Source of the DNA: an uncultured Bacillota bacterium
Lineage (GTDB): Bacteria > Bacillota_I > Bacilli_A > RFN20 > CAG-449
Length of the DNA stretch: 64,000 nucleotides
Direction: 5' to 3'
NCBI GenBank assembly: GCA_902493275.1
Contig: CABUOQ010000002.1
Span: forward strand, 30,328-94,327
Shown here: positions 1-64,000 of the stretch, one piece after another
Numbering within the stretch: the stretch's first letter is position 1
Layout: each line of letters starts with the position of its first letter
The notes under the pieces: generated by a model
What the model was told of the DNA's origin: nothing
Seen by the model: only the letters and a program-made list of their open reading frames with translations
The model's database searches: none
Program-made: the position numbers and the translations under genes

Positions 1-1211
1 CCAGTGAATTTGCCTTCCGAAGCATAGACAATTAATTTTCCATCTTCGGTTTTGCAATTAGAAAAAGTCATATCAAATGGTCTAATACGTCCTTCATTGC
101 TACCCCAACCGGAATCAGGATCGCACTTTGAGAACATCTTATGATCCGTTACCAATCCTTTTTCTGTCATCAATGATTGCGCTACAGGTCCGCAATGGAA
201 TAAAATTACTTTATTTTCATCTTCACCATAATTATTATTCCAATCTAAGCAAGCAGTAGGGTATTCGCTAGCTAATGCCATAGCTCTCATGGTAATTGCA
301 CTACATAAATCAATTTCACAAGAAGCGACAATGCCTCTATCATTTAACTCTGAGAGTAATACACATGGGCATACACGATAATATGTTTCCATCTCATTCC
401 AACATCTTAATGTAATTGCATCTAGATGATATTCATCAATATATTGATCAATTACAACTGACATTTTACTAAGAGTGATTATTCGATCTTTAGGTACGCA
501 TGTAAAATTAGTGTAATTTATTAATCTTTCTTTCTTAGCTATAACTTTTTCATCATCGTCTTTTAATTCATCAACCTTATGAAAGAATTCCGATAAATCA
601 AAAGATTCTACCGTGATTCCATATTTTTCTAATGCTATTTCATCATAACGAACAGTTTTAAAAGCTGTTGTTCTAGCACCTAATACTCCGATTGAGAATC
701 TTTTCATTCCTTTTACAACACGACATATTGCTGCAAAATCATCTAGATTTTCTTTAAACTTAGGATCTAAAGGATGAACCACATGAGGTTTTAAAACAGT
801 AAATGGTACTTTGTATTGATTGAAAACATCAGTGATAGAAAACTTACCACAAAATGCATCTCGACGATGAGCGAAATCCATTTTTCCAATCTCATCAGGA
901 TAAGCTTGCATAAGAACTGGGACTCCACAATCACGAAGTGCTGTTATTGCTCCGTTTTCATCAATGAAGATTGGCATACATAAAATAACACCATCATATT
1001 CACCTTCGTGATCCTTCAAAAATTGATGATAGAGCAATCCTTCATCTCTTGTTTCAACTGCGCCATATCTAGTTGCTTTTTCATCCATTATAATATAATT
1101 GTAACCCGCGTCAGTGACAGCCTTAACCATCTCTTCACGAGCGGTAGAAATTAGTTCAGCAGGCATAAAGCCTCTATTGCCAAAAAATAAAGCAAAAGTA
1201 TTTTTTTTCAT
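1..1211 (-). CDS. Sugar isomerase of the L-fucose/L-arabinose isomerase (FucI-like, short form) family. The N-terminus is at 1211 and the C-terminus is cut by the window edge.
   Basis: The reverse-strand ORF starts with ATG at 1209-1211 (MKKNTFALFFGNRGFMPAELI...), has an AAGGAA RBS upstream, and runs off the window. The long N-terminal region resembles FucI-family isomerases. Assigned from memory of the family, not from a search. Confidence 0.45.
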   Translation of the reverse strand, partial: MKKNTFALFFGNRGFMPAELISTAREEMVKAVTDAGYNYIIMDEKATRYGAVETRDEGLLYHQFLKDHEGEYDGVILCMPIFIDENGAITALRDCGVPVLMQAYPDEIGKMDFAHRRDAFCGKFSITDVFNQYKVPFTVLKPHVVHPLDPKFKENLDDFAAICRVVKGMKRFSIGVLGARTTAFKTVRYDEIALEKYGITVESFDLSEFFHKVDELKDDDEKVIAKKERLINYTNFTCVPKDRIITLSKMSVVIDQYIDEYHLDAITLRCWNEMETYYRVCPCVLLSELNDRGIVASCEIDLCSAITMRAMALASEYPTACLDWNNNYGEDENKVILFHCGPVAQSLMTEKGLVTDHKMFSKCDPDSGWGSNEGRIRPFDMTFSNCKTEDGKLIVYASEGKFT

Positions 1212-1280
1212 ATATAATATTTCCTTTCAAAATAATTTTAAGAAAATATCACTAATTTATATATTAGCTAAAATACATTT

Positions 1281-2135
1281 TTACTGTAATTTTGTCCGTA
1301 TGTTTTTTCTATATTTTCCCGCTGATACTCCAACATATTTTTTAAATACGCGTGTAAAATAATTATAGTCATTAAATCCTACTAAATAAGTTAATTCCAC
1401 TAAAGAACAATCACTTTCTTTTAAAATCTCTTTAGCTTTTTCAATTCTTTTAAACTTTACGTATTCAGATACTCCCATACTTAAATATTTATCTGCTTTT
1501 GTATAAAGTAATGTTCTACTAATATGCAAAGCTTTAGCGATATCATTCACATTTAATTTAGGATTTAAAATATTATTATCGATAAAGCAATCAATCTCAT
1601 TTAAAAACTTTTCTTTTTGTATTGAAAGCATCTTCTCACTTATCGCATATTTAGCTAACGCTAATAAAATAGTCGACATGCTTTTTAAACGCGTTTCTTC
1701 AACATATTCTATCTCAGACAATGCTTTTTTTAATTCATCAACATTATTCGTCATATAATTTAATTCTTTAAAACATTGATTTCTTTGTTCTTTATTTTTT
1801 ATATCACTTATTTGACCAAACATAATAAAGCCTACGATGGAACCATCAATTTTTAGATTAATCATTGCTTCAACCAACTTTGAATGGCAATGGTAAATAT
1901 TTAATTCATCGCTTTTTAGACATTTTAAAAACGATTCTTCATTCGATTTCGAGCATCTTTTCCTACCATTTTCATCTTTTTGTATTATTTCACAAAAACG
2001 ACAATTATGTGGAGGATAAGAGATAATCTCTTTATAAGATGTATCAAAAATTACAATTCTAACTCCAGTTAGAACATAGAAGCTTTTTAAAAGGTTTAGC
2101 AATTTTTCATAATTAAATTTAAGTTTCATCGACAT
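1281..2135 (-). CDS. AraC-family transcriptional regulator with an N-terminal Cys-containing PocR-like sensory domain.
   Basis: The C-terminus carries an AraC HTH (LVELTYLVGFNDYNYFTRVFKKYVGVSAGKYRKN). The N-terminal about 150 aa have a conserved Cys/His pattern (CRFCEII...HCHSKL) typical of PocR domains. It overlaps the upstream gene end by 17 nt. Confidence 0.6.
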   Translation of the reverse strand: MSMKLKFNYEKLLNLLKSFYVLTGVRIVIFDTSYKEIISYPPHNCRFCEIIQKDENGRKRCSKSNEESFLKCLKSDELNIYHCHSKLVEAMINLKIDGSIVGFIMFGQISDIKNKEQRNQCFKELNYMTNNVDELKKALSEIEYVEETRLKSMSTILLALAKYAISEKMLSIQKEKFLNEIDCFIDNNILNPKLNVNDIAKALHISRTLLYTKADKYLSMGVSEYVKFKRIEKAKEILKESDCSLVELTYLVGFNDYNYFTRVFKKYVGVSAGKYRKNIRTKLQ

Positions 2136-4404
2136 ATATACATCTATAATCTTTCGGGTAATAAATACCTAGTGAGTCGTCGCCATTATTAATTAATTTA
2201 ACTTCTTCATAATCTCCAACTTTAATTATTAACTCGCCTTTTTCTTTTAGATGTTCTTTTTTCAAATAGATAACTTTATTTTCTGAATCAATTCTTACCA
2301 AAGAGAATATTGCTTGGCAAAAAATAACTAAAATACAACTTGTCAATCCGTGATTTAAAGAAGCAAATACCGTATCATGTTCCCATAAAGTTCCTGTTAA
2401 TTCCGCCATTTTATAAAAATAAGAGATACTTTCGTCGGCAACTTCAACAAGATGATTATACTTCAAAAATATAAACAATCGCAAATAATCACCTATTAAT
2501 ACATTAGATTTATAAATTTCAGGGTATACTTTTTCATAATCTCGTGTTGGTCCGAAAAACTTTAATAAATTTTCAAATAAACTCGGATAATTTTTTTTAT
2601 TAGCAATATCAAAATAAAATGCATAATATTGACAAGTCTCAGTAATATTATTTGTTAATTCAAACTCACCATTATCATTACGGATCATATTATCAACAAA
2701 GAATGTGCCATTATAAGCATATTTTTGAATAGTTTTAATTAGTTTATGCCCTTTTTCTATCAGCGAATTATCGTTTAATAATTCTCCAGCACATATTAAC
2801 ATCTTACTATAAACCATATTGGAAGGAAAATTAATACCTTTAATGAATTCATCATCGTTAGCCTTAGACCATTCAATAAAAATCCATCCTTGAAGATTTT
2901 CTAATAAGCCAAGTTCATTTTCAAAATTTTTAAAATAGTCCAAAAGCATTTTAACTTTTGGTAAAGATTTGTCAATTAATATCTTATCTCCTGTTCTTTG
3001 ATAATAATTTTTCAATTCTAAAACATACCACATCGACCAATTTGGAATAAAATTACCATCAGGGAATTCTCCTGGATAACACATTGGGATCATATTTTTA
3101 GGTAATGTCGACATATTTTCCGCTAGAGCATAATTTTCTAAAAAATTGCGCTCTACAATGTTTTTATTAGTCAAAAGATATTCACTCATCGACGTAAAAT
3201 AGGAATCAAAAAGCCAACCTGCTCTTTCTCTCGATGGGCAATCGGTTAGAATATCGACGCTATTTTGTGCAAATGTTGAAACAGCTGCATCACAGATAGC
3301 TTGGATTCTTTTATTTTCAAATTCATATTTAAAACCATCAATAATAGTCTCATATAATCTTAAAGAAACATTATGGACTTTTATTTCTCCTTTAGCAATT
3401 ACTAAACGTAAATATTTAATGGTATATGGTTCAAAGCAAAGGTGATAAAGTCTTCCTTTTTTTATTTCATAAGAAACGATATTTTGCGTGGTATTACGAT
3501 AAAACTTTATGCTAAGTGGCACTTCTTTTCCGCATGAAGAATCAACTTCATCAAAAATAAAATATATTTCACTATCTCTCAGACATTCAATTTCAAATTC
3601 AATAAATCCGGTTTTAGACTTATCTAATTCATAAGTAATAAACGTTCCTTTTTTTAATTTGTCTATCGAATTATCAAGTGAATATTCAAGTTTTGAAATA
3701 TAGTCATTTGGATTAACTTCCCATTCATCAATTGGAAAAATTTTTAGATAATCCAGCAACATATAGCGATCGCGATAAGGCTTTTTATTTCGATTAAACT
3801 TAAATGTTCCTTTCTCTATCTGCTTAAATAATATATTAGGAAAAGTTTGATAAACTACATTTTTATTAAGATATTGTTTATGCCTAAAAATATCACATTT
3901 AACTTCCTCTAATGGATTAATTTTTCCCAATAAAAAATCTTTAAAGCTAAAATCAAAATGATACGATTCTGAAAAAGTTCTTTGAAAAGAAAAGCGCGAT
4001 ACCTTCACATAACGAGTTTTATTCAAATAACATTTAAAATCGTTATCATTAGATGTATACGCGATAACTTTGTTTCTTGTAAAAATTTCACAAACTAAAA
4101 AAGGCTCAGCACTTGAAAAGTACATTGAATTACAGCCACTAGCATAGTGTTCAATAATTATATAATGTTCACCTTTATCAAGTTCATAAGTATCAACTCT
4201 ATAAAACCTTTTAGCGGCTCTTGATGGTCCATATCCCATCAATTTACCATTATCAAATAATCTATATAATTCATTGGCCGTAATATTGATTTTAGCTTTT
4301 TCAGTCAAATTAATTCTTTGGGCAAAGAACAAAGAAATATTCATTTGTTCTAAATATTTAGTTGGATATATTGGTTTAGCTTTTTTAAAAAATTTATTTA
4401 ACAT
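2119..4404 (-). CDS. Alpha-L-rhamnosidase, GH78-like, cytoplasmic.
   Basis: It contains the GH78 catalytic-domain hallmark DCPSRERAGWLFD (DxPxRERxGW) and has no signal peptide. The track ORF extends to 4476, but the ATG at 4402-4404 (MLNKFFKKAK) is the only in-frame start with an RBS (AAGGTG); the ATGs at 4476, 4428 and 4344 have none. Start set to 4404. Confidence 0.7.
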   Translation of the reverse strand: MLNKFFKKAKPIYPTKYLEQMNISLFFAQRINLTEKAKINITANELYRLFDNGKLMGYGPSRAAKRFYRVDTYELDKGEHYIIIEHYASGCNSMYFSSAEPFLVCEIFTRNKVIAYTSNDNDFKCYLNKTRYVKVSRFSFQRTFSESYHFDFSFKDFLLGKINPLEEVKCDIFRHKQYLNKNVVYQTFPNILFKQIEKGTFKFNRNKKPYRDRYMLLDYLKIFPIDEWEVNPNDYISKLEYSLDNSIDKLKKGTFITYELDKSKTGFIEFEIECLRDSEIYFIFDEVDSSCGKEVPLSIKFYRNTTQNIVSYEIKKGRLYHLCFEPYTIKYLRLVIAKGEIKVHNVSLRLYETIIDGFKYEFENKRIQAICDAAVSTFAQNSVDILTDCPSRERAGWLFDSYFTSMSEYLLTNKNIVERNFLENYALAENMSTLPKNMIPMCYPGEFPDGNFIPNWSMWYVLELKNYYQRTGDKILIDKSLPKVKMLLDYFKNFENELGLLENLQGWIFIEWSKANDDEFIKGINFPSNMVYSKMLICAGELLNDNSLIEKGHKLIKTIQKYAYNGTFFVDNMIRNDNGEFELTNNITETCQYYAFYFDIANKKNYPSLFENLLKFFGPTRDYEKVYPEIYKSNVLIGDYLRLFIFLKYNHLVEVADESISYFYKMAELTGTLWEHDTVFASLNHGLTSCILVIFCQAIFSLVRIDSENKVIYLKKEHLKEKGELIIKVGDYEEVKLINNGDDSLGIYYPKDYRCIYVDET

Positions 4405-5896
4405 ATTGCACCTTAAATTGTAATTCATTTTCACTAAATTGTGAATTATCATAAATAAATGAATAAGGTTTAGCATCTATAATTATTTCATTATCCATTT
4501 TTTGTTTTTTTAAAGTTAGCATCATATCGCCAAAAAATAGCATATTTTTTTCTCTATTTATTTTTGAATTTAATTTAATAGTTATTTCCCCTTCTTTATC
4601 TAAAGGAAGATAAATCCAACCATTTTCAGCAACATAGTCTCTAGCATAAAAATTAAGTGGCAATTTTATCTTTATTTTTTTAGGGGAACATGGCTTAATG
4701 ACCTTTAAATTTATAATATTATTATTTAAATAAAATTCATTATCTAAAATGAAATGAATATCTTCATCCTCATATTCTTGTTTCAAAGAAAATGGAACTA
4801 CATAACAATCATCTTCTTTAAAACAACAAAAATCAGATATATATTTAAATCCATCGCCTAAGCGCATAGTGCAACAAAAATATGCCTCATATAAATATGA
4901 TTGCAATTCATACTTATCATCAATTGCACAAGTTGAACATCCTGCGCCACCATTATCTCTTTGAAAAGTTCTAATCGAATTAGTATAAATTCGATTAAAC
5001 AAATCGACATATGTCTCTTCTTTAGTGATTAAAAATAATTCTTTAGATAATATTAAACTATCGACAATGCAGCATGGTTCAGTCCAAGTATTGCTACGCT
5101 TAAACCAATTTATATTGGAGTAATCATAAGTCATACCTCTTACAATGTATTCTTTAAAAATATTCTTAGCATACTCTAAATACTTCTTTTCTTTAACGAT
5201 TTTATAAAAATTTAATATTGCTCTTGCACATGATAACGTTGCATGTGTTTGACATTCTAAATTAACATAATCAATTTTCAAAAATTCTTCAATTATAGCA
5301 ATTATAAGTTCTTTCAATCTTTGATCTTTTAAAAGCTCATATGCAGCAGTGATACCATCGAGCATAATAAATGCACACCCAACATCTGTTGAAACCTTCC
5401 AACCATTGAAAACGTTACCATCTAAACTACCTCCAACTCCGCCAAAACGACGATTATTGTCTGGATATCTTAGATAATATGGTGCAATTTGTAACAAATA
5501 ATTCTCAACTATGGATTTAACTTGTTTTAGATATTTTTCTTCTTTGGAAATTTTATAATATTCGATTAATCCTCTAAGAAACCATGAATTACCTGATACT
5601 TGTTGCTCATCAACAAATAAATCATTAAATGGCTCTCCAAAATAACCAAATTCATTTAAATTATCCTCGATATGATCAAATATATTTTTTAACTGCATTA
5701 AAATATCATCCTGCATTTGCTTATATCCATCAAACGCATGATATAAAGAAGTTAATGCTAAAATATCTCTTCCTTGAAAATCTCCCGGCCACGAACCGCC
5801 TTGATCAAAGAGTTTTTCAGATTGATAAATCGGATCGCTTAATCTATTGCGATTTAATTTCATTCTGCGATATAGATCACCTAAGATTTTTTTCAT
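4394..5896 (-). CDS. Cytoplasmic Cys-rich protein, putative glycoside hydrolase of unknown family.
   Basis: A 500-aa ORF with a strong RBS (GGGGAG) and no signal peptide, embedded in a glycan-utilisation operon. It has three CC dipeptides (TEPCC, YFCCT, DFCCF) reminiscent of Zn/Cys-dependent glycosidases. The family is not recognised with confidence. Confidence 0.35.
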   Translation of the reverse strand: MKKILGDLYRRMKLNRNRLSDPIYQSEKLFDQGGSWPGDFQGRDILALTSLYHAFDGYKQMQDDILMQLKNIFDHIEDNLNEFGYFGEPFNDLFVDEQQVSGNSWFLRGLIEYYKISKEEKYLKQVKSIVENYLLQIAPYYLRYPDNNRRFGGVGGSLDGNVFNGWKVSTDVGCAFIMLDGITAAYELLKDQRLKELIIAIIEEFLKIDYVNLECQTHATLSCARAILNFYKIVKEKKYLEYAKNIFKEYIVRGMTYDYSNINWFKRSNTWTEPCCIVDSLILSKELFLITKEETYVDLFNRIYTNSIRTFQRDNGGAGCSTCAIDDKYELQSYLYEAYFCCTMRLGDGFKYISDFCCFKEDDCYVVPFSLKQEYEDEDIHFILDNEFYLNNNIINLKVIKPCSPKKIKIKLPLNFYARDYVAENGWIYLPLDKEGEITIKLNSKINREKNMLFFGDMMLTLKKQKMDNEIIIDAKPYSFIYDNSQFSENELQFKVQYVK

Positions 5897-5920
5897 ATAC
5901 TCCCCATTCTAAACATGAAT

Positions 5921-5952
5921 ATATGGAATCGGAACTTAATCCGATTCCATAT
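5921..5952. other. Perfect 13-bp stem-loop between two cistrons of the minus-strand glycan-utilisation operon.
   Basis: atatggaatcgga (5921-5933) pairs perfectly with tccgattccatat (5940-5952) across the loop acttaa. A T-tract follows on the plus strand only. On the minus strand it sits 21 nt after the lipoprotein gene stop and just upstream of the GGGGAG RBS of the next gene. Confidence 0.6.
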
Positions 5953-5973
5953 TTTATTTCTTAATATTTTTTT

Positions 5974-8214
5974 TTATTTTGCAATAGCTGTTAATTCTAC
6001 AGTAACAGCATTAACGTAAATTGTTCCTGTTGAGCCTGCATCTGGTGCAAAGAAAGAGAAGAAATCAACTGTTCTATTTGCTACCCATGTTATTTCACTA
6101 TGATGATAACCTAATTCAACACTACCAATATCTAAGAAGACATTGTTATCAAAGTTATACATAAATCTTCCACCATTCCATGTTTTCACATAGTAGTCTA
6201 AAGATATTTTATATGTATGTGTATTTTCAATTCTTCCATTACCTTGGAACCATTCAGTAGTAGTATTACCATTTTTAAAGACCAATTTCTTAGGTGCACT
6301 ACCCATTGCTTCATTAGCAATTACATCATTATCTCCATCAAAATCACCAACTGTTCTAGTTGCATCATCGCAATTTCCAAATTGACGAGAATCTTGTGAG
6401 AATGTAAAGCCTACTTTATGTCCATTTGGAGTTTGATCATCTGGAATAGCTTCAGCCTCTTCTAATTTTGCAACAACGCTACCAATATAAATTTCAAAAG
6501 AAGGGTTATTAGCGCCATAAATATTTAATTGATTCCATCCGCTTTGAATTGTACCTTCATATTTAATACAGAAGATTCCATTACCGACATCAATAGTTGT
6601 TGTTGGCAATGTTGGATTACCATTATCTCCCATCATAATAAGACATAATCCGCCACTATTGACACCATAATAATAGATTTCGATGGTTAATTTTTTACCT
6701 TCGACCATATTATTTTTTGTTAATCCAGTAAATAAGTGACCATCAGCGTTAGTTAATTTTAAAGCATTGTTAGTAAATTTATCACTAGCAATCATTGCTT
6801 GTTTTGCAGTTTCATTTTCAATATTGTTAATTATAACGGCTTCACCATTAGTTGCACCTGCGCCTTTATCATCCATATTCCATGTAAATCCGGTTTCAGT
6901 TGATAATTGCTCACTTGTTGGAACAACAGCTTGAATTTGAGCGATTTCTTTAGAGCTAATTTCCAAATTATCAATAGCGATAATTGCATCAGTAGTTGAA
7001 CCACTTAATTTAAAGAAACCAAACCATGCATTTCCAGTTTCAGGAACAATCGTTCCAGGGAAAGTAAATGATGCTGTATGCACTTCATTGACTGTTGTGT
7101 TGCTATTAATAAAGTTTTGATTTAATCCATTAGAACCATCCCAGTTCATTTGAACATAGAAATCAGAGAAATTAGCTGCGGAAGCAGATAAAATCTTATA
7201 TGAGAATGAAACTGTATAAGTCGCAGAAATTCCACGATGGAAATAATCATTGAATTGATTCATGAAAATACAATTAGATGCGCTTCCTGCAGTTCTATTA
7301 GCATCTAATATCAATGAGTTACCTGCAATAGCATCTTCTCCACCTGAAAGGTGTGTAGCATTATTAGAATCTGCCATTGAACGATATGTTGGAGAACGTG
7401 TGCCTTGAGCAAAATTCTCTTTAAATGTGCCATATTCAGTCATGGTTGAAGGATCTTGGAATCCTGTTACATCAAATGTTTCCTCATGAGCTGGTGTAAC
7501 ATTAATAACAATTTCCTCTTCAGCGAAAAGTTCTGAGTCAGTTGGATCTTCAACATAGTAAGCTATTCTATGCTCTCCAGCAATGTTTGCTTTAAACTTA
7601 CCATCTTTAATTGATCCAGTTTCATTTAAGTCTTCCAATTCAATAGAACTTGTTAAATCATTACCACGATAATCTTTAGCACTAACAGTAGGTAATGTTA
7701 ACTCTTCACCAACTTTGACTGTATATTGTTTTACAGATGGCATAGTAAATACAGGTGCGCTGGCTTCTTCAACAACAATTGTAACTTTACCTGTTTTCGC
7801 TCCATCTGTTGAAGTAGCAATAACATCTGCAGTTCCTTTAGCCACGGCAGTTACTTGTCCAGTTTCATCGACAGTCAAAACCGCTGTATCTGATGAAGAT
7901 AAAGTATATGTTTTATCATCGGCAGTTTCTGGTAATACTGTAACCGTAACAGTTGTTTTATCACCAACAAATAAATTAGTTTTTTCAGCGGTAATAGTTA
8001 CGCTTTCGACATGAATAACTTCCTGTGATGAACTAGAAGATGATAATACTTCTTCACTGGAAGATTCTGAAACTTCTTCACTAGAAGATTCGTTAGATGA
8101 AATACTTTCACTAGAGGATAATGAACTGGAATTGTTGTTATTATTACAACCAGCTAATCCAACAGAAAGTATGGCTGCCAAACAGACAGCAAAGGGCATA
8201 ATTTTCTTTTTCAT
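5974..8214 (-). CDS. Surface lipoprotein with a Ser-rich tether, a Big_2-type Ig-like domain and a large C-terminal region of unknown, possibly carbohydrate-binding, function.
   Basis: Lipobox LAGC after MKKKIMPFAVCLAAILSVG, followed by a poly-N/S/E low-complexity linker. Big_2-like segment: VESVTITAEKTNLFVGDKTTVTVTVLPETADDKTYTLSSSDTAVLTVDETGQVTAVAKGTADV. Confidence 0.5.
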   Translation of the reverse strand: MKKKIMPFAVCLAAILSVGLAGCNNNNNSSSLSSSESISSNESSSEEVSESSSEEVLSSSSSSQEVIHVESVTITAEKTNLFVGDKTTVTVTVLPETADDKTYTLSSSDTAVLTVDETGQVTAVAKGTADVIATSTDGAKTGKVTIVVEEASAPVFTMPSVKQYTVKVGEELTLPTVSAKDYRGNDLTSSIELEDLNETGSIKDGKFKANIAGEHRIAYYVEDPTDSELFAEEEIVINVTPAHEETFDVTGFQDPSTMTEYGTFKENFAQGTRSPTYRSMADSNNATHLSGGEDAIAGNSLILDANRTAGSASNCIFMNQFNDYFHRGISATYTVSFSYKILSASAANFSDFYVQMNWDGSNGLNQNFINSNTTVNEVHTASFTFPGTIVPETGNAWFGFFKLSGSTTDAIIAIDNLEISSKEIAQIQAVVPTSEQLSTETGFTWNMDDKGAGATNGEAVIINNIENETAKQAMIASDKFTNNALKLTNADGHLFTGLTKNNMVEGKKLTIEIYYYGVNSGGLCLIMMGDNGNPTLPTTTIDVGNGIFCIKYEGTIQSGWNQLNIYGANNPSFEIYIGSVVAKLEEAEAIPDDQTPNGHKVGFTFSQDSRQFGNCDDATRTVGDFDGDNDVIANEAMGSAPKKLVFKNGNTTTEWFQGNGRIENTHTYKISLDYYVKTWNGGRFMYNFDNNVFLDIGSVELGYHHSEITWVANRTVDFFSFFAPDAGSTGTIYVNAVTVELTAIAK

Positions 8215-8263
8215 TGTTTTCTCCTTTCTTTAGTAACAATTTTTCAGAAAAACTTTTTAATAA

Positions 8264-11200
8264 TTATTTAAAATAATATTGTGTCATTCTCGCAGTTTTA
8301 GTTTTGTTATCTTCAACGAAGTGAGGAATATTTCCCATTTGAACACGTTTCAAACCTTCATTTTGTCTTTCGGCATCAGCAACAATAATCGCAATATCTA
8401 TTTGTTTTCCATCATCGATTGCTTGTTTAAATTCTGGTGCTAACTCAAAAGGAATTAACACTTCCCCAACATAACCATCACTCTTACTTGTAAACGCTAC
8501 TTCCACTTTTGATTTATCATTTATATATTTTGGATTTGTACGTACATCAGAAAAAGTGAAATAATTATGATTAGTCCAAGTTGGAGCAAATGCGGCTTGC
8601 AAAACACCTCCTTTCTCTTTGTATACTTGCATATCAGCACTTGGCATATCGGTAATAGTTGACATAAATAATTCAACGCAATCACCTAGCCAAAAATCAG
8701 AAACAGTTTTAACATTTAATAAATTATCAAAAACATCAAACCCCAAATATATGCCTTTTTCGTTATAAGTCATCATTAACTTATTTATTGCGAAATGATC
8801 TTTCAACTCCTCTGCAGTTCTTGCACTACCTTCAGCATCAGATATGCCTAATATATCAATATTGGTAATTTCATTGTTCTCCCAATCAGATAATTCACCA
8901 TTGACATTTATAGTTTTTGTTGTTGCTTTGATATCAACCTCAGGTCCAGCCTCACCATTGGCTTTGAACGCAATATTGTAATTGCTATCGTTAATCGATA
9001 TATCATTTGGTGATGAGTTACCCTCAAAAGTAACTCCACTTAGGCCTTTATCCAATGTATAGTAATTATAATTTCCATCTAAGACGATATCTTCACAGTT
9101 GACACATTGTAATAATGTATTAAAACTATCGCCAGAAGGTTGAATATAAGAGCAATCATAGAATAGATTATCGTTAATATTACTATCCCCTACCCCTCTT
9201 AAAGAAATAGAAGCATTACCATTTTTAGCAATAAAATTGTTCTCAATAGTCGCTCCATATAAAGTACCTTTTTGAGCTACGGTACCATTATTTGAAATTG
9301 CAAATATAGAAATATCACCATAAAGAGGTTCAGGCTTAATGTAGCAATTATTAATAAATTTATTATTCTTGATAGTTATATTTTGAGCTAATGTCGCTTC
9401 GTTATATACATCCATTGAAGAAGCCGCCTGAATAGCGCCATGTCCTACATTCATAAAGGTATTATTTTCAATCACAGCATCTGGAACTTGAATTAAAACG
9501 CCTCTATTTCTTTTATTACGAATGATATTATTTGAGAAAACTAACTTAGGTGTATTTGATAAAAAAGTTACACGGCAATTTCCCCATTCACCAACATTAG
9601 ACATTCTTTCTTTTACTTTAAAATCATATCCAACTGAAGTTTTTGTTACTTCTTGAATAGTGTAATATCCATTTGTAGGATTATGTCCTTCAAAGGTTTG
9701 TTCATTATAGACTGCTATTTTATCCCCTACTTGCGGTTCTGTTATTGCACTAGTAATTTTTGCAACTGACATTGATTTAGTACTTCCTCCTTCAGCTGCT
9801 GTTAATTTATACCAATATCCGTGTTTAATATTCATCGCATCATCATGTGAATTTTCAATTAAACTATTAGTTATTTGCACATCATTGTTCATGCTATTAA
9901 AATGCATTGCATCGGCAGTCGCAGTCATTAATGAAGCACTATTTTCTTTTAAAGATAAACTAAATCTATTAACATAAAGATTACTTGTTGAAGAAGAGGT
10001 TAAAGCCATTCCCGAAGCATGGTGCATAGTTATTCCTTCTAAATAAACATTTTCAGAATTTGTTATAGAAATTCCTACAGCATCATATTGCGAGAAAGAA
10101 ACAGCAACTAAAGTACCATTTCTAGGTCTAGAAATACCTGCATTAGAGAAAGTAACTTCAATTTGATAAGAAGTGCTTTCATCACCAGAAATGTCATATG
10201 TTTTAAATGCATCAACTAAGAAATTTCCACCCTCTAATGGTGTTCTATTTATTTGTCCAAATTCAACCCATGATCTTATTGATTTTTTATTAGTGATCAA
10301 TTTTTTTACTAAAGGATCAAACTCATGGTCTACTTCAATAGTTAATTTGTTATTATTTATATCACCCGCGACAATTTTGCCAGTTAAAGAGGAAGGCAAT
10401 TTAGCATCAAGAGTTATTCCGTTTAAATAAAGATTTTTACAATTATCAACAGCAAAATATCCTTTCCAATTTAAATCATTTGTAATAATAACTAAAGAAG
10501 TATTATCTCCTTCAATATAAGTACCATTTAATCCATTTAAAGATAATGTTTGACTAGAATCACTTAAATATGCTTCAAGTTCTATTTCACCACTAGGTAA
10601 TTTTATTTTTGCTTCTTTACCAGCATCGTTTAATTCTTTAGCTAAGTAAATAGCTGTTTGAAGGCGATAATAATTATTAAGTGTTCCATCTTTAAAATAT
10701 TTTTGCACTTGGCTTAATTGAATATCATTAAATTTAATGATGGATTCTGATTGCATATCAGCATCTTTTTTTACCGGATATTTTTCAACAATTAAATCTT
10801 GATTAACACCGACTAATCCTTCATCAGTTAATCCATATTTTTCTTGTGATGTTAATTCGCCATTAGAATAAGGAGATTCACTAAGTTTTTCAACAAGCTG
10901 TGAGACACTCAAATTTTTATTTGGATCATCTTCTATTACTTCAAGTTCTACCGAATCAGTTTTATTATTATCGTTAGTAGTTACACTTACTGAACAAGTA
11001 CCACTTTTTTTAGCGGTAACCACTCCAGTCTCAGAGATTTCTACACAATCATTACTAGCACTATAAGTAACCATTTTATTTGTTGCAGTTGCTGGAAGAA
11101 TTTCAGTTACCAATTGTCTTGATTCTCCAACTTTTAAAATATTATTATTTATTGTTAATGATACACTTTCAACTGGTATTAAAACCTGTGAACCTTCACT

Positions 11201-11314
11201 AGATGAATTATTACCATTAAATGAACTACTTCCAGTTTGATTATTACATGACGTTACAAATGGTAGGATTCCAATTAAAGCAACTAATGGTAATATGAAA
11301 TTTCTCTTTTTCAT
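8264..11314 (-). CDS. Surface lipoprotein with a Big_2 domain, a right-handed parallel beta-helix (pectin-lyase fold) putative glycanase and a C-terminal CBM9-like domain.
   Basis: Lipobox VTSC plus an S/N-rich tether. Big_2: VESVSLTINNNILKVGESRQLVTEILPATATNKMVTYSASNDCVEISETGVVTAKKSGT. Beta-helix-type repeats: NNIIRNKRNRGVLIQ, NNTFMNVGHGAIQ, NNKFINN, ENSHDDAMNIKHG. The C-terminus has a CBM9-like GDCVELF motif. Confidence 0.55.
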   Translation of the reverse strand: MKKRNFILPLVALIGILPFVTSCNNQTGSSSFNGNNSSSEGSQVLIPVESVSLTINNNILKVGESRQLVTEILPATATNKMVTYSASNDCVEISETGVVTAKKSGTCSVSVTTNDNNKTDSVELEVIEDDPNKNLSVSQLVEKLSESPYSNGELTSQEKYGLTDEGLVGVNQDLIVEKYPVKKDADMQSESIIKFNDIQLSQVQKYFKDGTLNNYYRLQTAIYLAKELNDAGKEAKIKLPSGEIELEAYLSDSSQTLSLNGLNGTYIEGDNTSLVIITNDLNWKGYFAVDNCKNLYLNGITLDAKLPSSLTGKIVAGDINNNKLTIEVDHEFDPLVKKLITNKKSIRSWVEFGQINRTPLEGGNFLVDAFKTYDISGDESTSYQIEVTFSNAGISRPRNGTLVAVSFSQYDAVGISITNSENVYLEGITMHHASGMALTSSSTSNLYVNRFSLSLKENSASLMTATADAMHFNSMNNDVQITNSLIENSHDDAMNIKHGYWYKLTAAEGGSTKSMSVAKITSAITEPQVGDKIAVYNEQTFEGHNPTNGYYTIQEVTKTSVGYDFKVKERMSNVGEWGNCRVTFLSNTPKLVFSNNIIRNKRNRGVLIQVPDAVIENNTFMNVGHGAIQAASSMDVYNEATLAQNITIKNNKFINNCYIKPEPLYGDISIFAISNNGTVAQKGTLYGATIENNFIAKNGNASISLRGVGDSNINDNLFYDCSYIQPSGDSFNTLLQCVNCEDIVLDGNYNYYTLDKGLSGVTFEGNSSPNDISINDSNYNIAFKANGEAGPEVDIKATTKTINVNGELSDWENNEITNIDILGISDAEGSARTAEELKDHFAINKLMMTYNEKGIYLGFDVFDNLLNVKTVSDFWLGDCVELFMSTITDMPSADMQVYKEKGGVLQAAFAPTWTNHNYFTFSDVRTNPKYINDKSKVEVAFTSKSDGYVGEVLIPFELAPEFKQAIDDGKQIDIAIIVADAERQNEGLKRVQMGNIPHFVEDNKTKTARMTQYYFK

Positions 11315-13405
11315 TTAATCTATCTCCTTTTTTTCATTATCTTGTTCTATTTGACCGCTGCAATTAGCAAATTGAATTAATTCAAATGCATCATTATTAA
11401 TAGCCAATAAAACATTATTATAAATATTTATCTCTTCTGAAGTTTCGACACTCATTATTAATGAAGTTCTCTTAGTTGTGTAATGAAATAAATTATTATG
11501 AATTTTAGTATTTTTATTTGCTAAAGCCCAAATATTTGTTCCATAGCCATTAGTAAAATAATTATTGTAAATGTCAACGTTTTGAATTGTTCCACTTACA
11601 CATTTAGAAGTATTATCTCCATATGCAAATACACTTAAATCATTATAATTATTGATAAATTTATTGTTTGCTATAACTATATCTTGAGGTACAATCGCCT
11701 CTTTGAATATATCATTAACCGCTAGAACTTGAATTGCTCCCATAACAACATTTTCAAAAGTACAATTGACTATCTCAGATTCTCTAGATTGCAATAAAAT
11801 GCCCCTATTTCTTTTATTTCTAATAATGCAATTGTTCAATTTTAGCTTTGTGACTCTTGTAGCATTACCAACATTTAATCCAACTGTAACTTTTGACGGT
11901 CTTTTATCGACTGTTAAGGTATAGGATGTACCTATTTTTGAAATATCTACAATTGTAAATGAATCAATTAGTCCCATAGTTGTTGGCTCGTAAACGTCTA
12001 TCTTATCACCCTTTTCAAAAGGAATGGCAACTTCATTTTGGGTTTGAGCAATATCTATCTCTTTAGAACTAGCATTAACACTTGTTACTCTTGTATAGAA
12101 AGATTTAATATTTAATGCATCGTCATGACTACTTTCTAGTAAACAATTTGTTATATTAAGATTACCTTCTAAAGCAATAGTGTGAATGATATCTGCTGTG
12201 CAAGTCATAATTCTGGAAGATCCTTCTTTAACAGCGAAATTAGTTCTATTTAAATAAACGTTTTTACCATTTTCAATTCGCATTCCCATCCCACCAGTAA
12301 CGTGAACTAAAACATTTTCAAAATAGACATCATCGCATTTAACAAAGTGGAATCCGTGATTTTCATACATGGTATAAGCAAAAGAAACGTGAGTACCGAC
12401 TTCTGGATCTTTATATTCAGTAGTACGATAAGGGAAATTAGCATTTAACGTTAATGCTAGTTCTCTTTTAATCTCATCATAATTTATATCAAGAACCCCT
12501 CTAGAAGAATCACTTGTAGGAGAATTATAAAATAAATTTTTATTTCGATCAGGTACATATCTCTGGGTATTATTATCAAAATAGCATTCCATATAAGAGC
12601 ATGTTTTCTTTTGATAATTTTTATAAATTTCTCTTTCTAGATGAAATTCTTCTGGAATATCCAAATAAACAACCGGATTAGAATCAACTCTTTCAACTCT
12701 TTTTACCACTCCACCAATGGTAGGAGAATTCTCCATATCAAAAGTTATATTATTTAAATGAATGTTACTTGAAACTTTTGCTTCAAAATATGTTCCCCAT
12801 CCACTATAGATAAACTGAGTTCCCTCTTCACCTACTAGATATAAATCTTTAATTCCCGTTACATCAACAGTGGAAGTAAATTTATATACATCACCATTAA
12901 ATTTAACAATTTTGATACCTTCAACATCTGTGATATTTGCTAATAATATTGATAAATTACCCGAATTATTTTGTCCTGTAGGAGTTATATTATAATCTTC
13001 AGCTAAATATATGTGACCCTCATTAGGACATGGATATAATTCTTCATTTTCAAATTTTTCTTTATCAACACCAACTTCTTTAATATTCGATAATCCCATA
13101 TTTTCTTTTTCCTTCATATCATCTTTAAATGGTGATGAACCAAGATTAGTTAATATTTCATCTCTTTCAAGATAATTTTCATCAATGAAACTTGATGATT
13201 CACTATCTGATGAACTTAGCGATTCACTACTTGATAAGCTTGAATTTTCACTTTCTAATGAAGATTCATCAAGAGAAGATTCACTAACTACAGAAGATAG
13301 GCTTGAACTATTCAAACTAGAACTTAAGCTAGAAGAATTGCTATTTGTGCAAGAAAATGAAGTTAATAAAAACAATAGAAATACTATTTTACCTTGATTT
13401 TTCAT
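11315..13405 (-). CDS. Surface lipoprotein, right-handed beta-helix putative glycanase, paralogous to 8264-11314.
   Basis: Lipobox FSCTNS with a long Ser-rich tether. Shares motif blocks with the neighbour: ESSHDDALNIKSF versus ENSHDDAMNIKHG, and NNCIIRNKRNRGILLQ...ENVVMGAIQ versus NNIIRNKRNRGVLIQ...MNVGHGAIQ. Tandem duplicate. Confidence 0.55.
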   Translation of the reverse strand: MKNQGKIVFLLFLLTSFSCTNSNSSSLSSSLNSSSLSSVVSESSLDESSLESENSSLSSSESLSSSDSESSSFIDENYLERDEILTNLGSSPFKDDMKEKENMGLSNIKEVGVDKEKFENEELYPCPNEGHIYLAEDYNITPTGQNNSGNLSILLANITDVEGIKIVKFNGDVYKFTSTVDVTGIKDLYLVGEEGTQFIYSGWGTYFEAKVSSNIHLNNITFDMENSPTIGGVVKRVERVDSNPVVYLDIPEEFHLEREIYKNYQKKTCSYMECYFDNNTQRYVPDRNKNLFYNSPTSDSSRGVLDINYDEIKRELALTLNANFPYRTTEYKDPEVGTHVSFAYTMYENHGFHFVKCDDVYFENVLVHVTGGMGMRIENGKNVYLNRTNFAVKEGSSRIMTCTADIIHTIALEGNLNITNCLLESSHDDALNIKSFYTRVTSVNASSKEIDIAQTQNEVAIPFEKGDKIDVYEPTTMGLIDSFTIVDISKIGTSYTLTVDKRPSKVTVGLNVGNATRVTKLKLNNCIIRNKRNRGILLQSRESEIVNCTFENVVMGAIQVLAVNDIFKEAIVPQDIVIANNKFINNYNDLSVFAYGDNTSKCVSGTIQNVDIYNNYFTNGYGTNIWALANKNTKIHNNLFHYTTKRTSLIMSVETSEEINIYNNVLLAINNDAFELIQFANCSGQIEQDNEKKEID

Positions 13406-13407
13406 AG

Positions 13408-15147
13408 CTATTTACCTTGATTATATCGATTTAATGCATCGTTATAGCATTTTAGCAATTTATCGGCATCAAATCCTTTGAGTTCATTTATCAAACTTTG
13501 ATAGCTTTCCTCATTATAAGGATCTTTGCCATCAACCCCTCTTACATAACATGACTCTAAGTATTCTAATTGAGGATCTAATGCTGCTTTTATCGTTGTC
13601 ACATCCCCATATTCTGTGCCACTTAATTTAATTTCTCCTGGTTCAGGATTTTTTAAATAAGGTAAATATTTGCGCGACATTTGATTTAATGAAGTAATAA
13701 TATCATCATTCATTTTTTCAACAAAATCAGCGGACCAATAAAGTGCAGATGCACTTCCAACATTTGGAGTAATAGTTGCTCGATATTGTTCTTGATTTCC
13801 AGTCCAAGTAGATGGAACATTGAAAGTCCATGAAGTATGCTCTTCATTATCCCAATTCCAGTTTTCACCTTCAACACCATATGAGATCAATTGTGTTCCT
13901 AAATCGCTATACATTATATCTAATAATCTTGCTACTTCTCTAACATAAATTGATTTTTGAGGGATAGTCGCGCCATCTGGAATAAAATATCCTAATCCTA
14001 AATGTAAAGGATTACCTGTATAATATGAAGAAGTAAGCGGACCAAAAGTCACATAGTTGCTCTCATAATCATAACCAACTATCAAATATGCAGCTGCGGC
14101 AACAAAACTACCTAATCGATTTTTCATTCCCGTTAATGCTAATTGGTTGTCAGTTTTATTTGAAAAAGTACTGACATCCATCAAACCTTCACTCCACAAG
14201 GTATTCATAAATTGAAGATATTTTCTATATGCCTCAGTATATGGAACATAGGTGAAACTAGATTGATTGTTTTCAATTTCAACTCCGTATGAAACATAGC
14301 CATAACTTGCTAAAACAAAGTTTCTTAAATACTCTAATGATTTTGAAGTCACAGGTATTTCATCGTTAGAATCATCATTTAAATTAGCATCTAGCTCTTT
14401 AAAAGCTCTCAATACAGTTAAGTATTCCTCAATGGTTTTAATTTCATCAGCTTTTGGAAGAAGTTTACCATTATACCCTCCGAATTCATTATTAATATTT
14501 TCAATCCATTGCTCATTGATAAACATCTTAAATGTTAAATCTCGAGCAACATCATTTACAGATAAAGTTGAATACATTTTTCCATCACTTAATGTTACAA
14601 CTTTCTTTGCATCACTTTTTTGTATATCTACACCAAAATTATTTTCTAAGCCTTTTTTATAATTAGGCATATAATTATCAATAATATTGCCAACTTGAAT
14701 TGTTGATTCACCTACTTTATAAGAATAATTATCATCATTAAATGGAACATAAGCATCGTAATTTCTTTCAGCATATCGTACCAATTCTGAAATTGAATTA
14801 TTAAATAAAAATAGATCTGGAATTGTGCTATCGGATGACCACGCTCCAGTTCTTTGATTGGTATAAGCTGAAGTATCCGGGGTGGTGAATTCAAAATTTA
14901 ATCCTGTAATTTCTGATAAGTGTTTAAACATTACTAAATCTTTATATTCAGGATTTCCAGCACTATGTGGGGCAAATATTTTTATTGTTACTGGATCTTT
15001 AACTATCCTATATGGATTATCCTCTGTTCCGTTAGGTAAAAAATTATCAGGATTATAACTTCTATTTGATCCGGTACATCCAACAAGTGCTCCTAAAGAT
15101 AAAACCACACTTGCTATTATTGATGATATTTTTTTTATTTTGTTCAT
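13408..15147 (-). CDS. ABC transporter extracellular solute-binding lipoprotein (CUT1 family, large LplA-like type).
   Basis: Lipobox LGALVGCTGS. A 579-aa secreted protein immediately downstream of two CUT1 permease genes in the same operon. Confidence 0.65.
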   Translation of the reverse strand: MNKIKKISSIIASVVLSLGALVGCTGSNRSYNPDNFLPNGTEDNPYRIVKDPVTIKIFAPHSAGNPEYKDLVMFKHLSEITGLNFEFTTPDTSAYTNQRTGAWSSDSTIPDLFLFNNSISELVRYAERNYDAYVPFNDDNYSYKVGESTIQVGNIIDNYMPNYKKGLENNFGVDIQKSDAKKVVTLSDGKMYSTLSVNDVARDLTFKMFINEQWIENINNEFGGYNGKLLPKADEIKTIEEYLTVLRAFKELDANLNDDSNDEIPVTSKSLEYLRNFVLASYGYVSYGVEIENNQSSFTYVPYTEAYRKYLQFMNTLWSEGLMDVSTFSNKTDNQLALTGMKNRLGSFVAAAAYLIVGYDYESNYVTFGPLTSSYYTGNPLHLGLGYFIPDGATIPQKSIYVREVARLLDIMYSDLGTQLISYGVEGENWNWDNEEHTSWTFNVPSTWTGNQEQYRATITPNVGSASALYWSADFVEKMNDDIITSLNQMSRKYLPYLKNPEPGEIKLSGTEYGDVTTIKAALDPQLEYLESCYVRGVDGKDPYNEESYQSLINELKGFDADKLLKCYNDALNRYNQGK

Positions 15148-15158
15148 AGATTTCTCCT

Positions 15159-16025
15159 TTATCCTTTAACGCCACCAATAGTGACACCCTTTTCAAAATA
15201 TTTTTGAAAGAATGGGTAAATAATTAGAAGTGGTAATGATGAAACAACTATAGTTACATATTTTAGTTGTTCAGATAGATTGACATCTGTCCCTCCACCA
15301 ACTGAAGATTGATTTGAAATTAAAATATTATTTAATACATTTTGCAACGGCAATAACGATGAATCTTGTACGTACATAAGAGCATTGAAATATGAATTCC
15401 AATAACCAACCACAGCATATAAAATCATAACTGCAATTATTGGTCTACATAATGGTAGGACAATGCGAGTAAAGATTCTTACATCGCCACATCCATCAAT
15501 CATAGCTGCTTCTTGCACTTCCATAGGAATTGAAGATTGCATATAAGTACGAATAACAATGATATTAAAAACTGATATGCATCCTGGAAGAATAATTGCC
15601 CAAATTGTATTATAGAGTTTTAATTGTTGAATCAATAAATAAGTTGGAATCATTCCTCCTGAAACAAACATTGTTAATACTAAAAATAAATTAACAAACT
15701 TTCTACCTTTAAAGTCTCTTCTAGATAATGGATAAGCGCACAAAACTTGGCATGTAACCTGAATAACTGTTCCAATCGCTGTATAAATCAATGAATTTTT
15801 AAATCCTCGCCAGATGGTTTCATTTTTTAAAATCATCTTATAACCATCTAAAGTAAATTCCTGTGGAAATAGTCCAACTTCACCAGAAATAACTGCATCT
15901 GCAGAAGAAAAAGAAGAAGCGAGAACATTTATCAATGGGAATAAGAATATCAAAGCAATTATCCCCATAATAATCATTATAATTACATCAAATATTTTAT
16001 CTTTGCCTTTACTTGAACGATTCAT
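15159..16025 (-). CDS. ABC transporter permease, CUT1 family (LplC-like).
   Basis: Six predicted transmembrane segments and an EAA-loop (EAAMIDGCGDVRIFTRIVLPL). Confidence 0.8.
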   Translation of the reverse strand: MNRSSKGKDKIFDVIIMIIMGIIALIFLFPLINVLASSFSSADAVISGEVGLFPQEFTLDGYKMILKNETIWRGFKNSLIYTAIGTVIQVTCQVLCAYPLSRRDFKGRKFVNLFLVLTMFVSGGMIPTYLLIQQLKLYNTIWAIILPGCISVFNIIVIRTYMQSSIPMEVQEAAMIDGCGDVRIFTRIVLPLCRPIIAVMILYAVVGYWNSYFNALMYVQDSSLLPLQNVLNNILISNQSSVGGGTDVNLSEQLKYVTIVVSSLPLLIIYPFFQKYFEKGVTIGGVKG

Positions 16026-16040
16026 GATTTGCTCCTTTTA

Positions 16041-17012
16041 TTACCATAAAGAATTATCGCTAACTTTTTTAGAGATAAAATTACCTAAGCATAAAATGAT
16101 AATGTTAACTACAGAATTAAATAATCCTATTGCCGTAGCATAAGAATACTGAGCCTCACCATATTTTGGAAAAGATATATTATACACATAAGTAGCAATT
16201 ATATTAGAAGAGGATAAATTAGTTGATAATTGCATCAAATACACTTTTTCAAAGCCAACGCTGAGAATATTGCCAATTGACATAATAAACATAATAACCG
16301 CTAGAGGAATAATCTGAGGTAAATTAACATAGAAAATTCTTCTGATTCTTCCAGCGCCATCAATAATTGCAGCATCATGAAGATTTGGATCGACATTAGA
16401 AAGGCTACCCATATAGACAATAGACCACCAACCAAGTCCTTGCCATAATCCTGAAACGACATAAATCATACAAAAGTAATCTGGATTTTCCATTAAATTT
16501 GTAGCGTCAAATCCAAAAAAAGCAAATATTCTAGTAAATATTCCGCTATCAACTCTAAAGAACGCAAATAACATTCCTACTAAGACTGATATTGAAATAA
16601 AATATGGAGCGTACATTATTGTTTGAATTAATCTTTTATATTTTTTAGCTCGAACTTCATTTAACAATAACGCAAAAATTATTGGTAAAAGAGAGTTAAA
16701 AAATATCGAAGCTAATGACAAAGTCAAAGTATTTTTTAAAATTGTATAAAAATTAGGCGCGGTAATAAACGTATAAAAATGCTTAAACCCTCCCATACTT
16801 GTCCATGGTGAATCAAAAATACCTCTAAAAGAATCGTAATCTTTAAAAGCAATAACTAATCCTGTTAAAGGTAAATAATGAAATATAAAAATATATATGA
16901 GTGTTGGTAAAGTCATTATAAAAAGAGCAAGACCAATTTTAGAATACCATTTTCTTTTTGCTGGTGTTCTAGATAATGTTTCGATTTCTGTTTTAGATAC
17001 TTTTGCTTCCAT
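16041..17012 (-). CDS. ABC transporter permease, CUT1 family (LplB-like).
   Basis: EAA-loop (HDAAIIDGAGRIRRIFYVNLPQI) and polytopic. No ATPase gene is present in this operon. Confidence 0.8.
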   Translation of the reverse strand: MEAKVSKTEIETLSRTPAKRKWYSKIGLALFIMTLPTLIYIFIFHYLPLTGLVIAFKDYDSFRGIFDSPWTSMGGFKHFYTFITAPNFYTILKNTLTLSLASIFFNSLLPIIFALLLNEVRAKKYKRLIQTIMYAPYFISISVLVGMLFAFFRVDSGIFTRIFAFFGFDATNLMENPDYFCMIYVVSGLWQGLGWWSIVYMGSLSNVDPNLHDAAIIDGAGRIRRIFYVNLPQIIPLAVIMFIMSIGNILSVGFEKVYLMQLSTNLSSSNIIATYVYNISFPKYGEAQYSYATAIGLFNSVVNIIILCLGNFISKKVSDNSLW

Positions 17013-17284
17013 TTAAATGAATTTCCTTCTTCAAGCGCTTTCATTATAATTTATTATTCAGATTTATACCATAAATTAAAATGACTATAATTATATACTT
17101 TTTTGCACTTTTAAATTAATTATCAATATCATTAAAATTGATAAGTTTTTTTGTTTAAAACAAAAATAGCCTATTTATAGCCTTTATTTATTATAACGTT
17201 CCATTTTTAGATAATATTATTTTTTATCTTTTTAAATATAAAAAACAAAACTATAGAAAAAATTTTTTTTATTTAAGATAATAA

Positions 17285-17302
17285 ATATATATATATATAT
17301 AT
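17285..17302. repeat. (AT)9 dinucleotide microsatellite in the promoter region of the AraC gene at 17326.
   Basis: The run atatatatatatatatat sits 24-41 nt upstream of the ATG and just upstream of the AAGGAG RBS. Confidence 0.8.
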
Positions 17303-17325
17303 GTTATTCATTTAAGGAGTATTTT

Positions 17326-18177
17326 ATGACCAAAGAATCTTTTTTTAATAGAAGTTTATGTTTTAGAAATATAACTGATAATTTTAACTCTGACATCAGC
17401 GCTTCGATAATTGGATATGAAGCGTGCAATAAAAATAAACCAATTATTGATTCAAATAAATCATGCTATATAATTCATTTTATTGCAAAAGGCTCTGGTT
17501 TTTTAATAAGTCATAATAAAAAAGAAATAATTCATAAAAACGAATGCTTCCTAATTGAACCAAATTCTCACGTTAAATATCGTCCTAATCCTCGTGATCC
17601 TTGGTCATATTTTTGGATTGAAATAAATGGCAATCTTTTTAAAAAAATATGTGAGCGAATTGATTTTAAGAAAAACAATATGCACTTAAAATTAGAGCAC
17701 TTTAATGAAATCATCGATGAATTTATCGAGATTTTCGATGAGACATTATACATTCACAATCAATATAGTGAATTTCTTCGAATCAGTAGTAAAATTATGA
17801 ACATTTTTTCAAGATTAATCGAAGAGTATTGCATTGAAGATTCTTCTGATTCTTTAACAAAAGAAGAATCACAAATCAAAAAAATAATTGAATACGTCAA
17901 TAATAACTACACTTCACCAGATATTTCTATAAATAAAATTGCTAACCACTTTTATTTTTCTCAGGCATATCTAACGAGAATATTTAAAAAAAGCACCGGT
18001 ATTTCTCCAATGAAATATATCATAATGTTAAGAATGAGACGCAGTGTCGAGCTATTGAATAAAAAAACGTTTTCAATTTCTCAAATCGCTTATTGTATTG
18101 GTTATAAAAACCAATTCTATTTTTCAAAAGAATTTAAAAAGTACTTTGGATTATCACCTTCAAAGTACAATAATTAA
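17326..18177 (+). CDS. AraC-family transcriptional regulator (cupin-type N-terminal ligand domain plus C-terminal HTH).
   Basis: RBS AAGGAG. The N-terminal cupin-like region (FWIEINGNLF) and the C-terminal AraC HTH (ISINKIANHFYFSQAYLTRIFKKSTGISPMKYI) are both present. It is divergent from the ABC importer operon. Confidence 0.7.
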   Translation: MTKESFFNRSLCFRNITDNFNSDISASIIGYEACNKNKPIIDSNKSCYIIHFIAKGSGFLISHNKKEIIHKNECFLIEPNSHVKYRPNPRDPWSYFWIEINGNLFKKICERIDFKKNNMHLKLEHFNEIIDEFIEIFDETLYIHNQYSEFLRISSKIMNIFSRLIEEYCIEDSSDSLTKEESQIKKIIEYVNNNYTSPDISINKIANHFYFSQAYLTRIFKKSTGISPMKYIIMLRMRRSVELLNKKTFSISQIAYCIGYKNQFYFSKEFKKYFGLSPSKYNN

Positions 18178-19484
18178 TCTTTTTTTGTTAAATCTTTTCT
18201 TTCAATATTATTAAAATCTGATGAATCAAAATATTTATTATCCTCAAAGGTTTCTTGTTCATTAGATGTTTCTTCATCTACATCATAATCCTTTTTTAGA
18301 TATCTTTCATCTATTGCCCATGTATCACAAATAATATCTTGTAAAGATCTTTTTCGTTTATTAATTAAGATGAAAAATAACGAGATAAAACATATAATAT
18401 CACAAATTAAAATAAGAGAGAAATTAGAAAAACCCACTCCATTTATTTCAAAAAATGGATACATTATTCCCGAATTTAATCCACCGCTTAAAACAGTAGA
18501 AAAAAGCATCAACCCATAGAACATTACAAAAGAGCAAATATTTCTGAATATCTTTTGTTTAGTTATTAATTCATATCCATCTTTATCGACAACTTTGATT
18601 TTTAATAGTTTTTTCCCAATTGTCTTCATGTCTTTAAAAATTAATTGAGGTAGAATAATCGTTAAAAAGAATGATAAAAGATAGCATCCAAAAGTAACAT
18701 AATCAATTATATAAGAACATTCAGCATAATTCTTTTTATATACATCATAGTGAGCTTTAAAGCGCGTTGAATTTATCAATTCATCGACTTGCTTATTCCA
18801 TAAATTTTGGAAAGCAACTGCTAAATAATTATAATTTGACACTCCAGCTTGATAGTTTTTATCGTTTAAATGTTTATATAATTCAATAGCGTAATCTGCA
18901 TCTAAATAAGGTAAAATCAAACTTTCTTCATCAAAATTCCACATTTCTATATTGACTGACGCATTTTTTAATTCTTTATAGAAAAAGAGCTTTGGATCAT
19001 CTTTACCAAATGAAACTATATTATCATTTTCATTATATTTAGGAACATAATTAACATAAAAATACGCTAAAGGATCGCTCTCATATGAAGCAATCTCAAG
19101 ATTGTTAGGATTTTCAATCTCAATTCCATAAGTTAAAAATAAACTATTATCAATTGAATATGAATATAATATATGTCTTAAACAATAGTCACGGAAAATA
19201 TCTTCTTGTTCACGTGGAGTTTTATATTGATGGTTTTCATTATCAATAAATTCATATATTTTAGCCTCTTCTTCTATTTCATAGCACGAAATAATTTCCT
19301 GGTTCAATGTATTTATTTTGCCTTTATAAGCAGGAATAATATCTAATATCCCATGTGAAGAAATAAGCAAAACAAAAGATATGACAATAAGTAAAAGCGC
19401 ATCGATAATATGCGCTTCAATTCTTCTACTAGCAGATGAATTTATTTCGTTCTTATATGGTCTTAGATAACCTTTTTTCTCCAT
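18174..19484 (-). CDS. RDD-family membrane protein carrying an approximately 230-aa soluble insertion.
   Basis: RDD hallmarks: N-terminal SRRIEAHIIDALLLIV (R..ID next to TM1) and C-terminal RSLQDIICDTWAID. There is a large non-membrane insert between TM1 and TM2. RBS GAGGAG. It sits 9 nt downstream of the ATPase gene. Confidence 0.45.
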   Translation of the reverse strand: MEKKGYLRPYKNEINSSASRRIEAHIIDALLLIVISFVLLISSHGILDIIPAYKGKINTLNQEIISCYEIEEEAKIYEFIDNENHQYKTPREQEDIFRDYCLRHILYSYSIDNSLFLTYGIEIENPNNLEIASYESDPLAYFYVNYVPKYNENDNIVSFGKDDPKLFFYKELKNASVNIEMWNFDEESLILPYLDADYAIELYKHLNDKNYQAGVSNYNYLAVAFQNLWNKQVDELINSTRFKAHYDVYKKNYAECSYIIDYVTFGCYLLSFFLTIILPQLIFKDMKTIGKKLLKIKVVDKDGYELITKQKIFRNICSFVMFYGLMLFSTVLSGGLNSGIMYPFFEINGVGFSNFSLILICDIICFISLFFILINKRKRSLQDIICDTWAIDERYLKKDYDVDEETSNEQETFEDNKYFDSSDFNNIERKDLTKKD

Positions 19485-19492
19485 AATCTCCT

Positions 19493-21226
19493 CTATTTAA
19501 TCAATTTTTCAGTTATAGAATCAAACAAATGAATCTTTGAAATGTCAAATACTAATTTTAGTTCATCACCAGAATTTACTAAAGTCTTTGCATGAATTTT
19601 TGAAACTATCTCTGAATCTTCAAAATTAGTATGTATATAATACTCGTGTCCAAGTAATTCTGCAACAGAAATTGTAAGATTAAATTCTTGACTTATGGCT
19701 TCATCAGTCAATATTCTATTACTTTGGTAAATATCTTCTGGTCGAATACCAAAAATAATTTGAATTTCTTTGCTTGTATCTATTAGTTTTAATCTATTTA
19801 TCGCGTCGATTAAATAATTACGACGATGATTTGAAGTTTCACATATAGCTAATTCTTTTTCTAATTTTGCTAATGTATCCGCTAATTTAGCATTATCTTT
19901 TTCCAACTTCATTTTTTCTTTTACTTCATTTATACTCGCTAGATAATTCTTCTTTTCAACAAATTTATCTTCTAATTCTTCTAGTTCTTTAATTAATAAA
20001 TGTAATTCTTTGCTATAGAAATCTTTTACTGCAACATCAAAATCATCAGTCAATTTTATTTTAGTGCCTTGTTTAAAAATCACTTGACCATTAATATATG
20101 TTGCATTAATTAAGTTCATAGCTGGTGAACCAATGAATGTCGCAACAAATACATTAGCTGGATGATTATAAATCTCAATTGGAGTGCCAATTTGCTGAAT
20201 ATAACCTTTATTCATAACGACAATTCTTGTTGCCATGGTCATAGCTTCAGTTTGATCATGTGTAACATATATTGTAGTAGCGTTTAAAGCATTATGTAAC
20301 TTAATAATTTCGCTTCTCATAGCCACTCTTAATTTGGCATCAAGATTGCTCAAAGGTTCATCCATCAAAAATACTTTGGCATTTTTAACAATAGCTCTTC
20401 CTAAGGCTACACGTTGACATTGTCCACCAGATAAAGCTTTAGGCTTACGATCTAAGTATTCAGAAATTTGTAAAATATCAGCTGCTTTTTCCACTCTAGA
20501 GCGAATTTCATCTTTTGGCAAATGCTTGTTTTCATAAACTTCTACTGGAGTTTTTTCAAGATATTCAATTTTTTCTTCTAACTCTTTTAAATCTTTTTCA
20601 ATTGATTCTTTTTCATCTTCATTAGCAAGCAATTGATATTTTTTTAAATTACGATACTGTTCTTTTAAAACTTTTAAAGCCTTCTTATTGATGCCTAGTA
20701 TTGGTTTACCATTTTCATCAACTTTCAAAGTTGGAAAACGTTTTATTTTTAAACCAAAAGACATATTCCCTGCCACTGACATATGAGGATAAAGAGCATA
20801 ACTTTGAAATACCATAGCAATATCACGATCTTTTGGATGAAGATCATTGGCATATGTCTTATCAATAAATAAATCGCCAGAAGTTATATCTTCTAAGCCA
20901 GCAATCATTCTTAAAGTCGTAGATTTGCCACATCCCGATGGTCCAACAAAAACTACAAATTCATGTTGCTTTATATCTAAATTAAAATCAAATACAGCTT
21001 GAACCTTATTATCATAAATCTTATTAATATGTCTTAAAGATATATATGATTCACTTGGTGCTTTCTTTATTTTTTTAGAATTCTTTTTTTGATAAGCTAC
21101 CATTTCTTCATATATTCTAGTTCTTTGCTTATATAATTGTTTTTCTTTTAATTTTAGTTCTCTTTTTTTGTTTTTAGCTTCTAATTTATCTGAAACTATT
21201 TTCTTATCTAAATCGCGATTCGACAT
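19493..21226 (-). CDS. MsmX/MalK-type sugar ABC transporter ATP-binding protein with coiled-coil insertions.
   Basis: Walker [11 protein letters not shown]-loop [14 protein letters not shown], signature [14 protein letters not shown], Walker [12 protein letters not shown] and H-loop VTHDQ. There is an approximately 60-aa K/E-rich insert between the Q-loop and the signature motif, a second K/E-rich insert in the C-terminal regulatory domain, and a Lys-rich N-terminal extension. The track start at 21244 (MKKEQD) encodes the AAGGAG RBS for the second Met (MSNRDL, ATG at 21224-21226), so the start is set to 21226. Confidence 0.75.
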
Positions 21227-21351
21227 ATCTTGCTCCTTTTTCATAGCTTAGTTTAGCAAAATATATATTTTGACGGAAGCATATAAGGCTTTTATATCAG
21301 TATTTTGCTATAAATAAGTCAAAAAAATATATATTCTTCAAGTATTAACTA

Positions 21352-22140
21352 CTAATCAATAATTCCCTTACGATAATTAATTTTAAAGGCTTTTGCAAGT
21401 TGAATTAATTGTTCATTGGTTATCGATTGATAAATCTTTTTATCATAAATTTTCATATATATCTCAGCTGCTTTTTCAATTGTTTCAATTAAGCCAAATA
21501 CTTCATCTAAGCTTCTACCTGTGCAAAATATTCCATGTTGTGCCCAAACGACAGAACGATACTCTTTCATTTTTTCAGCTGTAGCAATTCCGATTTCTTC
21601 TCCGCCGCATAAAATCCAAGGTAATACAGCTACTCCTTCAGGAAAAACCACAATAGATTCAGTTTGCATCTTCCAAAGGTCTTCGCTCCAATGATTAGAA
21701 TCTAAATCATGTACATGACTCATGCATATGACATTAGTTGGATGACAATGAATAACTAGGCGATGCAAAGGATCAACTTTTAATCTTTCAATATGACATT
21801 TTAAGTGAGTAGGAGCTTCTGAAGTTGGTCGACCACCATCTTCGTATCCCCAAAGTAATGATAAAGTTTTTCCATCTTTTACTTTTATAATTCCTAAATT
21901 ATTTTTAGGGTCTTTTAAACAATTTTTAAAATATTTGCCAGTACCCGTTATTATAAAATATTTACCAATTAAAGGAGTCAAATCATAATCGCAAATAAAA
22001 GTTCTTTTCTCATTTAAATCCGTGATTTGTTTAGCTTCTTCTTCAGAGATAATATATGATAAATTACCCCCGTTTCTTTCATCCCACCCATGTTTATATA
22101 ATAAATCTAAAATTTCTGTAACTTCTTCTATACAATTCAT
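21352..22140 (-). CDS. rhaD: Rhamnulose-1-phosphate aldolase (class II aldolase).
   Basis: GWDERNGGNLS, GTGKYFKN and VFPEGVAVLPW closely match recalled E. coli RhaD (GWDERNGGNLT, GSGKFFRN, VFPDGVGILPW). The start overlaps the rhaA stop (ATGA). Confidence 0.85.
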   Translation of the reverse strand: MNCIEEVTEILDLLYKHGWDERNGGNLSYIISEEEAKQITDLNEKRTFICDYDLTPLIGKYFIITGTGKYFKNCLKDPKNNLGIIKVKDGKTLSLLWGYEDGGRPTSEAPTHLKCHIERLKVDPLHRLVIHCHPTNVICMSHVHDLDSNHWSEDLWKMQTESIVVFPEGVAVLPWILCGGEEIGIATAEKMKEYRSVVWAQHGIFCTGRSLDEVFGLIETIEKAAEIYMKIYDKKIYQSITNEQLIQLAKAFKINYRKGIID

Positions 22141-23375
22141 TTTGTACCTCTTTCTAATAATACATTCTTTTCATATTTTTTAACTTGTTCATACCAATCT
22201 TGTTCACTTGCAACTTTTTGCTTGTTTAAATACTCACACCAAACATCTTGCCAAGGCAATGTCTTAATTTCTTCTTGTAAAGCAAGTAAATGTGAATAAT
22301 CCGCTGCATCTTGATATTCTTTTAAGATATCCCATGGTGTTAATAAAGCTTTTAAAATTGCTTTCTGCATATTTCTAGTTCCTATTACAATAGCCGCGAC
22401 ACGATTAATAGATCCATCGAAATAATCTAAACCTAAATATGATTTATTTAGTGCTTTACATCTTACTAATTCATCCGCTACTTCTTGTAAGTCATCGTTT
22501 AATTTTAAAACATGATCAGAATCCCAGCGAACAGGACGCGAAACATGAAATGCTAGGCGGGGTGAGAATAATAATAAAGATGATATTTTATCAGCAACAT
22601 TTTCTGTAGGATGGAAATGCCCCGTATCTAATAAACATAAAATATTGTTCTTCATCGCGTATGATAAATAAAATTCATTAGATCCTACCGTATAAGATTC
22701 AACACCAATTCCAAATACTTTTGATTCAACTGAAACATCAACTAAGTTTTTATTATATTTATATTTTAATATTTCATCTAAAGATTCTTTCAATCTTTTA
22801 CGTGGCCCTTCACGGTCAGAAGGAACTTCCTTCAATCCATCAGGAATCCATATATTGCATAGTGATTTCTGATGTAATTCTTTAGCAAAATATTCACATA
22901 CTTTAATACTATTAATACAATGCTCAATCCAATAATCACGCACCTCTTTATTTGGAGAAGATAAGCTTAAGCCATTTACAAGCATTGGTGAAGAAAAAAT
23001 TGTTGGATTAAAATCTAAGCCTAAGCCTCTATTATAGGCATATTCAACCCATCTTTTAAAATTTGCAGGAGTTATATCTCTTCTATCAACAATACTATCT
23101 GATTGATAAATAGCATGTAAATTGATTTTCTTTTTTCCTGGAATATACTTTAATGCTTCATCCAAGTCTGCCGTTAGTTCTTCAAAATTTCTTGCTTTTC
23201 CTGGATAATTACCTGTCGATTGAATTCCACCTGTTAACGCTTTTTTATTTTCAAAGCCATTAACATCATCTAATTGCCAACAATGAATTGAAATTGTTAC
23301 TTTAGATAACTCTTTTAAAACTTTGTTAACATCGATTCCATATTTTGCGTATATTTCTCTAGTGTCTTTTTTCAT
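22137..23375 (-). CDS. rhaA: L-rhamnose isomerase.
   Basis: SIHCWQLDDVNGFEN, LTGGIQSTGNYPGKARN, LDTGHFHPTE and VSRPVRWDSDHV match RhaA (SMHCWQGDDVSGFEN, LTGGIQATGNYPGKARN, GHFHPTE, VSRPVRWDSDHV). Confidence 0.9.
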   Translation of the reverse strand: MKKDTREIYAKYGIDVNKVLKELSKVTISIHCWQLDDVNGFENKKALTGGIQSTGNYPGKARNFEELTADLDEALKYIPGKKKINLHAIYQSDSIVDRRDITPANFKRWVEYAYNRGLGLDFNPTIFSSPMLVNGLSLSSPNKEVRDYWIEHCINSIKVCEYFAKELHQKSLCNIWIPDGLKEVPSDREGPRKRLKESLDEILKYKYNKNLVDVSVESKVFGIGVESYTVGSNEFYLSYAMKNNILCLLDTGHFHPTENVADKISSLLLFSPRLAFHVSRPVRWDSDHVLKLNDDLQEVADELVRCKALNKSYLGLDYFDGSINRVAAIVIGTRNMQKAILKALLTPWDILKEYQDAADYSHLLALQEEIKTLPWQDVWCEYLNKQKVASEQDWYEQVKKYEKNVLLERGTK

Positions 23376-23376
23376 A

Positions 23377-24684
23377 TTAATCCTCCATTTGTACTTTTAT
23401 ATTTCCTAAAGATGTAGCCTCGATTGGTAAGGCGATTATTTTTTTCTTAGCGTATTGTTCTACCAATTCATTTAGATATTTATTTTTAGCGCCGCCTCCT
23501 ACGATATAGCATTTATCATATTTATTCCCTGTTATATTCTGCAAATCTTTTAACGCTTGATCATAAGAGAATGCCAATGAATGATATACTGCATTAATTA
23601 AATCGTTATCATCTTTTGGTAAAGGTTTATTTTTTTGTTTAAGATAATCTAAAATCGCTTCTTTCATATTAATTGGCGATAAAAAAGCTTTATCATTAAC
23701 ATCAAATATTTCATGATAACTCGATTGTTTAGCCATAGTAACCATCTCAGGAACCTCTATTGCTAATTCTTTAGATAAGTTATTTATAATCCACATTCCC
23801 ATGATATTTTTTTGAAATCTAATATAGTTTGGACCATATTCATTAGAATAATTAGCGTCTTTAGCAACTTCACTATTAATGGCCTTAGGAATTTTAACTC
23901 CTAGCAATGACCATGTTCCCGAAGAGATATATGGCGAATTATCTTCCATAAATATTCCTTCAACTGCAGAGGCTGTATCATGGCTAGCACATAATTTAAC
24001 TAAAATATTACCTCCAACTTCATCTGAAACATCTTTTTTTAAATAGCCTAATTTATATCCAGGCTTATATACTGGATCATTAAACACATTAGATATGCCT
24101 AGTTTAGACAAAATTTTTTGCGAATAGTCCAATGTTTCACATGAGCAAAGTCCCATGGTGGAAGCATTAGTGTATTCATGTACTTTAACTCCAGTTAATT
24201 TATAAAGTAAATACTCTGGAATCATCAAAAATGTTTTCGCTTTTTGAAGTCGATTAGATTTTTTGTCTTCATAAAGCTGATATATAGAATTAAACACCTG
24301 AAATTGGCACCCTGTTATCTTATATAAATCATTAAATGATATTTTTTGATGCACTTCATCAATTATTTTTTGAGTTCTATTATCACGATATGCATAGACT
24401 GGTAATATTTCATTATCGAGCTCATCTATTAATACATAATCAACTCCCCAAGTGTCTATACTTAATGATTCAATTTGAGGATATTTACTTAAAGAAATTC
24501 TTATACCATTTTTCACTTCTTTAAATAGTTCATCAACATCCCAAATTAAATGGCCATCTTTGTTTTTTACTTCGTTTTTAAAACGATATACCTCTATTAA
24601 GCATATTTTTCCCTTATCGTCTTTATAACCTATTATATGTCTTCCAGAAGAGGCTCCGATATCAATTGCTAAATAATATTTCAT
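23377..24684 (-). CDS. rhaB: Rhamnulokinase (FGGY family).
   Basis: AYRDNRTQ, IMGMWII, VGGGAKNKYLNEL and IEATSLGNI match recalled RhaB (AYRDSRT, IMGLWLL, VGGGCQNTLLNQL, VEASTLGNI). RBS AAGGAG. Confidence 0.85.
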   Translation of the reverse strand: MKYYLAIDIGASSGRHIIGYKDDKGKICLIEVYRFKNEVKNKDGHLIWDVDELFKEVKNGIRISLSKYPQIESLSIDTWGVDYVLIDELDNEILPVYAYRDNRTQKIIDEVHQKISFNDLYKITGCQFQVFNSIYQLYEDKKSNRLQKAKTFLMIPEYLLYKLTGVKVHEYTNASTMGLCSCETLDYSQKILSKLGISNVFNDPVYKPGYKLGYLKKDVSDEVGGNILVKLCASHDTASAVEGIFMEDNSPYISSGTWSLLGVKIPKAINSEVAKDANYSNEYGPNYIRFQKNIMGMWIINNLSKELAIEVPEMVTMAKQSSYHEIFDVNDKAFLSPINMKEAILDYLKQKNKPLPKDDNDLINAVYHSLAFSYDQALKDLQNITGNKYDKCYIVGGGAKNKYLNELVEQYAKKKIIALPIEATSLGNIKVQMED

Positions 24685-24716
24685 ATTTCTCCTTTAATCT
24701 CATGATATCTTTTAAT

Positions 24717-24744
24717 ACTATAAATAAATATAACATTATTGCAA
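24717..24744 (-). promoter_or_regulatory. Candidate sigma-A promoter of rhaBAD: -35 TTGCAA (24739-24744), 16-nt spacer, -10 TATAGT (24717-24722).
   Basis: Read on the minus strand. The -35 hexamer lies inside the promoter-proximal copy of the 18-bp direct repeat, and the element is 33 nt upstream of the rhaB ATG. Confidence 0.4.
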
Positions 24745-24766
24745 ATTTATATAACATTATTGTAAA
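24728..24766. promoter_or_regulatory. Two 18-bp direct repeats ATATAACATTATTG(C/T)AAA phased 21 bp apart: candidate AraC-family (RhaR/RhaS-like) operator between rhaB and the divergent AraC gene.
   Basis: Repeat A is 24728-24745 and repeat B is 24749-24766, with 17 of 18 positions identical. Seventeen-bp half-sites in direct repeat with a 4-bp gap are the classical AraC/RhaS site architecture. Repeat A overlaps the -35 of the rhaB promoter. Repeat B contains TGTAAAAT (24761-24768), an extended -10-like element for the plus-strand AraC gene. Confidence 0.55.
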
Positions 24767-24791
24767 ATGATTTTAAGAAAGAAATATAAAT

Positions 24792-25601
24792 ATGCATCGA
24801 AGAATACCATTATCAAACCATTTAAACTCATCTCTTTTATATATATCTGAGACTGAACTCGATAAAGATTTTAAAGCATCATATCATTCACATCCAAATC
24901 TAGAATTATTGTTAATAAATGAAGGAACTGGTAATTTAATAACTACAAATCGCCGAATATCCATTAAAAAAGGAGATTTAATAATTATTAATTCTCATTC
25001 ATTACATTGTGAAGTTTCATCTAGCAAATGCCGTTTTTACTCAATAGGTGTCAATCGTTTAGATGCTAATTTAGACAATAATTTTTCTAAGAAAATAATA
25101 AAATTGCCATTAGATAAAACCGACTATGATAGCATTAATTTTTTATACCATTTTATAATAACAGAAGCTGAAAATAAAAAAATGCATTTTGAAGATATCA
25201 TATTTAATGCCTTCCAGCAAATTAAATATTTCATTCAAAGAACTTATCAAATAAAGTTTATTTCATCATCCAAAGAATACGATAATAGCGTTATTTCCAG
25301 CGCTAAAAACATAATTGAAAATTATTTTTATACAAATATTAATATCAACGATTTATCACATCGCTTATCGATTTCACCATCAACTCTATCCCACCAATTT
25401 AAAAAAATAACTGGTCGTAGCGTCATTGAATATAAACATATATGTCAAATTAATGAAGCTTGTAATTTGTTAAAAATAACCGATATGAATATTCTTGACA
25501 TTGCCTTTGCAACTGGATTCACTAGTTCATCTTACTTCAGTGAAATGTTTAAAAAAATGATTAAATTGTCACCAAAAGAATACCGTTTAATGAACAAATA
25601 A
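24792..25601 (+). CDS. AraC-family regulator, probable rhamnose-responsive activator (RhaR/RhaS-like), divergent from rhaBAD.
   Basis: N-terminal cupin (YHSHPNLELLLINEGTGNL...HSLHCE) and C-terminal AraC HTH (DLSHRLSISPSTLSHQFKKITGRSVIEYKHI...ILDIAFATGFTSSSYFSEMFKK). Confidence 0.7.
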   Translation: MHRRIPLSNHLNSSLLYISETELDKDFKASYHSHPNLELLLINEGTGNLITTNRRISIKKGDLIIINSHSLHCEVSSSKCRFYSIGVNRLDANLDNNFSKKIIKLPLDKTDYDSINFLYHFIITEAENKKMHFEDIIFNAFQQIKYFIQRTYQIKFISSSKEYDNSVISSAKNIIENYFYTNININDLSHRLSISPSTLSHQFKKITGRSVIEYKHICQINEACNLLKITDMNILDIAFATGFTSSSYFSEMFKKMIKLSPKEYRLMNK

Positions 25602-25605
25602 AAAA

Positions 25606-25625
25606 GTCTCGAAATTAATCGAGAC
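25606..25625 (-). terminator. Rho-independent terminator between the convergent AraC and DJ-1 genes.
   Basis: Stem gtctcga/tcgagac (7 bp) with loop aattaa. On the minus strand it is followed by a T-run (the complement of aaaaa at 25601-25605). The plus-strand T-tract is weak. Confidence 0.6.
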
Positions 25626-25630
25626 CCATA

Positions 25631-26179
25631 TTATTCTCCTTTACAATTTAGCCAGACTTGTCTAGCTTTATTTTCATCATATAAGTAATAAATAATAGCT
25701 AATGCAAACTCAATCGTATAATACATCGATTTCGCAGTTATAAAATTTTTAGCAATTACTACACCTTTATCCTTTTGATAGTTTCCTGAAATACAATATT
25801 TTTCAAACCCAGGAAAAATTGTATAATCTAAATTATTAAAGTATCCTTTTCTTCCCAAAAGATGAGGTGCTGCACAGATAGAAGCTACTAGTTTATCACT
25901 TTTTATGAATTGAGAAATAAGTAACTCAACCCGTGAATCTTCATTTAAAATCGTAAAAGCTGCTTTACCACCAGGTAAAATCAAATAATCATAATCACTT
26001 TCTTTTATCTCATCAAGATATTTCTCTGCAATTATTTGATATCCAGACTTAGTAAAAACTTGCAATGTTTGCATCACTGATACTAAAGTGATTTCTTCAC
26101 CAGCTCTTTTGAGAACATCAACGCAACTTAAAGCTTCTGTCTCTTCAAAATAATCACCTAATAAAATGATTCCTTTCAT
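25631..26179 (-). CDS. DJ-1/PfpI-family protein (class I glutamine-amidotransferase-like).
   Basis: LILPGGKAAF...ASICAAPHLLGRKG, with a nucleophile-elbow Cys in the ICAAP context. Confidence 0.7.
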   Translation of the reverse strand: MKGIILLGDYFEETEALSCVDVLKRAGEEITLVSVMQTLQVFTKSGYQIIAEKYLDEIKESDYDYLILPGGKAAFTILNEDSRVELLISQFIKSDKLVASICAAPHLLGRKGYFNNLDYTIFPGFEKYCISGNYQKDKGVVIAKNFITAKSMYYTIEFALAIIYYLYDENKARQVWLNCKGE

Positions 26180-26193
26180 TTACTTATCCTTCA

Positions 26194-27618
26194 TTATTTA
26201 CTAGCTAATATCTCTTTGATAATATTAGAAACAATTTGTGGATTAGCCTTACCATGTGATTGTTTCATTACTTGACCAATTAAGAATCCAACAGCTCGAT
26301 CTTTACCATTTTTAAAATCAATTATCGATTGAGGATTATTATCGACCACACTTAAGCATAAAGATTTTATTTCATCAACATTAGAGTTCTGTTTTAATCC
26401 TAATTGCTCTTGAATAATTGTTGGATTATCATTATTCTCTACCATTTTTTCAAACACTTTTCTACCTTGAGAATAACTTAAATCACCTTTTTCTATTAAT
26501 GATAAAAGTTTAACAATATTATCTGGAGTGACTTTAAACTTTTCAATATTAATTCCATTTTTATTAAGATAAGAAGCAACATCAACAGTTAAAAAATTCC
26601 ATATTGATTTGATTTGATTTGATAAACTAATACATTTATCAAAATAATTAGCCATCTCAAGCGATGTAAGAATCTGGTCTGCCTCATCCTCATTTAATCC
26701 TTTTTCAATGTATCTTCTTTTTTTATTAGATGCTAATTCTGGGCATGTATTAATCGCATTTTGAACAAACTCATCGCTTAATTTAATTGGAACTATATTA
26801 GGTTCTGTAAAATATTTATAATCAACCGAATCAGTTTTCTTTCTCATCAAGACGGTCTCTTTTTTCATCTCATCGAAACGACGAGTTTCTTGTTCAACAA
26901 TTCCCCCAGATAAAAGAATTCTTGATTGACGTTTCATTTCAAAATCAATCGCGCGTTGCACATTATTCAAAGAATTTAAATTTTTAATTTCAACTTTGGT
27001 ACCAAACTTTTTACTTCCTACTGGGCGCAATGAAATATTTACATCGCATCTAAGTGACCCTTCTTCCATCTTACCATCAGAAACACCACTATATATCACT
27101 ATTGACCGAATTTGTTCTACATACTTCATAGCTTCTAAGCCGTTTGACATCTCTGGTTTTGAAACTATTTCTACAAGTGGAGTTCCAGCACGATTATAAT
27201 CAAGTAAAGAATAATCCGCTAGATGGAGTTGCTTACAAGTATCCTCTTCCATATGTAATCTTTCAATACCGATTTTCTTTTTTCCTGAAGGAGTTGTAAT
27301 TTCTACATATCCTTCTCTACCTATCGGTCTTTTATCTTGAGTTATTTGATATCCCTTAGGTAGATCAGAATAGAAATAATTTTTTCTATCAAACCATAAT
27401 TCATGATCTATTTGCATATTTAGCGCATTAGAAACACGAATAGCGTTAATTACAGCTTGCTTATTTACGACTGGCATAGTTCCAGGAAACGCCATATCAA
27501 CTGGAGTAACCAAAGTATTAGGCATTTCACCAAAACGATTAGGTGAAGATGAAAACATCTTAGTTCTTGTTTTCATTTCAACGTGAATTTCTATACCAAT
27601 AACTGCTTCAAAGTTCAT
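26194..27618 (-). CDS. gatB: Asp/Glu-tRNA(Asn/Gln) amidotransferase subunit B.
   Basis: N-terminus MNFEAVIGIEIHVEMKTRTKMFS, a 474-aa protein, in the gatCAB order. Confidence 0.9.
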   Translation of the reverse strand: MNFEAVIGIEIHVEMKTRTKMFSSSPNRFGEMPNTLVTPVDMAFPGTMPVVNKQAVINAIRVSNALNMQIDHELWFDRKNYFYSDLPKGYQITQDKRPIGREGYVEITTPSGKKKIGIERLHMEEDTCKQLHLADYSLLDYNRAGTPLVEIVSKPEMSNGLEAMKYVEQIRSIVIYSGVSDGKMEEGSLRCDVNISLRPVGSKKFGTKVEIKNLNSLNNVQRAIDFEMKRQSRILLSGGIVEQETRRFDEMKKETVLMRKKTDSVDYKYFTEPNIVPIKLSDEFVQNAINTCPELASNKKRRYIEKGLNEDEADQILTSLEMANYFDKCISLSNQIKSIWNFLTVDVASYLNKNGINIEKFKVTPDNIVKLLSLIEKGDLSYSQGRKVFEKMVENNDNPTIIQEQLGLKQNSNVDEIKSLCLSVVDNNPQSIIDFKNGKDRAVGFLIGQVMKQSHGKANPQIVSNIIKEILASK

Positions 27619-27619
27619 A

Positions 27620-29083
27620 TTATTTCATCACCCTTTCCGCGGTTATGCCTTTTAAAGATGTTGTATCTTCAAGGGCATAAGCAATATTTAATAAGTTACC
27701 TTCATCAAACGCCTTTGCAGTAAGATTTGCTGCAAAAGGAAATTTATTATCTAAGCCTATTGGAAGAGATATTGAAGGTAAACCGCCAAAATTACCAATT
27801 GCCATATGATTTTCAGCAATCAAGTACGTTGCAGACATCTTATCTGCACCACCGCCTTCAAATGAATTTCTTGCATTAGAAACACATGGTAAATATATCG
27901 CGTCATAATCTTTTAAAACTTCATTTATTTTATCAACAATTAATCTTCTAGCTTTTTGAGCTCTAAAGAATAATTCACTTTGATTCTCTTTAAACAAAGA
28001 AAATGAACCAATTACAAATCTTCTCTTAATAAGTTCAGAAAAGCCTTGAGTTCTAGCTTTTATCATAACTTCTTGATATGTCATTTCTCCACCAACTCTC
28101 GGACCAAATTTAACTCCATCAAGATTGGCATTATTTGAAGTTGCTTCCGCACAAGAAATAACTAAATATGTTGGAAGAATTGCCTCTAATAAATTTAAAG
28201 GGAATGAAATTGTATCTACAATTGCTCCTTTATTTTTTAAATTGTCTATGCTCTTATTAAAAGTTTCTTTAATGATTTCAGATTCAACAGAATCAACAAC
28301 TTCTTTAAGAACCGCTATTTTTTTATTTTTAATATCGCCTGTTAATTTTTCGTGATATTTTTCTACTTTTTGATAAGAGGATGTTGCATCTTTATCATCG
28401 TGTCCTGCTAAAAGTTCTAAAGCATATGCGGCATCTTTCACACTTCTAGTAAAATATCCTACATGATCTAATGAGGCAGCAAATGGAAATAAACCATATC
28501 TAGATATTCTCCCCCAACTTGGCTTAAATCCTACTAATCCAGCATATGAAGCTGGTTTTCTTACTGAATCACCTGTATCTGAGCCTAATGCAAAAGGAAT
28601 TATGCCACTTGCCATAGCACTTGCAGAGCCACATGAAGAGCCCCCGACCATATATTTATGCGTTGGATCATAAGGATTATATGTCGTTCCTAAATGTCCA
28701 GTAACTCCTGAACCGCCCATTGCTAATTCATCAAGTGTTGTTTTAGCAATTAAAACAGCCTTTGCATCTTTTAATTTTGTAATGACTGTCGCATCAAACA
28801 CAGGAACATAGTCTTTAAGAATATTACTTGATCCCGTAGTCAAAATATTTTTTGTTGAAAAATTATCTTTAGCTACAAAAGGAATTCCCCAAAACATATT
28901 ATCAACTTCAGGTTCAACTAAGGTAGATGCAAATTCTAAAGCTTCCTTTTCACAAATAGTTTCAAAAGCATTATTTTGATCTCTTTTTGCCTTTTCAATA
29001 GCTTCCTTTGTTAAAGTAAGAGGTGTTACTTTTTTTTCAACTAATAAAGTATGTAATTCTTCAATCGTCATATCTAAATACAT
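27620..29083 (-). CDS. gatA: Glutamyl-tRNA(Gln) amidotransferase subunit A (amidase signature family).
   Basis: Amidase signature region GGSSCGSASAMASG...GSDTGDSVRKPAS, 487 aa, sitting between gatC and gatB. Confidence 0.9.
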   Translation of the reverse strand: MYLDMTIEELHTLLVEKKVTPLTLTKEAIEKAKRDQNNAFETICEKEALEFASTLVEPEVDNMFWGIPFVAKDNFSTKNILTTGSSNILKDYVPVFDATVITKLKDAKAVLIAKTTLDELAMGGSGVTGHLGTTYNPYDPTHKYMVGGSSCGSASAMASGIIPFALGSDTGDSVRKPASYAGLVGFKPSWGRISRYGLFPFAASLDHVGYFTRSVKDAAYALELLAGHDDKDATSSYQKVEKYHEKLTGDIKNKKIAVLKEVVDSVESEIIKETFNKSIDNLKNKGAIVDTISFPLNLLEAILPTYLVISCAEATSNNANLDGVKFGPRVGGEMTYQEVMIKARTQGFSELIKRRFVIGSFSLFKENQSELFFRAQKARRLIVDKINEVLKDYDAIYLPCVSNARNSFEGGGADKMSATYLIAENHMAIGNFGGLPSISLPIGLDNKFPFAANLTAKAFDEGNLLNIAYALEDTTSLKGITAERVMK

Positions 29084-29084
29084 A

Positions 29085-29381
29085 TTATCCCACCACCTTT
29101 GGAAGTTTTATTTGTCCATCGACAACATCTTTTGCGTTTTTTAATACTTCATCGCGAGATAAAGTTTCACTTTCAATATCTTCTCTAAGATAATCAACTT
29201 CACATGGAAAAGGAAATGTCATCGGTTCCACTTCATCAATGCCTTCAATTTTTCCAATTAATTCCATCTGTTTAGTTAAGATATCGAATTCATTCAAAAG
29301 CGTTTGATATTCTTCGTCTTTCATTTCAAACATTAAATTACTAGCGCATTTTTTTAATAATTCTAAATCTATTTGACGCAT
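29085..29381 (-). CDS. gatC: Glutamyl-tRNA(Gln) amidotransferase subunit C.
   Basis: A 98-aa protein immediately upstream of gatA, typical of GatC. Confidence 0.8.
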   Translation of the reverse strand: MRQIDLELLKKCASNLMFEMKDEEYQTLLNEFDILTKQMELIGKIEGIDEVEPMTFPFPCEVDYLREDIESETLSRDEVLKNAKDVVDGQIKLPKVVG

Positions 29382-29390
29382 TTTAACCTC

Positions 29391-31595
29391 CTAATTATAT
29401 AATTTCTTTATCTTAAAATGATTGCTCAATAAAGTTTTATTTCCATATTCTGAATTTTCAAATTCAACTTCGATTAATTTATCCGATAAGACCTTTTTTA
29501 CCACTCCCACGCCAAATTGTTCATGAGACAACTTATCACCAACATACCATTTATCAACTCCATTAGTTTTATTAATAGCTGGAGCGACATTCACATTTAC
29601 TTTTTTATTATTTAGATTTATTTTTAACGGATTAATATATTTTGATTTAATTTGACTATAGTTTTTAACATTAATACCGGCCTCTTTTAAGAATTGTGAA
29701 GGTCTTAAATAACCGCTATTAACATAAGAGAAATCTTGATTACAAGTGATATATAATTTCTTTTTAGCTCTAGTTATTGCCACATAAGCTAATCTTCTTT
29801 CCTCTTCAATTCCTTGGGCACGTTCATCTATCGCTCTTTTAGAAGGGAAGACATCTTGATTAAACCCATAGATAAATACACTATCAAATTCCAATCCTTT
29901 AGCGGTATGAACAGTCATTAAAGAAACATAATTACCTTCATTTATTTCATCTGTAGATGACTGTAACACGGCATTAGTTACAAAATCTTCAAAACTAGCA
30001 TCCTTATTAGCGGTGAAGAATAAGCTTATAGTTCCCATCAATTCTTTGACGTTATCTACTCTATCATCTCCATCTTCTTCTTTTTTTAAGTAAGAATAAT
30101 ATCCGATTCTCTCTAAGAAAGCATTAATCAATTCTCGAAATTCACTGCTTTTATTCTTTTGTAATAGTTCCTTAGTTTTTTCGATTTCTTCTACCATCTT
30201 AGTTAAAGCATTAACTTTAGTGGTATTTAATTCTATTTTATCACTATTTTCTTTAATCAATAAGTATAAACTAACCCCATATTTATCTGCATTCTCTTTT
30301 AATTTATCTAAGCTTGTTGGCCCAATATTTCTTTTAGGAACATTAATAATTCTCTCCAAAGATTGATCGTCCAAAATATTAATAAAGATATTTAAATATG
30401 AAATGACATCTTTAATTTCACGTCTTTGATAGAATTTTAATCCTCCAAATAAACGATAAGGAATTCTTCTAAGAGCAAATTGACTTTCAATTTCACGGGT
30501 TAAATAGTTACTGCGATATAAAACGGCAAATGAGTTATATGTCGCTTTATGATTTTTAACCAATTCATCAATTGTACTTGCTACATATGAAGCTTCCTCA
30601 CCAACTGTTCTCGCATTTATAAAAGTTATTTCCTGTCCATCTGGGTTAACCGCAAATAAATCTTTTTTTATTCGGTCTAAATTATTATCAATTAATCGAT
30701 TCGCACAAGTTAAAATATTTTTACTTGAGCGATAATTATTATGCATAATAATAGTTTCAACATGTGCGCCTTTAAAAAAACTATTTATTTTATTTTCAAG
30801 ATCTAACATGATTTTATTATTTGCACCACGCCAAGTATATATTGTTTGATCAGGATCACCTACGACATATAGATTCGTATCCTTATTCATCAATAGCGAA
30901 ATCAAATAAAATTGTACATCATCGATATCTTGAAACTCATCGACCAAAATATGTTTATATTTTTTAGAAACATTCTCTTTAATACCATTTCTCGTATCTT
31001 CAAGAATCTCTATCGACTTTAAAAGTAAGTCGTCAAAATCTAACGAAGCCGTCTTTTTCAAAACAGCGGTATATTCCTTAAAATAGCCCAAGAATTCATT
31101 TATCAATGGATTAGGATAATGTGTGCCTTCTAAATCTTTAAATTGCAAGCCTTCATTCTTTTTACTTCCTATCCAAGATAGACATTCTTTTATCTGTGGA
31201 TCATTTTTGGCCTTACCATGACCAACAAAAATATTTTTCATAATTTGACGTTGATCATCTTCATCAATAATTGTAAAATTTCTTGGATAATCTATAACTT
31301 CTGCATATTTTCTCAAAAATTTTGCGCACCAAGAATGGATAGTACTTAAGTCCATGTATTCACTACCTGGAATTAATTTATTCACTCGATCTTTAATTTC
31401 TTTTGCTGCCTTATTGGTAAAAGTGATACCTAATATTTGATATGGCATAATACTCTTTTGAGAAATAAGATACGCTATACGATAAGTAAGTACCCTAGTT
31501 TTACCAGATCCTGCTCCAGCAATTACCTTGATATATTGTTTATCACAAGTCACTCCTTGTAATTGTTCCTCATTTAAATCTTCTTTAAAATTCAT
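29391..31595 (-). CDS. pcrA: ATP-dependent DNA helicase PcrA (UvrD/Rep family).
   Basis: Walker A GAGSGKTRVLTYRIAYLI, helicase motifs DEFQDIDDVQF, YRSN and VHTAKGLEFDSVFI, 734 aa. It is positioned upstream of gatCAB as in Bacillus, but no ligA lies between them here. Confidence 0.85.
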   Translation of the reverse strand: MNFKEDLNEEQLQGVTCDKQYIKVIAGAGSGKTRVLTYRIAYLISQKSIMPYQILGITFTNKAAKEIKDRVNKLIPGSEYMDLSTIHSWCAKFLRKYAEVIDYPRNFTIIDEDDQRQIMKNIFVGHGKAKNDPQIKECLSWIGSKKNEGLQFKDLEGTHYPNPLINEFLGYFKEYTAVLKKTASLDFDDLLLKSIEILEDTRNGIKENVSKKYKHILVDEFQDIDDVQFYLISLLMNKDTNLYVVGDPDQTIYTWRGANNKIMLDLENKINSFFKGAHVETIIMHNNYRSSKNILTCANRLIDNNLDRIKKDLFAVNPDGQEITFINARTVGEEASYVASTIDELVKNHKATYNSFAVLYRSNYLTREIESQFALRRIPYRLFGGLKFYQRREIKDVISYLNIFINILDDQSLERIINVPKRNIGPTSLDKLKENADKYGVSLYLLIKENSDKIELNTTKVNALTKMVEEIEKTKELLQKNKSSEFRELINAFLERIGYYSYLKKEEDGDDRVDNVKELMGTISLFFTANKDASFEDFVTNAVLQSSTDEINEGNYVSLMTVHTAKGLEFDSVFIYGFNQDVFPSKRAIDERAQGIEEERRLAYVAITRAKKKLYITCNQDFSYVNSGYLRPSQFLKEAGINVKNYSQIKSKYINPLKINLNNKKVNVNVAPAINKTNGVDKWYVGDKLSHEQFGVGVVKKVLSDKLIEVEFENSEYGNKTLLSNHFKIKKLYN

Positions 31596-31656
31596 AATAT
31601 TTCTTTCAACATTATGATTATATCATAATCACTCATTATTAAATATAAAATAAGAA

Positions 31657-32076
31657 TCAAAAATAATTTTGATAATGAGTAATTTCTTTTTGACCAATTA
31701 TTTCTTCTTTAACCATTTTATTTTCAATTATAAATAAAGTAGGTACAAAATGAATTTTAATATCTAGATAATTCTTTAATTCCACATTACTTTTATCAAA
31801 ATCAACCATAAAATCAGCATTTTTTACATCAATATAATATAAATTGTGATTTAAAGAGGGCTTTTTTTTAATAAAAAAGACTTTTACATTGCGACATGAT
31901 AAACATGAATCTAAATAAAAAAGGACATAATATCTTTCTTCTTTTTGCAAAAAAATATTTTCAATATCAATTATATTTTCATCATGTACAACCGCCTCAT
32001 TATTTTTAAGATTACATCCAAACATAAGCAAAACTATTATTCCTAAAAGCAATATCTTCATTATTCTTCTCTCCAT
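31657..32076 (-). CDS. Thioredoxin-fold lipoprotein (extracytoplasmic thiol-disulfide oxidoreductase-like).
   Basis: Lipobox LMFGC, CxxC motif (YLDSCLSCRNV) and thioredoxin cis-Pro motif (HFVPTLFIIEN). Confidence 0.45.
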   Translation of the reverse strand: MERRIMKILLLGIIVLLMFGCNLKNNEAVVHDENIIDIENIFLQKEERYYVLFYLDSCLSCRNVKVFFIKKKPSLNHNLYYIDVKNADFMVDFDKSNVELKNYLDIKIHFVPTLFIIENKMVKEEIIGQKEITHYQNYF

Positions 32077-32131
32077 TTAATAAATATTGACTTTTTAAGT
32101 AAATTAAAATCAAATGTGATAAAATAATTAT

Positions 32132-33043
32132 ATGAAAAGACATTTTGATATTAAGAACTTATGTTTAATTTCTATAATGACATCCATAAACATAATTTTT
32201 GTCATCTTAAATTTATTTTTTTCATTATTTTCGTTAATAATTTTAATTGGCATTCCTTTAGGTGCAACCATTATAAAACTTAAAGTTAGCACTAAATATC
32301 AATTAATCTATTTATTATCTTCAATTTTAATATGCAGTTTAATCGATTTTCAAATTTCTCTATTTTATATTATTCCTGGACTTATAACTGGGTTTATCTT
32401 TGGATTACTAGTAAATAAAAAAGTGCATGGATTTTTAATAATTATCATCACCTCACTTTTTAACATTATTCTTCAATGGTTATCATTCTATATAATTAAA
32501 TATTTATTTAATGCCGATATGATATCCTTCTTTGCCAATTTATTCGGTGTATCGTTATCTAGATTTAAAGATATTTATCTTGTATTTTTATTTTTAATAA
32601 GTTTGATTCAAATGCTTTTTTCTTATTTTGTAATTGAAGAAGAAATAAAAAAATTTAATTATAGTATCGATGAAAATTATTCAATATTCTATATAATTTT
32701 TTCAATGGGATTATTCTTTTCACTTTTAGGGATTATCGTTCTTATTAATAAATCTATCGGTTATTTATTTTCTTCGCTAGGAATGTTATTTAATGGTTAT
32801 CTGCTATTATATTTATTTAAATATCGTTGTAAATTAATTAATTATTCAATTATTGCTACTTATGTTTTAACTTTTTTCATCAGTCTATCCATTTTCAATA
32901 AAATAAATGATATTAGTTTATTATTTACATTTTTTTCTCTTACATCTTCTTTAAATGGTGTTATATTTATAATATACGTAACTATAATAAGAAAAGAAAA
33001 AATTACTTCTTTACTATTTAATAAAATAGATAAAAAGAGATAA
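32132..33043 (+). CDS. Polytopic membrane protein (about 8 TM), unknown function.
   Basis: Highly hydrophobic 303-aa ORF with ATG at 32132. It is the first gene of a translationally coupled trio. Confidence 0.4.
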   Translation: MKRHFDIKNLCLISIMTSINIIFVILNLFFSLFSLIILIGIPLGATIIKLKVSTKYQLIYLLSSILICSLIDFQISLFYIIPGLITGFIFGLLVNKKVHGFLIIIITSLFNIILQWLSFYIIKYLFNADMISFFANLFGVSLSRFKDIYLVFLFLISLIQMLFSYFVIEEEIKKFNYSIDENYSIFYIIFSMGLFFSLLGIIVLINKSIGYLFSSLGMLFNGYLLLYLFKYRCKLINYSIIATYVLTFFISLSIFNKINDISLLFTFFSLTSSLNGVIFIIYVTIIRKEKITSLLFNKIDKKR

Positions 33044-33061
33044 TACTAACTTAGGAGCCTT

Positions 33062-33331
33062 ATGATTAAATTATTTAACCTTTTCAAATATGGATTTATC
33101 ACTATCTTTACATCTCCCCTATGGATATTATTTTTTATCTATAGCATTTTAAAATGCTTAGTATTATTTATTTATAATTTATTTAAAAATATTATTTTAT
33201 TTTTCTGTGGTAAAGAGATATTTTTCACTAAAGAAGATAAAGCAATTGAAATTTTAAAAGTCAAAGAATCAGAAGATTTAGAAAAGAAAAAACTGGAGGC
33301 ATTAAATGATGCTGAACAACTCACTAATTAA
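33062..33331 (+). CDS. Small membrane protein (one N-terminal TM plus a charged helix), unknown function.
   Basis: ATG at 33062 with RBS AGGAG. It lies 19 nt after the previous stop and overlaps the next gene. Confidence 0.35.
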   Translation: MIKLFNLFKYGFITIFTSPLWILFFIYSILKCLVLFIYNLFKNIILFFCGKEIFFTKEDKAIEILKVKESEDLEKKKLEALNDAEQLTN

Positions 33332-33932
33332 GATAGTTCTTTCCGAACGCGATAAAAAAATTCTTGTAATCATCTTTTTGGTTTTTCTTTTGCTTGTTCT
33401 TCTTTTTGGTATTTTAAATCGCTTATTAAATTCATATATGAAAAAAGAAGGAAAAAAAATCGATCAATATCTTGCTGGATATGTTAAATATAAATTTGTT
33501 AATAACACTAAAGAATACTGCAAAATCGGTTTTCAAAAAAATCAACTTCTTTTGTTTAAACAGCTTCTTTTTCCAACGATTTTAGCAACCATAAGTTTAA
33601 TTGCCTTTGCTATTTTTTGTTCAATTCGCGATTTAAAATGGGATTATATCGGTCAAGTTTATGCGGATATGTTTTTTAAATTAAGCGCTCCAACAACTAA
33701 AATATTTGGTATAACTGTCTTCTCAAGTTGGCCTCATATCGTTCCTGGAAGTATTGTTTTTCATGGAGATTTAGATGGAATTGTCGCCTATATTTTTCTT
33801 ATATGTCTAATCGTAAGTGCAATTACAATAATATTATCCACCATCAAATTTATCGCTCGTGAAAATAGAATAAAAAAGACAAGTAAAAAGATTTTTGAAA
33901 CAAATCTTGACTTGCCTATTAACATTGATTAA
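33306..33932 (+). CDS. Membrane protein (3-4 TM), unknown function.
   Basis: ATG at 33306 with RBS TGGAGG. It overlaps the upstream gene by 26 nt. Confidence 0.4.
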   Translation: MMLNNSLIKIVLSERDKKILVIIFLVFLLLVLLFGILNRLLNSYMKKEGKKIDQYLAGYVKYKFVNNTKEYCKIGFQKNQLLLFKQLLFPTILATISLIAFAIFCSIRDLKWDYIGQVYADMFFKLSAPTTKIFGITVFSSWPHIVPGSIVFHGDLDGIVAYIFLICLIVSAITIILSTIKFIARENRIKKTSKKIFETNLDLPINID

Positions 33933-33938
33933 TTAAAT

Positions 33939-35015
33939 TTATAAATTTCTATATATATTTTCTAACGTTTCATTAGGATTAATTATCAAAGATAATTTTC
34001 CTTTTTGATTTAAACTCAAATATGGTTTTACAACAAAGGTAGTATCATCACCATTTAAGCAACTCCCGCTACTAGTTAAATATCCACCCAATTCGCGAAT
34101 ATATTCATTTTTATCTTGTTTAGAAATTATAGAATCTCCACCATATAATTCACCATGTTGACCTTTAGATAGGTAATATGAAGATGTAATGCCCTCATTA
34201 TTTTCATCTAAATATAAAAAGTAATTTGCACTTTGTAAAAAAGCATCTTGTAATGAAGTGGCTACATAATATGTTAATCCTTCTAATTTATTTTCAAATT
34301 TTTCTACTCCATTACCCATAATAACAAAATCATAGTATGTCTTCGGTAATATTGCATTATCGCTAACAGAAATAACTAAGCATGGAGATGAATCCTTACT
34401 CTTAATTTGTATCTTTTTTCTTTTACCAGCTTTATCTGGCAAAGAATAAATTGTCTCACTTATCCCTTCAGCGGAACGAATCTTTAAAGCTCGATGAGGA
34501 TTATAAATATCTTCAATATTAATCAATTCTGAGAATAACAAATAATCACCTTTTTCTAAAGACGATAGTTTTATTCCCCCATCTAAATAGTTACCTTTTA
34601 CTTCTTTAGTAATATCTAATCCGCTGATATATTTAGATGAGACATTAATTAATGATATTTGATTGTATGAAGAATATGATGCCACATCTATTCGTCGATT
34701 ACTTAAATGTAAATAATCTCCATATATCCCATAATCATATACATCTTCAGTGAGATAATTATCATTTTCATCTTTTAAAACATATTTATTATAAAGTGTT
34801 AAACTATCTTTTCGCGAATTACCATTTAAAGAAATTATATCAGTATCTTCGACTTTCTTAGATACTCTATCAATAATTGTCGAAACTAATTCAAAGGCAA
34901 AAAAACCAATAAGAAGAACATCAATAGCTATTAATAGTCCTCTTATTCTTCTTTTTGATTTCACTTTCCTAATAAGATTTTCTTCTTGAGTTGAATTTTG
35001 AATTTCTTCCGCCAT
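33939..35015 (-). CDS. Bitopic membrane protein with a large extracytoplasmic domain, unknown function.
   Basis: N-terminal cytoplasmic K/R tail and a single TM (RGLLIAIDVLLIGFFAFELV), followed by an approximately 300-aa domain. Convergent with the membrane-protein trio. Confidence 0.4.
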   Translation of the reverse strand: MAEEIQNSTQEENLIRKVKSKRRIRGLLIAIDVLLIGFFAFELVSTIIDRVSKKVEDTDIISLNGNSRKDSLTLYNKYVLKDENDNYLTEDVYDYGIYGDYLHLSNRRIDVASYSSYNQISLINVSSKYISGLDITKEVKGNYLDGGIKLSSLEKGDYLLFSELINIEDIYNPHRALKIRSAEGISETIYSLPDKAGKRKKIQIKSKDSSPCLVISVSDNAILPKTYYDFVIMGNGVEKFENKLEGLTYYVATSLQDAFLQSANYFLYLDENNEGITSSYYLSKGQHGELYGGDSIISKQDKNEYIRELGGYLTSSGSCLNGDDTTFVVKPYLSLNQKGKLSLIINPNETLENIYRNL

Positions 35016-35022
35016 AAGACAC

Positions 35023-36417
35023 CTAATAATCTAAAGATTTATATGTTCGAGGGAATGGTTCAACATCACGGATATTATTCATTCCTGATATATACATCAA
35101 AAATCTTTCAAAGCCTATACCAAATCCAGCGTGTTTACATCCACCATATTTTCTTAAATCAAGATACCATTGATAGTCATCCATATTTAATTTGCTTTTT
35201 TCCATCTTTTCTTTTAAAATATCGTAGTTTTCTTCTCTTTGTGAACCACCTACTAATTCACCAACACCAGGAACTAGTAAATCACAAGCAGCAACTGTCT
35301 TGCCATCTTTATTTCTCTTCATATAAAATGATTTTATCTCTTCAGGATAATTAATTAAAAATACTGGTCCTTTTACTACCACTTCTGTAATGTATCTTTC
35401 ATGTTCAGATTCAAGATCCTTGCCCCAATAAATATTATCATCTTCAAATTTAACACCTTCGCTTTTAGCTTTAAGCAAAATATTAATTGCCTCAGTATAT
35501 TCCATTTTAACAAAAGGTGATTTCAAAACATGATTTAATCGATCCATTAAGGTCTTATCAATCATTGTCGAAAAGAAATTCATTTCTTCAGGAGCGTTTT
35601 CTAGACAATATTGAATGCAATACTTAACGCAATCTTCAATTAAATCCATATCATCATCTAAATCAGCAAAAGCGATTTCTGGTTCAATCATCCAAAATTC
35701 AGAGGCATGAGTTCTTGTATTTGACTTTTCACTTCTAAATGTTGGCCCAAAAGTATATACATCTCTAAAGGCCATAGCAAAAGCTTCAACATGAATTTGT
35801 CCTGATCCAGATAATAAAGTCTTCTTATTAAAATATGAATCTGGATCTTTTTTACCATCACCAGTAATGACATGGAACATATCATCACCTTCACAAGATA
35901 TTCCCGTTAATAATGGAGTGTGGACATAAACAAATCCCTGATCTTGGAAGAATTCATGAATAGCCATAGATAATACGCTTCTTAATCTAAATACCGCATT
36001 AAAGGTATTTGTACGTGGACGAAGATGTGCTATCTCACGAAGATATTCAAATGAATGTCTTTTTTTCTGTAAAGGATAAGAAGCATCACAATCACCAATA
36101 AGAACAAATTCTTGAAGTTGTATCTCAAAAGGTTGTTTTGCTTGAGGAGTTAAAACAAATTTTCCTTTGACTGAAATTGAACATCCGGTCAAATGTTTAC
36201 TAATTTCCTCAAAATTAGAAACAATGTTTTTATCATATACTATTTGAGCATTTTTAAAGTATGTTCCATCATTTAATTCTATAAAGCCGATAGATCCATT
36301 ATTTCGATTGGTTCTAATCCATCCTTCTAATCCAACAAAATCTAAAGAATCTCTTTGGATTTGGTCTCCATAATTACATGTCTCATAGAGTTCTCTAACA
36401 GTTTTAAATTCGTACAT
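35023..36417 (-). CDS. asnS: Asparagine--tRNA ligase (class IIb).
   Basis: Class II motif-2-type block FRSEKSNTRTHASEFWMIEPEIAF, the C-terminal GGCKHAGFGIGFERF, and the 464-aa length fit AsnRS rather than AspRS. Confidence 0.85.
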   Translation of the reverse strand: MYEFKTVRELYETCNYGDQIQRDSLDFVGLEGWIRTNRNNGSIGFIELNDGTYFKNAQIVYDKNIVSNFEEISKHLTGCSISVKGKFVLTPQAKQPFEIQLQEFVLIGDCDASYPLQKKRHSFEYLREIAHLRPRTNTFNAVFRLRSVLSMAIHEFFQDQGFVYVHTPLLTGISCEGDDMFHVITGDGKKDPDSYFNKKTLLSGSGQIHVEAFAMAFRDVYTFGPTFRSEKSNTRTHASEFWMIEPEIAFADLDDDMDLIEDCVKYCIQYCLENAPEEMNFFSTMIDKTLMDRLNHVLKSPFVKMEYTEAINILLKAKSEGVKFEDDNIYWGKDLESEHERYITEVVVKGPVFLINYPEEIKSFYMKRNKDGKTVAACDLLVPGVGELVGGSQREENYDILKEKMEKSKLNMDDYQWYLDLRKYGGCKHAGFGIGFERFLMYISGMNNIRDVEPFPRTYKSLDY

Positions 36418-36603
36418 ACAATTTTTTCTCCTATTTCTTAAATTATACTATATTTAATAAAAAATTAAATATAATCTCTATTTTACACCACAAAAATTTA
36501 TTAAATTTATAAGTAATTCGATTATAACACCATATAAACAAAATAAAATATTTATTTAGTATTTTATCGTTTTTTCTCTATTAATATTTTAGAGGCTATA
36601 ATT

Positions 36604-37515
36604 ATGAAACCCATACTTTTTATTTGCGCTATAAGTATTAATCTTCTATCATCCTATAAAGATGTTACCCCACCATCGATTGATGGGCCCTATGGTTTAT
36701 CTTATGCCTATTATCATGGAGTTAGTAAAGAAGATATAATTAAACAATTTATATTTGAAGACAATGTCGATGATGTAAAGAATCTAGAAATATATTTTTC
36801 TCATGAATTAATTTTAGATTCACCAAATCATAATTTTCAAACAATATATTGTAAAGATACTTCAGGCAATATCGCACATTTAACTTTTGACTTAGATATA
36901 TATGACGATCTTCCACCTAAAATATATTGCCCTGATAATATTATTTTTAATCCATTATCATCGGTAGACTATCAGCAAATAGTCGATGAATGCTATGCAA
37001 TCGATGATGGTGACGGAAGAACTAAAATTGAAGTTATAAATGAAAATTATTCATCGCATATTCATCAAAAAGGTACATATTTTATTTCTTTAAAAAGTAG
37101 TGATAATTCCAATAACACCGCTTATAAAACTATCAATATCACCATCAAAGATGATACCAATGATATTTATTTTATGAATGATATAACTATTAAAGTCTCT
37201 AGCTATAAATATGTTAATCCTTATGAAATGATCGATATTTTAAAAAATAATTATTTTTTAGAAAATATAAATTGTTTAAACGCAGATTATATTAATAGCA
37301 ACTATCAAAACTTTTATCAAACAATAGGAACATATCCGACCACATTAAGATTAACCATTAACAATCAACGAATGACTATTTTAGAAATAAGAATCAATAT
37401 TGTGGTCACTGAAGAAATAGAAATAATTAATAAAAAAAATGAAAGTATATCCTTAATAGAAATTTTACTTTCAATTTTAAATTATCTAAAAAAATTATTT
37501 CAAAATATATTTTAA
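36604..37515 (+). CDS. Secreted protein with two DUF5011/HYR-like Ig-fold repeats and a C-terminal hydrophobic helix.
   Basis: Signal peptide MKPILFICAISINLLSS. Repeat signatures: DVTPPSIDGP...DTSGNIAHLTFDLDI and DDLPPKIYCP...SSDNSNNTAYKTINITI. Confidence 0.4.
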   Translation: MKPILFICAISINLLSSYKDVTPPSIDGPYGLSYAYYHGVSKEDIIKQFIFEDNVDDVKNLEIYFSHELILDSPNHNFQTIYCKDTSGNIAHLTFDLDIYDDLPPKIYCPDNIIFNPLSSVDYQQIVDECYAIDDGDGRTKIEVINENYSSHIHQKGTYFISLKSSDNSNNTAYKTINITIKDDTNDIYFMNDITIKVSSYKYVNPYEMIDILKNNYFLENINCLNADYINSNYQNFYQTIGTYPTTLRLTINNQRMTILEIRINIVVTEEIEIINKKNESISLIEILLSILNYLKKLFQNIF

Positions 37516-38516
37516 ATTTCTAGATCGCCTTTTTTTATCAATCCAATCTTTCTAAAAATAAAGTCGATAATAAAAACCATAATCGCTGGTATTATTATTT
37601 CAATTAGTAAGATACTTACCCATGTCAATGGAGTATTTCCCATTTCTGAAAAGGTTCCTAATTGACCCACTAAAGCACAAGTTCCCATACCTGCCCCTGT
37701 TGTGTTACATTTAACTTTAACTAAGCAAGTGGCAATTGGTCCCATAATAGCCGAGGTTATAATCGTTGGTAGCCAAATAACTGGCTTTTTCAAAATATTT
37801 TTAAATTGTAACATTGAAGTTCCGATTCCAACAGAAATAACTTTTCCAATATTATTATCATAGATTGATTGAATTGCAAAGCCAATCATGTTAACTGAAC
37901 AACCGACAACCGCAGCACCAGCTGCAAGAGGAATATCTCCAAGAGAAATAGCAACAGCAATTGCAACCGAAGATATTGGAGCTGTTAAGGCCATGCCCAT
38001 TATTACAGCTACAAGTATTCCCATTAAAAATGGCACTTGCTCAGTTGAAAATTTTAAGAAGTTTTGAATTCCAATCATCATATATTTTAATGGATAGTTT
38101 AATCCATAAGCCACTCCTAAACCTATAAGAACTGCTAATAATGGAATTATAATTATATCTACTGGAGTCTTTTTTCTTAAGATAAACATCCCTAATTTTG
38201 CCGTTATAACAGTACAAAAATATGGCATTAATGGATTTGTATTTAATGAATACCCAATCAATCCTGCGACTATTGCCGAAATTGTCCATAGAGGTGGTAA
38301 TTGTAAGCATATAATACATCCAACAGCAATACCCACTCCTAAAAACGAAGAAATAGTCTGTCCTAAGTTAATGATAAACTCCACATTAATAATTGTTCCT
38401 AATGTTTTTATTATCGTCCCCACAATTAAAGTAGCAAATAATCCTAGAGCCATTCCGTTTGTTGTTTTCATCAAAAATTGAAGCAATGATTTACAAATAT
38501 TCTTAAATTTTTCCAT
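37512..38516 (-). CDS. Polytopic membrane protein, transporter-like, family not recognised.
   Basis: The track ORF begins at a TTG at 38531. The first ATG (MEKFKN, 38514-38516) has a GGAGA RBS, so the start is set to 38516. Gly/Ala-rich TM helices. Confidence 0.4.
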   Translation of the reverse strand: MEKFKNICKSLLQFLMKTTNGMALGLFATLIVGTIIKTLGTIINVEFIINLGQTISSFLGVGIAVGCIICLQLPPLWTISAIVAGLIGYSLNTNPLMPYFCTVITAKLGMFILRKKTPVDIIIIPLLAVLIGLGVAYGLNYPLKYMMIGIQNFLKFSTEQVPFLMGILVAVIMGMALTAPISSVAIAVAISLGDIPLAAGAAVVGCSVNMIGFAIQSIYDNNIGKVISVGIGTSMLQFKNILKKPVIWLPTIITSAIMGPIATCLVKVKCNTTGAGMGTCALVGQLGTFSEMGNTPLTWVSILLIEIIIPAIMVFIIDFIFRKIGLIKKGDLEI

Positions 38517-38581
38517 ATAAAATATCTCCAATCGGAGATATTATTTTATATAGCAAGTAAAAATACAATATTTTTTCTTAA

Positions 38582-39094
38582 TTATTTATCAGTTGATCCA
38601 AATCCGCCATCTCGTAAAGCGTTTGCTTCATCATCTTCACAAATACCAAATGGAAGGAAAATTCCTTGGACAACACCTTCTCCTTCTTTAATAGAAACTA
38701 TCTTATTTTCATTTGAATCGTTTGTTATTTTAATATAAATATGACCTTCATTAGAAGATCCATAATAATCCGCATCAATAATACCAACTGTATTATTTAA
38801 TTGTAAACGATACTTAAATCCTAGGCCAGAACGTGGAAATAATGCTAAAAACCAACCATCTTCAATTTTACATCTAATCCCAGTTGGTATTTTGGTTGTT
38901 TCTCCAGGTGCCAATTCTATGTCAAAAGGCGCAAAGAAATCATAACCCGCGGACTCTTTAGTGGCTCTTACTGGTTTTTTTATACGATTATACATGAGCT
39001 CTATATTTTTTATACTTAATTCTGGAAATGAATTTAAATAATCTTTGGTAAATTGTTCTAAACTTACTTTTTCAAAAACAGCTATTTTTTTCAT
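38582..39094 (-). CDS. dut: dUTP diphosphatase.
   Basis: dUTPase motifs SAGYDFFAP, FPRSGLG and VGIIDADYYG. Confidence 0.75.
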   Translation of the reverse strand: MKKIAVFEKVSLEQFTKDYLNSFPELSIKNIELMYNRIKKPVRATKESAGYDFFAPFDIELAPGETTKIPTGIRCKIEDGWFLALFPRSGLGFKYRLQLNNTVGIIDADYYGSSNEGHIYIKITNDSNENKIVSIKEGEGVVQGIFLPFGICEDDEANALRDGGFGSTDK

Positions 39095-39190
39095 AACTCT
39101 CCTTTATCCTTTTTAATATTTAAATTATAAACAAAAAAAAATACTATTTAAACATAACTTTATAAAATTCGTATTATTTTTATTATAGTA

Positions 39191-39216
39191 TTTAAAAACG
39201 CCTATATTTAGGCGTG
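39191..39216 (-). terminator. Rho-independent terminator downstream of the tRNA-Val gene.
   Basis: Stem acgcct/aggcgt with loop atattt. The minus-strand RNA reads ACGCCUAAAUAUAGGCGUUUUUAAA. Confidence 0.6.
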
Positions 39217-39226
39217 CTTTATTCAA

Positions 39227-39302
39227 TGGTGGACGCTGCCAGGATCGAACTGACGACCTCTTCCGTGTGAAGGAAACGCTCTCCCGACTGAGCTAAGCGT
39301 CC
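39227..39302 (-). tRNA. tRNA-Val (anticodon CAC), 76 nt including the encoded CCA.
   Basis: The reverse complement GGACGCTTAGCTCAGTCGGGAGAGCGTTTCCTTCACACGGAAGAGGTCGTCAGTTCGATCCTGGCAGCGTCCACCA folds into a cloverleaf with a 7-bp acceptor stem, D-stem GCTC/GAGC, anticodon stem TTTCC/GGAAG with loop TTCACAC, and T-loop TTCGATC. Confidence 0.8.
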
Positions 39303-39390
39303 ATAAAATCTTTTTAAATAAAAATCGCTAATAAAAGCGAGTTTTTGAGATATATATTTAAAGAATAATTACTTATTCCCTTGTATGCAA

Positions 39391-39467
39391 TGGTGGGCCT
39401 GAAAAGACTTGAACTTACGACCTCGCCCTTATCAGGGGCGCGCTCTAACCAGCTGAGCTACAGGCCC
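39391..39467 (-). tRNA. tRNA-Ile (anticodon GAT), 77 nt including the encoded CCA.
   Basis: The reverse complement GGGCCTGTAGCTCAGCTGGTTAGAGCGCGCCCCTGATAAGGGCGAGGTCGTAAGTTCAAGTCTTTTCAGGCCCACCA has anticodon stem CGCCC/GGGCG with loop CTGATAA. There is one T-T mismatch in the T-stem. Confidence 0.8.
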
Positions 39468-39570
39468 GACGCTTAATCATAATACAATACCAATAATAAA
39501 AAATCAACTATTTATTTTATTTTTTTATTATTTTATTTTTGAAACTTAAACAAGTAAAAAAATCATATAT

Positions 39571-40245
39571 TTACTTATTTAAATAATAGTGGTATACACC
39601 TTGATATATTCCTTGTGCTATGGATAATTGATAGTTTTCATCTAGTAACTTTACTCTTTCATCCTCATTTGAAATAAACCCACACTCAACTAAAATTCCA
39701 GGTATATCACAATTATTAAATATATAAAAATCATCATTATGCACTCTTTTATTTTGACCAGTTAAATTATTTAATTCACTTTGAACATATTTAGCCAATA
39801 AATAAGATTGCTCATCATTTTTTTCATAATAAACCATCGGTCCATGAACACTTTCTGACAAATATTTATTAACATGTATCGATACAAACGCATCACTGCC
39901 AGAATGATTTATATTCTCTGTTCGGCGCTTTAGGTCTTCTCTTTTACGATTAGACGCATATTGTGATGCTAGATCATAATCATCGCTACGAGAAATATAT
40001 GATAACAAATTTTTTTTCAAACATATCTCGTACAATTTACCGCTTATAGCTAAATTTATTTCATCTTCATAAACATCATTATAATCTGCTCCATTATCGT
40101 TTCCACCATGACCAGGATCAATAAATAATACAAAATCGATAAATGCTGATACTTTAATATATCCTTGAAGATTTAAAGGAAAAATAATTAAGGCTATTAA
40201 AATTAAAAGTAAATTAATTAAGTTATTTATTTTTTTCTTCATCAC
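39571..40245 (-). CDS. cwlD: N-acetylmuramoyl-L-alanine amidase, CwlD-like (Amidase_3), with an N-terminal membrane anchor.
   Basis: FIDPGHGGNDNGA, EDLKRRTENINHSGSDAFVSIHVNKY and ILVECGFISNEDE parallel recalled B. subtilis CwlD (LDPGHGGPDGGA, EDLRQRVKLINHSEAELYISIHLNAI, LIEVGFLSNPSE). The position just after rplM-rpsI matches Bacillus synteny. Confidence 0.65.
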   Translation of the reverse strand: MMKKKINNLINLLLILIALIIFPLNLQGYIKVSAFIDFVLFIDPGHGGNDNGADYNDVYEDEINLAISGKLYEICLKKNLLSYISRSDDYDLASQYASNRKREDLKRRTENINHSGSDAFVSIHVNKYLSESVHGPMVYYEKNDEQSYLLAKYVQSELNNLTGQNKRVHNDDFYIFNNCDIPGILVECGFISNEDERVKLLDENYQLSIAQGIYQGVYHYYLNK

Positions 40246-40289
40246 AATAATTTATTTATTTTATTAAACAAATAGAACTTACTTTATTC

Positions 40290-40317
40290 ACAAAAAAAGA
40301 AGTGCTTTTAAACACTT
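40290..40317 (-). terminator. Rho-independent terminator after rpsI.
   Basis: Stem agaagtg/cacttct with loop cttttaaa, followed on the minus strand by a U-run (a-run at 40290-40296). Confidence 0.65.
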
Positions 40318-40346
40318 CTTTAAAGTTCTCATAATGATTATTAATA

Positions 40347-40748
40347 CTAACGTTTTGAGAATTGTGGAGCACGTCTTGCTTTTTTCAAGCCATAGTGCTT
40401 TCTTTCTTTTGCTCTTGCATCACGTGTGAGCATTCCTGCAGCTTTTAATGGAGCACGGAAATCGCTACTAGCTTCGAGTAAAGCTCTTGCAATACCTAAT
40501 CTAACAGCACCTGTTTGTCCATTGAAACCACCACCATATACAATAGCGGTAATATCGAATCTCTCTTCTGTACCTGTAATTTGTAAAGGTTGTTTTAAAT
40601 CCATAACGTTTGTAGCGTGTGGGAAATATTTTGAAACATCTTCACCATTAACAACGATTGATCCTTTTCCAGGGACTAAATAAACTCTAGCGATTGATGA
40701 TTTTCTACGACCTGTGCCATAGTATCTTACTTCTTTTTTCTTTGCCAT
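40347..40748 (-). CDS. rpsI: 30S ribosomal protein S9.
   Basis: [24 protein letters not shown]... with C-terminal ...[12 protein letters not shown]. Confidence 0.92.
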
Positions 40749-40759
40749 AGTCTTTCCTC

Positions 40760-41200
40760 CTAGAACTTCAATGTAAGCACTTCAGGATTTTGTGCTTCAT
40801 GATTGTGAACTTCTCCAGCATAAACTTTGAGTTTTTTTTCGATTTGTCTTCCTAAGCGTCCTTTAGGTAACATACCATGAACCGCTCTTTCGACCATTTC
40901 TACTGGGTACTCTCTTAGCATAACACCTGATGTTCTAGATCTAATTCCTCTAGCCCATCCAGAAGCATTATAGTAAGTCTTCTTGTATTCAGCATCACCA
41001 GATAATGAAACTTTGTCAGCATTGATGATGATGATATAGTCGCCACAATCAACATTTGGTGTGTAAATAGCTTTAGTTTTACCTGTCAAATATTTTGCAG
41101 CAACAGATGCTAAACGTCCTAAAGGAAGATTTGTAGCATCGATAACATACCACTTACGTGATACAGTTTTAGCATTAGCAATAGTTGTTTGTCTTTGCAT
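40760..41200 (-). CDS. rplM: 50S ribosomal protein L13.
   Basis: The track ORF starts at a TTG at 41248. The conserved L13 N-terminus ([23 protein letters not shown]) begins at the ATG at 41198-41200 with an AAGGAG RBS, so the start is set to 41200. Confidence 0.9.
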
Positions 41201-41212
41201 AATTTTTTCTCC

Positions 41213-41248
41213 TTGCAATTGTCTGTCTACCGGGACTACAATTGGCAA
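41213..41248 (-). promoter_or_regulatory. Leader stem-loop immediately upstream of, and partly covering, the rplM RBS. Possible translational autoregulatory element.
   Basis: TTGCAATTGT (41213-41222) pairs with ACAATTGGCAA (41238-41248) across the loop ctgtctaccgggact. The 3' side abuts the AAGGAG RBS. Confidence 0.35.
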
Positions 41249-41421
41249 TTAGTGCCAATAATTATATTAATAGAATCGCAACAATAATTCAACATAAATA
41301 TTAAAGATTTTAGCAATTTTTCTTTTATTTCTAGGCAATTATTTTTTTATATTAACCAATATTATCCGCAAATAAAAAATTGACAATTATCATGCATTAT
41401 AACAATAATCTCGCATTGATG

Positions 41422-41451
41422 ATTATGATTGTAAAACACAAGTTTTGTCAA
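41422..41451 (-). promoter_or_regulatory. Candidate sigma-A promoter for rplM-rpsI: -35 TTGACA (41446-41451), 18-nt spacer, -10 CATAAT (41422-41427).
   Basis: Read on the minus strand. An additional extended -10-like TGTTATAAT lies nearer the gene. Confidence 0.35.
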
Positions 41452-41467
41452 TTTTAATTATTATCAA

Positions 41468-42187
41468 TTATTCCTCAATAATCCCATTATGATAGACGTT
41501 TTGAACATCTTCATTATCATCAAGTAAATCCAATAAATCATTGAATTTTCTTGCATCTTCACCACTTAATGTAACTGTGTCATTTGGAAGCATAGTGACT
41601 TCACATTCTTCAAAATCATTGATTCCTAATTCATTTAAGCATGCTTTAGCTTTCATTAAATCTGATTTTTCAACTTTTACAATTATTAAATCATCATCTT
41701 TTGAAACATCATCAACATTTACATCCGCCATAATTAATGCATCGGTGATATCATCAACGTTATCACCTACAAAGCTTATTAATCCAGTTTCTGTAAAGTT
41801 AAATGATACTGATCCTGGTGTTCCTAAATGACCGCCTTTTTTGGTGAAACACATTCTCACGGAATCATACGCTCTTCTAACATTATCAGTTAATGTATCA
41901 ACAATTAATGATGTTCCGCCTGGGCCAAAGCCTTCATATCTACCAGCTTCATAAGCTGTAGTTTCTCCACCTTTAGCTTTTTGAATAGCTCTTTCAATGA
42001 CATCCTTTGTGACACCTTGTCCTTTATATTTCTCTAAGACTGATCTTAAAGCCAAATTAGAATTTGGATCAGGTTCACCTGATTTGGCCGCCATATAAAT
42101 TTCTTTTGATGCTCTCATATATAAAGCTGATTTTGCCGCACTTGTGGCAGCCATTTTTTTTGCTCTAACTTCATGTGCTCTTCCCAT
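41468..42187 (-). CDS. YebC/PmpR-family probable transcriptional regulator (short YeeN-like form).
   Basis: MGRAHEVRAKKMAA...AAKSGEPDPNSNLALRSVLEKYKGQGVTKDVIERAIQKAKGGE...GRYEGFGPGGTSLIVDTLTDNVRRAY. Confidence 0.75.
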   Translation of the reverse strand: MGRAHEVRAKKMAATSAAKSALYMRASKEIYMAAKSGEPDPNSNLALRSVLEKYKGQGVTKDVIERAIQKAKGGETTAYEAGRYEGFGPGGTSLIVDTLTDNVRRAYDSVRMCFTKKGGHLGTPGSVSFNFTETGLISFVGDNVDDITDALIMADVNVDDVSKDDDLIIVKVEKSDLMKAKACLNELGINDFEECEVTMLPNDTVTLSGEDARKFNDLLDLLDDNEDVQNVYHNGIIEE

Positions 42188-42243
42188 AATTTACACTCCT
42201 TATTATTAACCTTTAATATTTTATCACTATATGCTCTTATTTA

Positions 42244-43029
42244 CTATATTTTTATTTCATCAACTAAATTTAAACGCATTGATAATGCCATTTTATATCC
42301 ATCATCATTTAAATATGTCGTAATATCATTAGGCGAATGGGCATCGATGCCAATAATTACTTTGGCCTTCATTTTTTCTACCATTTTCCAAAAAGGCAAA
42401 TATGGGTATCCATATCTAAACTCTTTACCTTTATTTTGTTTTCCACGTCGAAAACAAGCTAAATTAAATTCTAATGGAATATCATATTCAATTGAAGCAT
42501 GTATTATCTCTTTAGCTACTTTTTTAGCTGTTGCATCCCATTTATAATATGAATCCATATAATAATCTGGATGCGCAATATAAGAAAATAGTCCCGTTTT
42601 CATTCCTTCTATTAAAGTATCTTTATACTCTAAAAGGTTTTTCTTCTCAGTGCATTTAGAAAAGAAAAACCTGATAATTCCATTTTCCAAAGTGCAGTGA
42701 TTTCCCATAATTAAATAATCTACTTTACCTGATTCTTTTAAATCGCGATAATAAGAAAAGTACTCTTTTATCGGTTCCGCTTCAAATCCAAGTAGAATAT
42801 TTATTCGATCTTTGTATTTATCTTTTAATGAACGTATTGAGGAAAAATATCCTTCTTTAGCGTCAAATTCTCCTCGCATATTAGGTTGATGAATATGCTC
42901 AAGCATAACATGATCAGAAAAACCAATCGTATTTAAGCCTAGAGCAATTGCCTCTAAGACATATTCTTCATCATTACCGATTGCATGACCACATCTAAAA
43001 GTATGTGTGTGATAATTATTTCTAATCAT
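42244..43029 (-). CDS. PHP-family metal-dependent phosphoesterase (histidinol-phosphatase-like).
   Basis: N-terminal YHTHTFRCGHA and a later GFSDH motif typical of the PHP domain. Confidence 0.55.
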   Translation of the reverse strand: MIRNNYHTHTFRCGHAIGNDEEYVLEAIALGLNTIGFSDHVMLEHIHQPNMRGEFDAKEGYFSSIRSLKDKYKDRINILLGFEAEPIKEYFSYYRDLKESGKVDYLIMGNHCTLENGIIRFFFSKCTEKKNLLEYKDTLIEGMKTGLFSYIAHPDYYMDSYYKWDATAKKVAKEIIHASIEYDIPLEFNLACFRRGKQNKGKEFRYGYPYLPFWKMVEKMKAKVIIGIDAHSPNDITTYLNDDGYKMALSMRLNLVDEIKI

Positions 43030-43759
43030 AAAATACCTCCATTAAATATAAACCTTGAGGATCAACTTTATATGGGACAGAATCAATATAACCTTCCTTT
43101 AAGTGATCAATAATATAATCCAAGTTTATTTTTTCTCTTCCTAGCATCAATATAGTAGCGATGATTTGTCTAACCATATATCGTTTAAACCCTGAGCCAA
43201 CTATATCAAATATCAACATATCATTTTCTTGTTTTAAATGAAAAGAATAAATAGTTTCCTCAAAATTAGTATCAAATTCACGAATAGAGCAAAAATTAAT
43301 AAAATTATGTTTTCCTAAAAATATATTCAGTCCTTTTTCCATCAAGTCTAAATTTAACTTGTAATGATATATCAAAGCATATCTTATAAAAAAGGGATTG
43401 TCCTTCAAGCTAACACGATATTGATACCATTTTTTTCTTGCACTATAACGAGCATGAAAGTCTTCATTAACCTTTTCTAATGAAATAATGTTGATATCTT
43501 TAGGTAACATCATATTCATCGAATAGCGCAACTTATCTAAATCATAATTATCAAAACTAATATCAAAATGAAAGACCTGACCCAAAGCATGCACTCCTTT
43601 ATCTGTCCTTCCAGCGCCATAAATTTTAATTGAATTATTAAAAATTCGATTTAGGACTTTATTAAGTTCCCCTTGAATAGATATTTCTTTTTCTTTTTTT
43701 TGGATTTGGAAACCATAGTATCGGCTTCCATCATAGCTTAAAGTGGCTTTTATTCTCAT
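43022..43759 (-). CDS. truA: tRNA pseudouridine(38-40) synthase.
   Basis: MRIKATLSYDGSRYYGFQIQ... and GAGRTDKGVHALGQV (catalytic Asp). Follows ecfT as in Bacillus. Confidence 0.85.
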   Translation of the reverse strand: MRIKATLSYDGSRYYGFQIQKKEKEISIQGELNKVLNRIFNNSIKIYGAGRTDKGVHALGQVFHFDISFDNYDLDKLRYSMNMMLPKDINIISLEKVNEDFHARYSARKKWYQYRVSLKDNPFFIRYALIYHYKLNLDLMEKGLNIFLGKHNFINFCSIREFDTNFEETIYSFHLKQENDMLIFDIVGSGFKRYMVRQIIATILMLGREKINLDYIIDHLKEGYIDSVPYKVDPQGLYLMEVFYD

Positions 43760-43761
43760 AA

Positions 43762-44643
43762 TTAAAACGGCAATATAATTATATTTTGATTACATAAAAC
43801 AGATAAAGTTATTAATCCACTTAATAACAATAATGAAAATACAAATGAAAAACTATCGCGCATATGCCATTTAAGCAATCGATACCTCGTTCTTTTTTGA
43901 CTAGGATCATATCCTCGAGCTTCCATCGCATTTGCTAATTCATCACTTCTTTGGAAAGATGAAATAAAAAGTGGAATGATTAAAGATACGATTGCTCGAA
44001 CTTTTTCTTTTAGCTTTCCATCTTGAAAATCCACTCCTCGAGAGGATTGTGCTTTCATAATTCTATCAGTTTCATCTAATAATGTTGGAATAAAACGTAG
44101 CGCTAAAGAGATAGTCATAGCTATCTCATGAACTGGAAGATGAACTACTTTAAACGGTGTTAAAAACCATTCTAAAGCATAAGTTAAATCCATTGGTTTA
44201 GTCGTTGACGTCAATATTAAAGTCAATGATATCATTAACGCTAGACGAATAAAAATATAAAATGTATTAATAAAAGCTGAAAAATAAATTGTCCAATTAA
44301 TTCCTGGAATTGTGAAATGGTCAATACTTTCATTCAACCAAGGAATATAAATCATTATTGATTCTTTAATTGTAAATAAATTAATAATGAATAAAAACAA
44401 CATCATGAACCACATCATCTTAAGTTGTTTAAACAACTGTTTTAAAGTAATATGAGCAATGCGCATTAATATATATATAAATACAATTAATCCACCATAT
44501 ATTGCGAAATTAAACCATGTTGAATTATATCCTAGAAATATAATTACCATTAGGCAAATCATCGAAATAATTTTTGTTCTAGGATCTAACCGATGTAAAA
44601 ATGTATTATATGGCGCATATCTTCCTAATGAAATATTAGCCAT
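43762..44643 (-). CDS. ecfT: Energy-coupling factor transporter transmembrane component.
   Basis: Polytopic, with the conserved C-terminal ARG..R-type region (MEARGYD). Sits downstream of two ecfA genes. Confidence 0.75.
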   Translation of the reverse strand: MANISLGRYAPYNTFLHRLDPRTKIISMICLMVIIFLGYNSTWFNFAIYGGLIVFIYILMRIAHITLKQLFKQLKMMWFMMLFLFIINLFTIKESIMIYIPWLNESIDHFTIPGINWTIYFSAFINTFYIFIRLALMISLTLILTSTTKPMDLTYALEWFLTPFKVVHLPVHEIAMTISLALRFIPTLLDETDRIMKAQSSRGVDFQDGKLKEKVRAIVSLIIPLFISSFQRSDELANAMEARGYDPSQKRTRYRLLKWHMRDSFSFVFSLLLLSGLITLSVLCNQNIIILPF

Positions 44644-45493
44644 TTTTAGCCTCCTTTATTTGAGATACTAAAGTTTCAATATTTTTAACTTTAGTTAAAT
44701 CAATATTTAAACCATTTTGCTTTAATTCTTTCGCATATGACAAAACACGTGGCTCATGAATATTATACTTTTCATTAAGATTATCTTGAGAAAATAAATC
44801 CAAAGGCTTACCATCAAAAATTATTTTTCCCTTAGACATAACTATTGCTCTAGTAGAATATTCTAAAACGTTCTCCATATTATGACTAATCATGATAATG
44901 GTCTTACCTTTTTCATGTATTTTCTTAAATAAATCCATCATCTCTTTTTCACCACGTGGATCAAGCCCAGCAGTAGGCTCATCCAAAATCAATATTTGAG
45001 GATCTAAAGCAATAATACCCGCAATTGCAACACGACGTTTTTGTCCACCAGAAAGTTCAAATGGTGAGCGATTAAATAAACTGTCATCAATACCAACTAA
45101 ATTCAACGCTTCTTTTGCAACTTTCATTGCCTCTTCTTCTTTTATTCCAAAATTTTTAGGACCAAACATCACATCTTTAATCACTGTGTCCTCAAAAAGT
45201 TGATATTCCGGAAATTGAAATACTAATCCCGCATATTTTTTTAATTTTTTTAATTCTTTTGTTTTCTTTTCTTTGTAATCAATGACAAAATTACCGACAT
45301 AAATAGTTCCCTTACTTGGTCGTAATAAAGAATTAATCAATTGTCCCAATGTAGATTTACCTGATCCAGTATGTCCAATTAAAGAAACAAATTCATGGTC
45401 TTCAATAATAAGATTAATATCCTCTAACGCTCTTGACGCAAAAGGAGATCCTTCTTGATATGTATAACTAACATTATCTAATTTGATTGACAT
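44636..45493 (-). CDS. ecfA2: Energy-coupling factor transporter ATPase (second ATPase, EcfA2/EcfA').
   Basis: Walker A GHTGSGKST, signature LSGGQKRRVAIAG, Walker B LILDEPTAGLD. Confidence 0.8.
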   Translation of the reverse strand: MSIKLDNVSYTYQEGSPFASRALEDINLIIEDHEFVSLIGHTGSGKSTLGQLINSLLRPSKGTIYVGNFVIDYKEKKTKELKKLKKYAGLVFQFPEYQLFEDTVIKDVMFGPKNFGIKEEEAMKVAKEALNLVGIDDSLFNRSPFELSGGQKRRVAIAGIIALDPQILILDEPTAGLDPRGEKEMMDLFKKIHEKGKTIIMISHNMENVLEYSTRAIVMSKGKIIFDGKPLDLFSQDNLNEKYNIHEPRVLSYAKELKQNGLNIDLTKVKNIETLVSQIKEAKNG

Positions 45494-46329
45494 AAAATAT
45501 CCTTTACCTCTTTTAAATTTTTTGCGTCTTTAATATCTACATTCGCTTCATGAAGCATTTTTATAACTTTGGATTCAAATGGAAGACTCAATCCTATACT
45601 TAATAATTGTTCTTCATTTATAAAAACATTACTTGGTATATCATTAAACATTACTTTACCTTTATTTAATACAATGCAACGATTGGAAAGAAAAGCTTCA
45701 TCAATATCATGAGTAATCGACACAATAGTTAATTCTTGATTTTCTTTTTTTAATTTATGAATCAAAGAAACTATTTCTTCTTTTCCACGTGGATCAAGCA
45801 TCGCTGTAGCTTCATCAAAAATTAAAATTTTAGGATTCATCGCTAAAACTCCCGCAATTGCAACACGTTGTTTTTGACCACCACTTAATGAAGAAGGCTC
45901 TTTATCTAAAAATTCTTTCATATTGACTTTAGCGGAAAATTTATCAATTATTTCATCCATATCCTCATGCTTAACACAACGATTTTCAAGGCCAAAAGCA
46001 ATATCATCACGAACAGTAGCACCGATAAACTGATTATCTGGATTTTGAAAAACAATTCCAATATTTTTTCTTATTTGACGAATTATATCCTCGTTATCTT
46101 GATTATATGTCTTATCGAAAATGGTAATTTGTCCTTCATCTGGTGCTAGTAAGCCAGCAATGAGCTTAGCTAAAGTCGATTTTCCTGAACCATTGTGTCC
46201 AATAATAGTGACATATTCTCCTTGACTAATATTCAAAGAAATATTATCTAAAGTTAACTCTTTAGAGGAATTTTCATCTTTATTTTTGTTATATGAAAAA
46301 GTTAAATTTTTAATTTCTATCGCATTCAT
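45478..46329 (-). CDS. ecfA1: Energy-coupling factor transporter ATPase (EcfA1).
   Basis: Walker A GHNGSGKST, signature LSGGQKQRVAIAG, Walker B LIFDEATAMLD. Confidence 0.8.
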   Translation of the reverse strand: MNAIEIKNLTFSYNKNKDENSSKELTLDNISLNISQGEYVTIIGHNGSGKSTLAKLIAGLLAPDEGQITIFDKTYNQDNEDIIRQIRKNIGIVFQNPDNQFIGATVRDDIAFGLENRCVKHEDMDEIIDKFSAKVNMKEFLDKEPSSLSGGQKQRVAIAGVLAMNPKILIFDEATAMLDPRGKEEIVSLIHKLKKENQELTIVSITHDIDEAFLSNRCIVLNKGKVMFNDIPSNVFINEEQLLSIGLSLPFESKVIKMLHEANVDIKDAKNLKEVKDILCQSN

Positions 46330-46335
46330 AAATTT

Positions 46336-46557
46336 TTATTTCTTTTCTTTATTATTTAATTTTCTATGTCCAATAATCATGAAAATCGTCATGATTATAA
46401 AAAACACGCAAACAACTGCTACACTTATAATCCAAAAAATTATTCTCTGCTCATCAGTTTTAATAATATCATATTCGTTTAAAATAGTTAGAATAGGTAA
46501 AAATCCAAGCAATAAACAAATAAATAAAATAAAATATCGCTTAATCCAAATTTTCAT
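46336..46557 (-). CDS. Small two-TM membrane protein, unknown function.
   Basis: A 73-aa ORF with ATG, wedged between the dCMP deaminase gene (17-nt overlap) and ecfA1 (6-nt gap). Confidence 0.35.
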   Translation of the reverse strand: MKIWIKRYFILFICLLLGFLPILTILNEYDIIKTDEQRIIFWIISVAVVCVFFIIMTIFMIIGHRKLNNKEKK

Positions 46558-47044
46558 GCTTAGTTTCTACCTCAATTGATAATTTACGTCCTTCATATTT
46601 TCTGAAAGGAATTCCCGCCATCAACAATAAACTCTTTGATGCCCGAACAGAAACAGAATCAAGATCTTTTTCATCCAAATAAATGACTTCCTTAATTCCA
46701 GATTGAATGATTGCCTTAGCACACTCATTGCATGGAAAAAGAGTAACATATAATCTAGATCCTTTAAGCGAACTATTCGAATTCAAAATTGCATTTAATT
46801 CAGCGTGACATACATATAGATATTTGCTATCTAAATCATCTTTACCTTGCCTATTCCAGGGCATCGCATCATCGCTTAAACCAGTAGGCATACCATTATA
46901 ACCCATTGTGATAACTTTATTTTCATTTGAAGCAACACATGCTCCTACTTGAGTATTAGGGTCTTTACTTCTTTTTGAAGATAGTAAAGCTACACCCATA
47001 AAATATTCATCCCATGAAATGTAATCTTGTCTTTTGTTTGCCAT
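46541..47044 (-). CDS. dCMP deaminase (ComEB-like cytidine/deoxycytidylate deaminase).
   Basis: Zn-binding motifs CHAELNAIL and PCNECAKAI. The track start at 47074 is a TTG. The ATG at 47042-47044 (MANKRQDYISWDEYF) has a GAAGGA RBS, so the start is set to 47044. Confidence 0.7.
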   Translation of the reverse strand: MANKRQDYISWDEYFMGVALLSSKRSKDPNTQVGACVASNENKVITMGYNGMPTGLSDDAMPWNRQGKDDLDSKYLYVCHAELNAILNSNSSLKGSRLYVTLFPCNECAKAIIQSGIKEVIYLDEKDLDSVSVRASKSLLLMAGIPFRKYEGRKLSIEVETKHENLD

Positions 47045-47133
47045 AATAATATCCTTCTTATGATATTTTAACAAATTAGTTAATAAAAATATATAATTAT
47101 AATTCTTAATATTATTTTATAACGATAATATAA

Positions 47134-47158
47134 AAGGATTCCTCAAAAAGGAATCCTT
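47134..47158 (-). terminator. Rho-independent terminator after rplQ (alpha operon end).
   Basis: Stem aaggattcc/ggaatcctt with loop tcaaaaa, followed on the minus strand by a T-rich tract. It also looks like a plus-strand terminator. Confidence 0.6.
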
Positions 47159-47178
47159 ATTTTTTACTTTTTAACTAA

Positions 47179-47577
47179 TTACTTAACCCAAGTAACTAGA
47201 GCAACGACTGAATTATCTCCTTTACGGACTCCAGTTTTTAATACTGAAGTGTATCCGCCATTACGATCTTTATATGAAGGAGCAATCTCATCAAATAATT
47301 TTTGAAGAGCAGTTTTTCCTTCTTTTGCATCGACATGACGAACAATAGCAGCAGCTAAACGACGTGAATTTAAATCGCCTTTTTTACCATATGTTACCAA
47401 GCGATCTGCTAATGCAGAAAGATCTTTAGCAACTGATAAAGTAACCTCTACTTTGCCGTATACAATTAAATCAGTGACATTGTTTCTTAACATTTGATTG
47501 TACTTTTTTGATGTAAATCCGGTTTTGAAGCGGACACCACCTTTACCATGTACATTCTTACGTCCGATTGTACCCAT
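47179..47577 (-). CDS. rplQ: 50S ribosomal protein L17.
   Basis: Position after rpoA, RBS GGAGG, and an L17-like basic N-terminus (GRKNVHGKGGVRFKTG). Confidence 0.85.
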   Translation of the reverse strand: MGTIGRKNVHGKGGVRFKTGFTSKKYNQMLRNNVTDLIVYGKVEVTLSVAKDLSALADRLVTYGKKGDLNSRRLAAAIVRHVDAKEGKTALQKLFDEIAPSYKDRNGGYTSVLKTGVRKGDNSVVALVTWVK

Positions 47578-47589
47578 GTTGGCCTCCTA

Positions 47590-48540
47590 TTATTCGTATT
47601 CTCTAAAGCCAAGTCCAATCGCAGCAAGCTTTTCCTTGACTTCTTTAAGTGATTTTTTACCAAGATTTTTGACCTTCATCATATCTTCTTCTGTCTTTTG
47701 AGTTAATTCCATTACTGTTGCAATAGAAGCTCTCTTTAAGCAGTTATATGAACGAACTGATAAATCAAGTTCATCGATAGTCATATCTTGATATTTATTT
47801 TTAGGTTCATCTATTTTTTCTGCTAATACATCAGTAGATTGTGCAATTTCTGTCAATCCGACAAATAAATCAAAGTGAGCAACTAATATTTTAGCCGCTA
47901 GGGAAATTGCCTCTTGAGGTAGCATAGAACCATTGGTTGTTATTTCCATATCTAAGCGATCATATGAAGTTTTTTGACCAACTCTTGAAGGTTGAACATC
48001 ATATTGAACTTTAGTAATTGGTGAGTAGTTAGAATCAGTTGGAATCATTCCAATAGGGAAATTTTTTGCTTTATTTCCCTCTGATGTAACATAACCTCTG
48101 CCATTTCTTGCATAGATGGTCATAACAAGGTGTCCCTCCTCATTGCAATGAGCAAGAACTAAATCTTTATTTACAATGGAAACACCTGCTGAACATTGTA
48201 TATCACCTGCGGTGACAATTGCAGGTCCTTTAACATCAATAAATAATTTTTGTGTTGCTTCTGAATCTTCATCAATTTTTAATACTAAATCTTTTAAATT
48301 TAGTATAATCTCAGTGACGTCTTCTTTAACTCCATCTAATGAAGAGAATTCATGACGTGCACCCTCAACTTCAATTGCAAAGACACTAGCACCTGGAAGA
48401 GAAGATAATAATACTCTTCTTAAAGCATTACCAAGAGTTGTACCAAATCCGCGCTCGAGTGGTTCGATTGAGAATTTACCAACATTAGTTGCTACATCAT
48501 ATGTAGCGATGTTAAATTCTGGTTTTTCAAATTTTTTCAT
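47590..48540 (-). CDS. rpoA: DNA-directed RNA polymerase subunit alpha.
   Basis: MKKFEKPEFNIATYD... 316 aa, between rpsK and rplQ. Confidence 0.92.
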   Translation of the reverse strand: MKKFEKPEFNIATYDVATNVGKFSIEPLERGFGTTLGNALRRVLLSSLPGASVFAIEVEGARHEFSSLDGVKEDVTEIILNLKDLVLKIDEDSEATQKLFIDVKGPAIVTAGDIQCSAGVSIVNKDLVLAHCNEEGHLVMTIYARNGRGYVTSEGNKAKNFPIGMIPTDSNYSPITKVQYDVQPSRVGQKTSYDRLDMEITTNGSMLPQEAISLAAKILVAHFDLFVGLTEIAQSTDVLAEKIDEPKNKYQDMTIDELDLSVRSYNCLKRASIATVMELTQKTEEDMMKVKNLGKKSLKEVKEKLAAIGLGFREYE

Positions 48541-48602
48541 TGATTTTCCTCCCTGGTTAATTTGAAAGTTTGATTTGTAATTGTAATTTCAAATTCGCCA
48601 TA

Positions 48603-48998
48603 CTAGCCTCTAGGGCGTTTTGGTGGACGACATCCATTATGTGGAATAGGTGTCGTATCGGTAATAGTTTGAATTTGTAAACCTGCTGCTTGTAAACTTC
48701 TCAAAGCTGATTCACGTCCTGGACCAGGACCTTTAACATCAACATCAACAGTTGTTAAGCCTTGATCAACTGCGACTTTAGCACACGCTTCCGCTGCTTG
48801 TTGAGCAGCAAAAGGTGTTGATTTCTTTGCACCTTTGTAACCCATTGCTCCAGCTGAAGACCATGCGATTACATTACCTGCTTCATCAGAAATGGTAACG
48901 ATTGTATTGTTGAAAGTTGAGTGAATGTGGGCGATACCTTTAGTAAAAGCTCTTTTGATTTTCTTTTTACGTGGTGCGACTTTTGAATTTCCTGCCAT
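48603..48998 (-). CDS. rpsK: 30S ribosomal protein S11.
   Basis: [18 protein letters not shown] is the conserved S11 block. Confidence 0.92.
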
Positions 48999-49014
48999 AA
49001 ATCAATTCTCCTTT

Positions 49015-49392
49015 CTAACCTCTTGTTGCTTCTTTCTTATTAGCAATAGTTTTTCTAGGTCCTTTTCTTGTACGAGCATTAGTTTTTGTCTTTTGTCCAC
49101 GTACTGGAAGACCCTTTCTATGTCTAATTCCACGATAGCAACCGATTTCTTGAAGACGCTTAATGTTCATTGAAACTTCTCTTCTGAGATCGCCTTCAAC
49201 TCTATATTTGCTAATTTCATTTCTTATTGCTGTTAATTGTTCTTCACTTAAATTCTTAACTCTGATATCCTCTGAAACACCAACTGCTGCTAAGACTTTT
49301 TTAGCAATAGTAGGTCCAATACCATAAATGTAAGTCAAAGAGACAACTACACGCTTATCATTTGGTATATCTACACCGACGATACGTGCCAT
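49015..49392 (-). CDS. rpsM: 30S ribosomal protein S13.
   Basis: [26 protein letters not shown]. Confidence 0.92.
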
Positions 49393-49411
49393 TTTTCATT
49401 TCCTCCTAAAA

Positions 49412-49525
49412 TTAACCTTGTCTTTGTTTGTGCTTTGGATTAACGCAAATAACCATAACTTTGCCATTTCTCTTAATCACTTTGCACTTATCACAAATTG
49501 GTTTTACTGAAGGTCTTACTTTCAT
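49412..49525 (-). CDS. rpmJ: 50S ribosomal protein L36 (not in the supplied ORF track).
   Basis: Manual translation of the minus strand gives [37 protein letters not shown] (37 aa, Zn-ribbon C-x2-C...C-x4-H). It lies between infA and rpsM as expected. Confidence 0.85.
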
Positions 49526-49547
49526 AATAATTTCCTCCTAAGTGATA

Positions 49548-49766
49548 CTATTTGTATCTAAATGTTATTCTGCCATGTGTTAAATCATATGGCGATATTG
49601 CTACCGTAACTCTATCACCTGGTAAAATGCGAATGTAATTCATGCGGATTTTACCAGAAACATTGGCGAGAATCACGACACCGTTTTCTAATCTAACCTT
49701 AAACATCGTATTAGGTAAGGTTTCAACGACTACCGCCTCTACTTCAATGACGTCTTCTTTAGCCAT
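49548..49766 (-). CDS. infA: Translation initiation factor IF-1.
   Basis: [29 protein letters not shown]... 72 aa. Confidence 0.92.
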
Positions 49767-49786
49767 TAACTAAATTTCTCCTTTAA

Positions 49787-50533
49787 TTAAAGTTTTGTGA
49801 GGATTTCATAACCCTCTTTAGTAACTACGATTGTATTTTCATGATGAGAAGCAAGCTTACCATCACAAGTTTTACTAGTCCAACCATCGCTAAGAGTATA
49901 GCACTCTTTTCTTCCTTGAAGGACCATTGGTTCAATCGCTAGAGTCATACCCGCCTTCAATACAGGACCATGACCCATTTCACCAAAATTTGGAATTGCA
50001 GGATCTTCATGCATTTCCTTTCCGATTCCATGTCCGGTGAATTCTCTGACTAGAGAATAACCATTTTCCTCAGCGTGCTTTTGAATTGCTGCTGAAATAT
50101 CAGATAAGTGAACTCCTTCTTTCACTAAAGCCAACCCTTTTTCAAGACACTCTTCTGTGACTCTAACTAAACGATCAGCTTCTGGGGATACTTTACCGAC
50201 TCTAAATGTTCGGCATGCATCGCCATTGTATCCTTGATATTTGACCACTACATCGCATGAGATGATATCACCCTCTTTTAGTCTTTGATTAGATGGTATA
50301 CCATGCACGATAACATCATTAACTGATGTACATATCGCGCCTGGAAAACCATAATAACCTTTTGAAGAAGGGATTCCTCCATTATGAGTAATTACTTGCT
50401 CAGCCTTATCAGCAACTTGCTTTGTAGTTACTCCTGGAACGATAAAGCGTTCTAATTCATCAAATACTTTTGCAACTATCTTGCCAGCTTCACGCATTAA
50501 TGCGATTTCTCTTTCCGATTTGATGATGATCAT
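49787..50533 (-). CDS. map: Methionine aminopeptidase type I.
   Basis: MIIIKSEREIALMREAGKIVA... with metal ligands in ISCDVVV/YNGD and HGIG. Confidence 0.9.
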   Translation of the reverse strand: MIIIKSEREIALMREAGKIVAKVFDELERFIVPGVTTKQVADKAEQVITHNGGIPSSKGYYGFPGAICTSVNDVIVHGIPSNQRLKEGDIISCDVVVKYQGYNGDACRTFRVGKVSPEADRLVRVTEECLEKGLALVKEGVHLSDISAAIQKHAEENGYSLVREFTGHGIGKEMHEDPAIPNFGEMGHGPVLKAGMTLAIEPMVLQGRKECYTLSDGWTSKTCDGKLASHHENTIVVTKEGYEILTKL

Positions 50534-51184
50534 TTATCTACCTTCAAGAATACGTTTGATATCTTCAAAGACATCATCGATACTTTGTAAACCATTAACC
50601 TCTTTTAAAAGATTTTCTTTTTGATAGAACTCTATCAAAGGTTTTGTTTGATTTTCATAAGCATCTAATCTCACTTTTAAAGCTTCAACAGTATCGTCTT
50701 TTCTTTGAATCAACTCTCCGCCACAACTATCGCAAATTCCATCTATCGATGGTTTTTTTGTTTCAACATGATATGAATTACCACATTTGCTACAAACGCG
50801 ACGTCCAGAAATTCTCTTGGTAAGAATTGAATAATCACAAGCGATATTGATAACGATGTTAACTTCACGCGAGATTTCTTTTGTCAAAGCTTTGAGAGCT
50901 TCCGCTTGTTTTAAAGTACGTGGGAAGCCATCAAGCAAATAACCATTTTTACAATCTGGACACGAAAGTCTTTCCTTCACTAATCCGATTGTTACTTCGT
51001 CAGGAACAAGTGCTCCTGCTTGTATATAAGATTCTGCAAGCTTACCGAGCTCAGTTTTATTGGCGATTGCTTCTCTAAACATATCACCAGTAGAAATATG
51101 AGGAACATTTAAATACTTGAGAATTTTTTCTGATTGAGTTCCTTTTCCTGCTCCAGGAGGACCCATAATTATCATATTATGCAT
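50534..51184 (-). CDS. adk: Adenylate kinase (with Zn-binding lid).
   Basis: P-loop GPPGAGKGTQ and lid cysteines CSKCGNSYH...CDSCGG. RBS GGAGG. Its stop codon directly abuts the map ATG. Confidence 0.92.
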   Translation of the reverse strand: MHNMIIMGPPGAGKGTQSEKILKYLNVPHISTGDMFREAIANKTELGKLAESYIQAGALVPDEVTIGLVKERLSCPDCKNGYLLDGFPRTLKQAEALKALTKEISREVNIVINIACDYSILTKRISGRRVCSKCGNSYHVETKKPSIDGICDSCGGELIQRKDDTVEALKVRLDAYENQTKPLIEFYQKENLLKEVNGLQSIDDVFEDIKRILEGR

Positions 51185-51195
51185 AAATCAACCTC

Positions 51196-52539
51196 CTAGA
51201 TAACATTAGCATGTTCGTTAGAAGCGAGCAAGCCATTAATTTGACCCATAGTTTCAAGAGCGACACCGACGACAATAATCATACCAGTTCCGCCTAAGGC
51301 CAATGATTGAGGAACAACATTGCATAGAGTCAACACAACTGGCAAAGCAGCAATAAGAGTTAATGCTGTAGCACCGATGAAGGTAACTCTATTTAATACT
51401 TTTTTAATATAGCGTTGCGTATCATTTCCTGGTCTAATTCCTGGAATATATGATCCGCTCTTTTGGAAATCATCTGCTAAACGCTCTGGATTAATAGTTA
51501 AATTAGAATAGAAGAATGAGAATGCAAAGGTGAGAATAATATATATTATTAATCCCCAAGGCATATACCAAACTTCATCATTAAACCAAGGCATTTCTAC
51601 TAACGCTGAGTTAGTAAAGATTTTCAAAATATTGTCCATAGTCTCGGTTGTTGATGAAACAACGAAACTAACAATTACCGCTGGAGCCATCATTAATGAT
51701 GATGCGAATATAACCGGAATAACACCAGCACTATTAATTTTAATAGGTAAGAATGAAGTATTATTTACTTTTGCATTTAACGCTCCACCTTTATTTGAGT
51801 GTTGTACAGGAATTTTTCTTATAGACTTTTCGATAAAAGCAACAAACAAGATTATGACTAAGTATGCTAATATATAAATTAATACTTTTATAGCACCTTG
51901 GATAATTCTTGCTTCATCACCAGTAGGAATTTCTTGTCCAAAGAAATAACTTAATGCGCTATATATTTGATTTGGTAAAGAAGCGATAATACCAACGAAA
52001 ATAATCATTGATACACCATTACCGATACCCTTTGATGTAATCTGATCTGCCATCCACATTACTAACATAGAACCAGCGATTAAATAAATAATCAATTGAG
52101 TATATCCCCAGAAACTCGAATCATGCAAGGTGATATAATCTGAATTTTGCATTGTCACGATAATACCATATGCTTGAACTGCTCCGAGAACAAGGGTTAA
52201 ATAACGTGTAGCCATTTCGATTTTCTTACGCCCTGATTGACCTTGTTTTGAAAGTTCAGTCAATGCTGGCAAAACATCCATCGATAATAACTGAATAATA
52301 ATTGATGATGTAATATAAGGAGAAACTCCTAAAGCGAACAATGAAAAGTTTTGTAACGCTCCACCACCCATAAGATTCATTAAGGCGAGAACATTTGTTG
52401 TGTCCATAGCGGTACTATCAATAGTAACACCAGGCACAGAAATGGACGCACCAATTCTGAAAATCAACACAATACCAAGGGTAAAGAGAATTCGATCTCT
52501 AATATCCTTGTTTTTAAAGATGGCTACGAGTTTCTTCAT
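51196..52539 (-). CDS. secY: Preprotein translocase subunit SecY.
   Basis: A 447-aa polytopic protein between rplO and adk, with secY-like conserved blocks (GIMPYI-type region). Confidence 0.9.
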   Translation of the reverse strand: MKKLVAIFKNKDIRDRILFTLGIVLIFRIGASISVPGVTIDSTAMDTTNVLALMNLMGGGALQNFSLFALGVSPYITSSIIIQLLSMDVLPALTELSKQGQSGRKKIEMATRYLTLVLGAVQAYGIIVTMQNSDYITLHDSSFWGYTQLIIYLIAGSMLVMWMADQITSKGIGNGVSMIIFVGIIASLPNQIYSALSYFFGQEIPTGDEARIIQGAIKVLIYILAYLVIILFVAFIEKSIRKIPVQHSNKGGALNAKVNNTSFLPIKINSAGVIPVIFASSLMMAPAVIVSFVVSSTTETMDNILKIFTNSALVEMPWFNDEVWYMPWGLIIYIILTFAFSFFYSNLTINPERLADDFQKSGSYIPGIRPGNDTQRYIKKVLNRVTFIGATALTLIAALPVVLTLCNVVPQSLALGGTGMIIVVGVALETMGQINGLLASNEHANVI

Positions 52540-52540
52540 C

Positions 52541-52984
52541 TTACAAAACCTCTATAGAACCACCAGCAGTAGTAATTGCTTGTTCTGCAGTTTTTGAGAA
52601 TTTATGTGCAGAAACATCGAGTTTACGCTCTAATTTTCCGTTACCAAGAATTTTAACTCTTCCGCCAAAATTTTTGTTAATTAAGCGTTTTTCAACTAAT
52701 AAAGTTGGAGTAACTTTAGTTCCATCTTCAAAAACGTTTAAATCACCAACATTAACAGTAGCGAATTCAACTGTAGTATAGTTGTGGAACCCTCTCTTTG
52801 GTAATCTTCTATAGATTGGGTTTTGTCCACCTTCAAAACCAAGACGTGGAGATCCACCGCTTCTAGACTTTTGTCCCTTTACACCAGATCCACCATTTTT
52901 TCCTTTTCCAGAACCAATACCACGGCAAATTACTTTACCATGTGGACGTGAGCCAGGAGTATAACTTAATTCGTTTAATTTCAT
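52541..52984 (-). CDS. rplO: 50S ribosomal protein L15.
   Basis: [32 protein letters not shown]... Confidence 0.9.
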
Positions 52985-52996
52985 ATCCGCAACCTC

Positions 52997-53599
52997 CTAT
53001 TTACGAAGTGCTTCAACTTGAGAAGCTGTTTTCATTGAACATAAACCGCTAACAGTTGCTCTAATACAATTGATTGGAGTTCTTGAACCATAAACTTTTG
53101 AGTAAATATTTTTGATTCCTGCTAATTCCAATACTGCACGAACAGGACCACCAGCAATAATACCAGTACCTTCTGCAGCAGGTTTTAAATAAACTTTTGA
53201 TGCGCCATAGCTTGCCATAACATCATGAGTAACAGTTGCACCCTTTGCAATAGCAACATGGAACATATTATTCTTCGCAGCAGCTAATGCTTTCTTTATT
53301 GCCTCTGGTACTTCACCAGCTTTTCCAGTTCCAAAACCGAAATTGCCTTTTCCATCACCAATGACCATTAAAACTGCAAAACGCATGTGACGTCCACCCT
53401 TAACAGTTTTTGAAACTCTATTAATTGAGACGACTCTTTCTTCATATATTTTTTCTTCACGTCTAGGACCATTTTTATTGAATTTACGTGGACCTTTTCC
53501 GTTGAATTTACGATTTCTAGGAGCTCTATTATTTTGTTCAGGAGCTTTTGCTGCATCTTTTTCTACAACTGGTGCAACTACTTTTTCTTCTTCTGCCAT
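52997..53599 (-). CDS. rpsE: 30S ribosomal protein S5, with an approximately 35-aa Lys/Arg-rich N-terminal extension.
   Basis: Conserved S5 core [33 protein letters not shown] at 53597-53599 with a GGAGG RBS. Only 12 nt separate its stop from the rplO start. Confidence 0.9.
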
Positions 53600-53611
53600 T
53601 TTTCAATCCTC

Positions 53612-53968
53612 CTAGAATTTTAAGCCTGCAGCTCTTGCTGCATCAGCTAAAGCCTCAATACGTCCATGATATACATATCCAGAACGATCAAAGACAATTT
53701 TAGTAATACCTGCAGCTAATGCTGCTTTTGCGATTGCATCTCCAACAGCTTTTGCAGCTTCGATATTACCACCATTAGTTAATTTTAATTGAACTGATGA
53801 TGCGGATGCAATAGTTTTGCCCTCGATATCATTAATTAATTGGGCATGAATGTGTTTATTTGAACGAAATACGCTCAAACGTGGGCAATCAGCAGTGCCA
53901 GAGATCTTTGCTCTTACACGAGCATGACGTCTTACACGACTTACATTTTTAGATTCCTTATTTATCAT
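53612..53968 (-). CDS. rplR: 50S ribosomal protein L18.
   Basis: Position in the spc operon and basic N-terminus [16 protein letters not shown]. Confidence 0.9.
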
Positions 53969-53998
53969 AATTCATATTCTCCTTATTTGAGCTACTTA

Positions 53999-54562
53999 CT
54001 ATTTCTTACCAGCACGTTTTCCTTCTTTACGGAGGATAACTTCATTTTCGTACTTGATACCTTTACCTAAGTATGGTTCTGGTTCACGAACAGCTCTGAT
54101 TTCAGCAGCCATTTGACCAACTTTTTGTTTATCAGCACCTAATACTTCAATACCTTGAGTCTTATTGTTTCCATTAGAAACATCAAATAATTTATATGAA
54201 ATTCCTTCTGGTGCAGCAACTAAGACTTCATGTGAATAACCCATATTTAACACTAAGGTTGTTCCTCTTAAAGCAGCACGATAACCGATACCATTAATTA
54301 ATAATTTCTTTGAAAATCCTTCTTCAACACCTTTTACCATGTTAGCAAGAACAGCTCTTGTAGTACCGTGTTGTGCTTTCATTTCTCTAGAATCATTTGG
54401 TCTTGTAACTTTAACTTCTTGACCTTCTTGAGTAATTTTGATTTGATCATTGAATGTATGAACTAATGTTCCCTTTGGTCCAGTAACTGTGACTTTTGAA
54501 CCTTCAATTTTTAAAGTAACATTACTTGGGAGTTGAATAACTTTTTTTCCGATACGTGACAT
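53999..54562 (-). CDS. rplF: 50S ribosomal protein L6.
   Basis: MSRIGKKVIQLPSNVTLKIEGSKVTVTGPKG. Confidence 0.9.
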   Translation of the reverse strand: MSRIGKKVIQLPSNVTLKIEGSKVTVTGPKGTLVHTFNDQIKITQEGQEVKVTRPNDSREMKAQHGTTRAVLANMVKGVEEGFSKKLLINGIGYRAALRGTTLVLNMGYSHEVLVAAPEGISYKLFDVSNGNNKTQGIEVLGADKQKVGQMAAEIRAVREPEPYLGKGIKYENEVILRKEGKRAGKK

Positions 54563-54579
54563 AGTTTATTCCTCCTTAA

Positions 54580-54975
54580 TTACCATATATAAGCGATAAC
54601 TTCGCCACCGATATTAGCTTTACGTGCATTCTTATCAGTCATCATACCTTGTGAAGTTGAGATGATAGCAATACCTAATCCATTTAATACCTTAGGTAAT
54701 TTTTCTGCGCTAGCGTGAACGCGAAGTCCTGGTTTTGAAATTTTCTTTAAGCCAGAAATGGCTCTTTCACCAGTTTCACTATATTTTAATGTAATAGTTA
54801 ATGTTTTCTTAACATCACCATCAACTGCGAAATCGACGATGAATCCTTCTTCTTTTAAAATCTCAGCAATGTGAACTTTTACACTTGAAGAAGGCATTGT
54901 AACTGCTGGAGCTTTATTAGCATTAGCATTACGGATTCTTGTGAGCATATCTGCAATTGGATCTGTCATTGACAT
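54580..54975 (-). CDS. rpsH: 30S ribosomal protein S8.
   Basis: [19 protein letters not shown]. Confidence 0.92.
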
Positions 54976-54996
54976 AATATTCTTTTCCTCCTTCTA

Positions 54997-55182
54997 CTAC
55001 CAAGATGATTTTTTCATTCCTGGAATATCGCCTTTATAAGCTAATTCTCTTAAGCAAATACGGCATACTCCAAATTTTGAAATAACTGAGTGAGGACGAC
55101 CACAACGAGAACATCTTGAATATTCTCTTACTTTAAATTTTTGTGGGCGAGCGCAACGAACTTTAATACTTTTCTTTGCCAT
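54997..55182 (-). CDS. rpsZ: 30S ribosomal protein S14 type Z (Zn-ribbon, 61 aa).
   Basis: [20 protein letters not shown] contains the C-x2-C...C-x2-C zinc ribbon. Confidence 0.9.
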
Positions 55183-55193
55183 AATTCATCCTC

Positions 55194-55751
55194 CTACTTT
55201 GCGAAAGGCATACCGATTAATTCAAGAAGTGTATATGCTTCTTTATCGGTTTGCGCAGTTGTTACTATTACGATATCCATACCTCTTAATTTTCCGATTT
55301 TATCATAATCGATTTCTGGGAAAATTAATTGTTCTTTTATACCTAATGTATAATTACCACGGCCATCAAAAGCATTTTTATTGACGCCACGGAAATCTCT
55401 AACACGTGGTAATGAAATCGTAACTAATTTATCTAAGAATTCATACATTCTATCGCCTCTAAGAGTAACTTTACAACCGATTGCTTGGTTAGCTCTTAAT
55501 TTGAAAGATGCGATTGATTTCTTTGATCTTGTAATTTGTGGTTTTTGTCCAGCAATGAGAGTTAAATCATTAACTGCATCATCTAATAATTTAGAATTAG
55601 CGGTAGCATCACCAACACCAATATTAATAACAACTTTTTCTATATGTGGAACTTGCATAATACTGGTATAGCCATATTGCTTGACTAATGCAGGTACTAC
55701 TTCGCTTTTATATTTTGCTTTTAAACGAGCAACATATTTTTCTTCTGCCAT
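55194..55751 (-). CDS. rplE: 50S ribosomal protein L5.
   Basis: Position in the spc operon and conserved block [23 protein letters not shown]. Confidence 0.9.
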
Positions 55752-55761
55752 GATTTACCTC

Positions 55762-56070
55762 CTAGTCTATTTGAGTCTTACTAGCTTTGCTGATACGAAC
55801 TTTTCTTCCGTTTGATACAGCATAACCAATTCGACTTGCTTTTTTAGCATTTGTATCATAGTATGCAACATTTGAAACATCAATTGGAGCATAGATTTCA
55901 ACAATTGAACCCTCAGGATTCTTTTGTGTAGGTTTTTGATGTTTTTTACGAACATTAACACCATCAACAACAACTTTATTTAATTTAGGAAACGCTTTTT
56001 GAACAGTTCCAACTTTACCCTTATCAGCACCAGCGATAACGATAACTTTATCACCTTTTTTAATTTTCAT
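55762..56070 (-). CDS. rplX: 50S ribosomal protein L24.
   Basis: MKIKKGDKVIVIAGADKGKVG (KOW motif). Confidence 0.9.
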   Translation of the reverse strand: MKIKKGDKVIVIAGADKGKVGTVQKAFPKLNKVVVDGVNVRKKHQKPTQKNPEGSIVEIYAPIDVSNVAYYDTNAKKASRIGYAVSNGRKVRISKASKTQID

Positions 56071-56083
56071 CGGTCATTTCCTC

Positions 56084-56458
56084 CTATAATACTTCAAGTG
56101 CAAGGGAGACAATTTTCATAAATCCTTCACCCTTATCACGAAGTTCACGAGCGATAGGTCCAAATACACGTGTTCCACGTGGTGAACCATCCTCATTAAT
56201 TAATACTACGGCATTATCATCGAATGCGATGTAAGATCCATTAGGTCTATTGATGCCTTTTTTAGTTCTTACGATGACACATTTAACAATATCACCTTTT
56301 TTCACTTTAGCATTTGGAATTGCTGACTTAACTGAGCATAAGACGATATCTCCAATTGAAGAAGATTTTCTTTTAGAACCGCCATACAAACGGAAGATAC
56401 GGACTGATTTAGCACCTGAGTTGTCAGCGACAACCATATTTGTTTCATTTTGAACCAT
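56084..56458 (-). CDS. rplN: 50S ribosomal protein L14.
   Basis: [19 protein letters not shown]... (L14 N-terminus). Confidence 0.92.
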
Positions 56459-56474
56459 AACTTAATCTCCTTTC

Positions 56475-56738
56475 TTATTTAACATCTTCAGCTTTAGCTA
56501 CAATTTTAACTAAACGGAAACGTTTTGTTGCAGATAGAGGTCTTGTCTCTTCAATTACGACAACATCACCAATTTTGGCTTCATTGTTTTCATCATGAGC
56601 TTTAAACTTCTTGATGTATTTTACACGTTTACCATATTTCATATGTTTCTTGTGTGTTTCAACTAAGACGGTAATTGTCTTATCCATCTTATCAGAAGTG
56701 ACAACACCTTGAACTGATCTACGAATATTTCTTTCCAT
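56475..56738 (-). CDS. rpsQ: 30S ribosomal protein S17.
   Basis: [22 protein letters not shown]... Coordinates are from the track; my manual count of the start differed by 1 nt. Confidence 0.9.
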
Positions 56739-56750
56739 GATTCACTCCTC

Positions 56751-56948
56751 CTAGTTGATGCCGAGTTCGCGTTCTTTTAACACTGTATAGCAACGAGCTA
56801 TTGTTTTACGAACTTCGGTAATCTTTTTGCCATTATCTAATTGACCAGTGGCTTGTTGGAAACGAAGAGTCAATAATTCTTGTTTCAATTCATAGACTTT
56901 GTCTTGAATTTCTGCGTTTTTGAGTTCTCTAATTTCAGATAATTTCAT
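56751..56948 (-). CDS. rpmC: 50S ribosomal protein L29.
   Basis: A 65-aa protein between rplP and rpsQ ([31 protein letters not shown]). Confidence 0.9.
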
Positions 56949-56953
56949 AATTA

Positions 56954-57364
56954 TTACTCTCCTTTCTTAATAATTTTACAGTGGATTGGAAGTTTGTAAG
57001 CTGCTAAGCGAAGAGCTTCACGAGCGGTTTCTTCAGGAACTCCACCGATTTCAAACATACAACGACCAGCTTTTACAACTGCTACCCATTGATCTGGTGA
57101 ACCTTTACCAGAACCCATACGAACTTGCGCTGGTTTCTTAGTTTTTGAATGTGATGGATAGATTCTAATCCATACTTGACCTTGTCTATTTGTATATCTT
57201 GATAGAACGATACGTGCTGCTTCAATTTGACGAGCAGTAATGTATTCACCTTCTAAAGCTTGAAGTCCAAACTCACCAAATGATACTTCATTACCAGCTT
57301 TGGATTTGCCTTCATAACTCAATCCATGAGGTCTTCTATATTTAACTCTTTTTGGTTGTAACAT
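56954..57364 (-). CDS. rplP: 50S ribosomal protein L16.
   Basis: [34 protein letters not shown]. Confidence 0.92.
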
Positions 57365-57367
57365 AGA

Positions 57368-58039
57368 TTATTCTCCTTTCGCTTCGTCATCAGCTGCTGG
57401 TTTCTTACGTAAATCAACTTTACCTTTTGAAATCCAAACTTTGCAGCCTAATCTACCATAAGTAGTAGCAGCTTCTGCGCAAGCATAGTCAACATCTTGA
57501 CGTAATGTATGTAAAGAGACAACGCCTTCTTTATATCCTTCACTACGAGCGATATCAGCTCCGCCTAAACGACCAGAAACCATAGTTTTACAACCAGCAG
57601 CTCCAGCTTTGAGAACTTTTCTGATTGCCATTTTTTGAACACTTCTAAATGAAGCACGCTCCTCAAGAGCTTTTGCCATATCTTGAGCAACAATATTTGC
57701 ATCAAGATCTGGATTTTTAACTTCGATAACAGATAAATTTACATCTTTACCTGTAACTAATTTATTGACTTCTGTCTTTAAATCTTTAATTTTCTTAGCT
57801 TCTTGACCCAAAACCATGCCAGGACGAGCTGTAAATATTGAAACATTGATTTTTCCTTTGATTCTTTCAATTTCAATATGTGAAACTAAGCAATCTTTTA
57901 ATTTTTTTGTTAAGAAATTTCTAATTTCTAAATCTTCATGTAAGAAAGTTGAAAAATCTTTATTATTAGCATACCATCTGGAATTCCAATCGCGGCTAAT
58001 GCCAATTCTTAATCCTACTGGATTTACTTTTTGACCCAT
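57368..58039 (-). CDS. rpsC: 30S ribosomal protein S3.
   Basis: MGQKVNPVGLRIGISRDWNSRWYA. Confidence 0.92.
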   Translation of the reverse strand: MGQKVNPVGLRIGISRDWNSRWYANNKDFSTFLHEDLEIRNFLTKKLKDCLVSHIEIERIKGKINVSIFTARPGMVLGQEAKKIKDLKTEVNKLVTGKDVNLSVIEVKNPDLDANIVAQDMAKALEERASFRSVQKMAIRKVLKAGAAGCKTMVSGRLGGADIARSEGYKEGVVSLHTLRQDVDYACAEAATTYGRLGCKVWISKGKVDLRKKPAADDEAKGE

Positions 58040-58053
58040 GATTTTCCCCCTCC

Positions 58054-58386
58054 TTATCTTTCTTTAACTACACATGTAATATGTGAAGTTCTCTTTAAAA
58101 TTGATGATGCAGATCCTTTTGCCCTAGGTAAATATCTTTTTAGACGTGGACCATCACAAGCGTAGATTTCTGCAATGTATAATTTTGATTCGTCCATTTT
58201 ATTGTTATTCACAGCGTTTGCTGCTGCTGATTTAACTAACTTTGTAACTTCAGTAACACCGCTTCTATTCATGTTTGCAAGAAGTCCTAATGCTACAGAA
58301 ACATTTTTACCTCTAACAACATCGATAACTAAACGGACTTTTCTAGGAGTAATTCTAACTCCGGTTACTTTTGCTTTTGCTTCCAT
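58054..58386 (-). CDS. rplV: 50S ribosomal protein L22.
   Basis: MEAKAKVTGVRITPRKVRLVIDVVRGK. Confidence 0.9.
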   Translation of the reverse strand: MEAKAKVTGVRITPRKVRLVIDVVRGKNVSVALGLLANMNRSGVTEVTKLVKSAAANAVNNNKMDESKLYIAEIYACDGPRLKRYLPRAKGSASSILKRTSHITCVVKER

Positions 58387-58397
58387 TGTTTTATCTC

Positions 58398-58688
58398 CTA
58401 TTTTCTAGCTGCTGCTTTATCTTCAGCATTATTTCCGCTATGTCCTTTGAAGGTTCTTGTTGGAGCAAATTCACCTAATTTATGTCCGACCATATCTTGG
58501 GTTACATAAACAGTAATGAATTCATGTCCATTGTAAACTGCAAAGGAGTGTTCAACGAATGATGGGAAGATAGTTGATCTTCTTGACCATGTTTTAATAA
58601 GTTCATGTTTACCACTAGCATTGAGGGCTTCTACTTTTTTCAATAAATGCTCATCTGCAAATGGTCCTTTTTTAATACTACGTGCCAT
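58398..58688 (-). CDS. rpsS: 30S ribosomal protein S19.
   Basis: [19 protein letters not shown]...WSRRSTI. Confidence 0.92.
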
Positions 58689-58703
58689 TATTCATTCTCC
58701 TTT

Positions 58704-59537
58704 CTATTTACCATTACGTCTTCTGACGATTAATTTATTACTTGCTTTTTTGGTATCTCTAGTCTTAACACCAAGAGCACGTTTTCCCCAAGGGGTTCTA
58801 GGTGCATCTCTACCAACTGGACACTTACCTTCTCCACCACCATGTGGGTGATCATTAGGGTTCATTGCTGAACCACGGACAGTTGGACGAACACCATACC
58901 ATCTTGATTTACCAGCTTTACCGAAATTGATTAAGTTCCAGTCTTCATTTCCGACAACACCAATTGTTGCACGGCATTTACTTAAAACTTTTCTAACTTC
59001 TCCAGATGCTAAACGAAGAATAGTATATTTTCCTTCTTTACCTAATACTTGAGCTGAAGTACCAGCTGCACGGCACATTTGTCCACCTTTTTCAGGTGTT
59101 AATTCAACATTATGAATTAATGTACCTTCAGGAATATTTGCTAATTGCATTGCATTACCAACTTTGATATCGCAAGCATTTCCAGAAACAACTTTATCTC
59201 CAACTTTAATTCCTTGTGGAGCGATGATATATCTTTTTTCACCATCTTTATAATTCAACAAGCAAATATTCGCATTTCTGTTTGGATCATATTCGATTGT
59301 TGCAACAGTTGCTTCGATATCATCTTTATTTCTTCTGAAATCGATGATTCTGTATTTTCTTTTATGTCCACCTCCGATATGGCGAGTAGTGATGCAACCC
59401 ATATTATTGCGACCACCTGTTTTCTTAATAGAAACTAACAAGCTTTTCTCAGGAGTAGATGTTGTAATTTCACCAAATGTTGAATTGGTCATATTACGAC
59501 GACTTGGTGTCGTTGGTTTATAACTTCTTATTGGCAT
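58704..59537 (-). CDS. rplB: 50S ribosomal protein L2.
   Basis: [14 protein letters not shown]...[13 protein letters not shown]. Confidence 0.92.
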
Positions 59538-59574
59538 ATTTTTCTCCTATATTTATCCTATAATATATACTTTA

Positions 59575-59931
59575 TTATTCAGCGGCATCTTGAGCAGCTG
59601 CTAAATCAAGTTTTTCATCAGGAGATAAAGTAACGATAGCTTTCTTATAGCCAGATACTTTTCCTTGATAACGTCCGACTCTTTTATCTTTTGCACGGAC
59701 ATTGATGATTGAAACGTTAACAACCTTTACATTGAAGATTGATTCGAATGCAATCTTAACTTCTGTTTTATTTGCTTTAGGCGCAACTTTAATAGTGACC
59801 TTGTTTTGTTCTTGTTGAAGTTTCATTGACTTTTCAGTAACAACTGGAGCAATGATAACATCTAAAGCTTTGAGTGATGGAGCAGCAAATTTCTTTTCTC
59901 CACTTACTGTGACTTCATTTGTCTTTGCCAT
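59575..59931 (-). CDS. rplW: 50S ribosomal protein L23 (with about 20-aa N-terminal and short C-terminal extensions).
   Basis: Conserved LDVIIAPVVTEKS core. The ATG at 59931 has a GGAGG RBS and no later plausible start. Confidence 0.88.
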   Translation of the reverse strand: MAKTNEVTVSGEKKFAAPSLKALDVIIAPVVTEKSMKLQQEQNKVTIKVAPKANKTEVKIAFESIFNVKVVNVSIINVRAKDKRVGRYQGKVSGYKKAIVTLSPDEKLDLAAAQDAAE

Positions 59932-59947
59932 TATTTAAGTCCTCCTT

Positions 59948-60589
59948 CTACTTTACGCATTTTAACGCATTTGTTAATGCTTCAAGTGCAACTGGTGTAG
60001 AAACAACATTTGCACTATTTAGCAAGTCATATACGCAAACATTATTAGTTAATACTACGATAACATTTGGAATATTTCTTGCAGCTCTTTCAGTAACGCT
60101 ATCCTCTTTATCTAATATTACTAAGGTTTTTCCTTGTAATTTTAATGCAGTCATCATGCCAATAAAATCTTTTGTTTTTTCGGCACTTATCTCATCTACA
60201 ACAAAGATAGAATTTTCTTTAGCTTTGATACTTAATGCAGATCTTACAGCTAAATTGTGAGCTTTTTTATTCATTGATAATTTGTAGTTTTGTGTTCCAA
60301 CTGGTCCAAAGACAGTTCCACCACCAACCCAGATAGGTGAGCGATTAGAACCAGCTCTAGCTCTACCAGTTCCTTTTTGTCTCCATGGTTTTTTACCACC
60401 ACCGCGGACTTCTGCTCTTGTCTTTGTCTTAGCAGTTGCTTGTCTCATATTTGATTGATAAACTTGGACAGCATCGAACATAACTTGTTTGTTAGGTTCA
60501 ATAGCGAATACATCACCATCTAAATTAACTTTCTTTTCAGTATCTAAACCATCACGGTTAAGTACTGATACGCTAATTTCATTTGCCAT
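59948..60589 (-). CDS. rplD: 50S ribosomal protein L4.
   Basis: Position in the S10 operon, and the GGGKKPWRQKGTGRARAGS block. Confidence 0.9.
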   Translation of the reverse strand: MANEISVSVLNRDGLDTEKKVNLDGDVFAIEPNKQVMFDAVQVYQSNMRQATAKTKTRAEVRGGGKKPWRQKGTGRARAGSNRSPIWVGGGTVFGPVGTQNYKLSMNKKAHNLAVRSALSIKAKENSIFVVDEISAEKTKDFIGMMTALKLQGKTLVILDKEDSVTERAARNIPNVIVVLTNNVCVYDLLNSANVVSTPVALEALTNALKCVK

Positions 60590-60611
60590 ATTCTATTCTC
60601 CTTCCCAAGTA

Positions 60612-61337
60612 CTATTCAGCTTTAGGAGCGCTGTAATCAACTAACTCTTTAACATTAGTTTTTACTTCTGAACCTTTGACAGCCGTTTTTAATACAACTA
60701 TTGATTTCTTTGGTCCAGGAACAGCTCCTTTAACTAAGATTGCGTTTTTAGTTGCATCTACTGCAACAATTGTTAAATTTTGAATTGTAACTCTTTCATT
60801 ACCTTCATGACCAGCAGACTTCTTACCAGGATGAACTCTGTTATTAGTTCTACCATTTGTAGCAAATGATCCAGATCCTCTATGATATCCAGAACCATGT
60901 CCTTTAGGTCCAATCTTGTATCCGTATCTTTGTACAGCTCCAAGGAATCCGCGTCCTTTGCTTGTACCTATTACATCGACAACATCACCTGCAGCAAAGA
61001 TATCAACTTTGATTTCATCACCAACTTTATAAGCAATTTCGTCATTATGAATTTCTTTTACTTCATATTTAGGTGTGCAAATTTCTTCTTTAGAAACGAC
61101 TTCTTTAGTTTCAGGATTAATTTCTTTCTTATAGAATTGTCCTAATTCTGCTTTGTTACAACGTGAAGCTTTCTTATCTTCATATCCAACCTTAATTGCG
61201 TTATAACCATCAGTTTCCATTGTCTTTACTTGAAGCACAACATTTGGTAAGACTTCGACGACAGTAACAGGATACATTGTTCCATCTTTGGCGAAGACTT
61301 GAGTCATACCCATTTTTCTTCCTACGATTGATTTCAT
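60612..61337 (-). CDS. rplC: 50S ribosomal protein L3.
   Basis: MKSIVGRKMGMTQVF... Confidence 0.92.
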   Translation of the reverse strand: MKSIVGRKMGMTQVFAKDGTMYPVTVVEVLPNVVLQVKTMETDGYNAIKVGYEDKKASRCNKAELGQFYKKEINPETKEVVSKEEICTPKYEVKEIHNDEIAYKVGDEIKVDIFAAGDVVDVIGTSKGRGFLGAVQRYGYKIGPKGHGSGYHRGSGSFATNGRTNNRVHPGKKSAGHEGNERVTIQNLTIVAVDATKNAILVKGAVPGPKKSIVVLKTAVKGSEVKTNVKELVDYSAPKAE

Positions 61338-61353
61338 AGTATTCTGCTCCTTC

Positions 61354-61662
61354 CTACAACTTTATTTCGATATCAACACCACTTGGTAAATCTAAGTGAG
61401 TTAAGGTATCGATTGTTTGTTTATTTGGATTAACGATATCGATTAATCTCTTATGAGTTCTAATCTCGAATTGTTCACGAGCATCTTTATATTTGTGAAC
61501 CGCTCTTAAAATTGTGTAGACTTGTTTCTCGGTTGGTAGAGGTATTGGGCCTACAACTGATGCTCCAGAATTCTTTGCAGCTGAGATAATTTTCTCGACA
61601 GAGACATCAAGAATACGATAATCATAAGCTTTCAAGCGAATTCTGATTTTTTTACTTGCCAT
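61354..61662 (-). CDS. rpsJ: 30S ribosomal protein S10.
   Basis: The track ORF starts at a GTG at 61701. The conserved S10 start [14 protein letters not shown] is the ATG at 61660-61662 with an AAGGAGG RBS, so the start is set to 61662. Confidence 0.92.
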
Positions 61663-61702
61663 ATTTTTTCCTCCTTGTCTAAATCTGGCTAGACTTTCCA
61701 CT

Positions 61703-62018
61703 CGATGTAAGTGACCTAATTTTTAGAACCTATTGACAACAGGTATCTGTGTTTAGCAATCTTACATGTCAACGTGGTGACTTTTAAAGCGTCAACCTCT
61801 AAAAAGATACTATATAAATAAAATCATGTCAATCATTTTTTTATTTTTTTTTCATTTATATATTTATATATATTATGTTCGCGTGCGCGTGCGTAAAATT
61901 GACAACTTGTACCCGCGTTTCATAACGATAGTTTTCTTGTATTTAAAATTTAATTAACTTGATAAGAATAGCTAAAAATATTAATATATTATTGATTATA
62001 AATAAGGACTTCTAAAAA
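61703..62018. promoter_or_regulatory. Divergent control region between the S10 operon (minus) and the ApbE-like gene (plus). It contains at least five TTGACA-type hexamers and a GC-rich alternating purine-pyrimidine island.
   Basis: TTGACA lies on plus at 61733-61738 and 61899-61904, and on minus at 61767-61773, 61791-61796 and 61827-61832. cgcgtgcgcgtgcgta (61880-61895) is a 16-nt perfect Py-Pu alternation inside otherwise AT-rich DNA. No clean -10 could be assigned. Confidence 0.3.
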
Positions 62019-63446
62019 ATGAAAAAAAGCAGAATTATAAAATATATTTTTCCATTGATAATAGTCACTGGAATTGTTGCTTGTAATAACGAAGGAACAT
62101 CCAGCTCTTTAAATGGCAATCGTTATGCTGATTATATTGAAAATGCATATTGCAGAACTATCGTTAATGATATTGCTGACTCAGATAAATATGTTAATGT
62201 TGGTAATATGAAACAAATTAGAACTGCATTAAAGAATAATGACGGTACTTTTGAAGATGGTGATAACGTAGATGCTTTTGATACCAATTTAATATTCTCT
62301 AGATACGCTACAAAAGATTTGCTAACTGGTCGTGATATAATGGATATAGAAGAAATAATTGGACCATATACTTATAAAACACATCGACTATTTGATCGCC
62401 ATAACTATTATTACAATGAGAAAAAAGATGGAGTAATTAACAATTTGCGCATTATTAATGAGAATTATGGCGGCGATTTTATAGAAATCGATGAGGAATT
62501 ATATAATGTTTTGCAAGATGCTTTGAATATAACAATCGAAAGCAAAGGAAAATTTAACATTTTTGTTGGTGAATTATCCGACTTTTGGAATAAATATATT
62601 AATTCAATTAATATTGGGAAAAATCCTGAAGACACTGTTGACCCTGCACAAACTAACGAAGGAAAATTAATGGTAGAACAACTACTTTTAAATACTCCTC
62701 AATATGAAGATGCCGAAAAATGCTTAGAGTTAAAAAAAGAAAACAATAAATTCTTTGTTCGCTTCAATAAATTCATGAATAAAGAAGGCACGTATGCAGA
62801 TAAGGTCTCTTTATCATTAGGTGGAATAGGAAAAGGATATTTAACAGAAAATCTCTATCAACAATTTAAGAAAGCAAATAAAACCAATGGCAACGTATAT
62901 GCTGGTTCATCTTCAATTGTTCTTATGGGACCATCTGCATATTCTAGCCCTTGGAGAATCCAAATTTCTAATCCAATAAATTACTATGCGACACCACTTG
63001 GAATTGTTAGTTTAAATGATAAATACTCTATTTCAACTTCTGGTTCTCAAGTTAATTCTTATACAACTTTAGTTGATGGAAAATATGTAAATCGTCAACA
63101 TATAATTGATGCAACATCAGGTTATCCAAGTGATAACTACTCCATGGTCACTATTTTTTCAAAAAAACTATCTTCAACTTTAATGGATACTCTATCCACA
63201 ATATTAATAAATTGCGATGAAAATGAAATTAAAGAAACAATTGAATATTTTAGGACAAAATACAATGCTGACTTAGATTTTATTTTGAGTAAAAAATCTT
63301 TATATACTGGTTCTAACTCAGACTATACTGTCGATGTATATTTAAGTAAAAATATGAGCGATCCTCAGGTTTTTGAAAAAACAGAAGAATTAGGAGATGG
63401 TGGCATCTATTCACCTTATATAAACTATCATTCTTTGGATTATTAA
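62019..63446 (+). CDS. FAD:protein FMN transferase (ApbE-family) lipoprotein, with insertions relative to the canonical roughly 340-aa form.
   Basis: Lipobox IVTGIVAC. ApbE-type motif SLSLGGIGKGYLTENL (compare the canonical DLGGIAKGYA-type motif). 475 aa. Confidence 0.55.
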   Translation: MKKSRIIKYIFPLIIVTGIVACNNEGTSSSLNGNRYADYIENAYCRTIVNDIADSDKYVNVGNMKQIRTALKNNDGTFEDGDNVDAFDTNLIFSRYATKDLLTGRDIMDIEEIIGPYTYKTHRLFDRHNYYYNEKKDGVINNLRIINENYGGDFIEIDEELYNVLQDALNITIESKGKFNIFVGELSDFWNKYINSINIGKNPEDTVDPAQTNEGKLMVEQLLLNTPQYEDAEKCLELKKENNKFFVRFNKFMNKEGTYADKVSLSLGGIGKGYLTENLYQQFKKANKTNGNVYAGSSSIVLMGPSAYSSPWRIQISNPINYYATPLGIVSLNDKYSISTSGSQVNSYTTLVDGKYVNRQHIIDATSGYPSDNYSMVTIFSKKLSSTLMDTLSTILINCDENEIKETIEYFRTKYNADLDFILSKKSLYTGSNSDYTVDVYLSKNMSDPQVFEKTEELGDGGIYSPYINYHSLDY

Positions 63447-63448
63447 AA

Positions 63449-63952
63449 ATGAACAACAAAAAAGTACACTTTAAACTTAACTGGACACTATTCGATATAA
63501 TAGCTATTAGTATCACTTTAGTGATAGCTATTGTTTTAAGTATTTTTGTTTTCTTTTTGCCTAGTCAAAACGTTGTTGGTGATGATAAATCAGCTAAAGT
63601 GATGGTTTATTATGATAGCGCTATTGTTGCCAGTGAAAATCTCATTCCCGATGCATCTAAAAACGAATCTGACCCTCGATATATTATCATGTTTCCGGGA
63701 GAAAAAAATGATAGATACGATAAGGATTATCCTCAAAACACAAAAATAGAAAACCTTGATAAATTGCTTGGTGATTTAATTATAGAAATAAACAATAAAT
63801 CCATTCAAATAGTAAAAGAAACATCACCTAATCATATATGTTCTAATCAAGGAAGTGTAAATGTTGTTAATAGGCCTTTAACATGTGCACCTAACTATGT
63901 AATCGTAAAAATAATTTCTAATAAAGAAGAACCACCGGATATTATTTTATGA
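63449..63952 (+). CDS. Small membrane-anchored protein (N-terminal TM, extracytoplasmic domain with two Cys), unknown function, co-operonic with the ApbE-like gene.
   Basis: It is 2 nt downstream of the ApbE-like stop, has a TM helix (IIAISITLVIAIVLSIFVFFL), and its stop overlaps the next ATG (ATGA). Confidence 0.4.
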   Translation: MNNKKVHFKLNWTLFDIIAISITLVIAIVLSIFVFFLPSQNVVGDDKSAKVMVYYDSAIVASENLIPDASKNESDPRYIIMFPGEKNDRYDKDYPQNTKIENLDKLLGDLIIEINNKSIQIVKETSPNHICSNQGSVNVVNRPLTCAPNYVIVKIISNKEEPPDIIL

Positions 63953-64000
63953 AAAATACAATGATTAAGCGCATCTCTGCTCTTGCTATGTTTTTAGCTC
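63949..64000 (+). CDS. 5' end of a further ORF (MKNTMIKRISALAMFLA...), probably a membrane or secreted protein, truncated by the window.
   Basis: ATG at 63949-63951 overlaps the upstream stop. A hydrophobic N-terminus follows. Confidence 0.3.
   Translation, partial: MKNTMIKRISALAMFLA

What the first reader, a model, noticed from the sequence alone, without database searches (positions are those of the whole stretch)
1..25601. A 25-kb rhamnose-glycan utilisation supercluster that ties a GH78 rhamnosidase, surface beta-helix enzymes, an ATPase-less ABC importer, an orphan MsmX-type ATPase and rhaBAD into one functional unit
The sequence shows one minus-strand operon with this gene order:
- two CUT1 permeases and a large solute-binding protein;
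- three surface lipoproteins with Ser-rich tethers;
- a Cys-rich cytoplasmic protein;
- a GH78 alpha-L-rhamnosidase (DCPSRERAGW);
- a PocR-AraC regulator;
- a FucI-like isomerase.

The importer has no ATPase of its own. The only MalK/MsmX-type ATPase in the window lies directly downstream of rhaB-rhaA-rhaD on the same strand. Three AraC-family regulators are present.

The inference is a coherent system that trims a rhamnose-containing polysaccharide outside the cell, imports the oligosaccharides, releases rhamnose inside, and funnels it through RhaA, RhaB and RhaD. Candidate substrates are plant rhamnogalacturonan-I, or bacterial or algal rhamnans. Expression of the ATPase would be coupled to the rhamnose operon. 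The substrate and the exact enzyme families of the surface proteins are unknown.
Basis: partly seen in the sequence, partly recalled or inferred. Interest (0 to 1): 0.6.

Follow-up and report, generated by a model that had tools for sequence, protein, structure and literature searches.

The report
Glycan-utilisation locus of uncultured gut Bacilli
This is a real sugar-polymer harvesting gene cluster from an uncultured small-genome gut bacterium; its transport ATPase belongs to the cluster through a shared control sequence, the rhamnose-breakdown genes are an add-on found in only some relatives, and the polymer it targets is still unknown.

Summary
The interpretation needs revising.

Two of the three surface proteins are distant relatives of GH110 alpha-galactosidases. 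They keep the catalytic Asp triad but have a changed sugar pocket. The third is a non-catalytic protein made of several beta-sandwich domains, probably a binding protein. The Cys-rich protein has a GH127/GH146-type fold. The GH78-like enzyme keeps the RhaB D/E/D motif.

In 19 related genomes from the CAG:449/CAG:826/Enteromonas group, one block is conserved: ATPase, RDD protein, an opposed AraC gene, two permeases, the binding protein and both GH110-like genes. Wherever the downstream DNA was fetched, it continues with the surface binding protein, the GH127-like gene and the GH78-like gene.

rhaBAD lies upstream of the ATPase in only 8 of the 19. A PocR-isomerase-kinase-aldolase cassette is also optional and sits in different places. 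Most of it lies beyond the window start.

An exact 15-bp box lies about 80-125 nt upstream of both the ATPase gene and the first permease gene, and nowhere else in about 370 kb. So the ATPase is tied to the importer by a shared operator, not intrinsically by the rhamnose operon. In seven relatives, however, it is fused directly behind rhaD.

A rhamnose-bearing substrate is plausible but unproven. This is a new variant of a known kind of locus, of moderate interest.

The parts
1..1211 (-). FucI-C-type sugar isomerase. It is cut by the window start: 403 of 466 aa are present. It is the first gene of an accessory cassette (isomerase, FGGY kinase, DUF4432, class II aldolase) that continues beyond the window.
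   Evidence: PF02952 in the strain matching the window at 98-100% protein identity (L081). Distant match to the SftI sulfoquinovose isomerase model: 97 bits against a cut-off of 700. No PDB sequence hit.
1281..2135 (-). Regulator with a PocR sensor domain and an AraC helix-turn-helix. It overlaps the 3' end of the GH78-like gene by 17 nt. It travels with the isomerase cassette.
   Evidence: PocR 2.4e-31, HTH_18 1.4e-15; it lies next to the cassette in L085 and L011.
2119..4404 (-). Cytoplasmic distant GH78-like (alpha/alpha)6 glycosidase, a putative alpha-L-rhamnosidase. It is 761 aa; the ORF itself extends to 4476.
   Evidence: Bac_rhamnosid6H 1.3e-18. RhaB (2okx) 1.5e-13. The sequence D-C-P-S-R-E-R-A-G-W-L-F-D aligns with RhaB D567/E572/D579. 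Gene callers place the start 11 nt inside the upstream gene.
4394..5896 (-). Cytoplasmic GH127/GH146-like six-hairpin glycosidase with invariant Glu and Cys residues.
   Evidence: PF07944 7.1e-09; model pLDDT 94.7; Foldseek best hits HypBA1 (3.5e-14, TM 0.62) and the GH146 structures. E273, C275, C320, C341 and C342 are invariant in 41 homologues.
5974..8214 (-). Surface lipoprotein with a Ser-rich tether, a Big_2 domain, an Ig-like domain and three beta-sandwich domains of carbohydrate-binding-module type. Putative surface glycan-binding protein; no catalytic fold found.
8264..11314 (-). Surface lipoprotein: Big_2 domain, GH110-like right-handed beta-helix catalytic domain, and a C-terminal domain of about 230 aa that is unassigned.
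   Evidence: PpaGal (9i4f) 6e-24, and 7jw4. The catalytic residues D321, D344 and D345, plus R451 and R453, are conserved.
11315..13405 (-). Surface lipoprotein: a long Ser-rich tether and a GH110-like beta-helix domain. It is a paralogue of the previous gene (30% identity).
13408..15147 (-). Large lipoprotein in the position of the solute-binding protein of the importer.
   Evidence: lipobox LVGC. AlgQ2/AlgQ1 at 8e-4. Conserved position in all relatives.
15159..17012 (-). Two CUT1-type ABC permease genes (16041-17012 and 15159-16025).
   Evidence: BPD_transp_1. They are 67-90% identical in relatives.
17030..17048 (-). -10 box TATAAT, immediately followed by a cre-like box TGAAAGCGCTTGAA (two mismatches to the consensus in this genome).
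   Evidence: The same layout is seen in relatives, where the boxes are perfect or have one mismatch.
17092..17106 (+). Copy of the 15-bp operator box. It reads GCAAAAAAGTATATA in operon direction, has 1 mismatch, and lies about 94 nt upstream of the first permease gene.
17326..18177 (+). AraC-family regulator (AraC_binding + HTH). It lies between the ATPase-RDD unit and the importer, on the opposite strand. It is conserved in every relative and is the candidate binder of the 15-bp box.
18174..19484 (-). RDD-family membrane protein with a loop of about 210 aa between its first two transmembrane helices. It starts 8 nt after the ATPase gene and is a conserved partner of it.
19493..21226 (-). UgpC/MalK/MsmX-type ATPase of 577 aa. 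It has a Lys-rich N-terminal extension and two insertions: about 63 aa in the helical subdomain and about 95 aa in the C-terminal domain.
21319..21333 (-). Exact copy of the 15-bp operator box TATATATTTTTTTGA, 107 nt upstream of the ATPase start, in the rhaD-ATPase spacer.
21352..24684 (-). rhaB (23377-24684), rhaA (22137-23375) and rhaD (21352-22140): the L-rhamnose catabolic operon. It is an accessory cassette at this locus.
   Evidence: RhaA 612.8 bits against a cut-off of 572; RhaD 318.8 against 170; RhaB 422.9 against 527.95, which is below the cut-off. Present in 8 of 19 relatives.
24792..25601 (+). AraC-family regulator transcribed divergently from rhaB; the likely rhamnose regulator.
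   Evidence: it co-occurs with rhaBAD in L003-L006, L011 and L018.

Best explanation
**What it is.** This is a Gram-positive polysaccharide-utilisation locus. It is conserved in uncultured, low-GC gut Bacilli related to 'Firmicutes bacterium CAG:449', 'Coprobacillus sp. CAG:826' and Candidatus Enteromonas.

**Core, shown by synteny.** The conserved order is:
1. an insertion-bearing MalK-type ATPase followed by an RDD membrane protein;
2. an oppositely oriented AraC regulator;
3. two CUT1 permeases and a large binding lipoprotein;
4. two surface-tethered GH110-like beta-helix glycosidases;
5. a surface protein made of several beta-sandwich domains, probably a binding protein;
6. a cytoplasmic GH127/146-like enzyme;
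7. a cytoplasmic GH78-like enzyme.

**Proposed mechanism, inferred.**
- The binding protein captures a glycan at the cell surface.
- The two GH110-like enzymes cut it into oligosaccharides.
- The importer takes these up, energised by the adjacent ATPase.
- The two cytoplasmic enzymes dismantle them. The GH78-like enzyme releases L-rhamnose. The GH127-like enzyme releases a second sugar, which is beta-L-arabinofuranose if the family specificity holds.

**Regulation, inferred from cis-elements.**
- The ATPase-RDD unit and the permease operon form one regulon, driven by a shared 15-bp box. The AraC regulator between them probably binds it.
- Both units are probably also under CcpA/cre catabolite control.

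**Accessory cassettes.** rhaBAD and the PocR-isomerase-kinase-DUF4432-aldolase module are catabolic cassettes that different lineages have attached to the locus at different places. They would handle the released monosaccharides. The glycan itself is not identified.
For: **Synteny**
- ATPase, RDD, AraC, both permeases, the binding protein and both GH110-like genes are in the same order in L001-L019. ATPase identity there is 57-78%.
- The surface binding protein, the GH127-like gene and the GH78-like gene follow wherever the downstream sequence was fetched: L080-L087, with GH127-like identity down to 43%.

**Shared operator**
- There are 28 exact copies of TATATAYTTTTTTGA in window-plus-18-loci.
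- All lie in the ATPase-upstream or AraC/permease intergenic regions. None lies elsewhere in about 370 kb.
- The box is kept even where the flanking intergenic sequence does not align.

**Enzyme assignments**
- GH110-like.
- GH127/146-like.
- GH78-like.
- Binding protein.

**Other points**
- Lipoboxes are present on the four surface proteins and absent from the two cytoplasmic enzymes.
- Other CUT1 systems in related genomes have their own MalK-type gene directly after a permease gene (L029 and L043). A locus-specific ATPase is therefore normal in this clade.
- The cassettes are mobile. rhaBAD is in 8 of 19 loci. The isomerase cassette is at the 3' end in the window strain and in L085, on the far side of rhaBAD in L011, and absent in L083 and L086.
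Against: - No biochemical or expression data exist for any part of this locus.
- The binding protein is assigned mostly by its position; its best PDB hit is only 8e-4.
- The GH110-like enzymes differ from canonical GH110 at three of the sugar-pocket positions checked (R265 to Y, W486 to F/Y, E480 to A/L/G). They also lack the GLAA-B barrel Pfam domain. Their specificity, and whether they act endo or exo, is unknown.
- The GH78 catalytic base (E841 equivalent) was not checked.
- It was not shown that the AraC protein binds the box.
- Whether genomes without an adjacent rhaBAD carry it elsewhere could not be tested.
Confidence: 0.65

Rival explanations
1. The whole 25.6 kb is one rhamnose-glycan unit, in which ATPase expression is coupled to rhaBAD and all released sugar flows through RhaA, RhaB and RhaD.
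For: - In the window, no terminator-like site was found between rhaD and the ATPase, so read-through is possible.
- In L003-L006, L011, L013 and L018 the rhaD stop codon is only about 12-27 nt from the ATPase start, and no 15-bp box lies between them. There the ATPase looks like the fourth gene of the rha operon.
- rhaBAD has no transporter gene of its own. The only locally encoded source of rhamnose is the importer plus the GH78-like enzyme.
Against: - rhaBAD is absent upstream of the ATPase in 11 of 19 relatives. Unrelated genes occupy that position.
- The window keeps the ATPase's own upstream region: the conserved box and a TG-extended -10-like element.
- A second isomerase-kinase-aldolase cassette shows that not all the sugar goes through RhaBAD.
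- The rhaB promoter region in the window has no 15-bp box.
Confidence: 0.25
2. The ATPase is a general, multitask MsmX-type energiser for all ATPase-less CUT1 importers of the genome, as in Bacillus subtilis. Its position next to this importer is incidental.
For: - It is a MalK/UgpC-type protein.
- B. subtilis MsmX serves several importers, including the pectin-oligosaccharide ones (PMC5730181).
- It forms a transcription unit separate from the permeases.
Against: - Synteny with this particular importer is conserved across genomes down to 57% ATPase identity.
- The 15-bp box is exact and locus-specific, and both promoters share it.
- Related genomes also carry other MalK-type genes inside other CUT1 operons (L029 and L043).
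- This rival does not exclude the best explanation. A locus-regulated ATPase can still cross-serve, as FrlP and MsmX do (PMC12632257).
Confidence: 0.2
3. The locus targets alpha-galactosylated host or dietary glycans, such as blood-group-B or alpha-Gal-type epitopes or galactans. The GH110-like enzymes would act as true exo-alpha-1,3-galactosidases, and the link to rhamnose would be coincidental.
For: - GH110 is the only family with significant PDB sequence hits.
- The catalytic triad, R451, R453, N348 and the E488 equivalent are all conserved.
- All characterised GH110 enzymes are alpha-1,3-galactosidases (PMC7939477).
- A canonical GH110 sits in a host-glycan locus with an MsmX-type ATPase in Helcococcus.
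Against: - Three of the sugar-pocket residues checked are replaced in every orthologue. That pocket is described as remarkably conserved across GH110.
- The GLAA-B barrel domain is not detected.
- Exo-galactosidases at the cell surface would not by themselves produce oligosaccharides for the importer.
- No galactose pathway or other host-glycan enzyme is in the locus.
- Two deoxy-sugar-type cassettes are repeatedly linked to it.
Confidence: 0.15

Closest known systems
Bacillus subtilis pectin/rhamnogalacturonan oligosaccharide importers (YesOPQ, YtcQP-YteP) energised by the separately encoded MsmX ATPase (PMC5730181)
   Same: - CUT1-type importers with no ATPase gene in the operon.
- A large lipoprotein as binding protein.
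- A MalK-type ATPase encoded elsewhere.
- Cytoplasmic breakdown of imported plant-glycan oligosaccharides, with AraC-type and CcpA control.
   Different: - Here the ATPase lies two genes upstream of the importer in every relative and shares a specific operator with it.
- It carries three clade-specific extra segments.
- It is always followed by an RDD membrane protein.
- The enzyme set (GH110-like, GH127-like, GH78-like) is unrelated to the B. subtilis PL11/GH105 set.
FrlP (YurJ) of B. subtilis, an ATPase encoded at the end of the frlBONMD-frlP catabolic operon and induced by its substrate (PMC12632257)
   Same: A MalK-type ATPase that is regulated by the specific substrate of one importer and is co-transcribed with catabolic genes. 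That matches the arrangement in the seven relatives where the ATPase directly follows rhaD.
   Different: In the window, the ATPase keeps its own upstream region. The operon it follows (rhaBAD) does not encode the importer.
GH110 alpha-1,3-galactosidases (PdGH110B 7jw4, PpaGal 9i4f, B. bifidum AgaBb; PMC7939477, PMC11368712)
   Same: - Right-handed beta-helix.
- The three catalytic Asp residues (D321, D344, D345).
- N348, R451, R453 and E488 equivalents all conserved.
   Different: - Only distant similarity (E 6e-24 to 1e-12).
- R265, W486 and E480 of the sugar pocket are replaced in all orthologues.
- No GLAA-B barrel Pfam domain.
- Lipoprotein tethers, Big_2 domains and an extra C-terminal domain are present.
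- The activity is untested.
GH127/GH146 beta-L-arabinofuranosidases (HypBA1 3wkx, Bll3HypBA1 8k7x, BT0349 6yqh)
   Same: - These are the best structural matches to the model (E about 1e-14, TM 0.6).
- The family-invariant E-x-C ... C-C residues resemble the Zn/Cys catalytic centre. The HypBA1 residue numbers for that centre are from my own knowledge.
   Different: - About 10-13% identity.
- 500 aa against 640-770 aa.
- The Pfam match covers only a third of the domain.
- No phmmer hit in the PDB.
- The acid/base residue was not identified.
Sulfo-EMP2 pathway (SqvD PF02952 isomerase, SqiK kinase, SqiA PF01116 aldolase; PMC9594981)
   Same: The accessory cassette has the same logic: a FucI-like isomerase, a kinase, a mutarotase-like protein, and a class II FBA-family aldolase able to cleave a ketose-1-phosphate.
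   Different: - The kinase is of the FGGY family, not PfkA.
- The mutarotase candidate is DUF4432, not DUF4867.
- There is no sulfoquinovosidase, sulfolactaldehyde enzyme or exporter.
- The isomerase scores 97 bits against the 700-bit SftI cut-off.
- The sugar is therefore not sulfoquinovose, and it remains unknown.

Membership tests
GH110 (alpha-1,3-galactosidase) | Right-handed parallel beta-helix catalytic domain with significant sequence similarity to family members | tested here: met
   phmmer against the PDB gives 6e-24 (9i4f), 3.9e-17 (8pvs) and 2.1e-15 (7jw4) for 8264-11314. For 11315-13405 it gives 6e-14 to 5e-12. The Pfam Beta_helix match is only weak.
GH110 (alpha-1,3-galactosidase) | Catalytic acid D344 and base pair D321/D345 (PdGH110B numbering) | tested here: met
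   These residues align with T-A-D and H-D-D. Both motifs are invariant in all 17 sequences of both paralogue groups. The residue roles are taken from PMC7939477.
GH110 (alpha-1,3-galactosidase) | Conserved galactose-binding pocket (-1 subsite: R265, N348, E480, W486, E488, R453) | tested here: not met
   N348, R453 and E488 are kept. R265 becomes Tyr, W486 becomes Phe/Tyr, and E480 becomes Ala/Leu/Gly in every orthologue. N85 was not checked.
GH110 (alpha-1,3-galactosidase) | GLAA-B beta-barrel accessory domain recognised by Pfam in canonical members | tested here: not met
   Not detected in either window protein at E <= 0.01. It is detected in the canonical Helcococcus GH110 (PF23764, 1e-08).
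GH110 (alpha-1,3-galactosidase) | Alpha-1,3-galactosidase activity | not testable with these tools
   Needs an enzyme assay.
GH127/GH146 (beta-L-arabinofuranosidase, DUF1680) | Six-hairpin catalytic domain of the family | tested here: met
   PF07944 scores 35.6 bits against a cut-off of 24.9, but only over profile positions 237-365. The model has pLDDT 94.7, and its top 21 Foldseek hits are all GH127 or GH146 (3.5e-14 to 1.8e-11, TM about 0.6).
GH127/GH146 (beta-L-arabinofuranosidase, DUF1680) | Zn-binding Glu/Cys3 centre with a Cys nucleophile (HypBA1 E338, C340, C417, C418; residue numbers from my own knowledge) | tested here: inconclusive
   E273, C275, C341 and C342 (and also C320) are invariant in 41 homologues. 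They fall inside the stretch that profile-aligns with GH146 structure 8k7x (273-437 against 345-522, E 5e-4). No residue-by-residue superposition was made, and the acid/base residue was not located.
GH78 (alpha-L-rhamnosidase) | (alpha/alpha)6 catalytic domain | tested here: met
   Bac_rhamnosid6H scores 67.8 bits against a cut-off of 24.5, over profile positions 9-161 of 339. RhaB (2okx) gives 1.5e-13 and 3cih gives 8e-07.
GH78 (alpha-L-rhamnosidase) | Catalytic carboxylates D567, E572 and D579 of RhaB | tested here: met
   The window sequence DCPSRERAGWLFD aligns with DCPSYEQVFWVGD of RhaB. The residue roles are from PMC3663046, citing Cui et al..
GH78 (alpha-L-rhamnosidase) | Second catalytic carboxylate (E841 of RhaB) | not tested
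   The alignment stops at RhaB residue 695.
GH78 (alpha-L-rhamnosidase) | The N-terminal beta-sandwich domains typical of the family | tested here: inconclusive
   No Pfam hit to these domains. There is only a weak, non-significant N-terminal alignment to RhaB (i-E 4.5).
CUT1 ABC importer with a MalK/MsmX-type ATPase | Two BPD_transp_1 permeases, an extracellular binding lipoprotein, and an ATPase with a MalK-type C-terminal domain | tested here: met
   Permeases. ATPase: ABC_tran + OB_MalK + TOBE_2, and the UgpC subfamily model at 449.9 against 432. The binding protein is supported only by its lipobox, its position and a weak AlgQ hit.
MsmX-type multitask (orphan) ATPase | Serves several importers and is not linked to a single one | not testable with these tools
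   A whole-genome inventory and genetics are needed. Conserved synteny and the shared operator argue for a primary link to one importer.
L-rhamnose catabolic operon rhaBAD | RhaA isomerase, RhaB kinase and RhaD aldolase | tested here: met
   RhaA 612.8 bits against a cut-off of 572. RhaD 318.8 against 170. RhaB has rhamnulokinase as its best hit but scores below the cut-off (422.9 against 527.95).

The most novel reading that the evidence does not exclude
The locus could be the signature glycan-harvesting system of an uncultured lineage of small-genome gut Bacilli. On this reading it targets a rhamnose-containing glycan that no characterised locus handles, using three enzyme clades that are effectively new:
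- a GH110-derived surface glycanase pair with a re-modelled sugar pocket;
- a short GH127/146-like Cys enzyme;
- a divergent GH78.

On the same reading, the insertion-bearing ATPase and its constant RDD partner would form a previously undescribed accessory module of a CUT1 importer. The RDD protein would act as an extra membrane subunit or tether.
Probability: 0.25. Interest if true: 0.6.

Novelty: new variant of a known kind. Interest (0 to 1): 0.42.

Why it matters
**A testable handle on uncultured bacteria.** These small-genome gut Bacilli are found in human, chicken, ruminant and horse gut assemblies. As far as I know they have no cultured, studied representative. This locus gives a concrete hypothesis for what they eat.

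**New enzymes to assay.** The locus points to three divergent glycosidase clades whose specificities are worth testing. The GH110-like pair is the most interesting, because it keeps the catalytic machinery while changing the sugar pocket.

**How an importer and a separate ATPase are kept together.** The locus is a clear natural example of an importer with no ATPase gene of its own being held to a specific, separately transcribed ATPase by a shared operator. In sister lineages the same ATPase has instead been captured by the rhaBAD operon. That natural variation could be used to test how the expression of ABC energisers is matched to the substrate.

Tried and rejected
**Look-ups that found nothing**
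- Exact-sequence look-ups of the window's ATPase (both possible starts) and of RhaA found nothing on record. The matching strain was reached instead through a 99%-identical homologue of the GH127-like protein.
- NCBIfam has no model for the GH78-like, GH127-like, GH110-like, binding or surface proteins.
- The GH127-like protein and the isomerase have no phmmer hit in the PDB.
- Literature searches for DUF4432 and for RFN20 gave nothing useful.

**Ideas considered and rejected**
- *The isomerase cassette is a sulfoquinovose pathway.* Rejected because the score is far below the equivalog cut-off, and no sulfoquinovosidase or sulfolactaldehyde genes are present.
- *The 15-bp box is a generic promoter element.* Rejected because all 28 exact copies lie in the two specific intergenic regions, and the box occurs in both orientations upstream of the ATPase.
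- *The cre box in the window is a strong site.* Not upheld. It has two mismatches here and did not pass the 1-mismatch scan, although it is near-perfect in relatives.

**Substrate assignment**
- Rhamnogalacturonan-I, arabinogalactan-protein/gum arabic, rhamnogalacturonan-II chain B, bacterial rhamnans and alpha-Gal epitopes were all weighed. None is supported by a specific enzyme.
- The promoter and terminator consensus scans were not informative on their own. Promoter-like hits were at the level seen in shuffled sequence.

Full report

Yes. The window is low-GC, about 30%.

The long minus-strand operon runs, in order of transcription:
- two BPD_transp_1 permeases (17012-16041 and 16025-15159);
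- a 579-aa lipoprotein in the binding-protein position (15147-13408);
- three lipoproteins with lipobox cysteines and Ser-rich linkers (13405-11315, 11314-8264 and 8214-5974);
- a 500-aa Cys-rich protein without a signal peptide (5896-4394);
- a GH78-like protein carrying DCPSRERAGW (4404-2119);
- a PocR-AraC regulator (2135-1281);
- a Fucose_iso_C-type isomerase, cut by the window start (1211-1).

Gaps between these genes are 0-77 nt, or the genes overlap.

On the same strand, rhaB, rhaA and rhaD (24684-21352) are followed by a UgpC/MalK-type ATPase and an RDD-family membrane protein. The only other ABC ATPases in the 64 kb are EcfA1/EcfA2, next to EcfT. So 'the only MalK-type ATPase in the window' is correct. 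Three AraC-family regulators are present.

**2. What the unknown proteins are.**

*The two beta-helix lipoproteins.*
- They are paralogues, 30% identical.
- Their only significant matches among solved structures are GH110 alpha-1,3-galactosidases: 6e-24 to PpaGal, and 1e-12 to 1e-17 to others.
- The catalytic acid D344 and the base pair D321/D345 of PdGH110B align with T-A-D and H-D-D in the window proteins. R451, R453, N348 and E488 also align.
- All of these residues are invariant in 17 orthologues of both paralogue groups.
- Three residues of the galactose pocket are replaced in every orthologue: R265 by Tyr, W486 by Phe/Tyr, and E480 by Ala/Leu/Gly. The GH110 structure paper describes that pocket as remarkably conserved.
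- The Pfam GLAA-B barrel domain of canonical GH110 is not detected. It is detected in a canonical Helcococcus GH110.
- I therefore call them GH110-like. The machinery is the same, but the specificity is uncertain.

*The third lipoprotein.* Its model (pLDDT 83 outside the tether) is built entirely of beta-strands: a Big_2 domain, an Ig-like domain and three beta-sandwich domains. The closest structures are tandem CBM22 domains and the carbohydrate-binding domains of Cry and Vip3 toxins. No catalytic fold was found. It is most simply a surface glycan-binding protein.

*The Cys-rich protein.*
- It passes the Pfam GH127 threshold over only a third of the domain, and it has no direct PDB sequence hit.
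- A 41-sequence alignment gave a model with pLDDT 94.7. Its 21 best structural matches are all GH127 or GH146 beta-L-arabinofuranosidases (about 1e-14, TM about 0.6, 10-13% identity).
- E273, C275, C320, C341 and C342 are invariant. This is consistent with the Zn/Cys centre of that superfamily.

*The GH78-like protein.* It matches Bacillus RhaB at 1.5e-13 and keeps the D567/E572/D579 carboxylates.

*The binding protein.* It has only a weak AlgQ1/2 match.

**3. Comparative genomics changes the picture.**

A scan of one genome per species with the ATPase found 19 loci with the same neighbourhood. All are from uncultured gut 'Bacilli/Mollicutes' assemblies: Firmicutes bacterium CAG:449, Coprobacillus sp. 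CAG:826, Candidatus Enteromonas and unnamed MAGs from human, chicken, ruminant and other guts.

In all of them the order is ATPase, RDD, an opposed AraC gene, permease 1, permease 2, the binding protein, and both GH110-like genes.

Following homologues of the GH127-like protein showed what comes next. The third lipoprotein, the GH127-like gene and the GH78-like gene follow in every case, down to 43% identity.

rhaBAD is not part of this conserved block.
- It lies upstream of the ATPase in 8 of the 19 loci.
- In the other 11 that position holds unrelated genes: an amidase and an LRR protein; TetR and MMPL; pyruvate formate-lyase; a PHP protein.

The PocR-isomerase unit is also optional.
- In a strain whose genes match the window's at 98-100% protein identity (GCA_964314975.1), the isomerase is followed by an FGGY kinase, a DUF4432 protein and a class II FBA/tagatose-bisphosphate-type aldolase. 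This is a full isomerase-kinase-aldolase cassette, and most of it lies beyond the window.
- The same cassette is at the 3' end of the operon in L085.
- It is on the far side of rhaBAD in L011.
- It is missing in Candidatus Enteromonas (L083) and in L086.

**4. The ATPase belongs to the importer through a shared operator.**

I aligned the regions upstream of the ATPase gene across genomes. This exposed an exactly conserved 15-mer, TATATAYTTTTTTGA, about 80-125 nt upstream of the ATPase start in every genome where the ATPase has its own intergenic region. Three closely related loci (L014, L016 and L017) are the exception: their copy has two mismatches. The window's copy is at 21319-21333.

The same 15-mer lies about 83-126 nt upstream of the first permease gene in nearly all genomes. 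In the window it is at 17092-17106, with one mismatch.

All 28 exact copies in window-plus-18-loci fall in these two regions, and none falls elsewhere in about 370 kb. The box is kept even between genomes whose intergenic DNA otherwise does not align. Upstream of the ATPase it occurs in either orientation. Both features point to a transcription-factor site rather than a core promoter element. The AraC gene that always sits between the two units is the obvious candidate, but this is an inference.

The permease promoter also shows a conserved TATAAT followed directly by a cre-like box. That box is near-perfect in relatives and has two mismatches in the window. Relatives also have cre-like boxes upstream of the ATPase.

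Related genomes carry further MalK-type genes inside other CUT1 operons (L029 and L043). A locus-specific ATPase is therefore normal in this clade.

**5. How rhamnose fits in.**

- In seven of the eight rhaBAD-bearing relatives, the rhaD stop codon is only about 12-27 nt from the ATPase start, and the 15-bp box is gone. There the ATPase looks like the fourth gene of the rhamnose operon.
- In the window and in L007, the ATPase's own upstream region is retained behind rhaD.
- No terminator-like site was detected in that spacer. Both read-through from rhaD and independent initiation are therefore possible.

Three observations make rhamnose a plausible product of the imported oligosaccharide:
- rhaBAD is repeatedly attached to this locus;
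- rhaBAD has no transporter gene of its own;
- the GH78 catalytic motif is conserved.

None of these proves it. The second cassette follows the same logic as the sulfo-EMP2 pathway: a FucI-like isomerase and a class II aldolase acting on a ketose-1-phosphate (PMC9594981). It is clearly not a sulfoquinovose pathway. It implies a second released sugar, still unidentified.

**6. Most likely mechanism.**

*Shown:*
- the gene content and the fold or family assignments;
- the conserved synteny;
- the shared cis-element;
- the lipoprotein or cytoplasmic location signals.

*Inferred:*
1. The multi-domain lipoprotein binds a glycan at the cell surface.
2. The two GH110-like enzymes cut it into importable oligosaccharides. 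The locus encodes no other extracellular enzyme, so these two must generate the transport substrate.
3. The importer, powered by the adjacent ATPase, takes the oligosaccharides up.
4. The GH127-like and GH78-like enzymes dismantle them in the cytoplasm.
5. RhaBAD and the isomerase cassette, where present, catabolise the released sugars.

The substrate is unknown. No lyase, GH105 or uronate-pathway gene supports rhamnogalacturonan-I or ulvan. No galactose pathway or other host-glycan enzyme supports alpha-Gal epitopes.

**7. Comparison with known systems, and novelty.**

The nearest functional precedents are in Bacillus subtilis:
- its pectin-oligosaccharide importers carry no ATPase gene and are energised by MsmX (PMC5730181);
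- FrlP is a substrate-induced ATPase encoded at the end of a catabolic operon (PMC12632257).

This locus differs in four ways:
- fixed synteny and a shared operator between the ATPase and one importer;
- the ATPase's three clade-specific extra segments;
- its constant RDD partner;
- a set of three strongly divergent glycosidase clades.

It is a new variant of a known kind of system, not a new kind.

**8. Verdict.**

The locus is coherent and the ATPase link is very probably right. The rhamnose operon, however, is an accessory rather than the organising principle. The surface enzymes belong to the GH110 lineage. An additional catabolic cassette extends beyond the window.
- Interest is moderate (0.42).

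Noticed in passing
window 19493-21226: The MalK-type ATPase is 577 aa, against about 367 aa for a canonical MsmX. It has a Lys-rich N-terminal extension of about 58 aa, an insertion of about 63 aa in the helical subdomain (the part that contacts the permeases), and a coiled-coil-like insertion of about 95 aa in the C-terminal domain. All three segments are conserved in sequence across the clade. A second paralogue (L029) lacks only the first insertion.
   Followed up: partly
window 18174-19484: The RDD-family membrane protein (436 aa) has a loop of about 210 aa with no family match between its first and second transmembrane helices. It starts 8 nt after the ATPase stop and accompanies the ATPase in all 19 syntenic genomes (35-53% identity). 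Its role is unknown.
   Followed up: partly
beyond window start; L081 14686-19400: The truncated isomerase begins a four-gene cassette: a Fucose_iso_C isomerase, an XylB-like FGGY kinase, a DUF4432 protein and a GatY-like class II aldolase. The isomerase is unusually conserved (76-77% identity) compared with its neighbours (28-61%). The sugar it handles is unknown.
   Followed up: partly
loci L003-L006, L011, L013, L018 (rhaD-ATPase junction): In seven related genomes the ATPase start lies about 12-27 nt after the rhaD stop, and the 15-bp box is lost. The importer's ATPase appears to have been captured by the rhamnose operon. In L013 a copy of the box with one mismatch lies 87 nt upstream of rhaB.
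   Followed up: partly
window 17030-17043, and the equivalent sites in L001-L019: A cre-like (CcpA) box lies directly after the -10 element of the permease promoter. Relatives also have one upstream of the ATPase. It is near-perfect in relatives but has two mismatches in this genome.
   Followed up: partly
window 4394-4476: The longest ORF of the GH78-like gene overlaps the end of the GH127-like gene by 83 nt. Gene callers in the matching strain use a start 72 nt further downstream (761 aa), which leaves an 11-nt overlap.
   Followed up: yes
L062 (Helcococcus kunzii ATCC 51366) 858-20126: A cultured Firmicute has a canonical MsmX-type ATPase as the first gene of a CUT1 importer operon. The operon is flanked by GH2, two GH84 enzymes (one fused to a sialidase-like BNR domain), a canonical GH110 and a GH38. 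This looks like a host-glycan locus and is only distantly related to the one studied here.
   Followed up: partly
window 8264-11314, residues about 790-1016: The larger GH110-like protein has a C-terminal domain of about 230 aa with no Pfam or PDB sequence match. Its paralogue lacks this domain.
   Followed up: no
window 25631-31595 and 37512-61700: The flanking genes are housekeeping: DJ-1/PfpI, gatB, gatA, a UvrD-type helicase, a class II aminoacyl-tRNA synthetase (D/K/N type), a PTS EIIC_2 protein, truA and ecfT-ecfA2-ecfA1. A run of short minus-strand ORFs at about 47-61 kb looks like a ribosomal-protein cluster, but I did not run those ORFs against any family library. The locus therefore sits in the core chromosome, not on an obvious mobile element.
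   Followed up: no

Follow-up and report, generated by a model that had tools for sequence, protein, structure and literature searches.

Tandem surface lipoproteins of an uncultured gut Bacillota bacterium as probable glycoside hydrolases from an uncharacterised, divergent branch of the GH110 superfamily

Introduction

Two adjacent genes of an uncultured Bacillota bacterium encode surface lipoproteins, and they lie between the genes of an ABC importer and those of cytoplasmic glycosidase-like proteins. Such a locus raises the question of which reaction the two proteins might catalyse at the cell surface, and on which glycan. We addressed it within a 64,000-nucleotide stretch of contig CABUOQ010000002.1 (the window), for which an original prediction had been made from the letters alone.

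Results and Discussion

A pair of paralogous beta-helix lipoproteins

Both ORFs (genes A and B; Table 1) were recovered exactly where the original prediction had placed them, on the minus strand, and all four of the motifs that it had quoted were found. The two proteins align with 30% identity over 489 positions (A 254-719 versus B 177-641; BLASTP E 6e-54), far above chance, and a tblastn search of the window gave no third copy. AlphaFold modelled A with confidence (pLDDT 88.4, pTM 0.79), and the fold of the model is matched by beta-helix enzymes; for B, homology to A and to the solved GH110 structures suggests the same fold. The Pfam Beta_helix model remained sub-threshold in A and in B. Together with the lipobox patterns, the BLASTP paralogy and the model of A bear out the description of the two genes as tandem paralogous beta-helix surface lipoproteins.

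Table 1. Features of the locus, with positions counted from the first letter of the window
Feature	Position	Strand	Remarks
PocR-sensor AraC-type regulator	1281..2135	-	operon end
GH78-like protein, remote alpha-L-rhamnosidase homologue	2119..4476	-	cytoplasmic; Pfam Bac_rhamnosid6H 1.3e-18; PDB 2okx RhaB 1.6e-13
GH127-like (alpha/alpha)6 protein	4394..5896	-	cytoplasmic; invariant E273-P-C275 and C341-C342
Gene C, 746-aa lipoprotein	5974..8214	-	Ser-rich tether, Big_2, second Ig-like domain, three beta-sandwich modules; putative surface glycan-binding protein
Gene A, 1016-aa lipoprotein	8264..11314	-	lipobox and signal peptide, short linker, Big_2, N-terminal region specific to the clade, GH110-like beta-helix core carrying two inserted beta-barrels, CBM9-like
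A CBM9-like domain, residues 780-1016	8267..8977	-	C-terminal; Pfam CBM9_1, Foldseek
A GH110-like catalytic core, residues 256-749	9068..10549	-	
A Asp491-Asp492	9839..9844	-	equivalents of PdGH110B D344 (general acid) and D345; inside ENSHDDAMNIKHG block
A Asp468	9911..9913	-	equivalent of PdGH110B D321, candidate general base; invariant in orthologues
A Big_2 Ig-like domain, residues 47-119	10958..11176	-	Pfam PF02368; fold match 7quz Big_2
A signal peptide and lipobox, residues 1-23	11246..11314	-	Cys23; PS51257 and strict L-x-x-C patterns match
Gene B, 696-aa lipoprotein	11315..13405	-	lipobox and signal peptide, long Ser-rich tether, N-terminal region specific to the clade, GH110-like core
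B GH110-like catalytic core, residues 180-664	11414..12868	-	canonical-clade HMM positions 94-576
B Asp428-Asp429	12119..12124	-	D344/D345 equivalents; inside ESSHDDALNIKSF
B Asp405	12191..12193	-	D321 equivalent
B Ser-rich tether, about residues 20-75	13181..13348	-	about 54 aa; 31 Ser in residues 21-80
B signal peptide and non-canonical lipobox	13349..13405	-	Cys19 (SFSC); looser PS51257 pattern only
Solute-binding protein of ABC importer, lipoprotein	13408..15147	-	assigned by position, lipobox and conserved synteny
Two ABC permease genes	15159..17012	-	BPD_transp_1
AraC-family regulator	17326..18177	+	divergent, upstream of permease genes
RDD-family membrane protein	18174-19484	-	upstream
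MalK/UgpC-type ABC ATPase	19493-21244	-	upstream
L-rhamnose catabolic genes (kinase, RhaA, RhaD)	21352..24684	-	adjoin module

A, B, C and the solute-binding protein (SBP) are predicted to be lipid-anchored at the cell surface: the PS51257 lipobox pattern is found in all four (at C23, C19, C23 and C24, respectively), and no lipobox was found in the GH127-like or GH78-like protein. The lipobox of A (VTSC) is canonical, its cysteine being conserved in at least 90% of 33 orthologues, and the corresponding cysteine of B is invariant across 20. A lipobox followed by a long Ser-rich tether had been ascribed to both genes; the lipoboxes stand in both and the long tether in B, but the tether of A is short (about 20 aa, 7 Ser). 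The Big_2 and CBM9-like domains foreseen in A are both present, the former with an E-value of 4e-12, the latter barely above the cut-off by sequence (23.9 bits versus 23.4 for Pfam CBM9_1, with the C-terminal 237 aa scanned alone) and clear by fold (1i82 and 7nwn, target TM 0.74 in Foldseek). PF06452 is also precomputed for several A orthologues. Neither domain is present in B.

Relationship to GH110

Structure prediction and fold comparison of A, proposed from the outset as a check, returned GH110 alpha-galactosidases as the top Foldseek matches. With phmmer, the only PDB entries matched by the cores of A and B were GH110 enzymes (A, 6e-24 for 9i4f to 1e-8; B, 6e-14 for 9beh to 1.5e-9, including 8pvs at 1e-13), and a profile of A orthologues matched GH110 enzymes at 1e-32 to 1e-23. 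An HMM built solely from sequences of the canonical GH110 clade matched A at 9e-61 and B at 3e-51, covering about 80% of the model, which suggests that the GH110 model of dbCAN would match them as well. The two proteins therefore show the significant catalytic-module similarity to characterised members by which CAZy defines the family, and A has its right-handed parallel beta-helix with two inserted beta-barrels, a fold that B probably shares. The Pfam GLAA-B models for barrels I and II gave no match in A or B at E <= 1 (the positive control P0073 was matched by both, at 2e-27 and 4e-22), and NCBIfam gave none for either protein. GH28 was rejected for A and B, as the original prediction had anticipated from the motif order: Pfam Glyco_hydro_28 does not match and the NTD / DD / GHG / RIK order is absent. 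Like GH49 and GH87, the other families of clan GH-N type compared here, GH28 polygalacturonases and rhamnogalacturonases lack the two inserted barrels, and only about 300-370 residues align.

The solved GH110 enzymes (PdGH110B, 7jw4/7jwf; GH110A, 9beh/9bev; AgaBb, 8yk1-3; AmGH110, 8pvs; PpaGal, 9i4f) show only 15-20% identity in the structural alignments, and the clade that holds A and B is separate from every one of them. This clade, recognisable by a Tyr/His/Lys signature, comprises, at E<1e-30, about 100 cluster representatives, none of them characterised, and its traceable members are without exception 'hypothetical' proteins from metagenome-assembled genomes; the suspicion that A and B belong to a poorly characterised beta-helix group was thus well founded. 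The clade differs from known GH110 enzymes in its motifs ('SHDD' and 'NKRNRG' versus 'M/L-x-DD' and 'NNRARG'), in an extra N-terminal region with a conserved motif of its own, in lipid anchoring, in the CBM9-like module of A where known members carry CBM51, and in a genomic context of rhamnose, GH78 and GH127 instead of mucin or carrageenan. We put at roughly 0.7 the probability that A and B are lipid-anchored surface glycoside hydrolases from an uncharacterised clade that has diverged within the GH110 beta-helix superfamily, their activity being assigned by homology.

Catalytic and sugar-binding residues

In both proteins the Asp triad keeps the 23-residue spacing of D321/D344/D345 in PdGH110B, and it does not vary among 33 A-type orthologues, 20 B-type orthologues or 149 superfamily representatives. 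An acidic triad of this kind is the machinery of GH28/49/87/110-type hydrolases and not that of lyases (PMC7939477). The motif order remarked upon in the original prediction (D, then DD, then the R-x-R block) is real, and it is exactly the order of GH110. The -1 ligands N348, E488 and R453 of PdGH110B, together with R451 at +1, correspond to N495, E639, R604 and R602 in A and to N432, E569, R534 and R532 in B, all of them invariant.

At three further positions of the GH110 enzymes, the alignment places other residues. The Arg that binds O2 and O3 of galactose (R265 in PdGH110B, R270 in AgaBb, where it also recognises blood-group fucose; PMC11368712) is replaced by Tyr (Y410 in A, Y347 in B), the Trp platform (W486 / W509) becomes Y637 in A and F567 in B, and D252 of A, which is not conserved, stands opposite the N-terminal Asn N85. 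In addition, E480 of GH110 aligns with Ala/Leu. The altered residues include two, and perhaps a third, of those by which GH110 enzymes bind galactose, so that the sugar could be another and the specificity of A and B may differ from that of classical GH110. Because of the changes at the O2/O3 Arg and the Trp platform in particular, the target is probably other than the classical Gal-alpha-1,3-Gal or blood-group-B epitope.

A conserved rhamnose-linked module

A and B belong to an eight-gene module, in the order permease, permease, SBP, B, A, C, GH127-like and GH78-like, whose genes abut or are closely spaced. Of 54 genome loci, about 45, from gut Bacilli and Clostridia, keep the module in synteny, down to 35% identity; gene C always follows A, and the upstream ATPase and RDD-family genes are kept in the Bacilli versions. 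The SBP has no Pfam match, and all five glycan-active proteins of the locus are remote from characterised ones. The link to rhamnose that had been proposed holds, the GH78-like protein of the operon having no signal peptide and rhaB, rhaA and rhaD directly adjoining. L-rhamnose isomerase RhaA (612.8 > 572) and rhamnulose-1-phosphate aldolase RhaD (318.8 > 170) pass their NCBIfam equivalog cut-offs, whereas the kinase, a RhaB candidate, has rhamnulokinase as its best match and scores below its cut-off (422.9 < 527.95). Genes for galactose catabolism were not seen in the vicinity, a point against the GH110-type reading.

The arrangement resembles the gum arabic and extensin systems of Bifidobacterium longum, in which a surface enzyme yields an oligosaccharide that passes through an ABC importer to an intracellular GH36 or GH127 enzyme (PMC8367640). 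As in those systems, extracellular enzymes are tethered and accompanied by a lipoprotein SBP with two permeases, cytoplasmic exo-glycosidases and AraC-type regulators; the extracellular families differ, being GH110-like here and GH39/GH121/GH43 in B. longum.

Alternative readings

A and B had originally been put forward as possible endo-acting, tailspike-like depolymerases of rhamnose-rich polymers, or as beta-helix polysaccharide lyases. The rhamnose context is indeed real, oligosaccharide production is expected of surface enzymes ahead of an oligosaccharide importer, and the +1 side and the N-terminal region are unlike canonical GH110; furthermore, endo-acting members are known among the beta-helix hydrolases of clan-N type, and an alpha-L-rhamnosidase activity is listed for GH28. 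P22-type tailspikes and beta-helix lyases (PL1, PL6, PL9, K1/K5 lyases, RbmB) also have the parallel beta-helix in common with A and B, and they target rhamnose-containing or acidic polysaccharides, but comparison with P22-type tailspike endorhamnosidases and beta-helix lyases revealed no specific similarity beyond the generic beta-helix. Since the best sequence and structure matches are all GH110 alpha-galactosidases and the Asp triad is of hydrolase type, an endo-rhamnosidase or lyase role is unlikely, and no result speaks for endo action. That A and B are instead ordinary GH110 exo-alpha-1,3-galactosidases would agree with blood-group-B enzymes (9i4f, 8pvs, 8yk1) being among their nearest solved relatives, with the retention of the catalytic triad and four -1 ligands, and with gut bacteria as carriers. 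We hold this improbable all the same, given the separation from all crystallised enzymes, the Tyr at the O2/O3-binding position, and partners that are GH78-like, GH127-like and rhamnose-catabolic in place of fucosidases, sialidases and hexosaminidases.

Galacturonic acid is galacto-configured, and the N495/E639/R604 set could still accommodate it in GalA-alpha-1,2-Rha of the RG-I backbone or in RG-II fragments, with the retained Arg and K601 of A binding the C6 carboxylate. Such action on pectin would suit the clade-specific K601, N603 and Q609 beside the R-x-R motif and the small Ala found in A at the position that gives C6 room in GH110A/B (E480/R460); RG-I yields Rha, and the RG-II locus of B. 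thetaiotaomicron has GH78, the beta-helix GH141 and GH127 side by side. However, the annotated part of the window showed no uronate-catabolic genes (uxa/kdg), the locus is without pectin esterase, lyase or GH28, and the argument is one of residue chemistry, so that the chances of this reading appear slim. Far less probable still are non-catalytic beta-helix adhesins or S-layer-type proteins: in A and B alike, deep divergence has left the complete catalytic apparatus of GH110 unchanged, and the genes sit inside a transporter/glycosidase operon. The invariance of the triad thus argues that A and B are enzymes.

Proposed mechanism and role

For the activity of A and B as GH110-like hydrolases, the sugar at -1, the mode of action (exo or endo) and the substrate, we infer the following. 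Homology suggests an inverting, single-displacement hydrolysis in which the leading Asp of the 'SHDD' pair (D491 in A, D428 in B) would protonate the glycosidic oxygen, while the Asp that follows it and/or the one further upstream (D492/D468 in A, D429/D405 in B) would activate the attacking water. The -1 sugar would be held by Asn (N495 in A), Glu (E639), Arg (R604) and the aromatic platform (Y637 in A, F567 in B); it most probably has an alpha linkage and the galacto configuration, or is a close analogue of such a sugar. Big_2 could serve A as a tether and its CBM9-like module for targeting, B would be displayed on its long Ser-rich stalk, and the beta-sandwich lipoprotein C would bind glycan. 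Outside the cell, the three together may cut or trim a glycan that contains rhamnose and probably comes from plants; the adjacent importer would take up the fragments, the cytoplasmic GH127-like and GH78-like enzymes would complete the breakdown, and the freed L-rhamnose would enter the neighbouring RhaA/RhaB/RhaD pathway. A substrate of this type is plausible: there are plant glycans with terminal alpha-1,3-Gal as well as alpha-Rha, one of them being S5GA, an oligosaccharide of gum arabic (PMC8367640).

The published accounts available to us describe characterised GH110 enzymes as acting in exo mode on oligosaccharides, and the family as known only for exo-alpha-1,3-galactosidases. Release of monosaccharides alone would leave the step from polymer to importable oligosaccharide unexplained, which counts against the role proposed here. 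Tentatively, and at somewhat less than even odds, we suggest that the Tyr/His/Lys clade represents a new specificity in or beside GH110, whose surface pair cuts or uncaps a plant glycan bearing rhamnose and arabinofuranose (arabinogalactan-protein or pectin side chains) and would serve uncultured gut Bacilli with reduced genomes, and Christensenellales, as their signature system for glycan foraging. The pair may form an A/B heterodimer, since the GH110 active site is cross-subunit and the two genes abut.

Significance

What is new here is a large uncharacterised sister clade of GH110 with altered sugar-binding residues and a rhamnose/GH78-like/GH127-like context. GH110 enzymes are prized, in the accounts available, for breaking down lambda-carrageenan and for converting cells and organs of blood group B, and the family could gain a new activity from the clade; should A and B prove to be plain alpha-galactosidases, the finding would be routine annotation. 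For the organism, the locus offers a handle on the diet of an uncultured, genome-reduced gut lineage, and could guide the choice of substrates for its enrichment or cultivation.

Architecture and relationship of the paired lipoproteins

Proteins A and B belong to the GH110 superfamily, are anchored at the cell surface and keep an inverting catalytic centre that is intact and conserved over deep divergence. Their genes lie within an operon of importer and glycosidase genes that is tied to rhamnose catabolism. Both ORFs of the original prediction were recovered on the minus strand of the window (see table), and the peptide blocks it quoted were found in both products. Their proposed paralogy is genuine, as BLASTP aligns residues 254-719 of A with 177-641 of B (30% identity, 489 aligned positions, E 6e-54); a tblastn search of the window detected no third copy. 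No nucleotide separates the TAA stop of B from the ATG of A (11312-11317), an AAGGAG ribosome-binding site sits inside the 3' end of B, and the transporter genes upstream of the pair are separated by gaps of 2-15 nt.

The N-termini of A and B carry the expected signal peptide and lipobox cysteine, canonical in A (VTSC, Cys23) and matching only the looser PROSITE pattern PS51257 in B (SFSC, Cys19); both cysteines are kept among orthologues. The long Ser-rich tether described for each protein is present in B (~54 aa), whereas that of A is short (~20 aa). Big_2 is readily detected in A (E 4e-12). The CBM9-like domain at its C-terminus is marginal by Pfam (CBM9_1, 23.9 bits against a cut-off of 23.4 when this domain is scanned alone) and superposes on genuine CBM9 modules (1i82 and 7nwn; target TM 0.74); since the domain alone retrieved no PDB match by sequence, its assignment derives from the Pfam and fold matches.

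Features of the operon and of the remainder of the window
Feature	Position	Strand	Description
Fucose-isomerase-superfamily gene	3-1211	-	truncated at the window edge
GH78-like protein	2119-4476	-	cytoplasmic
GH127-like protein	4394-5896	-	cytoplasmic
Hairpin	5921-5952		perfect 13-bp stem
C	5974-8214	-	third lipoprotein, 746 aa; Ser-rich tether, Big_2, second Ig-like domain, three β-sandwich modules
A	8264-11314	-	β-helix lipoprotein, 1016 aa
B	11315-13405	-	β-helix lipoprotein, 696 aa
SBP	13408-15147	-	solute-binding lipoprotein of an ABC importer
RDD-family membrane protein	18174-19484	-	always comes after the ABC ATPase
ABC ATPase	19493-21244	-	MalK/UgpC type, unusually long (583 aa)
L-rhamnose catabolic cluster	21352-24684	-	kinase, RhaA isomerase, RhaD aldolase
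AraC/cupin regulator	24792-25601	+	regulator of the rhamnose cluster
tRNA genes	39230-39467	-	two genes

Placement in the GH110 superfamily

When all PDB chains were searched with phmmer, the cores of both proteins matched GH110 α-galactosidases exclusively (for A: 9i4f, 6e-24; 8pvs, 4e-17; 7jw4, 2e-15; 9beh, 5e-15; 8yk1-3, ~1e-8; for B: 9beh, 6e-14; 8pvs, 1e-13; 7jw4, 8e-13; 8yk1-3, ~1e-9), and a profile built from 33 A-type orthologues improved the scores of the GH110 structures to between 1e-32 and 1e-23. Neither protein has a sequence match to GH28, pectate lyase or tailspike. Pfam yielded only a sub-threshold Beta_helix on the two cores, the GLAA-B barrel, GH28 and pectate-lyase models matching neither protein, and NCBIfam gave nothing for A, B, C, SBP or the GH127-like and GH78-like proteins. 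With an HMM restricted to the canonical GH110 clade, A scored 9e-61 and B 3e-51 (HMM positions 93-577 of 608), and on these scores both would be assignable to GH110 under a CAZy-style criterion.

The structure prediction and fold comparison proposed for A lead to the same family. In the confident AlphaFold model (pLDDT 88.4, pTM 0.79) the top 15 Foldseek matches in the PDB are all GH110 (E 2e-30 to 2e-24, target TM ≤0.79), and the next class, comprising K1 lyase, RbmB, a GH28 exo-polygalacturonase and P22 tailspike, appears at ~1e-7. The two helix-inserted β-barrels of GH110 are located at ~305-405 and 500-585 in A and account for the extra aligned residues; the second lies between the DD and R-x-R motifs, whose spacing of ~105-110 residues is common to A and PdGH110B. 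We place the probability that A and B are GH110-superfamily hydrolases at about 0.9.

Catalytic residues

PdGH110B is an inverting enzyme whose general acid is D344 and whose base is D321 and/or D345, the equivalents in AgaBb being D351, D328 and D352, respectively (PMC7939477, PMC11368712). As the chain index of PdGH110B is identical to its residue numbering, the HMMER alignment yields exact equivalences: the triad D321/D344/D345 is kept in A as D468/D491/D492, the −1 ligands N348 and E488 as N495 and E639, and R451/R453, ligands in the +1 and −1 subsites, as R602/R604. The triad of B is D405/D428/D429, with the 23-residue spacing seen in PdGH110B. The triad and these ligands are invariant among 33 A-type and 20 B-type orthologues and essentially invariant over 149 representatives drawn from the superfamily as a whole, among them the crystallised enzymes. 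On the basis of this alignment and conservation, the "diagnostic blocks" of the original prediction are identifiable as the acid/base motif and the Arg-x-Arg substrate-binding motif of GH110, and the non-GH28 motif order that had seemed puzzling is real and is that of GH110.

The proposed identity of A and B as endo-rhamnosidases or lyases acting on rhamnoglycan is not supported, the family match being to GH110 and the Asp triad forming a hydrolase centre. The lyase reading was rejected because the Asp triad of the active centre is the same as in GH110 hydrolases, and we regard lyase activity as exceedingly improbable; the adhesin reading was rejected on the invariance of the triad. Endo or oligosaccharide-releasing action appears doubtful. 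The rhamnose context guessed in the same prediction was borne out: the rhamnose genes adjoin that of the ABC ATPase on the same strand, and the GH78-like gene lies in the operon.

Departures from characterised GH110 enzymes

Searched exhaustively with phmmer, 1.84 billion representatives yielded 1640 relatives of the A core at E<1e-3, 98 of them at E<1e-30. In a crude neighbour-joining tree built from the core sequences, a single clade contains every one of the five crystallised GH110 enzymes; next come two intermediate clades, both uncharacterised, and then a large further clade in which the A-type and B-type proteins form separate subclades. All traceable members of this further clade come from metagenome-assembled genomes (MAGs) and are labelled "hypothetical", and the ten representatives checked by name, all from MAGs, are annotated either so or as "beta-helix repeat". 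Literature searches on GH110-like enzymes and on RF39 glycoside hydrolases retrieved nothing relevant.

The sugar-binding site differs from that of the canonical enzymes at several positions, as judged by alignment. R265 of PdGH110B, strongly conserved and binding galactose O2/O3, corresponds to an invariant Tyr (Y410 in A, Y347 in B); as the large alignment cannot be trusted at column 410 where remote sequences are concerned, this correspondence relies on pairwise and profile HMMER alignments. The equivalent R270 of AgaBb also recognises the blood-group fucose (PMC11368712). In place of the Trp platform W486, A has Tyr and B has Phe; at E480, which decides the 6-sulfate fit between GH110A and GH110B, they have Ala and Leu, respectively; and the canonical N-terminal Asn N85 is aligned in A with an Asp that is not conserved. 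The clade conserves residues of its own (in A numbering, the His preceding the DD pair, Lys601, Asn603 and Gln609), as well as an N-terminal motif absent from canonical GH110 (G161-L162 ... V168-G169 ... Y179). Because of the Arg-to-Tyr and Trp-to-Phe/Tyr changes, the classical Gal-α-1,3-Gal or blood-group-B specificity is unlikely for A and B. A heterodimer of the two is conceivable by analogy with the PdGH110B dimer, where one chain extends a helix to the active site of its partner.

Conservation of the locus

Relatives of A occur in 54 loci of a species-level genome collection, and the exact protein is also present in the Logan assembly of run SRR23947518. Most loci belong to uncultured gut Bacilli ("Mollicutes UMGS", Coprobacillus sp. 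CAG:826, Firmicutes CAG:449, as well as Candidatus Onthovivens and Candidatus Enteromonas), names that belong to the RF39 lineage. The module permease-permease-SBP-B-A-C-GH127-like-GH78-like is syntenic in ~45 of the 54, which points to an ancient duplication giving rise to A and B, the pair having been retained together since. In the Bacilli the module is preceded by the MalK-type ATPase, the RDD protein and an AraC regulator, and in many cases followed by a PocR-AraC regulator. Copies of ~35% identity are found in Christensenellales-type Clostridia; the genes flanking these (SpoIVA, a hybrid kinase, an oxidoreductase and one GH2) provide no substrate clue. Four Bacilli-type syntenic copies (L035, L036, L041 and L056) come from MAGs titled Bacteroides uniformis, Prevotella sp. 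or Lachnospiraceae, probably through binning contamination.

Partner genes and sugar catabolism

Lipoprotein C, encoded directly after A in all of ~45 genomes, is a possible glycan-binding protein: Big_2 is its sole match by sequence, and its predicted model (pLDDT 83) resembles only generic multi-sandwich or CBM-like architectures, with no catalytic fold. The hairpin, located in the 77 nt that separate C from the GH127-like gene, could act as an internal attenuator or RNA-stability element that sets the surface genes of the operon apart from its cytoplasmic ones. The GH127-like protein lacks a signal peptide and has no relative in the PDB by sequence. Residues E273-P-C275, C320, C323 and C341-C342 are invariant in 45 orthologues and suggest a Cys/Zn glycosidase site; the E-P-C ... 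C-C pattern resembles the zinc/cysteine site of GH127 β-L-arabinofuranosidases. The GH78-like protein is distantly homologous to the rhamnosidase RhaB (1.6e-13); its listed start overlaps the GH127-like gene by 83 nt, and the true start is probably a downstream Met (M17, M25 or M45). The N-terminus of the ABC ATPase is extended by ~85 aa rich in Lys, and its ABC domain is interrupted by an insertion of ~75 aa; relatives of the protein are of the same length.

Within the rhamnose cluster, the isomerase and the rhamnulose-1-phosphate aldolase both score above their NCBIfam equivalog cut-offs, and the kinase best matches rhamnulokinase, below the cut-off of that model. The truncated gene at the window edge weakly matches sulfoquinovose isomerase (91 bits against a cut-off of 700); the equivalent position in one relative (L004) holds Fucose_iso_C followed by an FGGY kinase. 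Together these suggest that a second branch of sugar catabolism is attached to the locus. A promoter scan was uninformative (133 sites, with 129 expected), and the two tRNA genes are the window's sole Rfam matches at the gathering score. GC content climbs from ~0.30 to 0.34-0.37 at 48-62 kb, within a run of short minus-strand ORFs.

Proposed function

We infer that A and B hydrolyse an α-linked, probably galacto-configured residue, or a close analogue, extracellularly on a rhamnose-containing glycan, and that the CBM9-like module and C would assist. The products would then be imported and their degradation completed by the GH127-like and GH78-like enzymes, with L-rhamnose passing to RhaA/B/D. 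A galacto-configured sugar in the −1 subsite is somewhat favoured; plain α-D-galactose there is less likely than not. Type II arabinogalactan or gum-arabic-like side chains, in which β-L-Araf also occurs, are an attractive candidate substrate class. Terminal Gal-α-1,3-Araf and Rha-α-1,4-GlcA are found together on one oligosaccharide of such chains (PMC8367640); pectic RG-I/RG-II or bacterial rhamnose-rich polysaccharides are possible substrates as well.

On present evidence, A and B represent no new kind of system. They are rather a divergent variant of a known family, possibly with a new specificity, within a conserved locus of uncultured gut bacteria, and as such a good target for enzymology.

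Follow-up and report, generated by a model that had tools for sequence, protein, structure and literature searches.

Two nearly identical copies of a short sequence lie head to tail between a set of genes for L-rhamnose catabolism and a divergent gene for an AraC-family regulator in the genome of an uncultured Bacillota bacterium. This arrangement raises three questions: whether the repeats form an operator, which protein would occupy it, and how its occupation would affect the promoters of the two divergent transcription units. We addressed these questions in the window, i.e., the whole stretch of 64,000 nucleotides that was analyzed, and by comparison with related loci from other genomes.

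The repeat and its neighbouring genes

The identity of the genes on both sides of the repeats was examined with NCBIfam and Pfam profiles. A previous annotation made from the letters of the window, termed the sequence-only reading in the following, had assigned the rha genes and the divergent AraC gene, and these gene calls hold:

21352-22140, minus strand: rhaD, rhamnulose-1-phosphate aldolase (NF002963, 318.8 bits; cut-off 170)
22137-23375, minus strand: rhaA, L-rhamnose isomerase (NF002203, 612.8 bits; cut-off 572)
23377-24684, minus strand: rhaB, rhamnulokinase (best match TIGR02627 with 422.9 bits, below the equivalog cut-off of 527.95; Pfam FGGY_N and FGGY_C)
24792-25601, plus strand: AraC-family regulator of 269 amino acids with an N-terminal cupin sugar-binding/dimerisation domain and a C-terminal double helix-turn-helix
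25631-26179, minus strand: DJ-1/PfpI protein

Since the next gene after the regulator gene encodes the DJ-1/PfpI protein, the locus contains a single regulator gene. In the region between rhaD and a long downstream gene for a MalK-like ATPase, neither a terminator-like hairpin nor a minus-strand promoter-like match was found. An ABC ATPase gene likewise follows directly after rhaD in L005, one of the related loci described below, and we speculate that transcripts from the rhaB promoter may extend into the MalK-like ATPase gene.

The regulator has the domain architecture of the AraC/XylS family, with a C-terminal double helix-turn-helix and an N-terminal cupin that is followed by dimerisation helices. 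The Pfam families AraC_binding/cupin cover residues 25-88 (AraC_binding 30.9 bits, cut-off 21.1) and the families HTH_18/HTH_AraC residues 188-265 (HTH_18 77.3 bits, cut-off 33.6; HTH_AraC 61.7 bits). An AlphaFold model built from a 22-sequence alignment (pLDDT 90.5, pTM 0.81) contains beta strands between residues 2 and 106, followed by a pair of long helices (109-128 and 133-151) and by seven helices in the C-terminal part (166-268). When this model was compared with the PDB using Foldseek, ToxT and Rns matched it over the full length. Matches to the sensor domain included those of AraC (2arc, TMt 0.68), the lactose sensor BgaR (6nwh, 0.78), and RhaR (5u93, 0.64), and AraC-type DNA-binding domains reached TMt values of 0.83-0.91, with 0.83 for the DNA-binding domain of AraC (2k9s), which was also the nearest solved structure by sequence (E = 1.8e-11). 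The protein scored below every NCBIfam equivalog cut-off, namely 90.3 bits for AraC (NF007860, cut-off 208), 65.6 bits for RhaS (NF010028, cut-off 288), and 51.3 bits for RhaR (NF010025, cut-off 525). We therefore regard it as an AraC-family sugar sensor that is not orthologous to the rhamnose regulators of E. coli.

Both repeats are located in the spacer between rhaB and the regulator gene (24685-24791), which is 107 nt long and has an A+T content of 85%:

24728-24745, plus strand: half-site A, ATATAACATTATTGCAAA, nearer to the rhaB promoter
24749-24766, plus strand: half-site B, ATATAACATTATTGTAAA, distal from the rhaB promoter and terminating in TTGTAAAAT
24726-24767, plus strand: the proposed complete tandem operator, 42 bp consisting of two 21-nt units, AAATATAACATTATTGCAAAT and TTATATAACATTATTGTAAAA

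The direct repeats with one mismatch and 21-bp phasing that the sequence-only reading had described were confirmed. Half-sites A and B are identical at 17 of 18 positions, the sole mismatch being C/T at 24742/24763, and their starts are 21 nt apart. A repeat search likewise found the head-to-tail arrangement, with a unit of 21 nt whose two copies (24722-24742 and 24743-24763) are 86% identical. Of 20,000 first-order Markov sequences with the composition of the 107-nt spacer, 17 contained two direct copies, offset by 10-45 nt, that agreed in at least 17 of 18 positions, so that the repeat is unlikely to be due to chance even when considered alone. The sequence from 24726 to 24767 and its counterparts in the relatives show the spacing of the araI type, i.e., two direct half-sites of about 17 bp with a period of 21 bp. 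Reading the site as an inverted repeat was rejected, as the best arms were just 72-77% complementary and not conserved; the palindrome CAATATTG of the relatives is missing in the window, which has CATTATTG instead.

Using a position weight matrix derived from seven other lineages, with the window left out, the tandem site at 24726-24767 obtained a score of 37.7 bits, whereas the second-best independent tandem reached 2.2 bits when both strands of the 64 kb were scanned. A search for further copies had been suggested, e.g., upstream of position 17012 or 21226, but pattern search, matrix scan, and repeat search revealed none: the matrix scan did not detect the motif upstream of 17012 and 21244, and the spacers 17000-17340 and 21230-21360 do not contain direct repeats. 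Two candidates located inside open reading frames were taken as chance matches. One is the only other match to the motif with up to three mismatches, at 11407, the other an isolated half-site from the matrix scan, at 43766-43786. A rhamnose transporter with the site was not found in the 64 kb. The Rfam search of the whole window identified two tRNAs only, with no RNA element at the locus, and inspection by eye revealed no match to a cre-like (CcpA) site and no central CG.

Conservation of the site in related loci

A search of 5.8 billion database proteins yielded 23 homologues of the regulator at E ≤ 1e-20, none of which is named. One of them is 99% identical, all others 56% or less. Alignment-based scans of genomes and metagenomes provided 19 related loci, and more were obtained by four exact-protein look-ups. 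The loci originate from genomes of uncultured gut Bacilli/'Mollicutes', including Coprobacillus sp. CAG:826, and their regulators are 36-56% identical. In most of these loci, the regulator gene is oriented divergently to rhaB-rhaA-rhaD, as in the window. A tandem site of the form ATATAACAATATTGCAA-N4-TATAACAATNTTGTA is located 25-45 nt upstream of the regulator start codon at every locus except for L019, which is a remote partial match.

The conservation of the site was quantified as mean pairwise identity in an ungapped alignment of seven lineages anchored on the site. The value was 78% for the tandem site, 35% for the 18 nt on its rhaB side, and 39% for the 24 nt on its regulator side, which represents a clear phylogenetic footprint. 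This conservation across lineages supports the proposal of the sequence-only reading that an AraC/XylS direct-repeat operator is present between rhaB and the divergent AraC gene and overlaps both promoters. On the basis of these sequence comparisons, we consider it well supported that the tandem repeats represent a conserved operator of the AraC/XylS direct-repeat type and not a chance occurrence.

According to the information content of the matrix columns, the most informative parts of a half-site are two blocks, TATAAC and TTGYA, the second of which begins 10 bp after the start of the first; in half-site A of the window, the blocks are TATAAC and TTGCAA at the same distance. Domains of the MarA and AraC type contact two successive major grooves with their double helix-turn-helix, and the 10-bp register of the two blocks fits one such domain bound to two successive major grooves. 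The sequence shared by both halves differs between lineages: it is ACATTATTG in the window, ACAATNTTG in L001, L004, and L008, ACTATNTTG in L016, and ACTATCTTGCTA in L021, where both halves carry TATAACTATCTTGCTATT and are identical at all 18 positions. The halves thus tend to vary jointly across lineages, as would be expected if a single DNA-binding domain reads both. The number of matches between A and B half-sites was only modestly higher within a genome (14.6 of 18) than between genomes (13.1 of 18). One difference between the halves is persistent: half-site A contains TTGCAA in eight of nine lineages, half-site B contains TTGTA in all of them.

The two promoters and their proposed control by the site

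The promoter elements assigned on both sides of the site are the following:

24702-24707, minus strand: -10 region of rhaB, TATCAT, in a TAnnAT column conserved across the relatives
24724-24729, minus strand: weak -35 region of rhaB, ATTTAT, assigned from its spacing of 16 nt to the -10 region and sharing 2-4 bp with the edge of the operator
24689-24694, minus strand: ribosome-binding site of rhaB, AAGGAG, read from the sequence
24717-24722, minus strand: TATAGT, the -10 region of the sequence-only reading; present and specific to the window, probably not the regulated promoter
24739-24744, plus strand: TTGCAA, likely -35 region of the regulator gene, inside half-site A, from the promoter scan
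24763-24768, plus strand: TAAAAT, likely -10 region of the regulator gene, overlapping the end of half-site B, from the promoter scan

The assignment of the rhaB promoter is derived from the comparison with the relatives. All 14 sites facing a target gene have a TAnnAT hexamer at a distance of exactly 18 nt from the site edge, and any other offset was observed at no more than two of the 14. In these spacers, TAnnAT has a background frequency of 4.7%, and neither of the two sites that face no gene has the hexamer at the 18-nt offset. The -35 column of the relatives reads ATTTAA, ATTTAT, ATTTTG, or ATTTTT. The sequence-only reading had proposed TTGCAA-16-TATAGT as promoter of rhaB. Its sequence elements are indeed present, but their function as rhaB promoter is not supported, as they occur in this window only; the columns corresponding to TATAGT read AAAGCG, ATGGAA, etc., in the relatives and are not -10-like. 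Because the conserved -10 region sits 15 bp further downstream, the repeats are placed upstream of the -35 region and touch it, rather than spanning the -35 region and the spacer.

From the position of TATCAT, transcription of rhaB is predicted to start near 24695, about 7 nt past the -10 region. The resulting leader would be very short, approximately 11 nt, and begin at the AAGGAG ribosome-binding site. Similarly short leaders are found in most relatives, with the exception of the L001/L011 group, and no structure was detected in the predicted rhaB leader (z = -0.03). Relative to this start, half-site A would span about -33 to -50 and half-site B about -54 to -71.

Loci with a different gene organization show to which gene each element belongs. 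In L007, a paralogue of the regulator and the site are located opposite an ABC transporter operon, and in L022 opposite nagB-nagA; both have TATAAT at the fixed offset. In L006, the regulator gene lies behind another operon on the same strand. The site is kept there with nothing facing it, and the -10 column reads AAAAAA. In L023, the regulator gene and rhaB are no longer neighbours, as two genes are inserted between them, and both the regulator gene and rhaB have a copy of the site: at the regulator-side copy, the -10 column reads CTTTTT, and at the copy immediately preceding rhaB, TATAAT occupies the fixed distance and is followed by the usual short leader. Hence, the site goes with the regulator gene and the -10 region at the fixed distance goes with the target gene, as would be expected for a site that activates the target and also serves in autoregulation.

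On the opposite strand, the promoter scan gave TTGCAA-18-TAAAAT as its sole plus-strand hit upstream of the regulator gene. The pairing of TTGCAA and TAAAAT holds in most relatives, and TAWWAT-like hexamers are present in the -10 column of most of them. The TAAAAT element in repeat B that the sequence-only reading had assigned to the regulator gene was thus recovered by the scan and is kept in most relatives. Its description as an extended -10 region at TGTAAAAT (24761-24768) is incorrect, as the TG directly abuts TAAAAT and is not separated from it by one base. Since this promoter lies entirely under the operator, autorepression by occlusion is the simplest expectation, and the regulator likely represses its own synthesis. 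This is the weaker half of the model, because the regulator -10 region is less uniformly conserved; its column is poor in L005 and L017 (TAGGGT or TAAGGT) and in L020 and L021 (CTTTTT or CTATTT). Some loci, such as L005 and L016, may use a -10 region placed for a leaderless transcript.

In our view, the site at 24726-24767 is probably the cognate operator of the adjacent AraC-family regulator, which would act from it as a class II activator of rhaBAD and as a repressor of its own gene. The identity of the binding protein and of the effector, and whether each promoter is activated or repressed, are deduced from the arrangement described above. The regulator would bind as a dimer, each subunit setting its two helix-turn-helix motifs on one half-site of about 18 bp. 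The sugar, presumably L-rhamnose, would bind to the regulator, which would then most likely recruit RNA polymerase and switch on rhaB-rhaA-rhaD. Activation would be of class II from about -33 to -71, with the poor -35 region ATTTAT touched by the proximal half-site, comparable to araI1-araI2 in PBAD. As the bound site would also cover the -35 region TTGCAA and the -10 region TAAAAT of the divergent regulator promoter, repression of the regulator's own synthesis would most likely follow.

The same operator could also serve the same regulator as a repressor of rhaBAD, with TTGCAA (24744-24739)-16-TATAGT (24722-24717) as the active promoter, whose -35 region and spacer the protein would block until freed by rhamnose. 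This promoter fits the consensus at 9 of 12 positions and is on paper stronger than ATTTAT-16-TATCAT. It is overlapped by half-site A, so that binding would cause repression rather than activation if this promoter were in use. We nevertheless consider a repressor unlikely, as TTGCAA-16-TATAGT is not conserved in the relatives, whereas the downstream TAnnAT is kept throughout. Promoter-like matches are frequent by chance in A+T-rich DNA, the scan of 300 nt yielding 5 of them compared to 3.1 ± 1.6 expected from shuffled sequences, and the studied AraC proteins with a cupin domain that act on tandem repeats next to a weak -35 region, i.e., AraC and the Bacteroides rhamnose regulator, are activators (PMC3870299).

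Two further explanations deny the repeat its role in rhaBAD control. The conserved sequence might mainly represent the core promoter of the regulator gene, or the target of another, unlinked factor, with an incidental symmetry and rhaBAD being controlled elsewhere. A core promoter would agree with the detection of TTGCAA-18-TAAAAT in the scan, with the systematic C in half-site A and T in half-site B, which fits a promoter constraint, and with the retention of the site next to the regulator gene when no target is facing it (L006 and L023). It leaves unexplained the conservation of TATAAC, the 21-bp register, the joint changes of the half-sites, the fixed 18-nt distance to a -10 region on the opposite strand, and the second copy in L023, which lies directly upstream of rhaB and far from the regulator promoter; we therefore regard this explanation as quite improbable. 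The near-identity of the copies (17/18) and their head-to-tail order would also be compatible with a recent functionless 21-bp tandem duplication in an A+T-rich spacer caused by replication slippage. This is hardly credible, as at least 12 distinct lineages, with regulators of 41-56% identity and flanking sequences down to about 35% identity, share the two-copy layout. The flank identity of 35% also argues against a recent horizontal copying of one element.

Relation to known systems and significance

The site had previously been labelled as being of the RhaS/RhaR type. This label is wrong, since the site has the geometry of AraC sites, with direct repeats 3-4 bp apart, and the regulator stays far below both cut-offs. 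RhaS and RhaR of E. coli bind inverted repeats that are 16-17 bp apart (PMC3870299; PMC11983282). The window shares with the E. coli system the rhaBAD pathway, the protein superfamily, the predicted overlap with the -35 region, and the predicted response to rhamnose, and the sensor domain of RhaR resembles the model of the regulator. It differs from it in the orientation of the repeats and in having one regulator gene, whereas E. coli uses a cascade of two regulators, encoded in tandem by rhaS-rhaR, together with CRP.

The closer parallel is AraC at araI1-araI2, an activator whose direct repeats are separated by 4 bp and share four base pairs with the -35 region (PMC11983282). Common features are the cupin and the double helix-turn-helix, direct half-sites of about 17-18 bp with a distance of 3-4 bp and a period of 21 bp, a proximal half-site that overlaps a weak -35 region as in PBAD (in the window according to the predicted promoter), and a divergent, probably autoregulated regulator gene. 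In contrast to AraC, with which it is not orthologous, the regulator has half-sites of the form TATAAC-N4-TTGCA instead of TAGC-N7-TCCATA. No CRP site is present, and the likely promoter of the regulator gene lies inside the proposed activating site and not beside a separate operator. Looping is an unlikely means of repression here, since the 107-bp spacer could not accommodate distant O1/O2 sites.

Tandem direct repeats in a 21-bp register that abut the -35 region are also a feature of XylS at Pm and of other class II activators of the AraC/XylS family. The effectors of XylS are benzoates, its motif is different, and the sequence relationship to the regulator of the window is limited to the DNA-binding domain.

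For rhamnose utilization, at least five non-orthologous groups of AraC-family regulators have been inferred (Rodionova et al., 2013; PMC3870299). That study, which covered 55 genomes, predicted direct repeats with a 21-bp periodicity for AraC-type rhamnose regulators of Bacillales, Enterococcus, and Bacteroides, with motifs unique to each group, and RhaR of Bacteroides thetaiotaomicron is a proven activator (PMC3870299). The kind of switch proposed here is therefore already known. The locus resembles these systems in the position of the AraC gene next to the rha genes, the 21-bp direct repeats, and the small local regulon, a likeness drawn from the published descriptions; it differs from them in its lineage of uncultured, genome-reduced gut Bacilli/'Mollicutes', which lies outside the 55 genomes. 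Our literature search did not find an experimental study of such a site in Gram-positive bacteria.

The locus is thus an ordinary but well-supported instance of a sugar switch whose type is already known and does not change the understanding of AraC-type regulation. New are the lineage, the specific motif, the precise promoter geometry, and the very compact 107-bp spacer that has no room for distal operators. The comparison with related genomes corrected a promoter call from a single sequence that looked plausible but was probably wrong. As a compact cassette of 107 bp, the spacer with its regulator might serve as a rhamnose-inducible module for low-GC Firmicutes or Mollicutes-like hosts.

For a poorly sampled lineage of uncultured gut bacteria, the analysis provides a testable model of rhamnose catabolism that comprises an operator, a promoter, a probable transcription start, and autoregulation. 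As a tentative extension, which we consider possible but doubtful, the regulators might constitute a clade-specific AraC subfamily of gut Bacilli/'Mollicutes' that uses one minimal 42-bp two-way switch without distal operators or looping, with paralogues acting on a nearly identical operator at nagB-nagA, at the ABC transporter operon, and at an operon for an FGGY kinase, a DUF4432 protein, and an aldolase. If this is true, the operator shared by the paralogues would raise the possibility of cross-talk between sugar regulons.

Genes around the rhamnose operon in the window

Downstream of rhaD, the last gene of the minus-strand rhaB-rhaA-rhaD operon, two genes follow on the same strand.

19493-21244, minus strand: MalK/UgpC-like ABC ATPase, 583 aa
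18174-19484, minus strand: 436-aa protein with an RDD-family domain at residues 268-386

The ATPase gene lies 107 nt downstream of rhaD, and no terminator-like hairpin was found between the two in the window. An ABC ATPase gene is likewise located directly 3' of rhaD in L005, a related locus carrying a homologue of the AraC-family regulator of the window. The MalK/UgpC-like ATPase of the window exceeds the usual length by about 200 aa; it is extended at the N terminus, and residues 86-298 make up an ABC domain drawn out relative to the 137-position model. For the 436-aa protein, the RDD-family domain was the sole domain detected and no NCBIfam match was obtained.

A second AraC-family regulator gene is located divergent to a sugar ABC permease operon (13408-17012), which also contains two large ORFs.

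17326-18177, plus strand: second AraC-family regulator, 283 aa
13408-15147, minus strand: large ORF, 579 aa
11315-13405, minus strand: large ORF, 696 aa

The 313-nt spacer between regulator and operon (17013-17325) is very A+T-rich, with a (TA)n run near 17284-17303, and neither a copy of the rha operator nor direct repeats were found in it. The 696-aa and 579-aa ORFs gave no Pfam match at E ≤ 1e-5, and in a 1016-aa ORF upstream (8264-11314) Big_2 was the sole domain. These three ORFs may encode an uncharacterised binding protein and glycosidases.

On the other side of the rhamnose operon, the AraC-family regulator gene next to the rha operator and a DJ-1/PfpI gene (25631-26179) are convergent and separated by a 29-nt gap, within which a hairpin was read directly from the sequence.

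25606-25625: hairpin GTCTCG-AAATTAAT-CGAGAC

Since a run of T comes after the hairpin on the minus strand, it probably terminates DJ-1 transcription and may act bidirectionally. Further along the window, the following genes were present, and the G+C content rises from about 0.29 to 0.36 at 48000-60000.

39230-39302, minus strand: tRNA gene
39394-39467, minus strand: tRNA gene

The rhaB leader and rhaB gene in related loci

In the group of the related loci L001 and L011, rhaB has a leader with roughly 45 additional nucleotides, and a perfect palindrome lies in this leader after the -10 region and before the ribosome-binding site of rhaB.

L001:3870-3895: TTGCATCACCATGCAA
L011, equivalent position: TTGTATTAAAAATACAA

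Because the changes between the two stems are compensatory, the palindrome is predicted to be either a second operator or else a leader hairpin. No leader palindrome of this type is present in the window.

The rhaB gene of L005, a locus from the MAG Bacilli bacterium UW_MP_BACIL2_1, appears split into two ORFs.

L005:2590-3965: rhaB as ORFs of 227 and 226 aa (translation table 11)

Possible causes of this split are a frameshift, pseudogenisation, misassembly or stop-codon reassignment.

A doubled operator and the operators of paralogous regulators

The L023 regulator is 41% identical to that of the window. In this locus, two small ORFs without family match sit between the regulator gene and rhaB, and the tandem site occurs twice.

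L023:357-398: tandem site
L023:1943-1984: tandem site

The copy on the rhaB side has a TATAAT at the fixed distance of 18 nt from the site edge; the copy on the regulator side lacks it.

Three paralogous regulators (36-48% identical) have a tandem operator that closely resembles the one in the window.

L022:1928-1969: operator, paralogue adjacent to nagB-nagA
L007:3929-3970: operator, paralogue adjacent to an ABC transporter operon
L006:3948-3989: operator, paralogue adjacent to an FGGY kinase-DUF4432-class II aldolase operon

The latter type of operon also adjoins in L023. Cross-talk by way of such similar operators is conceivable.
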